From Phoronis australis (Eukaryota; Animalia; Phoronida), in NCBI GenBank assembly GCA_002633005.1, contig NMRA01000016.1, positions 1,248,897 through 1,312,896 of the forward strand: a stretch of DNA of 64,000 bases. Direction: 5' to 3'. Shown here piece by piece: positions 1 through 64,000 of this stretch. A program made the translations under genes and the position numbers. Each line of letters opens with the position of its first letter. Position 1 is the first letter of the stretch. The notes beneath the pieces are model-generated. The model did no database searches. It was not told where the DNA came from and was given only the letters and a program-made list of their open reading frames with translations.

Positions 1-939
1 TTTCGGCTGAGGTAAAAAATTATGCTCAAAAGGGTTTTTAGTTTGATAATAGGAAGGAGGTAAACATTATGTCAGGTTACACATTGCTTATACGGTATAT
101 GTTGTTAAGATTTTGAACTAAATTTCCCTGTAAAATGGTCAGGGGTTTCTCCTGTCCCCAGATTACGACAGAGGACGCTGGTCACGTGGGCATTTCAATT
201 TATTTAGTTCAACGCAACCACTAAAGTAATTAATGTTTTCGAAAAAATCAAGAAGGGATTCCACCGTCCCCGAATTGCGGAGGGTGATGACATCCACTTC
301 GGCATGTTGAATGAACAGTTTATTGCAACCATGTACTACATTTAACCTTCTCAAACAATTGTCTCTGGATCATGCCACCGGATGCCCACCGCTTGCTTAA
401 CAACACAAACCCTATTGTCCGTGTTTACAATGTTTCACATATGTGTAGCAAAATTCCTTATCTTCATTCTAGGGAAATTTCAAGTGCAAAATTTGAAGCG
501 TCTAACGAACAAAAAATATAGTGTAAATACTTTCAACAGCGTGGCAATTTGTTTACGAAAATGCCTTACGTTTTTCAGGTTTATTTGTCGTAGAAACCAA
601 AACATGAGACTAATAAAAAATTCTCAATGGATCTATTGATGTATCTGGTGAAGTTTCCATTTAAAAACGTTCCATTAAATATACTGAGACTCTGTTTTAT
701 TTTGAATGTACCTTTCTTAAAAGTGAAATTTTTACTTTAAAAAGATGTAATAATAATAATGGCACTTGAATATAAAGTATACTTTTATAATCCCTGATCT
801 TTCTTCGAAAATATACTTTTACTAGTTGAAAAAGACTGTTACTTAATATAAGAGTTAGAATAAGGTTTGAGATAAACTTAAAATCACACACTCAATATGA
901 CGCCGTATCCCTGACGCAAGGAGTGTAAAAATGGCCGAT

Positions 940-1340
940 GTCTTGAAGCGTTGCTGTACGACTCTGCGCCTTTTCAATTTTTGTTCTGTAGGTTAGCCTT
1001 CTACGACAGGACATGTTATAAGACAGTGAGGGCAAAGCAGACGTTATTCTGCACAAATTCAATTCCTGTTCTTTTCCATCTAAACTGATCGACAGAGTTG
1101 CACAATCCATCAGCTTTGCTTTACCCAGGATGCTGCTGTAAGCTTCTTCATATTTTGGTTATCACACTTGAGTGCTGTTTTATAAACGTGAATTGCACAG
1201 GCAATCTATGGGAGCCGCCATATTGAAATCATTCGGCACAACAATACAATCTAACTCTCCCATTGGTCAACTTAATGGAAAAGCGCCACCTAGTAACAGC
1301 AATGTGGATATGATTTCTTGCAGCAGAAACACCTTTAAGA
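940..1340 (-). mobile_element. Possible terminal fragment of a DNA transposon (decayed N-terminal ORF)
   Basis: Absent from unit C. The minus strand reads MAAPIDCLC...SYNMSCRRRLTYRTKIEKAQSR with stops, and the block ends in cacctttaa (TTAA-type terminus). Confidence 0.3.
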
Positions 1341-4300
1341 AATGTGCAAGTGTAGACGTGCAGTTTAAATCCTAGTTGTAATAGCTAGTCACACTGAAAA
1401 ACACTAGGTTGCTCCAAAGTACCCATACCAACGAATGCTGTAGTCTTTGGTCCAACACCTCGTTGCTGCGGTAAGAGAACACAGATATCGTTAACACCAC
1501 TTGTTACAAAAATTGATTGACTTCGGCGGTTCAGCCAGGTCATGCGGCTAAGATATCTGATTGGTCTGTAACGTGGAAGAAGCAACCGAATGTCCTAACT
1601 GCTTTATCTCAATTAAACGTTCTTAGTGCTGCGTAGAAATCTAATCTGAATGCTCAAACTCACACCTCTAAATGTACTTCTACATGTAGATATGCAGGCA
1701 AGCCACGAATAGCTATTGTAGAAAGATAATAAATAAACTCGAAGAGTCATTATGGACAGTAAAAACGGCTTCTGGTAGTATGTTTATTGATGAAAACTTT
1801 TTATGTCAAGTATTTAGGTTTATTTCATTTTATTTAAAATGTATTACAAACTCTGGTGTTTTTTTTATTCAATCGAAGCTTTGATACCTATACTTTCTAT
1901 GGTGTTTATAAATTTTTAGATTAATTTCAGTCTGTTGAATTACGGCAACAAGTGGCACATGGCGTGACGCGTAATTTACAAGCTTGAAGATTCGACGAGA
2001 TGCGCCATCGAGTTGGACTCGTGCCCATTTATATTAATGACAGTTTTGTTACCCAAGTGAAATTTCAACGATTTAGTGTTGTGTTAGGTAAACACGCTAC
2101 TTTTGTGCAACTGGACGAAAAACATGAATAATTCTTGTCTGCTGTGATAAAAGTGTCAGATTTATTAAAGCATACTATGGATATCGCAAGTCAGTCTGTC
2201 AACGAATGCTTATTGTGTGAATATTCTTTAATATTTATTTATTTCTATTATATTTAGAAATTAAGATTCGGTAACACGTCAGTCAAGGGAGGAAAATATT
2301 TGGTTGTAAGAAGTTATAAATGTTCCCTTTGAGTTCCAAAATAACAGTTCAAAACGACAAAGGTAAGCTTGCTGCTCCTTTCACTCTTTATTCAAATCAT
2401 GTGAATTTAATTAACATCCCAGGTGTGTTTACGTGACCCATCTGAGTAAAAGAGATTTAAGAATATTCTTATGATAATAGCATTCGTGTGTAAGTGGTTT
2501 TGTGGCAGACTCTCACTGTTACTGACCAGAACATTTATCAATGTGTAGGGCGTACATAACAATACAACCCATTTCAGCGTGGCACATGTAATATGGATAT
2601 TTTTTAACACATGTTTTACGCCACAGCAACGACTTGGGGGTACTCGACTATTTTTAGGAGAAGTGTGACGCTGGGATACATACCCTTGTAGAGAGTTAGC
2701 ATAACTAAATTCACCTTTTAAGGAATTATTGCGAGTTGAAGAAATAGTAAATCTCTACTGATTTTTAATGGAGTTTCAACCCCTACAAAAGGCCTAATTT
2801 TTGGAAAGAAATTCAGTTAACAACCCTGTATAATGTGTAAAGTTAAAAAGAATATGGGACCGTCATTCAAAGGGGGAGGGATGGAGGGAACGGAAGGAGG
2901 GGAGGAAGGAGGGAGGGAGGGAGGGCGAGGGGAGGAAGGGAACGAGAAACGGAGGCGTGGGAAGAAATATTCTGGAAGTTGATAAATTTGTAAGAAATCT
3001 GTCTACTGAGAGCTTATAAGGGCAAGCCGAGGTCGTAAACTTCAAATATTCCCTTTAAAGCAAGCAATGACTTTCATCAATTACTTGTAGGCTCTTGGTG
3101 TTACGCGTAATTAGGAACTCGCCTAACTAAAGAACGAATGTGTTTTTATCCCAAAACTGAATCCAGCCTTCTCAAAGATTCTGACGCATGGAGTTTTAAA
3201 GAGTTTCCGCCATGACCCTGTGTCTCAAAAAGTATTAATGAGATTTAATAGCCTTTCGTATACCTGTTGCTAAGAAACAAGGCAAAAATTAAAAAAAAAA
3301 CATATGTATATATTCTGCTATCAATATTGTACGTAACGGGTGGAAGACCGTCTCCGCCGTTGTATTTACCAGTGAGATATTAAGGAGTTCTGAGGAAAGT
3401 CCGCGGAGAGCCATCTTTTTCAGACACGAAAAGGTGCACGTCTCTGTGTACAATTTTCCTAAATACGTGAAAGTTGCACAGAAATTGTATCGATTTTTGC
3501 GCCGCAAGAGGGTGTGGAATGTCAGCGTAAACTGTAAGCATGATGTGGTTTAATAATACTATTATCATCACTAACAGATGTTTTAAAGGAAGGGTCTATG
3601 GGAGAAGAAAAAATAACTCGGAAACATGTAGCAAAGCGTGCTTCATAAAGCTTGCTTCTTCAATTTTTTAGACAGTTACACTAATTGAAACTCCAAAGAC
3701 AGATACCAAACAATAAATTTGGTCAAACTGAAGAACTGAAGATAAGTAGAAATGCCCAGGTTGGAATATGTTTTCGATTTTTATTGAAAACTCCATTAAC
3801 GTGCTTTGATCAAGATGGGGTGACATTTAGGCATATTAGTTCAACTATTTTGTATCATTGTATGATTTTTGGTTTGTTGATGTACTTTAATAGATTTTTC
3901 TGGTAATATTGAAGAAAACATTGGTTTCGATTGTGTGGACATCTATGTATGTATTTGAAGCATATCTTTAACAATAACGATGAATAACATCCATTCCCTC
4001 GCTATACTCGGTCTCATCCTTCTGCTACTAAACAAAAAGTATGCGAATGGGTACGCCTTATGCACCGTATTCGCGCAGTGCCATTTTCAAAGTTAGCCTC
4101 TGTTTAGGTTTTAAAAACAATGCATTTTGTGCTTAAGTACAGCGCAAAGCGTGTTTTTTCGCGTGCGTCGTTATAATCACGCATCAAATGCTAAGGTGCT
4201 TTCTAAAATGGCGAGTGCGTGAATGAGGTCTATACGGAGTGGGAGGTAAGCTATATTGTGATAGTATTTCATGATGACAAGTAAAAAACCCATTGCGCGT

Positions 4301-4819
4301 CATTCGGACAATGAATAATTATGAAAACTGAAATTCATACAAAAGCCAATTCATTGCAAATATTGGAACTCTAAAATGAGGCTTAGGAAACAAATCTGAA
4401 AGCGTACCTCAAGAGGTTTTGTCCAGTAGGAGCCTTTTTGGATTTAAATGTAAGCTATCTTAAAAGGATAGTAAACTCTGTTTCAGTGATTTTACCCAAA
4501 ACGGGCTCCATCACCTACTAATGCACATACAATCCTGTGGTTCGTGACAGTGGCAACAAAGCATTTGAATTTTTAGGATCTAAGTGGCTAGTGGTCATAA
4601 TTATACTGGAATAGAGCTTAGTAGCCGATTTAACTTGTACTAGCCGTTACATCGGCTGGTCAAAAATGGACAAAGCAGCACATGTTAGTTCCATTCCTAC
4701 ACTGTACCTCATGCTCAATAAAAGCAAATTAAACAGAAATCGTGAGTTTGCATTCGGTCTCACGACTCACCGTGGCAGTAGCAAACTAAAATCAAAATAG
4801 TCATTTTGATAAAAGGAAT

Positions 4820-5187
4820 GTAACGGCTGTAGCGGAGTTCCATTTGGTGTTTTGAGTAACATGGGTCATGGAATGTAATCTAAACAGTGTTCAAGGGTTT
4901 AACGGAGGACCGCTTGGAGTTTTGAGTCACATGGGTCACAGAAGGTGGTAACCTTAGCAGTGTTTATGGCTTTAACGGAATGCCACTTGGAGTTTTGGGT
5001 GACGTGTCACGAAATGTAAACTAAGGTGCTCATGGCTTTAACGGAGTGCCACTTGGAATTTTGAGTCACATGGGTAACGGAACGCAACCTAAACATTGTT
5101 CATGGCTTTCATGGAGTGCCACTTGGAGTTTTGTGTCACATTGGTCACGGAACTTGACCTAAACAGTGTTCTTGGCTTCAACGGGTC
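4820..5187. repeat. Minisatellite, ~69-bp unit, about 5 diverged copies
   Basis: Recurrent ttggagttttgagtcacatgggtcacggaa...aaacagtgttcatggctttaacggagtgccac at ~4844, 4914, 4987, 5054, 5123. Confidence 0.85.
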
Positions 5188-6082
5188 AATTTGTTGTTGG
5201 TTGTGGAAATATTTTTGATTTAAAGTTCAGACAGATTATTACACTCATGTCTAGTGACAGGTATGTCTGAATTTGTTGGACTTTCTGGTTTTCAATGTAC
5301 TTTCACTCAGATGTTGTTGTCAGCTCCCGGCGACAACAATAGTTTGACAAGTGGTGGAGTTGGTGGACCAACGAATGGAATTGGGGAGTGAGGAGACTGT
5401 AAACGTTGCCGTTTCTGAACTAATATGTCTGTTGATACCAGCTGATGCGCATGTAGTGTTAAGCTGTAAATTAAACCCCCTTCGACCGGAAATTTGTAAA
5501 ATGATACGTTTGCACCATCCAAGCACTCGTGGAACCTTTCAAAATGTGTCAATTTATACTCTTTACATACATCGTTAAGTTAGACGACTTAGACTGTCCA
5601 AACAAAATCTTGAAAAGCAAAGCGAAGCAAACTATTTCCTTACAAATAACAAGAACTGTGTTAGTCAAATAATATTCCAACTGCTTGCGCACCATAAAAT
5701 AATCGAAGAGTTTCAACAAAAGAAACGCTGTTTTCTAAATTAACCACAAAAGACACCTTCCGGTGTTAGATAAGAAGATGAACTCTTCATTTCAGTTTCA
5801 TGTATCCATGATCTTTCATGATATGAGATCATCGAGTAGGTGACACCGGCCCTCCCAACACAATGGGAGCTAACAGTTTTGTCATCCTAGAGTGGTTTTC
5901 TGCATCTTCAATTTTTGTCTTAGTTTGGCCTAATGACAATGAATAAATTGACCTGCGGTTATTATCAAATCGATCGCAGTTTGCGATGGCAAGAGCAAAG
6001 CAAGGGGTTCGAATTCATGCTCATAAAGGCAGCTGGTAGGTGTTGTAGCGGAAAGAAAACTACGCATTGTCCATGATTATGC

Positions 6083-7700
6083 CTTGATTCAGTCAACGGC
6101 GTTATCAATGTCAAATACAATGTACATCTCATTGACTCATTACATATTCCTTGACATCACAGCGTGCATTTTTTCTTAACGCGTAAAAACCGGTTAATGT
6201 TCTAAAAATAAACATTTAACCAAGCAACACCTTTTTCGTACGACTTTAAATCGGTATTGGTCCAAAAACATCTAACTCGGCAATGTCTTTTACGTTGATG
6301 AGATGAACTAAAAGGAAACGAGGCGGGAACGAACAATTATGAAATAAGCATTTACTGTTGAAATGTGTGTTGATGACTGATCAGTTTTTTACACGCCGTA
6401 GGCAATTAAACGTTGGTTTTTGAACTTGCATCAAGATATAAGCGCCTGCTAATATCCGATTGAAAACCATTGGGCATTGTATTGAGTCCACTCAACATAG
6501 CTGGCCGAGCAAAATGTTGTCTGCCAAAAGATGTCATTCTCCCATTTGGTGTAAATGATCAAGACCCCATGATAGTTGATTTGATCGGAAATTTAATTTG
6601 GGCACGCGCAATGGTGTCCACGCCAAAAAATCCTAGTGTGCATTCACCTAGACGAGGAAATCTTGTGAAAACGCAAGATCACGCAAGACTTCGGAATGTG
6701 TTACATGGAGAATACTACACGAGTCTCAGGTTTATGACATGGGCAAAACCTCTTGGAAATTTCGTCAAAATCCCGAAGCTTGGCGAGGGATTTTGACGAA
6801 ATTTTCGAGAGGTTTTGCCATGTCATAAACTGAAACGAGTGCAGGATTAGTCTTCTCACATGAACCTTTAAAACGATCTTTTTGCTGAAANCTTGATTCA
6901 GCCAACGGCGTTATCAATGTCAAATACAACGTACATCTCATTGGCTCATTACATATTCCTTGACATCACAGCGTGCATTTTTTCTTAACGCGTAAAAACC
7001 GGTTAATGTTCTAAAAATAAACATTTAACCAAGCAACACCTTTTTCGTACGACTTTAAATCGGGAATGGTCCAAAAACATCTAACTCGGCAATGTCTTTT
7101 ACGTTGATGAGATGAACTAAAAGGAAACGTGGCGGGAACGATCAATTATGAAATAAGCATTTACTGTTGAAATGTGTGTTGATGACTGTTTAGTTTTTTA
7201 CACGCCGTAGGCAATTAAACGTTGGTTTTTGAACTTGCATCAAGATATAAGCGCCTGCTAATATCCGATTGGAAACCATTGGGCATTGTATTGAGTCCAC
7301 TCAACATAGCTGGCCGAGCAAAATGTTGTCTGCCAAAAGATGCCATTCTCCCATCTGGTGTAAATGATCAAGACCCCATGATAGTTGATTTGATCGGAAA
7401 TTAAATTTGGGCACGCGCAATGGTGTCCACGCCAAAAAATCCTAGTGTGCATTCACCTAGACGAGGAAATCTTGTGAAAACGCAAGATCACGCAAGACTT
7501 CGGAATGTGTTATATGAGAATCCTACACGAGTCTCAGGTTTATGACATGGGCAAAACCTCTTGGAAATTTCGTCAAAATCCCTCGCCAAGCTTCGGGATT
7601 TTGACGAAATTTTCAAGAGGTTTTGCCCATGTCATAAACTTGAAACGAGTGCAAGATTTGTCTTCTCACATGAACCATAAAGACGATCTTTTTGCTGAAA
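6083..7700. repeat. ~808-bp near-identical tandem duplication joined at a single N (6891), likely uncollapsed haplotypes
   Basis: 6083-6890 vs 6892-7700, few substitutions, N exactly at the junction. Confidence 0.85.
6727..6832. repeat. Long inverted repeat/hairpin (~47-bp arms, 12-nt loop); second copy ~7535-7642
   Basis: gtttatgacatgggcaaaacctcttggaaatttcgtcaaaatccc [loop] gggattttgacgaaattttcgagaggttttgccatgtcataaac. Confidence 0.85.
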
Positions 7701-8999
7701 AACTCGACGTGTCTAAAACTTTCAATCACACGACGCAACTTTTGTAAAAACACTCTTGCTCAATGTAAAGTAATTCCGTTACTTTCTGTTAATAGTGTTA
7801 TTTCAAGCTCATCAATTGTAAATTGCATTCAGCTTTCGTAGCAAATATTTAAGTTAGAATCTAAAAGATAGTCTCTGAAGTAATACGATAAATAACAGTC
7901 AGCAAGACTTCCCCGCACGTGAGTACTGAATTGACCTTGAGACAACACAGCTAGGCAGTCTCACTGTGTTGGGTTACGTCTTCGTTTGAATCAGTGCTGT
8001 TGTGGTAAAATTAGAGGTAAGTAGGAGCCCAAAGCTCACCGTATCACTTTGAGCACTGAACGTAACACGTGGGTAGGCGATACATTCAAATGCCAAAAGG
8101 TGGTTGGCTGCGCCTACGTGCGCCTACGCCCCACTGCAGCACTGGTTTGAATTAATTTGGATGTGGAATTCGTCGCCGTTTAAAAATTTGCTTGCATGTC
8201 CTTCCGACTGGAAGTACGTACAGTTGAGACAGCCGATTTGTCAATCATAACCATGTCACTTTCTCGGAATTCCGGCATAGCTTGGCTGCTGGTATAAGTG
8301 TCTTGCAGACGCCGATAAAATGTAAGGAGTATGGACTTCTACTTTGCACTACTTTGTGATTTGCCCATGTAATATCAAAAATACGTACGCGCTGTTATTA
8401 ACCAGTCGTGTCGTAACACATTCCAGGTCATGTGAGAAATGTAAAATACTTGATGACACTAATTTCCTTCGCCAGATTCTTGCGTTGACGGAACTCAACC
8501 CTGTGCCACGACGTTGACATTTGCAGCACCTCGAGGGCGAAGGAACGTACGAAAACTTAAATTGCCACTAGGAGGCACCACAGAATTCGGATCCCTGCCA
8601 AAATCAACGTCAGCCGTGCTCCTTGCAATTAGAACGCACAGTGACACCTTTCGTGATTATTCTTTATGAGTGCAGTTTGACAGCGGCGCAAAAATTGTAA
8701 AAGTGTTACTAGGGGCGCAGCATCTGAATCAAAGCAGGTACTATCGTCTCCTTGAAAAATGAAAATAATTTTCTTTATCAACATGAGCTTCAGGAAATGT
8801 CACTCTTGTGATCTGTTAAGTGGCTGTCACTAGCGCCACCTATTGTCAATGTTATAAGTTAGTGGGTCATCTATCTCCCCTGGACAGTGACCAAATTCAT
8901 GAGTTACCCACAACTCTGTGTGTCCTGTTCCTGTCTCGTGTTATGGAGAATAAACATGGCTTTACAGTTTCTACATTCAGTTTATGTTAATCCAACCAC

Positions 9000-9690
9000 A
9001 TCTGACTACAGTAATTCTGCGGAACTTGCTTCACTTGATCTTTTGGAACGCATTTGTAACCATCTTGATAATGACATCAATTCCCTTGTTATCTTTCTCA
9101 ATATCTCTAAAGTTTTCGTCGCAGTAGACCACCAAATACTCTTTCAAACGATAAATCACAACCATATTACTGGAGTTGAATATACAGTTTTAACAGTTAT
9201 CTCTCCCACACTGCTCCCAATATGTTTCCCTGTAGGATCGATAACTTCCAATTGCTTACCAATGTCTACCGGAGTTCCGCAAGGCTCTATTATAGGCCTG
9301 CTTCTCTTCTCATGATCTTCCATATTCTTCTCCCATGGCCGCATGCCTTTATGCAGACGACACTTGTCTTGTTACACGTTACAAACTCACTGAATCCCCC
9401 CAACACACTTGATAACAAACACTTACCATCAACAACAAATTGGCTTCTATTTCAGTCAGGTTTTCCGTGAACAAACGTTCAATTAATGCACCAACAAGTA
9501 AGTTAAAGATCTCTCACTACACCCAAAAGAAAGTTAGTTGACAAATGTATAATCCTATCATTTATAAAAATAAGAAAACAATCAATCACGTGCACGAAAA
9601 TTTTCTTCCGTGGTATTGCCGTTGGTAAAAAACTGTTATGGTGCGCCACCATCCGTCTCATTTCAAACAAAAACTCGGGATTTTTAGAAT
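9000..9690 (+). mobile_element. Decayed non-LTR retrotransposon reverse-transcriptase fragment (CR1/L2-like)
   Basis: SAELASLDLLERICNHLDN...VIFLNISKVFVAVDHQIL...GVPQGSIIGLLLF correspond to RT motifs (FLDLSKAFDTVDHxIL; GVPQGSILGPLLF); frameshifted downstream. Confidence 0.85.
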
Positions 9691-10290
9691 TAAAATATAT
9701 TTTTTAAACCTGTCAAGTATGGAAAATGATAATTATTTATGAAATACGTTATTTTTCTTTTGCTGGTATAACCGTAAATCATCAAGAGCTGATGAAGGTC
9801 TTTTTATTGATATGACTTTTATGCAATTCGGTTGAAAAAGGGACGAAAAGTTTTAATGCCAGTAAGAAGGCCTCACTTTTCCCATTACCACAGTACTAAA
9901 ATACATATTTTGTAATTATTTGTCCTATGTACCTAGTTTTTCTATGGTATTACAACTCCGATGTTCATTTGGAAATATTTTAAAGACAGAGTAAACTTTT
10001 TGTTACCCTTACCTCAGTTTCCAAAATCGCGGATTTGTAAGTAAAAGCTCCTCCGTTTGGCACAGTTTGGGGCCACCAACTAGATCACAAAGTAATCAAA
10101 CATATGGATGAAATTCGTTAGTTAAAAATTTTCAGTGATGACATTTTAAGCATATAAACAAGAATTATTACTCTTCATAAACACCAGATACTGGTTACGA
10201 CCGGGGCAGATACGTTATCAGAATTAACTATATAGGTCACGTGATGTGACCGATCAATAGTGTGTATGGAGGCTAATATTTCTTGCTTAT

Positions 10291-10541
10291 GGAGGCAGTG
10301 TGGCCTAGTGTGATAGGTGTCCGCTTTCTTTACTCGAGGAAGTGGCTTGGAATCCCACTGACTCACACGGCTAAACCCTTGAGTCAGGTTTCTAGGTACT
10401 CATCTTGGTTTAAACTGTGTATTAATAAAGCATAAAAATGGTTCCAGGTGATCATTGCAATGGGTCCACGTGCGCGGCTTGCGCACGTCTGGTACAACGT
10501 GTATCAGACCGCCCGCAATTATTTTATTTAAAAAATAATGA
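10291..10541 (+). mobile_element. tRNA-derived SINE with target-site duplication
   Basis: A-box-like tggcctagtg, B-box-like ggcttggaatccc, AT-rich tail. Flanked by taatatttcttgcttat (10274-10290) and taataattcttgcttat (10542-10558). The empty site is present in unit C (~47545-47560). Confidence 0.75.
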
Positions 10542-10774
10542 TAATAATTCTTGCTTATACGATATCAACCCGATGATTTATAACTACACAATTATACAAT
10601 TCTAAATTTAATTCGTTTGAATTAAACAAACATTCCACTCTTATCCCTATATTCCTCAGCAAGACCGAACACCGGCATAAATGAAAACTAACCAATTCCA
10701 CAAATGCGCGGCGCAACCTCAGTTGTGTGAGATCGAAGTTGGCATCGAGTTCCTTGATGGATTTTCATGAAATG

Positions 10775-12365
10775 TGGAATTTTCCTCGAAAGCGCGGATT
10801 TCCGCTTTTTTTATTCTCTCCGCGTATTTTCATGATATTTCCGCGGAAAAAATCAGATTTGCCTTAAAATTATAGCGGCAAGTTGCCGACGACTCGATAA
10901 CCGGAAATTGCGCTTTATGTTTCGGAGGAACGAAAAAAATTGTAATTGTGGATCAAAGGCGCTCGAATTTCCCGATGACTCGTAACCATATGTAAGAAAC
11001 ACGTTTTCTTAGTAATGAGTGACGTCAGTGGCAATCGAGGAACAGATAAATTCAAGTGCCTGTGCCTGGGATAACGTGGTTCATCAATGGCGTCTGTATT
11101 TGGTATAAAATCGCAGTAACAAATAGTGTGATTCTGCGGTCAATGAATGGCGTGGAGCGTGGAGTAGACTGAATATTTCGTGGGAAAAGTGGATACAAGA
11201 AACGGTCAATGTTTTTACAAACCAAGGTTAGTGCTCTGTAAACTTTAAGAGAGGAACAATTACGGAGTACGTGGCCGACTCACCTTGGACTAAGATGGAG
11301 TCGGAGGACCGACTGAAAACGATGAAACACTAGAAATAACAACGCTTACTGAAACAAAATTCAATTGTAACCGGTTATTCGTTGGATTGGAAATCGTGGG
11401 ATGTGAGTGACGTATGAAATTCTTTTGTTTGATTCCGCATGCACGCCCGTTGCCGTTGAATGCCAGTGCTAAGCCTTACCGTTTGAGTACGATTTTCTAC
11501 GTGCCGCCGAAATGGGATACAAAGTGCTATTTTCGTTACTGCAAATGTGTTTTAAATTGCCGTTTATGTATTCCAATTTATTTTGACATTTTTCGTGTTC
11601 TAGTTTGTGACTAACTTTGCAGTTCGAGAGAAGTGATCACGTGACAGATTCTGAATGATGTGATTGGTCTAAGCATTGTTTACAAATTCTGCCATTGAGC
11701 CTATTTTCAGTGTCCTGGTAGTTATTTCTTGTCACATAGTTTCTTCTACACCAGCGTGGCTTATGAACAATTAACTCCTGTAATTACTGCTTGAAACTGA
11801 AAAGTTTGGCCAACTTAGGATTGTGATTGACGCATTCTATAGTTTAAAGTATGTTGTTTTTGACTTTCGTTTTCCCATGCTAACAGTTGGGATATGAGCC
11901 ACAGGTTTTGGTCTTGACTTTTTTCCATTTGCATTGGAATTAAATTGTTTGTTGGAATTAAATGTTTATGTATATCAGGCTTTCTAGGTAATCTATGAAT
12001 CGATTTTTTCAATTTTTTGTAATTTTGTATCGTAATTATAAGAGTTGAAAATAATTTTATTGGTCTCCCTGCAGCAAATCAAGAATAAGCTCCTGCCACT
12101 CACACTGCAATTTCTTCATCATTATCTTTATTATTTTAATTTTAAAAAATATCTTTTGTTGCATCTAATTGCCTTCATTGTTGTTGCTGAAATAGACGTC
12201 AGGTACTGCTTAAGATGAGTGCGTTTGCCAACATGACACAGTAACAGGGCATCTTGTGATAATGAGGTTTACTTTCGATCTCTTGAGGTATGGTTTAGAT
12301 TGAAATGTATATTTAGGGCCTTAAAAATTTCCTCTTTTTTGTCATGGGTCATTCCAAGCCCTGGA
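10775..12365. mobile_element. ~1.6-kb unit-A-specific insertion, probably a truncated DNA transposon
   Basis: Absent in unit C (47775 joins 47790). The right end reads ...ttccaagccctg (CAGGG terminus on the minus strand) and there are ccgcg-type short repeats at the left; no matching left TIR found. Confidence 0.35.
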
Positions 12366-13508
12366 TATAAGAGTTCCAATTAAGAAGAGTAGACCTCACG
12401 ATGATTTTGTGACGAGTCCGATTATCGGCCCGGGGGCTTCCCGTGGTGACAATTTAGGTTTTCTGTGCACGTGGCTCTATTTTTACCGTGTTCCTTGATG
12501 GATTTTTATGAAAATTGTTTCAAAAGTTTCAATTAAAAGGAGGTCAACTGAAGAGAATTTTGTGACGAATCCGATTACCATGGCTTACCCTTGTGGCAAT
12601 TAGGTTTTCTTTACTTGTGGATCTACTTCTGCCATACTCCGTGGTGCATGATCGTAAACTTTGGCAAATACTGTAAGATTCACCTGCCTTCCTTCAGGCG
12701 AATTTGTCTGATATTGTGCGTCATAGTCGCCTTTATATTTCATACAATCCATGATACCCTTTAACAAACATAAGGTTTGCGTTGAAATCGTTGACGCCTT
12801 TCGATACTGATAGGGTTGCTCTTGTTTTCGATATAGTGACCATAGGTATGTTCATTAGCGCTCCTTGTACCTTTGCTGTGCGAAATCAGTATTCTGCACT
12901 TACACAATTGTTAGAACATTCACCTGGACTGATAATGATGTACAAGTATTTGGTTGCTATTGAAGTATCAGTATCTATTCATCTGTCGTATGCCCATTTC
13001 TATGTCTGCTTGTGTGCCTCTTTATATGTCGATCTATGTGCTGTATTTCCATGCAATAGTTCCCTGTGTTCAACTTAGGTGCTACTTATAATCGTATCAT
13101 CATGAAATGCCTTTTCATGAAGCTAAAACCCAATTTCCTTTGACAATAAGAGCTTTTTGTTAATTTATGTATTTGAGTCAATTTAAATTGTTTACAAACA
13201 AGTATAAACCTTAATCAACAATATCCCCATTCAAATGTTGATAAAATATCATTTTTCATTTTTACTGCGTAAAGGTTTTCTCTTGTAACGCGTGGCGATA
13301 CGTGGCACAAACTAGATCTCGGCAATGGTTGAGTAAAGCTTAGTTCAGCATCACGAAGCCTAATGGTGGCGCCATACTGCAATTAGCTATCAGATAATAA
13401 TGTATTGGTTCTGGGTTAAACCAAGACATGATGGTTCAAGATCTATTTTCATGAAATGAAAATTCTTGTTCACATGGTAAAGTTGAAAAGTAACTCTGTT
13501 TCCTGGTT

Positions 13509-13648
13509 CTACGGAAGCTCCTCGATGAGAACCGAACATCCGCTGTTGTAGCATGTTTGCGCATTGCCTATCAATAGCCCGTAGCACGGCCCAACGCGCA
13601 GCTTGACCTGTATGTAGCCAGACCCACTGATGTAGCATAATCCAGAAA
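13509..13648 (-). CDS. Paralog A exon 6 (SGLCY...IEELP*)
   Basis: cttttacag acceptor; ends IEELP-TAG like the CTHRC1 C-terminus. Confidence 0.9.
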
Positions 13649-16600
13649 CTGTAAAAGAGATTACAATGCACTAATTTATTCTACAGTTCTGCCTTAAGTA
13701 AGGGAATTTTGCCTTAAGTAAGGGCTGGGTTTTGTTGTATTCCATGGGGTAGTGTTGACGGTGGAGGGGTGGTGGTGATGGTCATAACTATGTCGGATAT
13801 GATGGGGCTGGTGATCGTTACAATGATACTGGTGATATTGTTGGTGGTGGTGATGATGATGGTGAGTTTGATTAAAGGGTGATGGTAGCAAAAGTGGAAG
13901 TGTTAGTGCATAGAGATGGTGGTTGTGTTTGGGGTGCTGGTGGTTGTGCAGGTGGAGGTGGTGGTGGTGACGGTGCTGATCGTAGTGGCGAGAGCATGTA
14001 TCTAACACAGAGCCTTTATCGCGTCAAATCTGTAGGCCTAATGTGTCATTAAGAATCATTGTGTAGAGGCAATGGTTTAAACCAAGACCGTATAGGTAGT
14101 ATCATACATTAGCAATCATTGAACTTGGGATGAAACTCAAAACGTGAAATCTCATTTTGAGGACACTCTCCAAGTCAATTGTTAAATCATCAGTCAGGTT
14201 ATTGTGAACAATAACAAATTTAGGTACAAGTTACCTCAATGCCTAGGTCAATCTCACGTCAATGTTTTTTGAAATCAAAACTAAAGTAGAACACCTGCAC
14301 AAAAAGATTTTTGGAACAAAAATACTTACATTGATTACCATTTTGGACAGTTACCGTCTTCGGATTCTGGTACACTATAGTGTCAATTGGGCCGCGATTT
14401 GTGCACTCCTGGTCGTTGAAGGTGAAATACCAACGATTACAGCGAACACCGGCTCCTGCCGAACCATACATGCCAAGGACGCCACTCCACGTGACCCGCA
14501 GCCATGAATAAGTGTTCCTCTTGTAGATTGACATGGACTAAAATGTAATAGTTTTGCTTCAAATGAGGTTGCCGAAAAAGAAAGATCGTCGATCTTAAGA
14601 AACAACCTGCCTCGGTTAAAGTTCGTTTTTTATGCAACAGATGAGTTTCACTTACCATCACTGCCCATGCATCATATTCTTAGTGCACGGCGTCATTATC
14701 AACTTTATGTATCGTCGTCAAAACAGAAATGAAATAAAATATTTTCCCTTCAATTAGTAATGAAATACACCTTATCTCTTCCTGTTGGAATATAGTAAAC
14801 CATTTTTCTTTGTTCTGCCATGTGCCGGCACAAAGCTGTATCTGCATGTACAGTTGGAATACCAGTTTCGTCGAATACAAGTGAACTCATAGACCGAAAA
14901 GAAGAAAGCCACTGACGTAACGGGACTCATGTTTGCCTCGGATTCATGAGGTTTACTACTTTTTCTCGTAGGAATCAATGCTGCCTGGCCTTCTCAAAAA
15001 ATTATTATGTGACAATGACATCAATAAATGGCGTCACGGCTGCAGCGCCTCTTGTACTGCTGTTTCACGTTTTAGCCTGTTACCACATAAGTATCCCGGT
15101 TCATTCAGCAGCGTTTCCCATTTTAAAAGTCACTTGATTAAGCAGTTGTAATTGCTCAGATGTGAAACACATTTTGGTATAATTTGATGGTTCCAGATAT
15201 AACTGAAGATTTCAGGTTACGAGAATACCCGAGGTATCCCGCATGTGCTATTCTATAAGACAAACCTCCGTAACATCTAGGGTATTTTTGTAAATTCAAA
15301 TTTCCTCTAGAAGGTGAACTTGCTTGCACACATGCCCAGTTCAGTCATACGGTCAATCACTCTCCAGTTTGGAAGTAACATGCCTTGCCAAAAGACGGAA
15401 ACCCGCACAGGAGCAATTAACTTTCACATGCGAGAGGGAACTTGAAGGTACAAAAATACCCGAGATGTTCCGAATAAAACTATACTACATGTACATGTAT
15501 ATCCAGTGTGAATGTGTGTGCTGTAAGCGCTGAATGAGCATTGTGATTTTCTTGTGCTATCCATGTGTCTTGTTTCATTGTACAAGAATGGCCAATGCCA
15601 TGACAAGGTTGTTTGGGAGTGCTCTAAAACATCCTCAAACAACGACGCAATTAAGAGAGTCAAATCGGGAAGTTTTAAAGTCAAACACATAAAAGAAAAC
15701 AACGCGACCAAACCAAATCATTGGTAGCCGATCGTGGAACTATTTCCGTGAGAACGATAGCACGCTCACAATTCGCTATTTTAGATCATGTTGTAGCCGC
15801 GCAGCTTTCTGTTTTAAAACACCAGGCGTGCGTTCAGTAACGCTAGGACCTACCCTAGGACTTAACTAAAATCTAGCCAAAGTCACGTGATCTCATTTGA
15901 AATACACGGCAACATCTCACGTAATCTCGCGAAGTCTTGATCTTTAGCGAGGTCCTAGCGTTACTGAACGGGAGGCTGACTTCAGCCAGAGTAGATTCGC
16001 GCGCGGATGAGTCTTATGGGAAGTCATTTAGCGACGTAATAGGATTATGAAATGTGTAAAAGCGCAAAGATACAACCATTGCCACAGGCGTGGGTCGAAT
16101 GCGTCGCGGGTCGAGGGGGTCGTGGGATGTGGGGTCGATGGGTTTTTGAACAAATTTGTTGTTTGTCTTGTGGTACGGAGATTCAAAACTGGAAAAATGG
16201 CTACAGTTTTTCTTCTTACATGCAGGTGTTCAAAGCAGTCCCATCGGCAACTTTTTCTCTTCACGTCGTAGAGTATCCCATTTGATACACGGGGGGTTCG
16301 TATTTATTATATTTCTTTGAAAAAAATACACAAAGTGCCTAGAAGTAAATGTAATATCATTTGTTTATCAAATGATTTTGGCTCGTGTAGGCCAGTATGT
16401 TTCGTATCATGCCGAAATGTTGTAGCTTAAAATCAAAAGTGGGTACCTACAGCAATGACACCATTGTCCACGCCAGACGACCAAGCCCGACTCCAGTAGT
16501 AGTAGTTTCTGTTACTGTAACCACAAAATACAAGTGTTTATTGGATGATTGTAGAAAACTCCGATTCAGAAGGGATGTAGACACTATCTCAAATTGGCAT

Positions 16601-19600
16601 TGTGCTGCTGAACATATTTTCCCCTCATTTGTGTAATTTATTGACAACTTTGTATTAACAATCGTCTGTCTTATCAATCAAAATATGACAACACTGCAGG
16701 ATTCTCGTATTTTTAAAAATTTGACACATTACATAAGAAAAAATATATATAGTATCTGCAAGTCAACTACTTTGTGAGGATTTCGAGACGAGTGTTTATA
16801 AAAACGGACGGTGAATCAGTTGTGTAGCACAAAACAAATCCCGCTTTCCAGTGAAACCATTTATCAAAATTCGATTGCTTTTGATCGATTATTGAAATTA
16901 GCAACTTACCTGAAACGGCCGATCCTATTGTTAAGATCCTGGAATAAATAAAGAGTACTGACTGTCACTATAGATTACAGACAACAGATTCGCAACATTT
17001 TCTTGCGTGCTATCCTAGAGAAGGGGCCATTTTCCTAAAGTACCAATTTCAGTTTCCGGTTACTGTACTGTGACGGGAAATTCTTGGGTCTATTTTACTG
17101 TCCGGTTCTAGGAAAAAAATAATAATTTCTGCATTGAAACGCTGTTCAAAGTCTTCCAGTAATAGAACTGTTGGTATCGTGAATACGTTTGGCACCCGAC
17201 CATACAACAGCCGACCATGATTAGCAGACGACGTTCTTGCCGGATGTAAAACTTGCTAATTTTTCCAAGTGCCGCTAGTGAATAATGACGTCACGGCTTA
17301 TGCGTCGTGTATTGAATATATACGGAGTTGACGGTCCATGTACTATAGCCTATGCTTTCAAAGATAGTTCAACCTTATTGGAGAAGGTCTGAAGACGCAC
17401 TTGAAGATGTGTTCCACAAAAGTAATTTAACCGTTATTTTACTATTCCAAGGCGACTGACATAACAATAAAGGTCCTTTTTAGCGGATACACACACACAC
17501 ACACAAACACACACACACGCGCGCGCACACACACGCACACGCATACATACTTACATACATGCATACATACATACATATAATACTTTGACCCTGACTTATT
17601 ATTGTAAAACCTTTTTTCGTAATAAACATGAAAAAGAATTCTGTAAACTTACGTTCACTCGTTGTTCTAGCTTGTAGATTCTCTCTGAAAAATGGAAATA
17701 AGTAGTTTTATTCATTTTATTTCTAAATATTGTAAAATTCCGTTCATTCATTCTTCCAGCATGTAGATTTCCTCCAAATAATCAGAGACAGAGATAGCCT
17801 TAAAATTTTAGAGTAAACCTCGCTGTTTTCATTTTTGTGCTTCTGTGCACATGCGCCAGCGTTGATTTTGCTGGACAACGTCATGTGGCAGCTGCGATAT
17901 CATGATATCTTCTGGTTCAACAGGATGGTTTCATAAGTTGGAATTTACTAATCGTAAAAGGCAGCCTAGTTCAAAAATTTGTAAATGTATACCAGACTAA
18001 GTAATATGCAACATGGCATAATGTTACCTCCTTTCTGTTATCAAAATAAAAGCCTTTTTGAGGACAATTTCGTACCTAGGCCAAGATCAGAAAATCATCG
18101 ACTATTTCCGTCTAATTCCGTGACCTGAGCTGCTGTGCCTCATCAGCTCAGAAACGATTCCTGAATGGCAGCGGCCATGTCGACCTTGAAAACGTATTGA
18201 TATCCCCGCGGTATGATGGGCCGTTGGGAGGAAAGTGTCGCAGGAAAAACACGAGCGTAATCATGTACATTACGCCGTTATTTACGTCGTTAATTACGCC
18301 GTAAAATTACGAGCGTAATTTTTAAATTACGCTCGTAATTTAGTTTAAACTTTTAGCCAATGACGTTGGGTTTTACAATCCACGGTCGCGCGTTCTCATG
18401 GAAATACTTATGTACTGACGGGTTACATGTCCACGATACGAGCGCTGAATCATGGCGGATCAAATCGCTGCTGCAATGTCAGCGATTGTGCAAGAACGAG
18501 CTGCCTAGCAAGTCGTGTATAGGTCAACACTGATTGGTTTAAATTTGGAACGTTCTTAAAGTATTTTACGAGCGTAATTTACGGCGACATTTCCGCCATT
18601 TAATTTACGAGCGAAATTTTACTGCAGCACTTTTGCAATTTAATTTACGCTCGTTACGAGCGTAGTTTTACGGCGAAACTTTTCCCCGTTTAATTTACGA
18701 GCGACACTTCTGCAATTTAATTTACGCTCGTAATTACGAGCGTAATTTTACGGCGACACTTTCCCCTCAACGGCCCACCATACAGCGAGCGTAAATGCGT
18801 TGTTATTTTGTTTGCTTGATGTTGATTCTCATTTTAGTTCTTAGGAAAAACCTGCTTTAAAACATGACAAAAACTTACAATACATATCTCTGTTGTCTAC
18901 ATATGAAAATCCGTATACGGAGGTGTAGTGAATTGTAGTCAATGAGCTGAATGTCATCGATGGTAAAATATTGCAGTGTTAGGAGCATTGTGCAGTATTT
19001 TTCAATCTGTTCGTTACACGGATTTCACTCATTCAAGGCCCAGACAGCTAATAAATGTGCTCATCTTCCGTCGCGGAACAGATGTCCGCGGGCTCTACTT
19101 ATACGAATGCTTTTGGCTGAGGGGTCATTCCTTTTACGTTAAACTCATTAATACCTATATTATATACCATTTGGCACCATGGCGAGTTTTCTTTCTGAAG
19201 TTATTTTTGTCNAACAGATGTCCGCGCAGGTCAGGCGGTCGGGCTCTGCTTATACGAATGCTTTTGGCTGAGGGGTCATTCCTTTTACGTTAAACTCATT
19301 AATAGCTATATTATATACCATTTGGCACCATGGCGAGTTTTCTTTCTGAAGTTATTTTTGTCGTTCATTCTTGGTCGTCAGCCGCCCGGCTGTAATGGAA
19401 GTCGCGGAAGACCAGCAGTATAGTAAATGTAGTTTCCGTCTAAGCTTTTTTCGATATTTTCACATATTTAATCGTCAGGATATTCTAACTGTAAAGAAGT
19501 TTTATTCAATTATTTTGATATTTCATGTTTGTTGGTATGTCCATACTGTTTGTTTACCAGATTTAATTACACCCAGTAAAACACACTTAGCCTACTAGTC

Positions 19601-20764
19601 TGCCATAGTCGACCTTGTTATTCAATCGCTGCTAGTCCGTAATGTCTGAAACTATCTTTCTATCTTTGAATGTATACAGCATTTATGATTTGAAGCATTC
19701 ATTCGGATAAAGCCGCCTTCGACGGCATGCCTTCGCATTTCGCTTGTCCGCTCTGTCCGCACCGGGTCATGCGCGGTAGATCCGAGTCCGGCAAATAATT
19801 TCTGTTAAAATTTATTTTTTCCTCATTTTGTCAACAATTTCAATAAAAATTATCCCTGTTTTGGTTTTATTAAAGCTAAGGTCCCCTGCCCATTATTTTA
19901 TCCTTGTTTAGAGGTCAGTAACAGACAGTCTCACAGCTGGCGTTCTTACGCATGGGTCCCTGAATGAATTATACTTACGGTATTGCGTTTAGTTCAAAAC
20001 GGCGGTGTGTTATTCGGGTCGGATTCTTGAGCGGCGAGTTTATTCAAACTTTCTTCGACTAGCAATTGTGCATTGGTTATGGAATCGGTACTGCTTGATT
20101 CCATATAACTTTTTCTAACTATTTGATAAGGGTTAAAAACCTGTACTACTAGGACTTCAACGTCTCAACATTTACATCATCGTAAAGTATATAAACGTTG
20201 CAGTTCAACGTGAATGGCATTACCTTTCCGTTTTGACAGCAAATTTAACCTTTATCTTACAAAAACATATACACACTAATTTACATTACACCGGAAGATG
20301 GGTTATTATATCGAGTAAAAAGTTTAATCTCATAGATTTTTAAAATTATCAAATAATAGCCAAGATGTGAAGAAATTCACTGTTCTCACCACACCGCATT
20401 TACTATCTACTTCAGTAAATAGGGTTTGTGTTAATTCACGTTTTCGGCCTAATAAGACACAAATGACGTAATATTTTTATTTCAACTGCTTATTATTCCT
20501 GTCGTAATGAAGCCGGAAGTGAACATTTTCTCAACAGTTATTTTCTGTCGCGTCTAATGGCGGCCATTCACACATGATAAATATCATAAATAATTAAAGA
20601 AGGACATAACTGTTGCTGTAACAGATTTTTTCTTGTATTCAAAATGACATAAATATCAAAAACTAACCTCCAGTTCCGCAACAACAATCGGCGTTGGCGA
20701 ACTTGGAATCCACAATCAGGAGTGCGAGAACTACCGCACTAAGAAGTTTAAACCAACAACCCAT
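13509..20764 (-). CDS. CTHRC1-like: Secreted CTHRC1-C-terminal-domain protein without collagen repeat, paralog A (6 coding exons, 189 aa)
   Basis: Exons 20764-20668, 17684-17653, 16938-16910, 16514-16451, 14537-14330, 13648-13509. All introns are GT-AG, phases 1,0,2,0,1 are consistent, and the 570 nt are open to TAG. Protein: [189 protein letters not shown]. The motifs LRVxxSG, CxRWYFTFNxxEC, PIxxIxY, GLC and IEELP match the CTHRC1 C-terminal domain. Confidence 0.9.
13755..13990. repeat. (GGT/GAT)n low-complexity repeat in intron 5; counterparts at 27895-28200 and 49150-49385
   Basis: Degenerate trinucleotide runs at the same intron position in all paralogs. Confidence 0.85.
14330..14537 (-). 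CDS. Paralog A exon 5 (core of CTHRC1 C-domain)
   Basis: cattttag acceptor, GTAAGT donor; contains LRVTWSG...[13 protein letters not shown]...PIDTIVY (ORF 14259..14534). Confidence 0.92.
15195..15490. mobile_element. Inverted-repeat (MITE/foldback-like) element in intron 4; homolog at ~29365-29690 in B, absent in C
   Basis: aacatctagggtatttttgtaaattcaaatttcctct (~15272) is the inverse of agagggaacttgaaggtacaaaaatacccgagatgtt (~15433). Confidence 0.55.
15823..15978. mobile_element. MITE with 21-bp perfect TIR core, bounded by CAG/CTG (Harbinger-like); partial second copy ~26849-26975
   Basis: cgttcagtaacgctaggacct ... aggtcctagcgttactgaacg; empty site ccaccagacttc in C (~50198). Confidence 0.75.
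16451..16514 (-). CDS. Paralog A exon 4 ([21 protein letters not shown])
   Basis: ttacag acceptor, GTAGGT donor; aligns with the start of the CTHRC1 C-domain (G-x-D-x-G-x-I-A). Confidence 0.85.
16910..16938 (-). CDS. Paralog A exon 3 (29-nt micro-exon, DLNNRIGRF(S))
   Basis: ttattccag acceptor, GTAAGT donor; phase 0 to 2 fits its neighbours. Confidence 0.85.
17489..17578. repeat. (AC)n/(ATAC)n microsatellite, intron 2 of A
   Basis: Direct observation. Confidence 0.9.
17653..17684 (-). CDS. Paralog A exon 2 (32-nt micro-exon, (E)[10 protein letters not shown])
   Basis: tttttcag acceptor, GTAAGT donor; encodes the same peptide in all three paralogs. Confidence 0.85.
18211..18783. mobile_element. 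MITE with ~31-bp TIRs and internal ttacgagcgtaa arrays, nested in an older interspersed repeat
   Basis: gtatgatgggccgttgggaggaaagtgtcgc / gcgacactttcccctcaacggcccaccatac; GCG on both flanks; the uninterrupted host repeat occurs inverted at ~36790-36916. Confidence 0.8.
19077..19362. repeat. ~135/150-bp tandem duplication joined at N (19212), likely an assembly overlap
   Basis: 19077-19211 vs 19213-19362. Confidence 0.8.
20668..20764 (-). CDS. Paralog A exon 1: signal peptide + CCC
   Basis: gccaaaATGG start context; [32 protein letters not shown]; donor GTTAGT. Confidence 0.85.
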
Positions 20765-20804
20765 TTTGGCAAAGGATGATGGAATAATTCGAACAAAACT
20801 ACCA

Positions 20805-21000
20805 CAATCTTTTTATACATTGGCTGTGCATTCCGTGCCCTATAAAATAAATATCATATTGTATGAAATGCGTTGCTCCAATAAAAACTTCTTCAGCTCT
20901 TTGCCGATGTTGATGATTGGTCGATGGTGATTTGCGATATACGCCTCCTTGTTGAAAAGTTGAGTACACCGCTCACCTCATAAGTCACCGCCTCATATGT
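20805..21000 (-). promoter_or_regulatory. Proximal promoter of paralog A (TATA and CCAAT boxes)
   Basis: TATAAAAA on the minus strand at ~20810-20817, about 46 nt upstream of the ATG; CCAAT at 20916-20920; block conserved in B and C. Confidence 0.6.
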
Positions 21001-23099
21001 CACTTGTACTAGTCACATTCATTAACACGAACCTGGTATGCTTGAACAAATCTTACTTTTTCCGCATAAATGTGTTTGCTGCTAAAGCTGCTAGTAATGT
21101 CCTGGTAAAGCACCGCTGTTACTTCTAGACTGTTAATTCTAGGGTTACTACGAGGAGTACGGCACTAAGCAAACTCTTAGACAAAAAATCTAGGTGTCTA
21201 TTTTGCATTCTCATAATCTCACAGTTTTGCAAGAGACAGAAGTTAGCAAAAATGACACCGTTGGTTGCACAGAAGACTCACTTAGCCTTTGGGTTCTCCC
21301 CTGGTGTCCATTTCTTCCCAAGTTCAAATCGACCAATTTCCATTGCAAAAACAGAGAAACACTACTTTTAATTGTCCTGCACCTTGGCGCTTTGTTAACG
21401 CTTTTTATCCACCAATGTACATGTACCACTTTATATTCAGTTTAAACTGTGCTGAAGATTTTATCTTTTAGATACGCAAGATGCTGCCACATTAAGAAAA
21501 ATGCACGTTATCTAATTATTCGTTTTTCGTGACTTTGCTTTCACCTTAACACTCCTTCAGCAGTGAGACTAATAAATCACAAATGTCAACATTAACGGCC
21601 TATCTGAGGTAAACGCTCTGATAACAACACAAATTTTAACAATAAATGATACAGTTTGTGACTATGTCGACGCGCATCAATGCCAATTCGACAGTAAACA
21701 CGTGTCACGTGACTTCAAAAAACAACCTTTTCCTCGCTGGTAATCTTCGTGCTGCTAGGTGGTCGGTAGCCAGCACGCAGGTATCACATAATTTTCCTCG
21801 GGATTTTCTGATTGGCTAATCGAATTCTCAACAGGCAGCGCTTTACGCAGACAAACTGGCATGGCTGATGGACTGAAGCGTAAATGTGGTCTGTTGATGC
21901 TCAGGAAATGTGAATCTTAGAAAATGGTGGTTGCGTCTTTTCGGAGAGCATCTTTCTACTGTCGATGACTTTTGTTTACGATACTGTCCTGTAGTCATAC
22001 AGTATGAATAACACACCGGTTAAATCGGCCAGATATGTGTTTATTGTACATGTACGTGCTTCAAGCACGCGGGTATTAAACATCAATGTAGAAACGAAAT
22101 AGTTGCTGCGACGCCTCTTGCATGACAAGGCTAAAACTCGTTCGCAGTCCGCTAATTTTTACGTTGTTGTAAAGCTATCCAAGGACTGCTGAGGTTACAT
22201 CAACCAATGCTAAAGCGCGTGCCTCTGCGTGATACCTGCATACTGGTTAGGTACGTAGGGAACCAGAGAGGACCTTTTCCAGCGTTTTGTCTAGTAATAT
22301 GAAGTGCCAAACGGTTCTTAAACGAGTATCTTTCTGTGCGTTGAAATATGCTTAGCCAACGCGTAGTTTTGTTTAAACAGCGCGCTGACTGGAATTAGTT
22401 ATTCGTTTAGTATTACCGGTAGTTATGTCCAAGCAAAGACAAGCTTACATTCAGGACATAACTGTAGCATCATTTACGTAGTCACTTGTATTGATAAGAA
22501 CCTGCAACATTCGTGAAAAGTTGCCTTGCACCCATGTAGATTGCACGGGCGTGATTGGGCAATATATAGGCAAGAGTGCGCGCTGATTAAACTACGTTTT
22601 GATTAATCAAAAGTGCGCGTTGAATAAGAGCATAACAATGTCCGTTTAAGACCTAAATTCAGTGCCTTGATTAAGCAAAACCATGCCATGATTAACCACA
22701 TAACCCTTTGGGGATTCATAAATAATATCAAGTGGCAAGATGAGAGATGATTTTGTCACAGCGAAACTCATAACGTGTCACCAAACAGGTGCGGATAATC
22801 GTATCCTAATTATGACAGCATGCCGGGAAGCGGCAGTCATAACGCCTGTAAAACCGCGGTCTTACCGGTGCAAAGTATGCAAATTTTCAGTTTATACATC
22901 GACGTAGAATTCAAAGACCTTTGTCTACTTTGTCCACATACTGGATAAACAGCCGGGAAATCAATACGTTCCTTTCAACCGTTCCTTAAAAAATCCCGGT
23001 TTCAACGTGTTGTTTCAACTGAGAGTTCACTCTCCCTTGAACAGTAGGGGTCACAGTTTGGGAGAGATGGCTCGCCCTAATCATTTTCTGTACCTTCAC

Positions 23100-23762
23100 G
23101 TTTTACTAGCAATGGACTTCCAAGATGCTCTTGTGGCAAAATAAATCAAGTCCTGTCATGGTGAGAAATACAATGGCCAGCTCTAAAACACGGCAAAGTT
23201 CTGACAATTTTTGGTGAACGACTGGGTGCAGACCTCTTCTACAGAGCAGTCGCAGTTTAACGCTCTTGTTGTCGGAGCTAAACCCCATTCTATAAATGGC
23301 TGCGTATTTTAAGATTATATATTTGGCTGGTAAAGTTACGAGCCGTGATTCCAGCTAATGGCTTGCAGACAACGTCAAGAATTAGGGACCTATAATCAAA
23401 TCAAAAAAAAGAAAATAAACAGCAGACTTGTAATTTTGTAGCTCTGTCCTATAATACCCAAATTGCATTCTTCAGTCGAACGTTGTTAATTGTTGTCCCT
23501 TTGTATCGTGTGGAAAATAAACATTATTTTACAAAAAAGCGAGTACATGAAATAGTATCAGAACACCAGTTTTCATCGTAATATCGCTAATATTTTGGGA
23601 ATCATTAGAATCAAATGACACTGCTGTTCCTCTACTATGTTTTGTTCCAAAGCTTGCAAATTTAAGACCATTCAGCTCTTTCTCAAAAACTTTTTCAATG
23701 TTCCCTTGTAATGAACATTGTTGTATCTGTAACGTAATATGAATTTTAATACGTGTTTCCAT
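23100..23762 (-). mobile_element. Ancient L1/Tx1-type LINE endonuclease (APE) fragment; homolog at ~34480-35259
   Basis: EKELNGLKFASFGTKHSRGTAVSF...NVYFP...GFSSDNKSVKL resembles the APE motifs (SHGTxxSRGVAIL, NIYAP, SDH); many stops. Confidence 0.6.
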
Positions 23763-25633
23763 TTGAGTAAGTTAGAGCATCACGAGTATTTTGGCTCAAA
23801 ATAACACTCATTTTGGACTCAAAAGGGTTTATTTAGTGAAGCAGTTTTAAAACGGCATGAAACAACGGGAAAGAAATAATCTTTATGGTGATTATGTAGA
23901 CAATGAACCTCCCTCTTTGCATTTTCAATGGAATTTCCGTTAAGCTTCATTGGAATGCTAAAATTCAGTAAATTTATCCCAGTTTTGTGCATTTCTTGTT
24001 TTTAGCCATTTTGAAGTGCTCTGGGAGCTAGTTTGCGGAGTGCTGTTGATTTCTAATAATATTTTCTATCACTTTGATGTCTTACCAGGAAATAAATAAC
24101 AAATGGGATTTTTGTTTGTTTCCAAGCAACAGCCGATAGATGGTATATAAATACCATGGCGTCTCTGGCAGTCCTTGACTACGGGCATTATGCAGCAGTA
24201 TTTCGTAAACCTTATAAAGGGACTTCATTAACTTTCGCAAACATGTTTCTGTGATGATTTAAATCACTGGACATCAATTTTTAGATAGTTCGACTACTGC
24301 TGGTCGACTGGTGGCAGTTTCTACAACTAGATATCTTGAAATTAGTCCAAAATGTTTCCATCCCGGAAACGGTGGCATATGCATGTTTTCGAATGATTCT
24401 AACCTGTGCTGCACCTCGAGTGATAGTGTCCCAACCCCGTCAGCTGCCAGTGCTGTGCCCTGGTAACATGAACCTTATTACCTGACAATCATCTCTTCTT
24501 ACATAACATATATAATCATTTTCATCTGAGTCTAGTCATTTCTACGTGATGCTAACCGTTTAATTGATTCTACCCAAAACTGATTTTGTGATTCCACCCA
24601 AAACTAATTTTGTAACTTGTTGTCACACTCCCATAAGAGATAAAAATGACAATTCTTTAAAATAGTGGACGCATGGACTTCAAATTTTCATGGTAGCTGA
24701 CAGTTTACATCTAGCAACGAGAACCTGAAGTAAACTCAGTGCAAAATTAATATGTAGGCCAAGGTGATCCCGATAACCTTTCCCGCAATAAGTAACATAG
24801 AATGTACTGTAGCTGTGAGGCAAAAGGATTCGAGTAAGCTTCACACTGTATAATCCAAGTGTAGCCTACTTCTGTTAATCAATTGAGATTCTCCATATTG
24901 TTTTGTTTGATATAACCTGACGCAACCCAACGTGAGTTGTAAGCAATTTTTAAAACTACCCAATAAGTTATGTCTACCTGAGTAAATTCTGGTGGAAACT
25001 CTTGGATTGTACAGAATAATAGGTTAGGATGTGTGTCACTAAATTTTATTGTCAAAACTTGTGAATAATTTTAAGCACTTTTAAACTCGTAACCTATGCA
25101 GCTTAGATGAAAAAGTGAGTCAAAATTTGAAACTCTTGGATTGTACAGAATGGTAGGTAAGAATATGGGTTACTGAATTTTACTGATAGAATATTTGTGA
25201 AAATAATGTTTAAGCACTTTAAATACTTAACCCATGCTGATAACATCGCAAGATGACCATTCCGACCGAAATAAAGTCAAAACAAATTTTGACACAGTGA
25301 TAACATATGAACGCACGGTCGATTTTGATATTTTTTCAGTTTTGTATTTCAGACATCGATACCTTTCCTGTGATTTATGCTTTTGCCTTTAAAGTCAACA
25401 AATAATTCTCGGTTCGTGCGCTTCGTATAGTCTCGCACCGTTAATTCAAAAGATCTGCTTATCAATAAAACTAAATCGCCTTTAAATATTGCACAAATCG
25501 GAATATTCCATTAAAAATCTTACGAAACATTCACATCAATCTTAAAATTGTCTCTAAGAGCGTTTACCGTTTTGTGTATTGGCACTAACAAAACATATCA
25601 TCACTTGCCCCGGCGTCACCTCTGGCTCACGGT

Positions 25634-25652
25634 GAGAGAGAGAGACAGAGGG

Positions 25653-25683
<31 letters not shown>

Positions 25684-25797
25684 GAGAGAGAGAGNNNNNN
25701 NNNNNNNNNNNNNNNNNNNNNNNNNNNNNNNNNNNNNNNNNNNNNNNNNNNNNNNNNNNNNNNNNNNNNNNNNNNNNNNNNNNNNNNNNNNNNNNNN

Positions 25798-25865
<68 letters not shown>
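25634..25865. repeat. (GA)n microsatellite spanning an assembly gap (N 25695-25797)
   Basis: Direct observation. Confidence 0.95.
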
Positions 25866-25868
<3 letters not shown>

Positions 25869-26225
25869 GGTGAGAGAAAGGGGAAGGGGAGACGTGTTGA
25901 CGTGTTTTCAATTCAAAAATAAAATATTAATCTGTTCCATCAAATATAAGGGATAACAAATAAACAAAGGCACACATACAAGGCATATCTGCCTCTGCTA
26001 ACAAGTGACTTTTAAGGCATGCACCATTGTGAAAAACACTTGAGCAAAAATGTGTTTTGAAAAAACCGCATGATATAGGACCGAGGCTCGCATAGTTACA
26101 TTAGTGAGGGCTGGTACAAATATTGACTGAATGTAAATGGAGTCGTTGACAACGCCAAATGTAATGTGTTTCAGTGGCTAAAACAAGTCGATAGACTTTA
26201 ACTGTTAAGCTTATTCTATTTGTGC

Positions 26226-26470
26226 CATGGGCGGATCTGGACTTTGGGAGGGCGCTGTTCAATGTGCGGGCTCATGTAGTGTTTTGGTGGCGTAATCTTC
26301 CACAGCATTTTGTCAATACTTCTCTCACTAATCAAAGGTGGATCAAGAATTCTGAGATAGGGAGTCCAGGAAAGAGTATTAGCCAGGGTTTTGCCTGTCA
26401 GACAATCGCAACTCTAAACTGAACTTTAGGGGAGGCATAGCCCCCTTGGCCCCACTCTAAATCCGCCACT
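26226..26470. mobile_element. Short MITE-like element with degenerate GGCGGAT termini
   Basis: catgggcggatctgga ... gcccccttggccccactctaaatccgccact. Confidence 0.4.
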
Positions 26471-27688
26471 TCTATTAAAACTTAGAAATTACTTGTGCTT
26501 GCTTCCGAAAGAGCCCTCATGGGGGCTTTATGTTGGTAGAAATCCCTGTATGGAAAGTTTTGCGACCTGCGAAGTTAAGTAATCAAGAATGCTGCGTCTG
26601 ATTGGCCAGTTAAAACTTCACTCAAAATCCTGGCGATAGGTTAATTAGGAGACTTTCTAAGGCAATGTAGCGCCTGGTCACATGAGACCAGATACTTATG
26701 GCTTAATTCTAGAGAACGACGAGGTACTTTGAAACGTGTTTAAAACACATCAACTCTGATCGCACTGCAGGTTGTAAAATGGTCTTTTCACGAAGACAAA
26801 CTCTATGTCACCCGCTGTGATGACTAGGTGATTCCTGGGTTGGGTTATGTAACGCTAGAACCCAAGCTATAGGACCTCGCTAAAACCTAGCCAAAAGTAC
26901 GTCTTCTCGTTTAAAACACACGGCAATATCTCACGTAATCTCACGAAGTCCTGCTTGTCAGCGAGGTCCTAGCCTAACAGATTTCCACGCTGGCATGGGT
27001 AGGTGGCGATATGAGTCATAGGCCCCCATGTGAACAATCCTCATTGCTTCCTGAAAATTTCCCATTGCTAAAAGGGTTACCCGGACTCATGCTGATGCAC
27101 TAGTCTTTTAGATACAGCAACTGAATATTTTCATCTTTCTACCCATTCATTTTATGTCTGCCTGTTTCTTTTTGTCTGTTTGCCTATTTGTCTTTGTTTT
27201 TCGGTCTGTTTGACTTATTCCCATAAAATAATTCCATATGTTCAAGTTAATTGCGCCTCATATTCATATCATGAAGAAATGTCTTATTAGAAAGGTGGAA
27301 CTCAAATTACGTTGAGAATAAAGCTTTCGTTAATATATACATAATCAATTCAAAACATTTATATTGTTTCAGTTCACGTGTAAATTTAATCAACGATTTC
27401 TCCATTCAAGTATTGATAAAATATCATTTGCATTGTGCTAAGGCAATTGTAATGTGTACTTGGTTTGACTTTTTGCAAGAAAGCCTCTCTATGAACAGCA
27501 GTCCAGGTAAACCTTAGTTTCCTATACTAAGGAACCTAAAGGTGGCGCCATACTGCAATAAACTATTAGATAGCAATGGACTGATTAGGGACCAAACCGA
27601 GAAAATATATTTAAGGGCAAGTCTTTTTTATTGAAATGAAAACCCATGTTCACATGGTGACGTTGAAAATCCTCTTCATTTCTTCATT

Positions 27689-30600
27689 CTACAACAGCTC
27701 CTTAATGGTAATCGAACATCCGCTGTTGTAGCATGTTTGCGCTTTGCCTATCGGTAGTCCGGTGCACGGCCCAATGTGCAACTTGACCTGTATGTCACCA
27801 GACGAACGTATGTAGCATGTACCAGAAACTGAAAAAAATTGCAGTGGCATTTTCATTTCAATAATTTGTTGCGTGACTCTGGCATACTTTAAGACTGGGT
27901 GGTGACGGTTTTCATGGTGGCACTGCTGAAGGCGGAGGTGGTATTGGTGATGGAGAATCTGGTGGTGGTAGCGATGATGATGGTTATGGTGGTAGTTCTG
28001 ATGAGGGAGGTGACGATGGTATTGGGCTGGTGATATTGATTACGATGGTGGTGATACGGAGGTAATGTTGATGGTGACTTTGATTGGTGGTGGCGGTGGT
28101 GGCGGTACTGATGTTGGTGGAGGTGGTGGCGGTAGAGATGGTGGTGGTTGTGGTGGTGGTGGTTGCAGTGTTGGTGACGATACTCATCCTAGTGGCAAGG
28201 GGGAGCATCAAATTTGTAACGTACCATTAAGATTCATTGTACAGCGACAAAAGCTTTAATTAAATAAGACCGCAGGTCGTATTATACATTGGCAATTATT
28301 TAAACTTGGCGTGGATGAAACTGATGAGGTGTAATTCAATTTTATAGGCGCTCTCAATGTCTATTTTTAAGACTTCAGTGAGCTTATTAAAGAACAATGG
28401 CCAATTTAGCAACGAGCTACTGCAATACTTGGTTTATTCGTAGGTTATTGTCTCTTGAGCTCAAAAACTAATAAGCTAACACCTCGAGAAAATTGTTTTA
28501 AAAATGTACTTACATTGATTACCACGTTGGACAGTTATCGTCCCAGGATTTTGGTACACTATCGTGTCAATTTCACTATCTATGCATTGTTGATTGTTGA
28601 GGGTGAAGTACCAACGGTTACAGCGAGCGGCGGCTCCTGCCTGACCAAGCATGCCAAGAATGCCACTCCACGTGACATGCAGCGATGAATAAGGGTTCGT
28701 CTTGAAGAAAGTCGTGTTTTAAATGCAGAGGTTGCGGAAAAGGAAAGCACTCCGAGATAATGAAGTAGCTTGTATGAGTGATAGATTTTATTACTTGTAA
28801 GACTTGTTTTGTAAAACAACTTAGTTGACTTGCCTTTGCTGCACATGTGTCCTACTCTTCGTGCCCATTATCATTATCATTTTTCTGCATCGTCGCCAAG
28901 ACACAGTTTGAATCAAACATCTTTCCAAAACGTTGGTTTGCAAGATCACTTGTTTTCTTTTAGTTGTTAATGAAAATAATACAATTATTGGAGTGTATTA
29001 CATCGTTTTGCTTGCTCTCCCGTCTGCCTCCAAGAAGCTGCATCTCGTTGTGTAGAACGAGAATACAAGACAGTTTCGTGGAAGGTGGACTCCACAGACC
29101 GAGTAGAAGAAATTCGCTGGCGTAATGGCAATTACCGTTTCCTTCGGGTTCGCCAAGCACGCTTTTCCCATAAGAAACAATGCTGCCATTCATTCTCGAA
29201 AAACTGTAATGTGATGATCCCATCTTGAAATAATGTCATAGTTGTATGGCCTCTTAATTTACTGTTATTTTACGTTTTATCCTATTATCACAGAGCGTTC
29301 AACGACATTCAACGGCGTTCTCCATTTTTACAGTCACATGAATTGATTTTTCGTAACAGCACGGATATGAAACACCTCCGAGGGGTAATTTGAGAGTTAC
29401 GTAGGTAGATTTGAGGTTATGAAAATACTCGAGGCGTTACGGTTGTGCTATGCTATATTTTACTCATCCAGAACACTTAAGGGTTTTCCGTAACTTCAAA
29501 GTTCCTCTTGGAGGTGAAAGTTATTGCGCACATAGGCATATCGTCAAGTGTCCAATCACTGTTCTGTTTGAAAGTCACAGGACTTGTCATGAGACAGATG
29601 CCCTCACAGGTGCAAATAATTTTCACCTCCGAGAGGAAATTTGAAGCTACGAAAATACCCGAGGTGTTCTGAATGATGCTATACTTTGTTCATTCTGAAC
29701 TCCTGGGGTGTTTGCAGCCTCAAACTGTTCTTCATGCGAGAACATTATCCGTGCAGGTTCAAACTTTCGTTAGTCACATGTCATGTCACGAGTGTGGCTG
29801 TTAAACAAGAGAATGATTGGTCGTACGACTAAAGACGGCATACACGCAGATAACGTTCCTCGGTGAGGAAAATTTCCTGCTGCAAAAATGTCTGAAGTTT
29901 TGAAAATATACGTCATTAAACTGATCTCAACTTGTTTCTTACTCAAATTAGAAATGATGTCTGGCCATGCATGATTGGAGTTCATTATGAATTTTTGTGC
30001 TTTTGTGTTAATTTAGTTCTCGAATTAGACTTTGGCGCGGACTGTGATTTTCTTCTGTTTTCCATGGGTCTTGCATTGTTGCACAACAGTCCATGCCATG
30101 AAGAAGTGGACTGTCTTGTGGTACCGAGATTGAAAACCTCAAAAATATGTTTGCTTTGTTGCGTCTTACGCTTCGGTGCTCAAAGCAAACTCGGCAAGTT
30201 TTGTCTTCCTAAAACCTCTTTGACGTGGTAATCTACTGGCATCATTTTAAAAATCTTTTGGTCTATTTACACCAACTTCTAGCCTTGGTGTATAAAGACC
30301 CAAAGATTTTAGAAATAATGTTCGGCAAGTTTTCTTATTACGTCAAAGAGGTACCCATTCGTTATAGCGTGTATATTATAGATTTTTTCTTTACCAAAGA
30401 ATAACTGTAATGCATTTTTGGTCTTTGTTCGTGTGGACCAGTATATTTCGTACAATGTCAATATGTTCTTTTCCAAAAACAGAAATAGATAAGACCTACC
30501 AGAATTACACCGTTGTCCACGCCAGACGACCAAGCCCGGTTCCAATAGTAGGAGCGAACGTTACTGTAACCACGAAATAAAAGTGTGTGGGTTCATTAAA

Positions 30601-33600
30601 CGCAGGTCCAGAAAAATAATAGATACGATCTCAATTGGCTATTGCGCTGCTGAACACATCTCCTCTTTAGTTGGTTAATTTACTGGCAACACCGTATTGC
30701 AAACTCTTCTCGTCTCCAACAAAATATGACTCTACAGTAGTTTTCTGATTTTCCGAATATTTGGAAAAAGTATATTTTGCAAGTTCAACTGGAGAAAAAA
30801 TGGACTTCTATGAGAGAATATCAAGACAACTGTTTTATAAGCAGAACTACAATGGTCAACGTAAATCCTGCGTCCCAGTGAAGGAATTTATGAGGACTCG
30901 TTTACATTTGAATGTGAACATATACTGCAAACCCACTTTGAATTGCTGATCCTCTTGTTCAGGTCCTGGAACAGACGAACACTGCTGACTATTACAGGTA
31001 CAGTACTTTTATTGGAGCTCTGAAGATGCATTTGAAAATGTAATTGGCAAATCTAAATTGTTGTTTACTATTACAAAACGATAGCCATCACAAGCACAGC
31101 CATTTTACCAGATCATTTTGTTTGACATAAAACCTATCAAGAAGTTTCTCACGTCCAACTTTCCCTTTAATTTGGTCCGATTTTCAAGATCTCCGTCGAG
31201 AATGTGAGAGTCGGTCGATCACTCTAAAACGTTAACTGACTCGTTCCTCAGGCACCTGCTTGGTCCTCTGGTTGTAAGATGTTTTACCATTTTTTCAGCA
31301 GCCTAAGAAATGTCGTAAGCACACCTTTGTTTAGATGCGGTGCAAAATCAGGATGGTCCGTGAGACACATCTGCTCTTCTCCAAGTAGGCGTTTCACTTG
31401 CGGAATATCGTGCTAGCAAACGCAAGCGTCAGTCGTTTCCATTATCGTGACACCATGGCAAGTCATTCAAACGGTTTTCGGAACTATACATGTGTGGCAT
31501 TGTCTGTGCACGTTCTCAGAGCCTCTCTAGTATGTATTCCGGTTTGAACTGATAGTCTGTGAAACCCAACGATCGACCTGTGAAGTCTTCGTCGGATGAG
31601 CACTCGTCTAACTCGGGGTTGCGAGTTGCCATGTTAACGTTTATTTTTGTGCGTTCTGTTTCAAAATGAATTATTCTCACCCTAACCAATGCTTATATAA
31701 AACTGAAACAAAATCTGCCTCATTAGATACAACTTGTAATGCTTTGGAGTGCTCGTGAGTGCAAATGTGTTGAGGAGTCAGAAATGAATAAACCACTGCG
31801 TTACCGGCATATGCAATAAACTAATTGACCTAGCACCGAGGCCGTGTTAGCGCATGCTAATTCAGTGTTTGCTGACAGAAAGCTGTTGTGAAACAATAAT
31901 CCGATTTTATATCCAATGGTTTGATGTTACGGGTATCTTTTTTAGATATTCATGAACATTTTTCTAATCATTGTTACTGTAAAACTTTTGACCTGACGGT
32001 TCTGTTGAAGGGTAACCTGACTTCGCGGCCCCCGACGACCTAGTATGTAGATTTGCAGTTTCTCGGCTAATTCACAAAAACAATCACGTGCATATTATTT
32101 ATTTGGCTCATTAGTATAGCGTTTTTGTGACTGGAAGTTTAGCTTCCAACTTTGATTGGCTTATGTTCGTGATGTCTTCAGCCCGACCGCGATGGGCCTG
32201 ATCGGGTTCCGAGCCTCTGGCTGGGATAGCAATCGTTCTGTGTGTTTAGAACTGAAAAAAACCACAAGTCTAAAATTACAATACACAGCTATGTTCTCCT
32301 GACTGTATTTCACGGACCAATAATTCGAATTTATCACCGAAAAGACCCCAAACTTCTTCGACCGACCTTAGTAAATTGGCCTACCGAACTCTGTAAGCTA
32401 CGGTACGTTCAAATACTTAGAACAACACACGAAATAAAACAACTCGTTTGTTATATAACTCGATGTATTTGTAAGGGTTTTACATCGAATTCTGGTGATT
32501 TATTGGTGCAAAACGATGAATTCAAGCGAAAAGCTGACACCAGTTATTGTGTTGTGAACTGGTGAACAGACTGGGTTCGAACCTCTGACGTCAATGGTTA
32601 ATTTCAACACCTCCGAGTGCTGTAAGGTGTCAGGTAACACAGCTTTACTTACTGTTATCGAGTGGAACTACTCGATCTAAATTGATACCAAATGGGCTGT
32701 TTTGAGGTTGCATTCTCATTTAATGGAATCTGAAAGTTCAAAAGAATTCCGCATTTCGTCAGCGGTAGTAGATGAAGCGGTCACGGACTGGGAAGACTTG
32801 TTTACACTCTTCTCTAATCTATATTAGTATTGATGTCTATGTATCAGAAAAAATGGGAATGCGACGCATGTATCAGTCGCAGCAATTGAGAGAGAATTGA
32901 AATTCAAGGGTTTTGTAAACTTACGTTCACTCGTTGTTCCAGCTTGTAGATTCTCTCTGAAAATGGACATGGAAAGTCTTACTTTTAAATACTGTAAACT
33001 TACGCACACTCCTTGCTCTAATTTGTAAATTCTTCAAATAATCCTTAAAGGTGTTAGAGTGTTGTCTTGGCGACACAACGATATGTGACATTTGTGATGT
33101 CACGATATTCTGCGGTTCACCAGGATCGTCTCATAAGCAGTAATTCATGTTAAAGTCCTCATATTTGTTAAAACGTCAGTTACATAGACGCTGTTGTAGT
33201 TCAACGATAATGGCCTTACCTGTCCGTTTTGAAGTCAAATTTAACCTTTATTTCACGTACATAGAATACATCACGTTTTAACGGACGACGAGTTATTATA
33301 TGCAGGAAAAAGTTTATTTTCAGAGACTACATTATCCAATAAGACTCAAATGAAGACCTTTCCATGTGATTTCATGATTCATGCGATTTTAATTTCAACT
33401 GCTTTTTATTCCTGTCATAATGAAGCCGGCAGTTTTTTTCTGTCACGTCTTGCGGCCGAGTCTTCGGATATGATAATTATTATCACATAATAATTATTAT
33501 CAATAATTAAAGAAGCTAATAATTGATACACTTGCGCTACTTGCTGGCATTCAAAATGACATAGATATCAAGGACTAACCTCCAGTTCCACAACAACAAT

Positions 33601-33679
33601 CGGAGCTGCTGGCGAACTTTGAATCCCCAACCAGGAGTGCGAGAACTACCACACTAAGAAGTTTTAACCAACAACCCAT
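27689..33679 (-). CDS. CTHRC1-like: CTHRC1-C-domain protein paralog B (divergent; exon-5 acceptor mutated, possibly a cryptic-acceptor variant or incipient pseudogene)
   Basis: Exons 33679-33580 (MGCWLKLLSVVVLALLVGDSKFASSSDCCCGTG), 32956-32925, 30965-30937 (DLNKRISNS), 30563-30500 ([21 protein letters not shown]), 28718 or 28700 to 28514 (...[59 protein letters not shown]), 27828-27689 ([45 protein letters not shown]). There are no stops or frameshifts within the exons, but the orthologous exon-5 acceptor reads AA instead of AG. Confidence 0.78.
28514..28718 (-). CDS. Paralog B exon 5 (core of CTHRC1 C-domain)
   Basis: Open frame with CNRWYFTLNNQQC; GTAAGT donor at 28513; acceptor uncertain. 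Confidence 0.8.
31290..31632 (-). pseudogene. Decayed P2X7-ballast/Nanor-like Cys-rich domain ORF, likely a transposon accessory gene (Kolobok KolX-like), in intron 2 of B
   Basis: MATRNPELDECSSDEDF...YQFKPEY...RLNDLPWC /frameshift/ METTDACVC*HDIPQV...CLTDHPDF...LNKGVL resembles the Y-x-F-E-P-E, R-L-x4-W-C, E-C-x-C-C, C-I-T-x-H-P-x-F pattern; stops and a frameshift. Confidence 0.6.
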
Positions 33680-33724
33680 TTTGGCAAAGGATGATGGAAT
33701 AATTCGAACGATAAATGACACAGT

Positions 33725-33930
33725 CGTATTTATATGCTGGTTATCCTTTACGTGCCTAATAAACCGAATTTCATATCGTCACTATGGTGAAATCCGTTGC
33801 TCCAATGAAGTCTTCTTCATCTCTTTGCCGATTTTGATGATTGGTCGGTATTAAGTTACGAACTACGCCCCCTTGCTGAAATGGTCGTGAGTCACCCCCC
33901 CCCCCCCCCCCTATTCACCGCCCCATATAT
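33725..33930 (-). promoter_or_regulatory. Proximal promoter of paralog B (TATA, CCAAT, AP-1-like, GC box)
   Basis: TATAAAT ~33728-33734, CCAAT 33840-33844, TGAGTCA 33888-33894, CCGCCC ~33918. Confidence 0.55.
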
Positions 33931-34479
33931 CGTTTGCACTGGTCACCTGTCACACATGAGCATGAGAAAGCCACAGCAAGAAAAACACATTAAGTTTTAT
34001 AACCATTAGTTTTTGAAATGGGCATCAACAGAACTGGAAAGTTGAAGATTTCACCAGCGCAAGTTTTCGTGTTTCATCATTTATTATGTTATAAATGAAT
34101 TTGAGTTAGTTGTTTGCCGCCTCCAAGATTGGCAATTTAAAGCTGATTTCGTCACGACGAAAGTCATCCCATACCACCCAGCAGGTGCAGAAAATCGTAA
34201 AGCAGAACTCACACTGTCACTAAAACCGCGGTCTCACCGGTGCCCAGCATTGACTGTTTCTAGGTCGAAGGATAACTTAAAGATATGTGTCTACATTTTC
34301 CACACACTGTTTAAACAGGAAATTAAAAATTCCTCAGTCGAATCATTCAAATGTCCTATAAAAAATCCCGGTTTCAACATGTTGTTTGAACTGAGAGATA
34401 CTCTCCCTTGAACGGTAGCGGTCACAGTTTGGAACAGATAATGCTTTTCTGCAATTTATACTAGCAATGGGTTTCCTGG

Positions 34480-35259
34480 GTGTTCTTGCGGCAATATAGA
34501 TCATGTCTTATCATGGGAAGAAAGGCGTCGTTGTAATAAACTAATCATGGCAGAGCTCCGACAGTGTTTCAGTGAAGTAAAAGGCGCAGACCTCTTCTCC
34601 CGAGCGGTCACAGTCTAACGCTCTCCCTGTCGGAGCTAAATCCCATTCGATAAATGGCTGCGTATTTTAGACTTATTTGGCTGGTAAAGTTACGAATCTT
34701 GATTTCAGCATGTGGCTGGCAGACAATGGCGGGAATTGACAACTTTTCATAAAATCTTAAAAAACACAGCGTATTTTGTTATTTAATAGAACTCTTCAAA
34801 GATAATGAAGTCTGTTCCATCCACTAATCTCAAAATCCATTATTCGGTAATAAGTTTTTTAATGCTGTTCCTTTAAATCATGTGGAACGTTATATTGCAA
34901 AAATCAAGTACATGAAATCGCTTTCACAGCAATGTGCCTATGTTCTGCAAAGAAACAAGTAACTCAATTGTTCCACTAGGTCTAATACGGTTTTTTCCAA
35001 AGCTTGAAAATTTATGACCAATACATGCGTTCTCAAGAAACTCTTCAACGTTTCCTTGTAATATACATGGTTGTTTCTGTAAAGATTCGAATATGAATCT
35101 CATTAAGTGTTTCCTTTTAATATTTGAATTGAATTTTGGGCATTTAAGGATGTCAGTCTTAAAACCTCCAACTTCAAAGCAACAGAAAACTTCGATGGCT
35201 AAACGCAAACAATACGAGGTAAACCATAAGATAACAATCCTAAATAACAAATTCACCAT
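34480..35259 (-). mobile_element. L1/Tx1-type endonuclease relic, unit B copy
   Basis: LQGNVEEFLENACIGHKFSSFGKN...; nucleotide homology to 23100-23760. Confidence 0.55.
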
Positions 35260-35336
35260 CTTGCCTTTTACAAAACAGCACTGTCAATGAATCGTAACTA
35301 TTTATATGTCCATGTTAGCGCTGTCAATTTTACAGT

Positions 35337-38300
35337 TACACCGAAAAGTGAGTGTAGTTGAACATATTAACACCAGTTGTTTGGGTATTAGGTCGGGCCC
35401 ATAGGAAAAAAAATATTATTTCCGGGATAAAAAACTAATTCGACTTCTCCAAACTTTTGTTCCCAATGATTCTAGATTTCAGACTTCCCTTATTGCCATC
35501 TCCTACCCTGGTAGTCGCCAATCTCGTACCCCCGGGCCAACCCGCCACAGGTATGACAACTTTGCTGTTTGGAGGGCTGCCCCCTAAGGAGGAAGCCACC
35601 AGAATTCTGCATACCAGTGCTTCTACAAAATGTCACGAGAAAGATCACCCACTAGAGTTTCTGTTAGCAGCCTCGCTATTCTCTGTAGGTAAATGATAAA
35701 AAACTTATCGAGCTTCACCAACCCAAATTAAAAGTTATTGAAACGCCATTTATAGTGTTAGTTCGGATTGCCAAAATTTATCGTGAATGTGAACGTTGCT
35801 ATTTGGGTCTCACATGATAGAGATTTCCCAAATTTCAGCCTGTATTTAAGTTTACTGAAATATCATCATATCTTACGTGATTAGCTTTGAATTGGCAAAA
35901 ATGGACTATACATCAGTCGATTTTCGTGACATGTCTATCAAAAAACAACGAACCCTTGCAAGAAGACACGTTGGGCCGTCACATGGCAACACAATATAAA
36001 ATCTTAAGGTACGCAAAGTGGCCCGTTTGAGTTAGGCCTAACTGCGTTTTGAGCAAACAACAATTGTTATTTTAGAATTTGTGTTATGTGTTTAGGCAGT
36101 GGGCGACTGTTCTAGAGCTTCTAGAAAATACTTTTGTGAGTATTTTGGGGGAGGGGGGCAATTTTGTTTCTTTGTTTAAAATGATCCCGCGTATAAAGAA
36201 AGTTGCAATGTTAACTAAAAAGCATCTCAAAGCTACATGTACTATATTGCAAACAACTATAAGACTGAAAGCAAAAAGTTAAAATGTGAAATTACGTGTA
36301 TGCACGTTAACGTACTATCTCTCTAAGTTTAGTATAACGGGGTCATTGGTAGACGCTCGTGAAACTATTTCCGTAACATAGCACACTCACAATACGCCAT
36401 TTCAGATCATGTTCCAACGCTACTTTCTGTTTTTAACCACCAGTCTTGAGCCTGAATAGATTCGTGTAGTTAAGTGTTATGGAAATGTCACCCAGCGACG
36501 TAATAAAATTATGAATGTGTAAACAGCGCAAAGATACATCTATCACCGGAAGACGTGGGTCGAGAGTATTGTTGGTCGTGAGGCGAGGTCGTGGGTCAAG
36601 GGGGTCGTGGGGTGTGGGGGTCGAGGGACTCGAGGGGATATTGTGACAACCCGTAGCCGAGTGTTGGCTACGGGAGATTCACAAACTTATGATAGTAACA
36701 ATGAATACCATTAGTCACAGGCAAAAACAGATAAAATCTGGGCAATATACATGTATAAACGAACTTGTATAAAAAGAACTAAAATTACAATCAAAAAACA
36801 ACCAAGAAATAATAACACCTTAACGCTCACGGTGATATCAATACGTTTTCAGGGACAAGATGACTGTTATTCAGCAGTCCTTCCTCAACTGATGCAGAGT
36901 TCACCGAAATAGACGGGAGTGGTCTATGATTTTAGTTTAGGTTTTTAGTTTGATAACAGAAAGGAGGTAAATATTGTGTCATATTACTTAACATGGTGTA
37001 TATTTTTAAGTGTTTGGAATAGATTTCCTTTGAGATAAGGACTTTAAGGTAACGTAATCAACGTTCAACAAAATGGGCAGGGGTTTCCCCTAAGACAGGG
37101 GATGCCGCCCACTTGGGCATTTCAATTTAGTTGCAGTTCAACACAACCACCAAAGTAATTGATGTTTTCGAAAAAATTGATACGGGACTCCCCTGTCCCC
37201 GGATTACGGCGGGTGATGACAGCCACTTGGGCATGCTAATTAAACAGTTCATTGCAGCCATGTACTCCAGTTAACGTTCTCAAACAATTGACCTATCACA
37301 AGCTCCGCCCCCTTGCGTAATGTTGACTAGCAAACAATAAGTTTTACCCGCAACGTGTTGTTTGTCGGGTAAAATGGCGGCTTGGAAACAAAGGTGTGTC
37401 AATAATGATGCGTTCTAAATGGTCAGTTAAGCCGTCACTCAAAATCTTGGCCATAGGGATACTCCTGTCCCTGGATTATGGCACTGGATGCTCACAACTT
37501 GCTTANTACACCGAAAAGTGAGTGTAGTTGAACATATTAACACCAGTTGTTTGGGTATTAGGTCGGGCCCATAGGAAAAAAATATTATTTCCGGGATAAA
37601 AAACTAATTCGACTTCTCCAAACTTTTGTTCCCAATGATTCTAGATTTCAGACTTCCCTTATTGCCATCTACTACCCTGGTAGTCGCCAATCTCGCACCC
37701 CCGGGCCAACCCGCCACAGGTATGACAACTTTGCTGTTTGGAGGGCTGCCCCCTAAGGAGGAAGCCACCAGAATTCTGCATACCAGTGCTTCTACAAAAT
37801 GTCACGAGAAAGGTCACCTACTAGAGTTTCTGTTAGCAGCCTCGCTATTCTCTGTAGGCAAATGATAAAAAACTTATCGAGCTTCACCAACCCAAATTAA
37901 AAGTTATTGAAACGCCATTTATAGTGTTAGTTCGGATTGCCAAAATTTATCGTGAATGTGAACGTTGCTATTTGGGTCTCACATGACAGAGATTTCCCAA
38001 ATTTCAGCCTGTATTTAAGTTTACTGAAATATCATCATATCTTACGTGATTAGCTTTGAATTGGCAAAAATGGACTATACATCAGTCGATTTTCGTGACA
38101 TGTCTATCAAAAAACAACGAACCCTTGCAAGAAGACACGTTGGGCCGTCACATGGCAACACAATATCAAATCTTAAGGTACGCAAAGTGGCCCGTTTGAG
38201 TTAGGCCTAACTGCGTTTTGAGCAAACAACAATTGTTATTTTAGAATTTGTGTTATGTGTTTAGGCAGTGGGCGACTGTTCTAGAGCTTCTAGAAAATAC

Positions 38301-39674
38301 TTTTGTGAGTATTTTGGGGGAGGGGGGCAATTTTGTTTCTTTGTTTAAAATGATCCCGCGTATAAAGAAAGTTGCAATGTTAACTAAAAAGCATCTCAAA
38401 GCTACATGTACTATATTGCAAACAACTATAAGACTGAAAGCAAAAAGTTAAAATGTGAAATTACGTGTATGCACGTTAACGTACTATCTCTCTAAGTTTA
38501 GTATAACGGGGTCATTGGTAGACGCTCGTGAAACTATTTCCGTAACATAGCACACTCACAATACGCCATTTCAGATCATGTTCCAACGCTACTTTCTGTT
38601 TTTAACCACCAGTCTTGAGCCTGAATAGATTCGTGTAGTTAAGTGTTATGGAAATGTCACCCAGCGACGTAATAAAATTATGAATGTGTAAACAGCGCAA
38701 AGATACATCTATCACCGGAAGACGTGGGTCGAGAGTATTGTTGGTCGTGAGGCGAGGTCGTGGGTCAAGGGGGTCGTGGGGTGTGGGGGTCGAGGGACTC
38801 GAGGGGATATTGTGACAACCCGTAGCCGAGTGTTGGCTACGGGAGATTCACAAACTTATGATAGTAACAATGAATACCATTAGTCACAGGCAAAAACAGA
38901 TAAAATCTGGGCAATATACATGTATAAACGAACTTGTATAAAAAGAACTAAAATTACAATCAAAAAACAACCAAGAAATAATAACACCTTAACGCTCACG
39001 GTGATATCAATACGTTTTCAGGGACAAGATGACTGTTATTCAGCAGTCCTTCCTCAACTGATGCAGAGTTCACCGAAATAGACGGGAGTGGTCTATGATT
39101 TTAGTTTAGGTTTTTAGTTTGATAACAGAAAGGAGGTAAATATTGTGTCATATTACTTAACATGGTGTATATTTTTAAGTGTTTGGAATAGATTTCCTTT
39201 GAGATAAGGACTTTAAGGTAACGTAATCAACGTTCAACAAAATGGGCAGGGGTTTCCCCTAAGACAGGGGATGCCGCCCACTTGGGCATTTCAATTTAGT
39301 TGCAGTTCAACACAACCACCAAAGTAATTGATGTTTTCGAAAAAATTGATACGGGACTCCCCTGTCCCCGGATTACGGCGGGTGATGACAGCCACTTGGG
39401 CATGCTAATTAAACAGTTCATTGCAGCCATGTACTCCAGTTAACGTTCTCAAACAATTGACCTATCACAAGCTCCGCCCCCTTGCGTAATGTTGACTAGC
39501 AAACAATAAGTTTTACCCGCAACGTGTTGTTTGTCGGGTAAAATGGCGGCTTGGAAACAAAGGTGTGTCAATAATGATGCGTTCTAAATGGTCAGTTAAG
39601 CCGTCACTCAAAATCTTGGCCATAGGGATACTCCTGTCCCTGGATTATGGCACTGGATGCTCACAACTTGCTTA
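35337..39674. repeat. ~2.17-kb near-identical tandem duplication joined at N (37506), likely an assembly artefact
   Basis: 35337-37505 vs 37507-39674 with only a handful of differences. Confidence 0.9.
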
Positions 39675-42600
39675 ACCATTCAAACCTTATTCACAAAAAT
39701 TGTCCGTTTTCACAATATTTTACACAACGTGTAGCAAAATACCCTATCTACACTCTCGGGAACCTTCAAATGCGACGTATGCACCGTATAAGTGCAACTA
39801 CCTTCAACAGCGTGGCAATTTGTTTTCTACTTATCCGAAGTCAAAAGTTACAGGGCTGTCACTCAAATAGAATCTCCCGCTTACAGGCATAGAGCAGTTT
39901 CGTATGTATCCTCAGTCCTTTCATTCACCGAGTCGACATAATATTGACCGAGTCAACGAGGTGTACATGGCATAGCAAGATGTCACGGAAAATGACGATA
40001 AAACGTAGTTTTGATCCGGAGGGAGTTATGCATCTGCATGCATAAGACCACTGAGAACGAATGAACCGAGTCTGAGCCGTTGAATTGTCTGTTTGATTCA
40101 GTGTTCACTAACACAGCAAGTTGTTAAAAAAGATGAATCCTCCCCGACATTCATTATTTTGATAGGTAATTTGATTTTTCCCTATTTCAAGCTCGTGGTT
40201 ACGGGGTTTCGTTCTTGGTTTCATGATGTTATTCTCCCCGGCGCGTAGTGTGTACACAATGAACTGTTGGCCTAGTTGACATGAGGTGTATCCCTCGTAC
40301 AAAGTTAAAATGTTTTGGTTATAATAAGTTCTCGAAAACGGCTGGATGGTCTTCGCTGAAACTTTCCAAACTTAATATTTATTCAACAATCTCAAAAAGG
40401 CCGTTAGGATTTTTCGCATGCCTTGTTTTTGTGTAATGTAAGAAAGACGATTACGACTATTATTTTTCAAAAATATCTTACGTTTTGCGAGTTTATTTGT
40501 CATAGAAACCAATGTAAGAGACTAATCAAAAATTCCTAATAGCGTTTTTAATATAACTGATGAAGCTTTTATTTAAAAAAGGTTTCATTAAAATCGACTT
40601 AGGCGTTGTTTTGTTATGAATGTACCTTTCTTAGAAGGAAATTTTGACTTTAAAAAGGTGTTAATGTAATAATCATTATAATGTCACATAAATATAAAGT
40701 TTATTTTTATAATCCCTGATATTTTTTGGAAAATATATTATTTTACTTGTTGAAAACGCCTGTTTTTTGTATACGATTTAGAATGGAGGCCACTAAATAA
40801 GGTTTGAGATTAACTTAATATTACACACTCAGTATGACGCCATATCCCCTGAGGCGAGCAGTGCAAAAATGGCCAACTGCAGATTTAGGCAACTGGACGA
40901 AGGGCTGTTAAAAAGGTTGATCGTGGGAGTATTTGCTTGAGCAGGGAAGAAATAAAGACATTAACACGCTCCCAAGGCGACTATCTACTCGCAAAAGGTA
41001 CTTCTAGACTCATAGCAACATGACTGTGATGCGAATTGTGCCGGAAAGATTCCAACGTATAAAAGGCCTATGGCGTAGCCATCATCTCTACTGGTGGCGT
41101 TTGAGACAGGCTAGGGGCTGAATAAGCTAAAACAACCTAGTGATAATATTGAATACACTTGGAAAACACAAAGCTATACCGTACAGAAATTCGTTACTGT
41201 TATGTTTTCAAAGCTAGACAGCTTTCCTTGTTTCTCTTTCTTGAAATGTGGTCCATTTCATACTTTTCCTGCGTGCAACTGGTTATTTTTTTTTCTAGGA
41301 GCCAGTTCTTGGGTTTGTTGCTTGAAATTTTGAAAGTCTGATTGATTTTCACGGGAAATGTGGTTCAACATCTCTGCCACTTTCAGTAGCGTCAATCTGC
41401 GTGCTCAAACTCGGAGTTTCGGTTTGATATTTTTGTTCTTCTATAGAACAGAAAACCAGAGGCTTTGATTTTGAAGTTGAGAACAAGTTATAAGAACTGA
41501 TTTTGGAGCCTGGTGTCAAGACCTTGGCTGTTGTTTTATATCATTCCTTAACAGTCCAGTCCTTCGCTTCTCTGTACGCATAGCACATCACACGGTATGC
41601 GTCTGCTAACGTTTACTGTGCTCCACAGTAGACACCTCTAAGTGTACTTCTACATGTAGATGTGCAGGCAAGCCACGAATAACTATTTTAGAACGCTAAC
41701 AAATCAATTCAAGGACTCATTGTGAACACTGAAAACGGGTTCTGGTGGTGCGTTTATTCATGAAACTTTTGATGTCAAGTATTTCAAGTTTATTTCATGA
41801 AAAGTATAATAAACTTCGAAGTGTTTTGTATTCAATTGAAACTTTGATACCTATACTTTCTATGGTGTATTTAAATATCTAGAACAATTTCAGTCTCCAG
41901 AGTTAGGCAACATGAACAATGGGACATGACGTGATGCGTAATTTATAAACTTGAGCATTCGAAGAAATGCACCATCGAGTTGGACTCGTGCCCATTTATA
42001 ATAAGGACAGTCTCGTTACCCAACCGAAAATTTCCCGGTTTAGTGTTGCGTTAGGTAAACACGTTGTTTTTTAGCAACTCGGCGAAAAAATGAATAATTC
42101 TTGTCTGCTGTGATAAAAAGTGTCAGATTTATTAAAGTATCGCATGTTAGTCTGTCACCGAATGTCTATTGTGGGAATATTCTTAAACGTTCATTTACTT
42201 CTGTTATGTTTGGAAATTAAGATTTGGTAAAATGCTATTTAAGGGAATAAAATAGCATACGAATTTGGTTGTGAGAAGTTTAAATTTTCTTATTGAGTTC
42301 CAAAAAAACAGTTGACAACGACAAAGGTAAGCTTGCTGCTCCTTTCACTCTTCGAGCAAAGCGCATGAATTAAACTAACATTGCAGGGGTGTTTTCGTGA
42401 CCCATCTCAGTAAAAAATAACTAAAAAAAACATTCTTGTGATAATTTTAGTCGTGTGTAAGTGGTTTCGTGGCAGACTCACACTGTTACTGACCAGAACA
42501 TTTATCAATATGTGGGACGTAGGCTAAATAAAATTACATATCAACGCATTTCAACATGACAGATGTAACATGCATGTTTTCAACACAAGTTATACGCCAC

Positions 42601-43189
42601 AGCAACGACTTGGTGGTACTCGACTATTTAAACTGTTTTGGGAAACTTTGATGATCGAACTGGCTAACGACGTCGAGTCGATATTGACTTACTTTTTAAA
42701 TGTCAGAGGGCACTGCTGAAGTAGTCCGGAGGGGAATACGTAAAACAATATCACGTGGCCTTCTTGTACTCGACTGATTCAACGCGTATGGGATAAAGAT
42801 AAATATACAGCCGTTTTCTCTCTATAATCAGGGTCGTCCTACTGCTACTGGACAAAAAGTATGAAAATGGGGACAGCTAATACGGTGTCGGAAATACGTT
42901 ACATTGTGATGCTATCTCTTGTTGATATCTAAAAACGCATTTAGCGTTATTCGGACAGTGTATAATTATTCAAACTGAATTTCATGCAAAAAGAAATTCA
43001 TTCCAAATAATGGGAATCTAAAACGAAATCTAAATAACAATTCAGAAAACGTACCTCAAGAGGTTTTGTTCAGTAGATGCCTTATTGGTTTTAAAGGTAA
43101 GCTATTTTTAAAGGGTAATAGACCCTGTTCCGGTGATTTCAACCAAATGTGTTTTGTGGTTCGTGAGGTTTGCAACAAAGCATTTGTCA

Positions 43190-43845
43190 TGACTTCTTTT
43201 TGAGAAGTCGAAAGTGTTTTACAAATGAGGAAGTCTTCTGTGCAAGGAAATAATAAAAAACTGGATAACCCTTCAAAAGAATGTGGGTATGTCGGAAAGA
43301 TCAAAATCTTAGAAAAGAAAAACTCAGTGACAATGCTTGCATGACCGCTATTCAGCCACTGATATGAAAAGAATCATTTTCACTGATGAAGAAGACTTGA
43401 CTCCAGAAATCGCTAAAAATCGCCAACAGGATCGTGTTTATGGGAAACAAAACGAGAAATTCAGCCTTCTCGGAACTATCAGAAGACGTGAAGGAACACA
43501 AACATTAATTTTATTTACACTGATATTGTCAAGGTTAATAGTCAATGCTACATGCAGTTGTTGGATGAAAATCTCCAGGATTGCAGGCGACTTTATCCTG
43601 GAAACAAGTACGAGTTCCAGCAAGATGGGGCTCCTTCACTCACGATCAAGATAACCCTGGCTCGTTTGGAAGAGGCCACACCAAAATTCATCAAAACGGA
43701 TGAGTGGCCTCAACTCAGTCCTGAATGCAATCTAATAGACTATGCCATACCTGACTCTTTGAAGGAGGGAATGAGAGACAAATTGACTGAGCAGGAGATA
43801 AAAGACGAGAATTATATCATGGGAGGAAATCTCAATGGAAGAAGT
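43190..43845 (+). mobile_element. Decayed Tc1/mariner-superfamily transposase
   Basis: RIIFTDE...NRQQDRVY...FQQDGAPSL...EWPQLSPECNLIDYAI matches the FSDE / FQQDGAPxH / WPPxSPDLNPxD motifs; frameshifted; absent in unit A. Confidence 0.85.
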
Positions 43846-44540
43846 ACACAAAACGTACCGAGGGTGGCATAGATAAAGAAATATCCCAAGAGACAATATT
43901 CCGAAGGTCTCGGTTGATACGCGGAATAATTTCGAGAGGGATATTACTTCATTTACGCTTTGTATTTCTCCCATACGCGTCAAAATCCTAATTTTCTTTC
44001 ATCCAGATATTTCACGTGGCGGATCACATCTTAAATGTATGAACTTATGCGTTAGGATACAGGTTTTCTATAGTAAAAGAAAGAGTATTAAATGTAACGA
44101 TTTATTACTTAAAAAGAGATAACAAAGACGAAAACAACGATAATTGTGCACTGAACATTTCCTGGAAATAGTTTTAAAAATAATAATATTATTGATATTG
44201 TTGTTACCGAGTAATCGGCGTCTGGCTTGCAGACGATATGATATTTAGCAATTAAAAACTGGGGCACAAGTGTCATATAATTAATAGTTTTGTTCCAGAT
44301 GTTAAGATTGGGACCTGACTGCATGTTGAGTGTTACTTGCACGGCTGCAGTTGTGTTACTTTGACCTATTTTCGAACAGTTTGATGATCTAACAGACTAA
44401 CAACGTTGATCCCACATTGACCTACTTTTTGAATTTTCCATGTCAAAGGGCACTGTTGAAGTAATGCGGAAGAGGAATTCGAAAAACAATATCACGTAGC
44501 CGTATTGCACTCGACTGATTCAACGCGTATGGGATAAATG
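43843..44540 (-). mobile_element. ~700-bp non-autonomous element, inverted copy of 54955-55686; further partial copy ~42630-42800
   Basis: Both ends match the 54955-55686 element in reverse complement. Confidence 0.65.
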
Positions 44541-44840
44541 CTCAGAGGCATTTCTGGTTTGAAGAAACTGTTTCTTTTATTCGATATATCATTGTTGCTG
44601 CTGACGTTTTTAATTTGACAGTACTCGCACAATTGAACATAGATCACTTTTATATTTCGCACATTTGTTGATGATATCCTCAGGTTTATCTGTAAGAAAT
44701 CTGAAAAATGTTTTCTCTGTTGATGAGAAATTGCTAGTCAAAACGTAGTTCACTTTCTTGGGACACATTTTATCACGCCAAGCTTCGACCGGGAAAATAT
44801 CGTCTGCTAAAGTAGGTTACCACTGGTAACTGAGTATAAT

Positions 44841-46559
44841 CAAGGAGTGTAGTAGTAAAGGAGAGTTCAGTTGTGAGTTCGCTGTTACCGCTAATACCAG
44901 CGCCGTCAAGTGGTGACTAAGCAACTGTCAACCAGGAAGCGCCAAAACAATGGGGAAGGACGCATTTTGCAGTGCGATGAATTGCATGAATTCATCCACG
45001 AAAACCCCAGACGTGTCATTTTTTTAGGTTTCCTAAGGATCGAGAAAGGTAAGGATTATCTGTTATTGGCTTTCATTTTGTGTGTTCTGTTCACGGTTGT
45101 TAGACCAGTCGATCGCAGTCCCGTTGCCACTGTTGTCTGCCGTGTAGGCTAGGCCTACTGTACAGCCGGGCTGCCGGCGGAAGGACTATGATGAACGTAC
45201 GATGTGATCGTCAGCTTTTTGGATACTTGCAGTCCATGAATTCCAAATCAAAATGCCATCCGTACGATCGCAGGGATAATTTTAGGAAAACATACCCATG
45301 CCCATGGCCATGGGTAATATGACTGGTGACACGGCCATGGCACAATCACAGCCACAGGGCCACAAGTCTGTCGTGAGTCAAGTTAGGGAATCTGTGGGTC
45401 TCGGTGAAAAGGTGAAAAAATCAACATAAGTTTAATGTGCCAGTTGGACCAATTAAGTTAAGCAGTGCGTTATTCAAAACTTAATTCTATGTGCCAATGA
45501 TGCGGGGGCGCGGCCCTGATAAAATGTCCGTGGATCAATATTTGAGTCCGAGTTTTTTTCAGTTGAAACCAAAACGCTATTGTCTCTATCACAATCACAG
45601 TACGACAGGAATTCTGTAGTGTAGTGTACTTTAGTGTAGGCTACCAGTCTTCTGTGAGCCTAGTGAGTATGAGGTTTGTTCCTGAGTCTCTCAGTCATTG
45701 ATTTCTGTTCAGGTGCAAGCGCTGGGAGCTGACCTTATGAATAGAGATGCAGCCTATTTGTCCAAGAACTGCAAGTTATGCTCTCATCACTTCGAGGACT
45801 CCATGTTCATGAGTGAAGAACAAGCTGGTATTGACTGCAGTGCCCGAACAATATTTGATGTCCCGAATCCACCAAAAATGAAGATGTCAGGGTCAAAAAG
45901 TTCATCGGAAATTATATTACAGCTCTGGAATAGGCTTTTTGCATTTCTGATTATCGTCTCACAAAGCAAGTACAGTGGAAGATCACGAGTAGAAAGGACA
46001 ATTAATCAAAATCTGGTTTTCGCATTTTATTAAGGTTGATCAGATTGAAACATTTTATGAACGGTTCGCCTGTGATTTGGAGAGAGCCAAAGTGAAACTG
46101 ATGGATCATTCAGAGTCTGAGTGGTGGGCTGAAATTTTGTTAAACCCAAGCTGTCCGTATCATTTGCTTCAAGATGACAAACACCTCTGTGAGTAAATTA
46201 GTTTTCAGCTTTATTTATAACGCACTTCTTTGGCGAAAAGTGCTGTTGTTTGCTAGTGAATTAATAGAGAGTGACAAGGTTGGTCAGATTTTTTTGTTGT
46301 ATTGGTTGGTGTATGTGTTGCCTATTTTGTACGTTTTTGGAAATTGTGATTAATTTAAGCCCCAGTTGTGGCTAGATGTATCAGATATGATCTTGTGGTC
46401 TGGCTTTAACTTACCTGAAATATTTACTGTTATTGATAATAGGAACAGTGGGTATATAAAATAAAATTTTGGTTTTATCATCCTAGTGTTTCGACCGGTA
46501 ACCATTATGGCGAATGGTAAAATGGCGGAGTGAACTCTCCTGTACTAGTACACTCCTTA
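44841..46559 (+). mobile_element. Non-autonomous THAP-containing DNA transposon (P-element-like) with ~31-bp TIRs and 7-bp TSD
   Basis: TIR caaggagtgtagtagtaaaggagagttcagt / agtgaactctcctgtactagtacactcctta; TSD gtataat at 44834-44840 and 46560-46566; internal spliced THAP relic. Confidence 0.8.
44950..45885 (+). pseudogene. Two-exon THAP zinc-finger domain relic
   Basis: Exon 44950-45048 reads MGKDAFCSAMNCMNSSTKTPDVSFF(+1 T)RFPKDRE|GTAAGG. The exon from 45713 (ttcag|) reads CKRW...LCSHHFEDSMF...AVP-like TIFDVPNPPK. This is the C2CH THAP signature with frameshifts. Confidence 0.8.
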
Positions 46560-46800
46560 GTATAATGCTCAAGCCAAAGGATCTTGACGACAGATATCCG
46601 CATTCAAATTAGAGATCGGTGATTTACTACAAGTGAGAGAACACGAGAGAAACCTTTCACTGAATTAAAATATCGCTTTTATGGAAATTATGAGTCTTAT
46701 TTTTTATAGTGAATACGTGTCAGTACAGTGCCCTTTGTTGAACATGCCATTGTTGCGCGTGCTCATTTAAGTGTTCTATTTTAACGTTCCCGATGACGTC

Positions 46801-46880
46801 AGCCGCTGAGTGTGATATTGGTGAAGTCGACGACTCTAAACCCTTGCGGCCCGGGTTCGAAACTGGCCTCAGTTTCCGCC
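46801..46880 (+). mobile_element. tRNA-like SINE head fragment
   Basis: B-box ggttcgaaac at ~46854 preceded by a tRNA-like 5' segment; no clean cloverleaf. Confidence 0.35.
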
Positions 46881-48924
46881 AAAATGATATCTCACTAGTG
46901 AGATAACTAAATGGGTTATTATACGGTAGTATTGGCCATTCGACGCTAATATTGTGGTATAAAATTAGTTATGAAATACGTTATTTTACTTTTCCTGGTA
47001 TAACTATAAACCATCAAGAGTTGATGAAGGTCTTTTAAATGATATGACTCATATGCAATTCGGTTGAAAAAAGGACAGAGTTGTGAAATGTTTAGTGACA
47101 TTAAGAAGGCCCCAGTTGTCCCGTTGACATAGTATTAAAAACATTTTTGCTATTATTTGTCCTATGTACATGATTTTGCAATGGTATTAGAGCTCCGATG
47201 GTGTTGGTCATATACAAATATTTTAAGGACAGTGCAAACTTCCGACATTATTGTTTTTATATGCTACTTCTAGCCGTTAGGCATCTTTAGCACCCACTGC
47301 CAGCTTCCCAAAGTGTGGAATGATAAGCAAATTAATACTCCTCCGTTTAACACTGTTTAGGGCCACTGGATCGCAAAAGTACTCCAAAAATGTACTTGAA
47401 ATTTTTTTGGGAGTAATAATTATTGATAGCAGTTTTGAACATAAAAACAAGAATTATTAGTCCCCATACAGGTGACTCGACCAGTTATCAGAATTAACAA
47501 TCTAGGTCACGTGATGTGACCGACTTATGGCGCGTATAACGACTAATAATTCTTGCTTAACCGATATCAACCCACTGATTTGTAACACAACAATTATACA
47601 GTTCTAAACTTACTTCGTTTGAACTAAACAAACATTCCACTCTCATCCCTACATTACTCAACAAGACCCAACACCGGAACAAATGAAAACCAACCAATTC
47701 CACACATGCGCGGCGCAGCCTCAGCTACGTGAGATCAAAGTTGCTATCGAGTTCCTTGATGGATTTTCATGAAATTCGCTATTAGTGTTTCAATTAAGAA
47801 GAGTAAACCTCACGATAATTTTGTGACCAATCCGATCACTGTGGCCTCCCCTTGTGATAATTTATATTTTCTTTGCATGTGGCTCTATTTTTACCATGTT
47901 CTTTGATGCATTTTCATAAAATTCTTTCAAGAATTCCAATCAAGGGGAATACATTTTAAGATGATTATTTGACTAATCTGATTACTGTACCTTCCCTCGT
48001 GGCAATTTAGTTTTTCTTTACGTGTACCTCTATTTCTGTCATGTTTCGTGATAGATGTTCATGAACTTTGTCGCCTGCCTTCTTTCAGACGGATTTGTCT
48101 GATGTTGTGCCCCCTCGAGGCCTTTTTGTGTCATATGATACATGATATTCAAAATCAAACACAAACTTAGCGTTACAGTCATTCAACGCTTAGCTTTGAT
48201 CTTGTTTACAATATAGTGATCACAGGTATGTTCATTAGTGCTCCTTGAACCTTTGGTTTGCGAAATCTGTTAGTTGCACTTACACAACTGTTAAAATAAT
48301 CACCTGGACTGATGATGGTGTACAAGTATTTACTTGATATTCAGGTATCAGTACCTCTTCACCTATATGTCAGTTTCTGTGTCTGCTTGTGTGTCTCAGT
48401 CTGTCGGTCTGTGCGCCGTATTTCCTGTGTTCAACTTAGCTGCGACTCATAATCATATCATGATGGAATTATTCCTTTTCAGAAAGTTAAAACTCAATTT
48501 CCGTTGATAATAAGAGCTTCTGTTAATTTATTTATTTGAGTGAAAAAATTTAAATTGTTTACATACAAGTGTAACTTTTAATTAACAATATCTCCATTCA
48601 AATGTTGACAAAAATACAGTTTGCATTTTTATTGCGTTGAGTTTTCTAATGATCACGCGCTTATCTTGTAATGCATGACGATACGTCACACAAACTTGAT
48701 TTCGGTGTTTTGCAAGAAACTGTCCCTAAGCAGCACAGCCCTGGTTGAGTAAACCTTAGTTACCAAGTAGCCTAATGGTGGCGAAATACTGCAATCAGCT
48801 ATTAGAAAATAATGGATTGGTTCTGGATTAAAAAAAGACAGGATAGTTCAAGGCAGATCTGTTTTCATGAAATGAAAATTCTTGTTCACATGGTAAAGTT
48901 GAAAAGTAACGTTGTTTCTTGATT

Positions 48925-51501
48925 CTACGGAAGCTCCTCGATGAGAACCGAACATCCGCTGTTGTAGCATGTTTGCGCATTGCCTATCAGGAGCCCGGAG
49001 CACGCCCCAACGCGCAGCTGGACCTGTATGTTGCCAGACCCACTGACGTAGCATAATCCAGAAACTGTAAAAGAGATTGCAATGCACTAATGTATTCCAC
49101 AGTTCTGCCTTAAGTAAGAGCTGGGTTTGTTGTATTTCATGGGGGTAGTGCTGACGGTGGAGGGGTGGTGGTAATGGTGATGATTATGGTGGTCATTTTG
49201 GTCGTGTAAGTGGTGATTGGCCTGGTGATCGTTACAATAATACTGGTGATATTGGTGGTGGTGATGATGGTGAGTTTGATTAAAGGGTGGTGGTAGCAAA
49301 AGTGGAAGTGTTAAGGTTAGAAATGGTGGTGGTTGTGGTGCTGGTGGTTGTGCAGGTGGAGGTGGTGGTGGTGACGGTACTGATCGTAGTGGCGAGAGCA
49401 TGTATCTAACACAGAGCCTTTATCGCGTCAAATCTGTGGGCCTAAAATGTCATTAAGAATCATTGTGTAGAGACAATGGCTTAAGCCAAGACCGTATAGG
49501 TAGTATCGTACATTAGCAATCATTGAAACTTGCCAAGAAACTCAAAAGGTGAAATTTCATTTTGAGGATACTCTCCAAGTCAATTGTTAAATCGTCAGTA
49601 AGGTTATTATGAACAATGAGAAATTTAGGTACAAGATACATGTATCTCAATGCCTAGGTCAATCTCATGTCACTGTCTTTTGAAATCAAAACTAAAGTAG
49701 AACACCTCTACAAAAGGGTTTTTGGAACAGAAATACTTACATTGATTACCACGTTGGACAGTTACCGTCTTCGGATTCTGGTACACTATGGTGTCAATTG
49801 GGCCGCGATTTGTGCACTCCTGGCCGTTGAAGGTGAAATACCAACGATTACAGCGAACGCCGGCTCCTGCCGAACCATACATGCCAAGGACGCCACTCCA
49901 CGTGACCCGCAGCCAGGTATAAGAGTTCCTCTTGTAGATTGACATGGACTAAAATGTAATAGTTTTTCTTCAAATAAGGTTGCCGAAAAAGAAAGATCGT
50001 CAATCTGCCTCAGTTAAAGTTCATATTCACTTACCATCGCTGCCCATGCATCATATTCTTAGTGCACGGCGTCATTATCAACTTCATGTATCGTCTCCAA
50101 GACAGAAATTGAATGAAATATCTTCCCTTCAATTATTAATGAAATACACGTTATCTCTTTCTGTAGATCATGTTGTGACGCAACTTTCTGTTTTAAACCA
50201 CCAGACTTCACCCAGAGCAGATTCAAGTGCAGATAAGTCTGCTGGGAAGTCATTCAGCGACGTGATATGATTATGAAAGGTGTAAAATCGTAAAGATACA
50301 TCTATTGCCACAGGCGTGGGTCGTATGGGTCGTTGGATGTGGGTGTTGTGGGATGTGGGGGTCGAGGGGTTTTAGAACAATCCCGTTGTTTGTCTTGTGG
50401 TACGGAGATTCAAACCTGGAAACAATGGTCTCGTCGGCAACTTTTCTCTTCACGTCGTAGAGGTTCCCATTTAAAATACGGGGGGTTCGTATTTATTATA
50501 CTTTTTCTTGATAAAATTACACAAACTGCCTAGGACTAAATGTAATGTCATTTTCATTAGATGACTTTGGCTCGTGTAAACCAGGATTTTTCGTTTCATG
50601 CCAGAATGTTGAAGCCTAAAACCAAGAGTAGACACCTACCGCAATGACACCATTGTCCACGCCAGACGACCAAGCCCGGTTCCAGTAGTAGTAGCGTCTG
50701 TTACTGTAATCACGAAATACAGGTGTATGGATGATTGTAGAAAACTCCGATTCAGAAGGGATGTAGACACTCAAATTGGGATTGTGCTGCTGAATATATT
50801 CCCCCTCGTTTATGTAATTTGTTGATAACACTGTATTAACAATCGTATGTCGTCTCAATCAAAATATGGCAACACGGCAGGATCCTCGTTTTATTGAAAA
50901 TTTGACACGATACATAAGAAAAAGCTATATAGTATCTGTAAGTCAAATAGTATGAGATGATTTCAAGACGACTGTTTTATAAAAACGGGCAGTGGATCAG
51001 TTGTGTAGCACAAAATAAATCTCTCTTTCCAGTGAAACCATTTATCAAAATTTTGATCGATTGTTGAAATTAACAACTTACCTGAGCTGGCTGATCCTAT
51101 TGTTAAGTTCCTGGAATAGATAAACAGCACTGACTATCACACATAGATTTATTTAATTGAAGAAGGTATGAAGATGTATCAGACAAATTTAAATCAACCG
51201 TTATTTATTATTCCAAGACGACTGGCATAAGAAAGGCCATTTTCAGCGGATCGTTTTGTTTGCAATAAAACTTATCAAGATCTTTACCACGTGTTTCACT
51301 TCCAAAGTCCTGCTAATCTTGATACTTTAAAACAATATCTTCCATATATATTAAAAGTGATAGGTGTAAATTTATAACGGTAATCTTGTATATATCATTG
51401 ACATTATTGCTGCGTTTCGATATGTATGTTTATTGTACCTGTAAATATGTACATTCACCTGTATTAACTGATATATATATATATATATATATATCTTTAT
51501 C

Positions 51502-51538
<37 letters not shown>

Positions 51539-53405
51539 ATGCATATGTATATGTATGTATGTATGTATGTATGTATATATATTTGTCTGAGTATCTTATT
51601 ATTTTTACTCTCAGATACAAGACTTTCTGGCGCTTTGTACATTGCATTTTTGTAATAAACATTAAAAAGGGTTTCATAAACTTACGTTCACCCGTTGTTC
51701 CAGCTTGTAGATTCTCTCTGAAAATGGACATGAGCAGTTTTATTTATTTTATTCTTAAGTATTGTAAACTTACGTTCACTCGTTGTTCCAGCTTGTAGAT
51801 TCCCTCCGAATAATTGACACAGATAGTCTTTCAGTTTTAGATTAAACTTCCTTGTTTTTGTTTTTGTTTTTGTTTTTGCTTTTGTGTATTTTTGCGTACA
51901 TGCCAGTGTTGATTTTCCCAAGCAACCTCATGTGGCAGCTGCGATATCATGATATTTTGTGGTCCAACAAAGTGGTTTCTTAAGCACGAATTTATGTTAA
52001 ATATAGTATGTCTCATTACAACCGTGAATATTTAAATTTGTAGCAAACGCCACCTAGTGACTTCCTGGAGAGCTGTGTGTACAAGTATAATCGGCAAAAA
52101 AAAACAATTTGTGAATAAATTGCGGGATTTTAAAGAAAACACCGCAACTGACAAACTCAATAACAAATGTGAAGATATAAATATCCTAGCAATCCTAAAT
52201 ATTACGCAATCGTTATTTACAAATAATAAAAAACTGTTCCTTGTTTCATTATGGTAGCCATGAAATATTACCATACTCATTTACATAAAAATAGTCTCGC
52301 AAAACGACTTTTTCATGTAACTGGTGACTGGTCTTCTGATGGTTTCCAACACAATAATACTTCATTTGAATTCGTGTGTTCAGGAAACTATGGATCTTTA
52401 ACGTCTCCACATTTACATCAGCGTCAGTTATATAAACATTGTAGTTCTACATGAATGGTTATGAACATTCTTAGGATAAATCAGTTCTGTTAATAGCCAT
52501 GTGACAGATTCTGGTCACGAGATGGATTTTGACAACGTTAGAATTTTATATCACGATGCATGTAAATTTCGTCTGTTTGTAAGAGAAAATTTTAAAATTA
52601 TAGAACAAAACCTCAGCTCAGTAGAATGTAGTCGCCCTATGACATCCGCCTATTCACATAGTCTCTGTTATTTTCCCGCCATCTGTTTTGCACGTTGTGC
52701 GTATTCATTCTCTTGAAAATACAGCTCAGTGAAACGTCGAGTACTTGTCATGAAGATAGAATTTTATAAAACTTTGATCGTCGATTTTATCCTAACGTGA
52801 ATGGTATTACCTTTCCGTTCTGATCTCAAATTTAACTTACAGAAAACGTGCGCCGATTATTTAACATTATACCAGAAGGCAGGTTATTATATCGTGTAAA
52901 AAGGTTAATTTCATAGAATTGGTTATCAAATAATAACTTTAGGAATAAATGCAAAATAAAACCCTTGTCTTGTTCACACCTTATACCATTGCCATCTTCT
53001 CAAAGCAAATAGGGTTTCGGTTATTTTAAGTTGTAGCCTAATGAGACACAAACGATGCTATATTTCCATATAATTTCGTCATTCATCCGATTATAATTTC
53101 AACTGCATTTTATTCCTTGCATAATGAGGCCACCATTGAACGTTTTCTCAACAGTTATTCTCTGGCACGTTTAGTGGGGAAGATCATAAAGACCTTGGAT
53201 ATGCGTCACACATAATAATTATCGTTAATAATTATAGAAGTTCATAATTACTACAGTAACGGACATTTGTGTGTATTCAATATGACAAAGATATCAACGA
53301 CTAACCTCCAACTCCGCAGCAACAACCTTCGGCGTTGGCGAATTTTGAATCCACAATCAGCAGTGCGAGAACGACCGCACTAAAAAGTTTAAACCAACAA
53401 CCCAT
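48925..53405 (-). CDS. CTHRC1-like: CTHRC1-C-domain protein paralog C (6 exons, 190 aa)
   Basis: Exons 53405-53306 ([33 protein letters not shown]), 51717-51686, 51110-51082 (ELNNRISQL), 50703-50640 ([21 protein letters not shown]), 49948-49741, 49064-48925 ([45 protein letters not shown]). All introns are GT-AG and the 573 nt are open. Confidence 0.9.
49741..49948 (-). CDS. Paralog C exon 5 (core of CTHRC1 C-domain)
   Basis: ORF 49670..49945 with [13 protein letters not shown]; splice sites as in paralog A. Confidence 0.92.
51470..51582. repeat. (TA)n/(TATG)n microsatellite, intron 2 of C
   Basis: Direct observation. Confidence 0.9.
52462..52790 (+). mobile_element. 3' fragment of a Penelope-like (GIY-YIG) retroelement in intron 1 of C
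   Basis: [34 protein letters not shown] resembles the C-terminal GIY-YIG segment (H...GH.IDF.N..IL......RL..E...I); tail cttgaaaa...gaaacgtcg; flanked by ac(a/g)tgaatggt duplication; empty site in A (~20208). Confidence 0.65.
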
Positions 53406-53444
53406 TTTGGCAAAGGATGCTGAAATAATTCAAACAAAAATGCC

Positions 53445-53650
53445 ACAGTTATATATATATGTAGGCTATCATTAGGTGTCCTATAAACCAAATTTCATAT
53501 TGCAGTTATGGTGAAATGCGTTGCTCCAATGAAACCTTCTTCAGCTATTACCGATGCCGATGATTGGTCGACGGTAAATTGCGAATTACGCCTCCTTGCT
53601 GAAACGCCCATGCCAGTACACCGCTCACCTGAGTCACCGCCCCATATATA
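53445..53650 (-). promoter_or_regulatory. Proximal promoter of paralog C (TATA, CCAAT, AP-1-like, GC box)
   Basis: TATATAA ~53449-53455, CCAAT 53563-53567, TGAGTCA 53630-53636 followed by CCGCCC. Confidence 0.55.
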
Positions 53651-53787
53651 ACCTGCACTAGGCGCATTCATTAACACGAACCTGTCATGCTTGAACACGT
53701 CTTCCTTTTTAGCTGTGTTTGCTGCTAAAGCTACTGGTACTGTCCTATTAAGTACCGCTGTTACTGCTAGGCTTTTAATTCTAGGGT

Positions 53788-54132
53788 TACTACTATCGTA
53801 ATGCTATTGCTATTGTTGGTGTTAAAACTGCTACTGCTGTTGTTTCTGTTACTGCTATTGCTACCGCTGCTGTTACTGCTATTGCTAGTTATAACACTGC
53901 TGCAATTGCTGTTGTTGCTGCCGCTGCTACCGCACATAACACTGCTACTGTCAGTGTTAAAACTGCTGTGGCTGCCATTGTTACTGGTATAGTTTCTGTT
54001 AAATCTGGTGCCACTGCTGTTGCTATTGCAACTGCTGCTGGTGCTTCTGCTGTTTCAACTAGCACTACTATGACCACCACGTCCATTATTAATACTCCTA
54101 GTACTCACCCTCTTCCTCTAACTGCTGCTGCC
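53788..54132. repeat. Degenerate (CTG/CTA/TTG)n trinucleotide array upstream of paralog C
   Basis: Direct observation; absent at the homologous position in A (~21150). Confidence 0.85.
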
Positions 54133-54954
54133 GCAAGAGTGCGCAAAACTAAGAAAGGAGAAGCGTGACATACAAATAACACCAAGTTAAATTGACTGAA
54201 CAGCAGAAAGTTTGACGAAACTACGTACGTCACAAAATTTACTGTTGTGAAAACAACTGCAAGTAACATACTTTAACATAAAAAATGTGTTTTAAAAACA
54301 TTCGCTAATGCTTGTATTGTATCAACTGAATTTCAACAGAATTGGAACGTTGAAGATTTATGCAGTGCAAGTTTCATTGTTTCATAATTTAGCATGTTAA
54401 TGAATTTGACTTTGTGTACCGTCTTGATTTGTAAGCATGAGATTGGCTAAAGAGGCAGTATTCAGCGCCACCTCTTGCTGAATAATACTATATTAGGGGC
54501 GCATAAGAATCAGATTTTTACAAAAAACGTGCAACATGAAAAGCGGGGACTTTTCGAATATCAAATGCTTGAAGCTATACTCGCCGCATAAGAAAAATGA
54601 AGCTGCACCCTGACATGGTCATAGGATAGACTGGCGCTATGACCCACGGCCAAGTAGGACCATACGGCAATACAAAATGCTAGACAAAAAACTCTGAAAT
54701 GTGAATACCGGAAAATGATTTTTGGGACTGAATTGCAAGGCACAGATGTAACCAAAAATGACACCGTTGATTGCACAGAAGACTCACTTAAAGTCTACTC
54801 GTGCTCCACCTGGTGACCACTTCTCATTAAACTACTGCATCCTATGTTGAAATTGACCAATTTCCACTGTAAAAATAGAGAATTCCTACTTTAATTGCTC
54901 TGCACTTTGGCGCTTTTGGTCGCTTTTCATCCGTCAATGTACATGTATCGCTTA

Positions 54955-55686
54955 TTATCCCATACGCGTTGAATCTGTCGAGTGCAATACGGCCATGTAA
55001 TCATGTTTTTGCGTATTCACCTCCAGCACTACTTCAACAGTGACCTCTGACATGGAAAGTTCAAAAGGTAGGTCAATGTCGACTCGACATCGTTAGCCGG
55101 TTCGATCATCAAACTTTCCGAATATATAGTTTAAAGTTACATAGTTGCAGCAGTATAAATAAAAGTCAACATGCAATCAGGCCCTGATACAAAACTGTTA
55201 ATATGACACTTAATTCTGTCTGAGTTTTCAATTGCTAAATATTATATCGTCTGTAACTCAGGCGCCGATTCCTCGGTAACAACGTACAATATCAAATATT
55301 GTTGATATTTAACTACTTTCAGGAGATGTTTCAAGTTCAATGCATGGTTACTGTTGTTTTAATTTTTGTTATCTCTTTTCAAGTAATAAATTGTTACATT
55401 TTAAACTGTTTCTTTTACTAGAGAAAACTTGCAACCTAACGGATAAGTACATGCATATAGGATGTGATCCGCCACGTGAACAGTCTGAGTGAAGTGTTTA
55501 AAAAAATTCGTAAAAGTGAAAGAAACTTTAGAATTCGAAGCGTTTGGGATAAATACAAAACGTAGCGCGCTTGGCGTAGATGAAGTAATATCCCACGAAA
55601 CATAATTCCGCGTATTGACGGAGACCGATACGATGTGTCGAGTGGGGTATTACTTCATCAACGCCACTCTCGGTATGTTTTGTGCA
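54955..55686 (+). mobile_element. ~730-bp element with asymmetric inverted repeats and a subterminal hairpin (Helentron/HINE-like)
   Basis: Terminal ttatcccatacgcgttgaat is inverse to subterminal attcgaagcgtttgggataa (~55533-55552); ~25-bp stem 55573-55598/55638-55665; empty site in A at ~21430. Confidence 0.5.
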
Positions 55687-58600
55687 TATATTCAGTTTAA
55701 ACTGCGCTGAAGATCTAATATTTTAGATATGTCACGTGCTGCCATATTAAGAAAAACTCACGTTAACTTGCCATTCGTTTTTTTTTGAAAACCCTAACAA
55801 GTGGTTTTCCTTTCACCTTAACACTCCTTCAGCAACTAGACCAATAAATCATGAATGACTTGTCAACTTTAATGGCCTACGTGAGGTAAATGCTCTGATA
55901 ACAACACATTTTAACAACGGTGCAGTTCGTGACTAAGTCGTCGCGCATCATTACCAGTTACACCGTAAACAGGAGATGGGTGAGTTCAAAGCCTCGACCT
56001 TTCCTAGCGTTTTGACAAATAATATCGTAATAATGAAGACGAAAGGTGATTTTGTCACGACGAAACTCATCACGTGTCACCAGACAGGTGCGAAGAATCA
56101 TGTCGATCACCATTTGATCTAATCATGATAGCTCACCGGTAAGCGACACTCACACCGCTGAGAGAAAAGTCTCCCTTGAACGGTAGGGGTCACACATTTT
56201 TAGAAAGTTAGCTTTTAACTGCCATTCCAAGAAAGCACCAAAACGTTGACTCCAGGGTCATCGACCCAGATCTTGAAAAAGTGTGTGTTCCTACATCCTG
56301 GTGAGAGATTTTTGGGTCATTAATTTAATTTAGAGCATCATGAATATTTTTACCCAAAATAACCCATTTTCTGTTCAAAAGGGTTCATTTAGTGAAGTAG
56401 TTTTAAAACGGCTTTAAACAACAGGAATGAAAAGATCTTCATGATTTTTATGTAGATCCGAACTTCTCTATCAGAAGACAGTCTTTGCATTTTCAATAGG
56501 ATTTCCGTTAAGCTTCACTGGATCGCCAAAATACAGTAAATTTAATCCAATTTTGTGCTCTTCTTTTTTAGCCATGCTGAGGTGCTCTGGGGGCCAGTTT
56601 GCGGAGTGCTGTTGATTTCTAATAATATTTTCTATTAATTTGTTGTCTTACTAGGAAAATAAATAAATAACAAATGGGCTTTTTGTTTGTTTTCAAGCAA
56701 CAGCCGATAGACAGGATATACCATAAAGTCTTTACAGTCCTTGACTACGAGCAGTATGCAGCTGTATCTCGTAAACCTTACCAAGGGGCTTCGTTAATTT
56801 TTGTAAACATGTCGTCAATTTTTAAATAATGTGATTACTGCTGGTCCCCTGGTGGAAGTTTCTATAACTTGATTTCTTTGGTGAAATTTCATGAAACTTG
56901 TCCAAAGTGTTTCTATCCAGGAATCAGTGGCACATACATGTTTTCGAACGATTCTAACCTGTGCTGCCCTACCAGTGACAGTGCCCCTCCCCCCCTACCT
57001 TCAGTTGCAAACTGATGCTGTGTCCTGGTAACATTTTCCTTATTACCTGACAATCATCAATCATTGCATATCATTTTTAGTCATTTCAATCCGAGTCTCG
57101 TCACTTCTACGTGATGCTAACCGTTTAATTGTTTCCACCCAAAAATAATTTTGTGACTTGTTGTCACACTCCCTTGAGAGATAAAAATGACAATTCTTAA
57201 TCAAAAATAGTGGACGCACGGACTTCAAATTTTCATGTTAGCTGACGGTTTACATCTAGCAATGAAAACCTGAAGTAAACTAAGTGCAAAATTGATATGT
57301 AGGCCAAGGTGATCCCAATAAGCTTTTCTACAATTAGTAACATAGGAAGTACTTTAGGAACTTTCAGCAATGCAGGCAGAACTAAAATCAGTTTAGTGTG
57401 AATTTAAAGCGGATTTACATAACTGTTACCAAGGCGACTGGGTACCTTAAATTGAATTTGACAGGCGTTGTATTAAAAATTATGAAGCTGAGAGGCAGAA
57501 GAATTCGAGTAAGCTTCACACTTTACAATCCAAAAGTAGCCTATTTCTGTCAATCAATTGAAATTTTCCACAATTGTTTGCTTTGATATAACCCGACGCA
57601 GCCCAACGTACATGTAAGCATTTTAACTACTCAACTGCTCAATAAGTTACGTATGCGTGACTAAATTGTGGTGAAAACTCTTGAATTGTACAGAATGGCA
57701 GGTAAGGGTATGTATAATTAAATTTTATTGATACAATATTTGTGGAAGTAATTTTTAAGCGCTTTTAAACTCGTAGCCTATGCCACTTTCGTCCAAGACG
57801 AACAATCCGATCAAAAAACGAGACAAAATTTGACACAAAAATAGAGATCATAACTGTTCAACGCACCGTGCGACTTTAATAACTTTTCTTCATTTTGTAT
57901 TTCAGAAATCGATTCCTTTTTCTGTGATTTAGGCTTTTGTCTTCAAAGTCAAAAAATAATTTTCGATTCGTCTGCACCCTTAATTTAAAAGAATTGGTTA
58001 TCAATAAAAACATAAACCGCCTTTCAATAGTGCACAAATCCGAATACTTCATTAAAAATCACATGAAACATTCATATCAGCCTTAAAATTATTTCTAAGG
58101 GCGTCAACCGTTTTGGGTAGTGGCACCAGGCAAAAATATCATCACTTGTGCCGACGTCATCTCTGACCCACAGCAAGTTACGGCTACATGGCCAAGTGCG
58201 AAATGGCGTGACGAGTAATATATATAATTGCAAATTCGACGAAATGCACCATCGAGTTGGACTTGTGTCATGACCATTTATTAGCACAATTTGATGAACG
58301 TTCTTTATGGAGATGTATTGGCAAGTTCTGGGTCATGGCTCTATAGACAAAAGTGATGTTGCGTACCAGTGGGGTACAGGGTACCACGAAACAACAATTA
58401 GCATTTAGGTACCAGAAAGTATGCATACGATGCTGGTGAGTACCAGATTGGTATACGATACCAGCTGGGAATTAGCCGATTGCCTGCATGATGTGTTCGA
58501 GCAAAACGGCAAATATAACTTGAAGTACCAGATGGGTACCCAAACTGCCAAACGGGCTAAAATGTATTATTCAGTACCAGATATTTAGGATTGTATCTTT

Positions 58601-60922
58601 TCTCGAGCGAAATTTCCACAATACAGTGTGCTACAAAAAACGGTATTTTTGTGCAACTGGACGAAAAAATAGTGAATAATTCTTGTCTGCTGTGATTTTA
58701 GAAATCAAATTTATTAAAGTATGCCATAAATATTCTATAGTATTTATTTACTTCTACTGCATTTAGAAATTAAAATTCGATAACACATTAGTCACGGGAT
58801 AAAAATCGCATACGAATTCATTAACACAATCAGTACTCACTGTATGAATGTTGGGTCAAGTTAAAAATCCAAAGGGACAGAGGTCGGGAGAGAGGGCATT
58901 ACCAGCAATTCGTAAACTAGGTCATCCGCCAGGTTCTCTGCGTAAACTAGGTCATCGCTTAGGGACAAGTTAGCGCTTCACTCTCCGCGTGTCTACTGGA
59001 GAGAAGCACCCAGGAAGGTTCTACATTTTGTAGCCCAAAATTACCAAAGTTCAAATATATTGAAAAGGAAAGACAAAACATAGCATTACAGATGTCTGGC
59101 CAATATCATGAGTCACTACTCGTAAGCAAATCAAAGCTGTCCTTACTCGTTGCCTTATCTCGCACTACCCGTCAATCGACTAGTTTTCAGTTCGCAATNA
59201 TGTGCGGGCTCGTGTAGTGTTTTTGTTGACGTAATCTTAGACAGCGTTTTGTGAATACTTCGCGCACCAATTAACCTTAGAAAATACTTGCCAGAATACT
59301 TCCGTTGTGCTAAAACAACGTGAACATATGAGGCGGAAATTTCATTTTACCTCCACGCACGTATACGAATTGCTTTCAGTTACTACAAGAGGAAGTCGAA
59401 GATTGTTTACAACACGAAAATTTCGTATGAAATTCCAGGAGATTGTTTTTAAAATACATCTTTTAACTGGAGTTGTTTCCATACGATAGGGCTCCCCCCC
59501 CCCACGTACACGACCGGGATACAAGAAGAACGACTCAGACTCTTTTCCTACTGCACGTTTTCTCAACATGATTTTGCGTCCACACAAAGACACTTGGGCC
59601 TTTTCCGGAAAACGTATGGGATTTTGGGGAAAGTTCTATTGCTTACCATAGGTCCCTCATTAGGTATAATGCTTTAAAAGGAGTGTAAGGATGCACTTGA
59701 GATAAGAAAATTCATCTCATTGATGGTGATCTTAAGTTTGGTTGACTTGAAATACCAGTAAAGATTTACTTTAACCTCTGCGTTGATAAGTCATCGATAT
59801 ATTTTTAATATTTAAACAGTCTTTTTGAAGACAAAATTGAAAAAAAAATATTTTGACACATTTTTCCATACCTTTGTCTCGCGCCAGAAATGCAAAACGA
59901 TCCCGAATGTGGGGGGTTTTTCGGTCCTTGTTTCCGAAAGAGCCCCCATGCGGGGCTTAATGTTGGTGGAAATCTCCAAATACAAAGTTTTGTGACCTGT
60001 CTAGTCAAGTAATCAGGATGAACTTGCGTCTTTATATTATGAAGAAAATACCTATTTAAGCTCCAAAATGACATATGACGTCGACAAAAGGCAACCTTGC
60101 TGCCTGTTTTGCCCTGCATGCAAATGAAATGAATTTAGATAACCGCCCAGGATATTTAGGTGACCAATCTGAGCAGTAAAATAAAATTTATTATAATGTT
60201 AATGTGAATCGTGGGCACTGGGTTCATGGCAGACACGCTTCGTTGTTTTGAACTAACCTGGATATTTTAAAAAGTTATTCATAACCATGTGGGGCGTACA
60301 TAAAATTACACTTCAACGCATTTCAATGTGATATATGTAATATTTTTTAACGCAAGTTATGCACCATAGCAACGACTTTTAATACCTGGACTACTCGACT
60401 ATTTTTAGGGGACGGGTGGCTTTGAGAACGTAGGATACACTCGCCTGTGGAGGGGCGGGAAGGAGGGAGGGGGGTGTAGGAGGGAGGGAGGGATGGAGGG
60501 GAGGAAGGGAGGGACGGAGAGAAGCAGGGAGGCAAACAAGATTTTCTCTGCTCTGTGACGTCATTGTGATATTTCTAGCTGCAATTCATCTGCAATGTGT
60601 TTCAAAACATATAACGTGCCGTTCGTTTATTATATATGTTGGAAACTTCAGTAGTGTGCTTTGATCAAGATAAGGTGGTATCTAGTTATGTTTCCAAGAA
60701 CTTAAAATAATCCAAACTTTTTATACCATTGTCTTTTATTCTGATTTTGGATTGATAATGTCGCTTATATTTTAACGGAGTTAGTGAAAAACACGTTGTT
60801 TTTATCGTGTTAAGACAAAAACAATTAGTAGATGCTTTACGACGCTTTATTTATCGGGACAGTGTGGACGTCTGTGCATGCGTGAAGGGATAGCGCCATG
60901 CCTATGTTATCCGCACACATTG

Positions 60923-61100
60923 CATGCGCGCACCCAGCTTAAAATATAGGGGGGCTCGAATTTTTCAGTATGTGGACCTTTTACGAATTGTGCATTTGCG
61001 CCGAATTCCTGAGAACTTTTGTCTCGTTTTCTCGGACTTTTTCTTTCTCTGAGGCGGGGGGGGGGGCNNGCTTGTTCGAGCCCCCCTCAGTGCGCGCATG
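60923..61100. mobile_element. MITE with CATGCGCGCAC TIRs and 5-bp TSD CATTG
   Basis: catgcgcgcac...ggggggctcgaa / ttcgagcccccc...gtgcgcgcatg; cattg at 60918-60922 and 61101-61105. Confidence 0.7.
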
Positions 61101-62879
61101 CATTGACAATCTTACATCAGGTGAAAATGATAAACAAACCAATGTCCCTTAAAATGTAAACTCCGCTGGCTTTTTAACATCGCTTTTTGCCGGTTCACTA
61201 CGACAAACGTTTTACGTCAAATACCTCACGCGCTATTGGGGGGTTATGTTATTTTAATTAAGTTTATGGATGACTGCTTCAAGATTCATACTTATGCAAC
61301 TTCCACACCGAGTTTGTCCCTGCCCCACCAGACACCGCTCGACGTCCAGCCTTCGTTACATTTGATAATGACGTAGTTGCCATGACTTTCACGCAGCCCT
61401 AAGGTTAGGCAACAGTAATAAAACTAAAGAACTATAATCGCTGGTGTTTAACAACAAAGGAAATCCTATGCGCGAATCTGATGCTAATAAATATAAAGAA
61501 ATATAAAACAAATAATTGTTGATTTGTTTCGGGTTTATATAAGTTGAAATCGAAGGCAGAGCTCAGTAATGTCTTGAAAATATGCACCATTGTCAGTAAT
61601 TTCCTCGTTTTTTAGTTTCAAGTCAAAATTGCCGGCGTACACGCGAATTTACTCCACCAGACGACAGCACGCCAACCATGAAATACTACCTGTACTATAG
61701 TATACGAATTGGCTCTACTTTCCTTCCTTCACGGGTTGAGTTGTAGAAGATACATCGCCAGACGTACGCCGAGAGATGGTCATGTAACGGGAATGCTCAA
61801 TTATTTTTGATGTATAAAATGCTAAATCATAGGTATGGAAACAGAAACCTGTGGATACTAGAATGGATATACCTGTAAATACACTGTTAAAGTTACAATT
61901 TGTCCTAAAGATGCAAATTATTGATCCCCTAACGAAAAAGTTGTGACTCTTTAACGTGCGATTCGTCAAGTAAATTGCATTAATAATAAGGTTGCATTCA
62001 ATTTAATTGTGAAAGATCGAAGAACATCAAATACAAAAGTATATTGAGAGGTTTGTCCATATTTGTTGGACTTTCTGGTTTTCAGTATACTTTCACTCAA
62101 AAGTTATCACCAGCTCCCGGCGACAACAATCGGTTGGCAAGTTACCGTACTTTAGGGTGGGGTTGGTGGACCAATTAACAGAGTTGTTGCTTGTTCTTTT
62201 CACTGTTCATCAACATTTGTTATTTTCATTTCCTTGTCTTCAGGCTTGCATTCTCTAGGATGCAACAATTCTTCCGTCGCCATATTTTTGTTTTGTTTAG
62301 CAAAACCTCACCAGCAAGCTCTAATAGCGTTTGCTGTAAATTTGTATTGTCATCAATGTAGTTCTATTCCTTGACATGAATGTTGTTAAAATGCAATAAT
62401 CTTTGACTATGCGGAAAGCTTTGCACGAAAAAAATAACAACACCTTTAAACTCATTTTTAACGAAACAACGAAAACGTGAGTCGGATTTTTTTTGAGAGT
62501 ATTAGAAATACTTAAGTGACCAATGTCCCTTCCACCACATGTTTACATGCTTTCATAGTTTGAATTGAGTTTCACAGTAATAAAAATCAAATTTTGGTAC
62601 GAAATGAAGTGCAAACTGGGGTTAATCAAAAACAGCTTGTTGCGAGAACGAACGGCAGGAGTGGATAAACAAGGATGCTAAACATTATGTTTACGCATGT
62701 CGACAATAAAAACTCCATGAATTATAATCATTTGTCGATAAACGGTTCAGCCATTTTATTGCATTTCCTCGGTCTGCTGATCATAGGGTTATGGGAAGAC
62801 TGTCAATGTTGCTGTTTTTTTTAAATATGTGTGTCGATAGCAGCTGATGAGCGTGTAGTGTTGAGGTTTAAATTATTCC

Positions 62880-63900
62880 CAATAAGTTCACGCACAAACA
62901 CCTTGGAATTGCTACTAGACCACAAGCTTACATTTACTCCGCACTGCCGCGAACTCGTTCCACAAAGTACAAAAATTAATCAATCAAATTAGAATTGTCT
63001 CTCGTCATCTCAACTCCATGCATCTTGAAACTCTGTTCAAGCCTTTTGTTCTTCCACATCTAGATTACAGTGACATAATCTACCAATCGGCAAACGCTGG
63101 CATACTCCCTCAATTAGAAAGACTACAATACCAAGCAGCTTTAGTCATAATAGGAGCATACAAAGGATCCAACACAATCAAGGTTCTAAACAGTCTCAAC
63201 TGGAGCAAACTAGCAACCCGTCGTAAACTCCACTTGTCCATGTACACATTCAAAGTCTTAACCAACATAAACAATTACTCAAACAAAAATGACTCCTACA
63301 AAAGACCTAACACGAGACCAGGACTGCAGCAAAGTAATATCCATCTTCCCTCAGCCAAGTCTTCAGGAAATCTACCATATTAACTTGTATTGACAACTGG
63401 AATTCCTTACCATCCAAAATAAAAGAGAGCACTTCAATCGTCACTCTAAAAATAAGTTTAAAATGCATACTACTACTCAAGAGTTGCCAGTCCCATTGAC
63501 ATCGCTCCAACTTCCTCGCAACCACGAAATAATCATATACAGATCAAGATGCGGTCTATTCCTAAACAACGAGAAATTTAAACATAATTTTAATAATATT
63601 TCGCCTCTGTGTTGCTGTGGAGACGCACAGGCAAATGCTCATGTTTTCTTTGCTCGTGAGGTATGCAAGGAGCAGAGGGTACAGCTTTTCCAGACACTCG
63701 AACAATACCCCAATATTTATAAAAATATTCTGAAATTCCGCAAGTGTTGAACAAAATTAATTTTTTTCTATATGGAAGTCAAGAACTCAACCCAAATGAA
63801 AATAAGGTTTTATTCGAATTAGTATCAAAATTTCGTTATAATATTAAATCTCTTTGTGTAAGTGGATAGAATTGTATAAATGTGTATGAAAATGATTTAT
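62880..63900 (+). mobile_element. 3' portion of a CR1/L2-clade LINE ORF2 (post-RT region), 5'-truncated and frameshifted
   Basis: LFKPFVLPHLDYSDIIY...LERLQYQAALVIIGA...LNWSKLATRRK...WNSLPSKIKESTS...RSRCG...SPLCCCG...HVFF are typical C-terminal LINE ORF2 motifs. Confidence 0.85.
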
Positions 63901-64000
63901 TTACATTCGTAATCATATGTCATTGTAATCTTAACAGTTTTTTATTTTATGTATTTGTGTAAAATAATTGTATACATATTTCTTTTTTGTGTATTTGTGT

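What the first reader, a model, noticed from the sequence alone, without database searches (positions are those of the whole stretch)
13509..53405. Tandem family of collagen-less CTHRC1-like secreted proteins in which a micro-exon-encoded coiled coil replaces the collagen helix
Seen: three 6-exon genes splice (B with an uncertain exon-5 acceptor) into signal peptide + CCC + ~20-aa heptad segment + CTHRC1 C-domain, with no Gly-X-Y anywhere. Established: canonical CTHRC1 is a secreted, injury-associated matrix protein with a short collagen repeat in front of this domain. Inference: this lineage swapped the collagen oligomeriser for an alpha-helical one and amplified the gene. This would give a distinct family of small multivalent secreted proteins that ORF-based annotation misses because exons 2-4 are only 29-64 nt. 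I cannot verify whether this architecture is already described.
Basis: partly seen in the sequence, partly recalled or inferred. Interest (0 to 1): 0.85.

Follow-up and report, generated by a model that had tools for sequence, protein, structure and literature searches.

The report
Collagen-less CTHRC1 with coiled-coil stalk
Three neighbouring genes of an invertebrate, two of them very abundantly transcribed, encode the head domain of the matrix protein CTHRC1 behind a short predicted coiled coil instead of the usual collagen helix, likely giving three-chain secreted binding proteins built like the immune lectins of molluscs, a layout also present but undescribed in tubeworms and a lamp shell.

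Summary
Confirmed. Three minus-strand six-exon genes (A, B, C) encode a signal peptide, CCC, a three-heptad segment on 32- and 29-nt exons and a CTHRC1_C domain, with no Gly-X-Y run. RNA reads support all five junctions of A, and the family makes up 0.15-0.42% of reads in three runs. C and a fourth paralog outside the window are expressed. B has lost its exon-5 acceptor and is silent in these runs. The stalk opens with an R-h-x-x-h-E trimer motif. A tubeworm relative with the same layout is modelled as a TNF/C1q-like head on a helix and as a homotrimer; the window proteins themselves could not be folded. The layout is not private to this lineage: 18 of 26 siboglinid relatives and two Lingula proteins also have a heptad stalk without collagen. 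Leclère 2020 only footnotes collagen-less forms. It mirrors the known collagen-to-coil swap in spiralian C1q, FReD and C-type lectin proteins. Most likely an abundant multivalent recognition protein; no ligand is shown. The scan had no earlier CTHRC1 finding, but it has a parallel case with spongin-type heads. New variant of a known family.

The parts
20668..20764 (-). Gene A exon 1: ATG, predicted signal peptide (about 25 aa), CCC motif
   Evidence: joint 17684/20668 in 1793, 2210 and 186 reads
17653..17684 (-). Gene A exon 2 (32 nt): first heptads, carries the RIYKLE trimer motif
16910..16938 (-). Gene A exon 3 (29 nt): rest of the heptad stalk
   Evidence: joints 16937/17652 (1234, 1753, 180 reads) and 16514/16910 (1266, 1558, 151 reads)
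16451..16514 (-). Gene A exon 4 (64 nt): first strand of the CTHRC1 head; ends at the conserved phase-0 intron
14330..14537 (-). Gene A exon 5: core of CTHRC1_C
   Evidence: Pfam PF25815 E 3e-10; joints
13509..13648 (-). Gene A exon 6 coding part to the stop; end of CTHRC1_C with an extra Cys pair
   Evidence: Pfam E 1e-5; joint 13648/14330 in 3499, 3377 and 1615 reads, paralog reads included
33580..33679 (-). Gene B exon 1
   Evidence: reads laid here carry non-B letters
32925..32956 (-). Gene B exon 2
30937..30965 (-). Gene B exon 3, weak donor, no RNA cover
   Evidence: bin depth 0, 0.61, 0
30500..30563 (-). Gene B exon 4
28514..28718 (-). Gene B exon 5; orthologous acceptor reads AA, in-frame AG would start the exon at 28700
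27689..27828 (-). Gene B exon 6 coding part
53306..53405 (-). Gene C exon 1
   Evidence: C-specific letters in reads (table 5c)
51686..51717 (-). Gene C exon 2
51082..51110 (-). Gene C exon 3
   Evidence: its letters stand between the joints of 2434 reads in X6 (table 5c)
50640..50703 (-). Gene C exon 4
49741..49948 (-). Gene C exon 5
   Evidence: Pfam E 4e-11
48925..49064 (-). Gene C exon 6 coding part
51774..51805 (-). Extra copy of exon 2 in intron 1 of C, part of an 88-bp tandem duplication; its orthologous acceptor is lost
33002..33033 (-). Decayed copy of exon 2 in intron 1 of B

Best explanation
These are tandem paralogs of the CTHRC1 family, highly expressed in the case of A and C, that encode a CTHRC1 head domain behind a three-heptad segment instead of collagen, and they likely form secreted trimers that work as abundant multivalent recognition (lectin- or agglutinin-like) proteins. 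Shown: gene structure, splicing, abundance, domain identity, no collagen. Inferred steps: the signal peptide is cleaved just before CCC; the heptads, opened by an R-h-x-x-h-E motif, zip three chains in parallel and so do the job of the collagen helix; the heads pack as a TNF/C1q-type trimer; the free N-terminal cysteines link chains and possibly join trimers into larger bouquets; the clustered heads bind a repeated ligand, most likely a glycan or microbial surface, in mucus or body fluid. B is likely a recently disabled or condition-restricted copy.
For: Splicing and strand. Abundance: 38,286 of 12.75 M, 47,180 of 11.31 M and 16,831 of 11.05 M records laid on the A stretch at 90% likeness, paralogs and a few repeat reads included. 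Stalk: hydrophobic period 3.43-3.46, p 0.0004-0.0018 against 10,000 shuffles; the motif as defined in PMC3653964 (passages) arises in 1.8% of shuffles; exon 2 is unchanged in protein in all three genes although B differs by dN 0.19 overall. Fold, on tubeworm relative P0050: helix 44-77 plus beta-sandwich, mean pLDDT 80.9; best matches are the TNF-like lectin PLTL (Z 11.9, rmsd 2.5, 122 aligned), Pgp3 (11.6), BclA (9.6), EDA (9.2), collagen VIII NC1 (8.4) and C1q (8.2). Trimer of P0050 40-222: score 0.92, best control 0.02, runs agree in at least 96% of contacts, pLDDT at least 87, contacts in both stalk and head; the mark was reached by 21 of 30 solved microbial pairs and 0 of 23 single chains, on eukaryotes by 17 of 29 (animals 7 of 16) and 0 of 30. 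Precedent: coiled coils stand in for collagen in bivalve C1q proteins and spiralian FReDs and C-type lectins (PMC6835236, PMC9835746, passages). Tandem expansion with dN/dS 0.41-0.63 fits a recognition family.
Against: No ligand, tissue or challenge data. Fold and trimer come from a stand-in in another species whose stalk does not align with this one; the trimer job held three copies whereas the calibration held two, and the pass may reflect memory of solved TNF/C1q trimers. The R-h-x-x-h-E motif also occurs in some dimers, and three heptads is short. A shared fold shows no function: the top matches are 7-12% identical and include non-lectins. The repertoire seen is about four genes, small against the hundreds of bivalve C1q genes. 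No dN/dS above 1. High abundance fits a structural secretion equally well.
Confidence: 0.5

Rival explanations
1. Same trimeric architecture, but the product is a bulk structural component of a secreted matrix (mucus, tube, cuticle or egg coat), cross-linked through the CCC cysteines.
For: 0.15-0.42% of reads; three N-terminal cysteines with no partner in the head, whose six cysteines pair up; the other coil-type families found are in tube- or burrow-living animals; BclA and collagen VIII NC1 share the fold.
Against: The stalk of about 21 residues (roughly 3 nm) is too short for a fibre; no low-complexity or adhesive region; I found no proteomic report of such proteins in tube or shell in the passages read.
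Confidence: 0.3
2. It keeps the vertebrate-type role as a Wnt/PCP or TGF-beta/BMP modulator, with the coil a neutral substitute for collagen.
For: Same domain and the same two intron positions as canonical Cthrc1; Leclère et al. propose a conserved signalling role across metazoans.
Against: Abundance is far above what signalling cofactors usually reach (own knowledge); the head sits on a long branch (1.67 changes per column) and has lost residues kept in most relatives: the first Cys pair, G207 (92 of 114) and R213 (92 of 114) in P0050 numbering.
Confidence: 0.12
3. The heptads form a dimer or pack on the head, and oligomerisation rests on the head and on CCC disulfides alone.
For: Stalk-less secreted CTHRC1 heads exist in Actinia, Xenia, Montipora and Corticium gene models, so a stalk may be dispensable; Ile/Val at a and Leu at d also fits dimers (own knowledge).
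Against: Trimer motif and strict conservation of exon 2; modelled three-fold contacts along the stalk of a relative.
Confidence: 0.08

Closest known systems
Cthrc1 family (Pfam PF25815 CTHRC1_C; Leclère et al. 2020, PMC7058181)
   Same: Signal peptide, C-terminal CTHRC1_C domain, both intron positions inside the domain, tandem lineage-specific expansion.
   Different: No CTHR (Gly-X-Y) domain, which the paper uses to define the gene; heptad stalk and CCC instead; first Cys pair of the head lost and another pair gained.
Unnamed coil-type CTHRC1_C proteins of Lamellibrachia satsuma and Ridgeia piscesae (e.g. KAI0214612.1) and Lingula anatina (XP_013399633.1 and its paralog P0153)
   Same: Signal peptide, Cys-containing N-terminus, predicted helical heptad stalk, one CTHRC1_C domain, no collagen, several paralogs.
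   Different: Stalks are longer (modelled helices of 34-35 aa against about 21), show no sequence match to the window stalk, and heads are only about 32-37% identical; one origin or several is unresolved.
sC1q-like type II proteins of bivalves, and FReDC2 / CTLDC2 of spiralians (PMC6835236, PMC9835746)
   Same: Secreted, coiled coil in place of collagen ahead of a globular head, tandem expansion; for C1q also a related jelly-roll fold.
   Different: The head is CTHRC1_C, with no Pfam match to C1q, FBG or C-type lectin; no binding or complement activity shown here.
TNF-like trimeric lectins PLTL (PDB 9ib6) and BC2L-C N-terminal domain (PDB 2wq4, 6tid)
   Same: Best or near-best fold matches to the modelled head of a relative.
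   Different: Bacterial, 5-12% identity; the sugar site was not compared.

Membership tests
Cthrc1 (sensu Leclère 2020) | CTHRC1 C-terminal domain | tested here: met
   PF25815 above cut-off for exon 5 of A, B, C; 88-116 bits for the spliced proteins against an HMM built from relatives
Cthrc1 (sensu Leclère 2020) | Collagen triple helix repeat before the domain | tested here: not met
   No Gly-X-Y run in six frames of the introns or exons 1-4; RNA joints leave no room for one
Cthrc1 (sensu Leclère 2020) | N-terminal signal peptide | tested here: inconclusive
   Hydrophobic core, best 9-residue mean 3.3-3.6; SignalP not available, secretion not shown
Cthrc1 (sensu Leclère 2020) | Conserved intron at the 5' part of the C-domain | tested here: met
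   39 of 76 listed read-through ORFs of relatives break at the position of the exon 4/5 boundary and 15 at the exon 5/6 boundary; paper text
Cthrc1 (sensu Leclère 2020) | Trimer formation | tested here: inconclusive
   Predicted only for relative P0050; motif evidence in the window proteins
C1q-like type II (C1qDC with coiled coil) | Globular C1q domain by sequence | tested here: not met
   Exons 5 and 6 match only PF25815 at E up to 1
C1q-like type II (C1qDC with coiled coil) | Coiled coil between signal peptide and head | tested here: met
   Heptad periodicity p below 0.002 in all three; a prediction, no COILS run
C1q-like type II (C1qDC with coiled coil) | TNF/C1q jelly-roll fold | tested here: inconclusive
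   Met for the model of a relative (Z 8-12); window proteins not folded
C1q-like type II (C1qDC with coiled coil) | Binding of microbial patterns or glycans | not testable with these tools
   Needs binding assays

The most novel reading that the evidence does not exclude
The CTHRC1 head is a TNF-fold lectin or pattern-recognition module, and animals deploy it in the same four formats as C1q (collagen stalk, coiled-coil stalk, stalk-less, multi-head). These genes would then be the major effectors of an overlooked fourth defence-collagen-like family, with a stalk newly built from two small exons, and a collagen-free handle on the unknown ligand of the vertebrate CTHRC1 domain.
Probability: 0.3. 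Interest if true: 0.72.

Novelty: new variant of a known kind. Interest (0 to 1): 0.46.

Why it matters
CTHRC1 is studied almost only as a vertebrate fibrosis and cancer protein, and its head domain has no solved structure among the sequences searched and no agreed ligand. A small, collagen-free, naturally abundant version should be easy to express and assay. It also extends the collagen-to-coiled-coil exchange, known for C1q, FReDs and C-type lectins in spiralians, to a fourth head type, and shows a stalk encoded by two constitutive small exons.

Tried and rejected
No whole genome is held for the window, so further paralogs and canonical Cthrc1 genes of this species could not be counted. Word-indexed search with exon 5 of C among longer proteins: 10 candidates, none significant. 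The Atlas does not hold the exon-5 peptide; with Lingula P0153 it returned CTHRC1_C clusters and, under 0.9 and so as leads only, a rotifer cluster, Pgp3 and BC2L-C. No solved structure matches a CTHRC1 profile (one chance row, E 0.049). The domain tree does not place the window clade: an AU test rejects neither one clade of all coil types (p 0.48) nor window plus Lingula (p 0.575), 28 rows, quick tree; the careful 48-row tree did not finish and the quick one was read. Short BLAST of the window stalks against the fetched proteins found nothing at E 1. Exon-3 skipping: rejected for the rows shown, because the apparent skips carry paralog exon-3 letters (table 5c). A and C as uncollapsed alleles: rejected, flanks are about 80% identical with different intron lengths and A-type, two C-type and a fourth type of read occur in one run. 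The fourth type as an allele of B: rejected, its exons 3-6 differ from B. No RNA holder was listed in the index; the raw runs added by species label gave the evidence. The host taxon was not determined. Literature searches that found no description of a coiled-coil CTHRC1: (listings only; the library lacks most subscription journals).
Full report
Observation. The window is animal-like DNA (about 39% G+C) with blocks repeated at 65-80% identity that define three units. Each holds a minus-strand gene of six exons. Genes A (20764-13509) and C (53405-48925) have five GT-AG introns each and give open frames of 189 and 190 aa. The proteins read as a hydrophobic leader of about 25 aa, three adjacent cysteines, a short Gly linker, 21 heptad residues, and the head. 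Exon 5 of all three genes passes the Pfam cut-off for CTHRC1_C and exon 6 of A matches the end of the profile. No run of four or more Gly-X-Y units lies in any frame between exon 1 and exon 6, apart from one four-unit pattern inside the head.

RNA. Three raw RNA runs of the same species label and one contig set were laid on A and on B. The joints match all five introns of A, with 143 to 3499 reads per joint and run, and the first mates lie almost wholly on the plus strand, as expected for a minus-strand transcript in most stranded libraries. Reads laid on the A stretch at 90% likeness are 3002, 4172 and 1524 per million; this counts paralogs and a minority of intron-repeat reads. Letters between joints identify C (two versions of exon 1) and a fourth paralog that is not in the window. 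None of the inserts shown is longer than 28 letters, so no collagen exon hides there (12 rows shown of 239; 15 joints of 78). Gene B is different: its exon-5 acceptor reads AA where A and C have AG, its exon 3 has no cover, and at diagnostic sites nearly all reads carry other letters (5071 of 5073, 6452 of 6457 and 2120 of 2122 at 30545). B has no stop or frameshift, keeps all cysteines and shows dN/dS about 0.6 against A and C, so it diverged under some constraint and is silent here or restricted to other tissues. The tissue of the runs is not given.

The stalk. The 21 residues from exons 2-4 have their strongest hydrophobic period at 3.43-3.46, with p 0.0004-0.0018 against shuffles; this test does not separate a coiled coil from another amphipathic helix. 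Each heptad starts with Arg, and the first reads RIYKLE, which fits the trimer motif Arg(g)-h(a)-x-x-h(d)-Glu(e) as defined in PMC3653964 (passages read), a paper that also notes the motif in some dimers. It appears in 1.8% of 100,000 shuffles. Exon 2 is identical in protein in A, B and C. Extra copies of exon 2 sit in intron 1 of C and, decayed, of B, both without the orthologous acceptor; a 32-nt exon cannot be doubled in frame, which would explain why they were disabled (inference).

The head. The exon 4/5 and 5/6 boundaries fall where read-through ORFs of other animals break (39 and 15 of 76 listed rows), the first being the intron Leclère et al. describe as conserved. The genes therefore descend from an ordinary animal Cthrc1-type gene. 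The head is strongly diverged: stem length 1.67 in a 48-row tree, about 32-42% identity to the best-scoring relatives, loss of the first Cys pair and gain of a pair near the C-terminus. That pair occurs in 6 of 114 other domains, always as both cysteines, which suggests a disulfide.

Relatives. A full HMMER scan with exon 5 of C gave 127 hits, none close (best 61% on a part). Among them are collagen-bearing forms, stalk-less secreted forms (Actinia, Xenia, Montipora, Corticium models), multi-head forms (Lingula, Oscarella) and coil-bearing forms. A search with the tubeworm protein P0050 returned 26 proteins, 25 named from Lamellibrachia satsuma or Ridgeia piscesae. In a set of 26 such proteins none had more than three Gly-X-Y units before the head and 18 passed a crude heptad score of my own; five gave no parsable stalk. 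Lingula has two more. These are gene predictions that I did not check against RNA. The stalks do not align with the window stalk, but the domain tree cannot reject a single origin (p 0.48).

Structure, by proxy. The spliced window proteins could not be folded. AlphaFold models of P0050 and P0153 show a long helix (44-77; 29-63) before a beta-sandwich. The P0050 head matches trimeric TNF/C1q-type domains, led by the lectin PLTL (Z 11.9), Pgp3, BclA and EDA, in line with the C1q-like fold proposed in 2020. Three copies of P0050 40-222 scored 0.92 against a best control of 0.02, with contacts along stalk and head; runs agreed in at least 96% of contacts, pLDDT at least 87; the mark was reached by 21 of 30 solved microbial pairs and 0 of 23 single chains, and on eukaryotes by 17 of 29 and 0 of 30. 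The calibration was for two copies, and likeness to solved trimers may drive the pass.

How it likely works. Signal peptide, cysteine knot, oligomerising stalk and trimeric head are the anatomy of C1q, ficolins and collectins (own knowledge). In spiralians the collagen of such proteins is commonly replaced by a coiled coil (PMC6835236, PMC9835746, passages). With the very high abundance, tandem copies and relaxed constraint, I favour a soluble multivalent recognition protein (0.5) over a cross-linked matrix component (0.3) or a signalling cofactor (0.12). No step beyond transcription is shown.

What is known. Leclère et al. 2020 (PMC7058181; I read parts 2, 3 and 5 of 8 of the text, term passages, and parts 1, 94, 95, 98 and 99 of 99 of the supplement plus searches in it) define Cthrc1 as collagen plus C-domain. 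The main text has no occurrence of 'coiled' and names collagen-less domains only in choanoflagellates, dinoflagellates and bacteria; a footnote to Table S3 notes further collagen-less predicted proteins in Lingula and Phoronis without describing them. Five motifs of the window proteins were not found in the supplement text (alignment gaps can hide them). The L. satsuma genome paper has no occurrence of 'collagen' or 'cthrc1' in its main text (supplements not seen). Eight searches found no description of a coiled-coil CTHRC1 (listings only). The host is unidentified; loss of the first Cys pair is shared with Phoronis and several Lingula sequences in that paper's alignments, a lead only.

Verdict. 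Real, transcribed, abundant, and undescribed as an architecture as far as I could search, but one of at least three such groups in public predictions and an instance of a familiar exchange. New variant of a known kind; interest 0.46.

Noticed in passing
reads of X6-X8 laid on window 13300-21100 and 27400-34000: A fourth paralog, not in the window, gives the most numerous junction type at exons 1-3 in X7; it keeps the canonical His-Arg before the exon 5/6 boundary that A, B and C lack. Block repeats near 58000-62200 suggest a further unit may start near the right end.
   Followed up: partly
P0017 (Logan, 525 aa): RING and TRAF zinc fingers, coiled coil and a hydrophobic segment fused to a CTHRC1_C domain: a TRAF-like membrane protein with a CTHRC1 head, or an assembly chimera.
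   Followed up: no
P0138, P0139, P0142, P0150 (siboglinid set): The N-terminus carries a C-S-Y-T-F motif before the coil that I recall from angiopoietin-type proteins (recalled, not tested); the stalk may have been borrowed by domain shuffling.
   Followed up: no
P0001, P0002, P0003, P0005, P0006, P0007, P0009: Proteins with two to four tandem CTHRC1_C domains (Oscarella, Lingula, unnamed); three heads in one chain would be a single-chain trimer like multi-C1q proteins.
   Followed up: partly
P0008 (1671 aa): Folate receptor family repeats with two CTHRC1_C domains and a His-rich stretch.
   Followed up: no
window 6083-7700, 19089-19362 and 35337-39674: Near-identical direct duplications (96-99.6%) on both sides of single N letters at 6891, 19212 and 37506: probably contig-join artefacts.
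   Followed up: no
window 15649-16170 and 31500-32700: Intronic stretches with RNA cover on both strands, consistent with dispersed repeats.
   Followed up: no
window 8863-9315, 43492-43872, 45686-46033, 62919-63750: Short ORFs that look like decayed mobile-element fragments (reverse transcriptase-, transposase- and THAP-like by eye, not searched).
   Followed up: no
Atlas cluster rank 4 for P0153: Unnamed 213-aa rotifer cluster, score 0.85, no Pfam: a lead for diverged CTHRC1-like heads in a group reported to lack Cthrc1.
   Followed up: no
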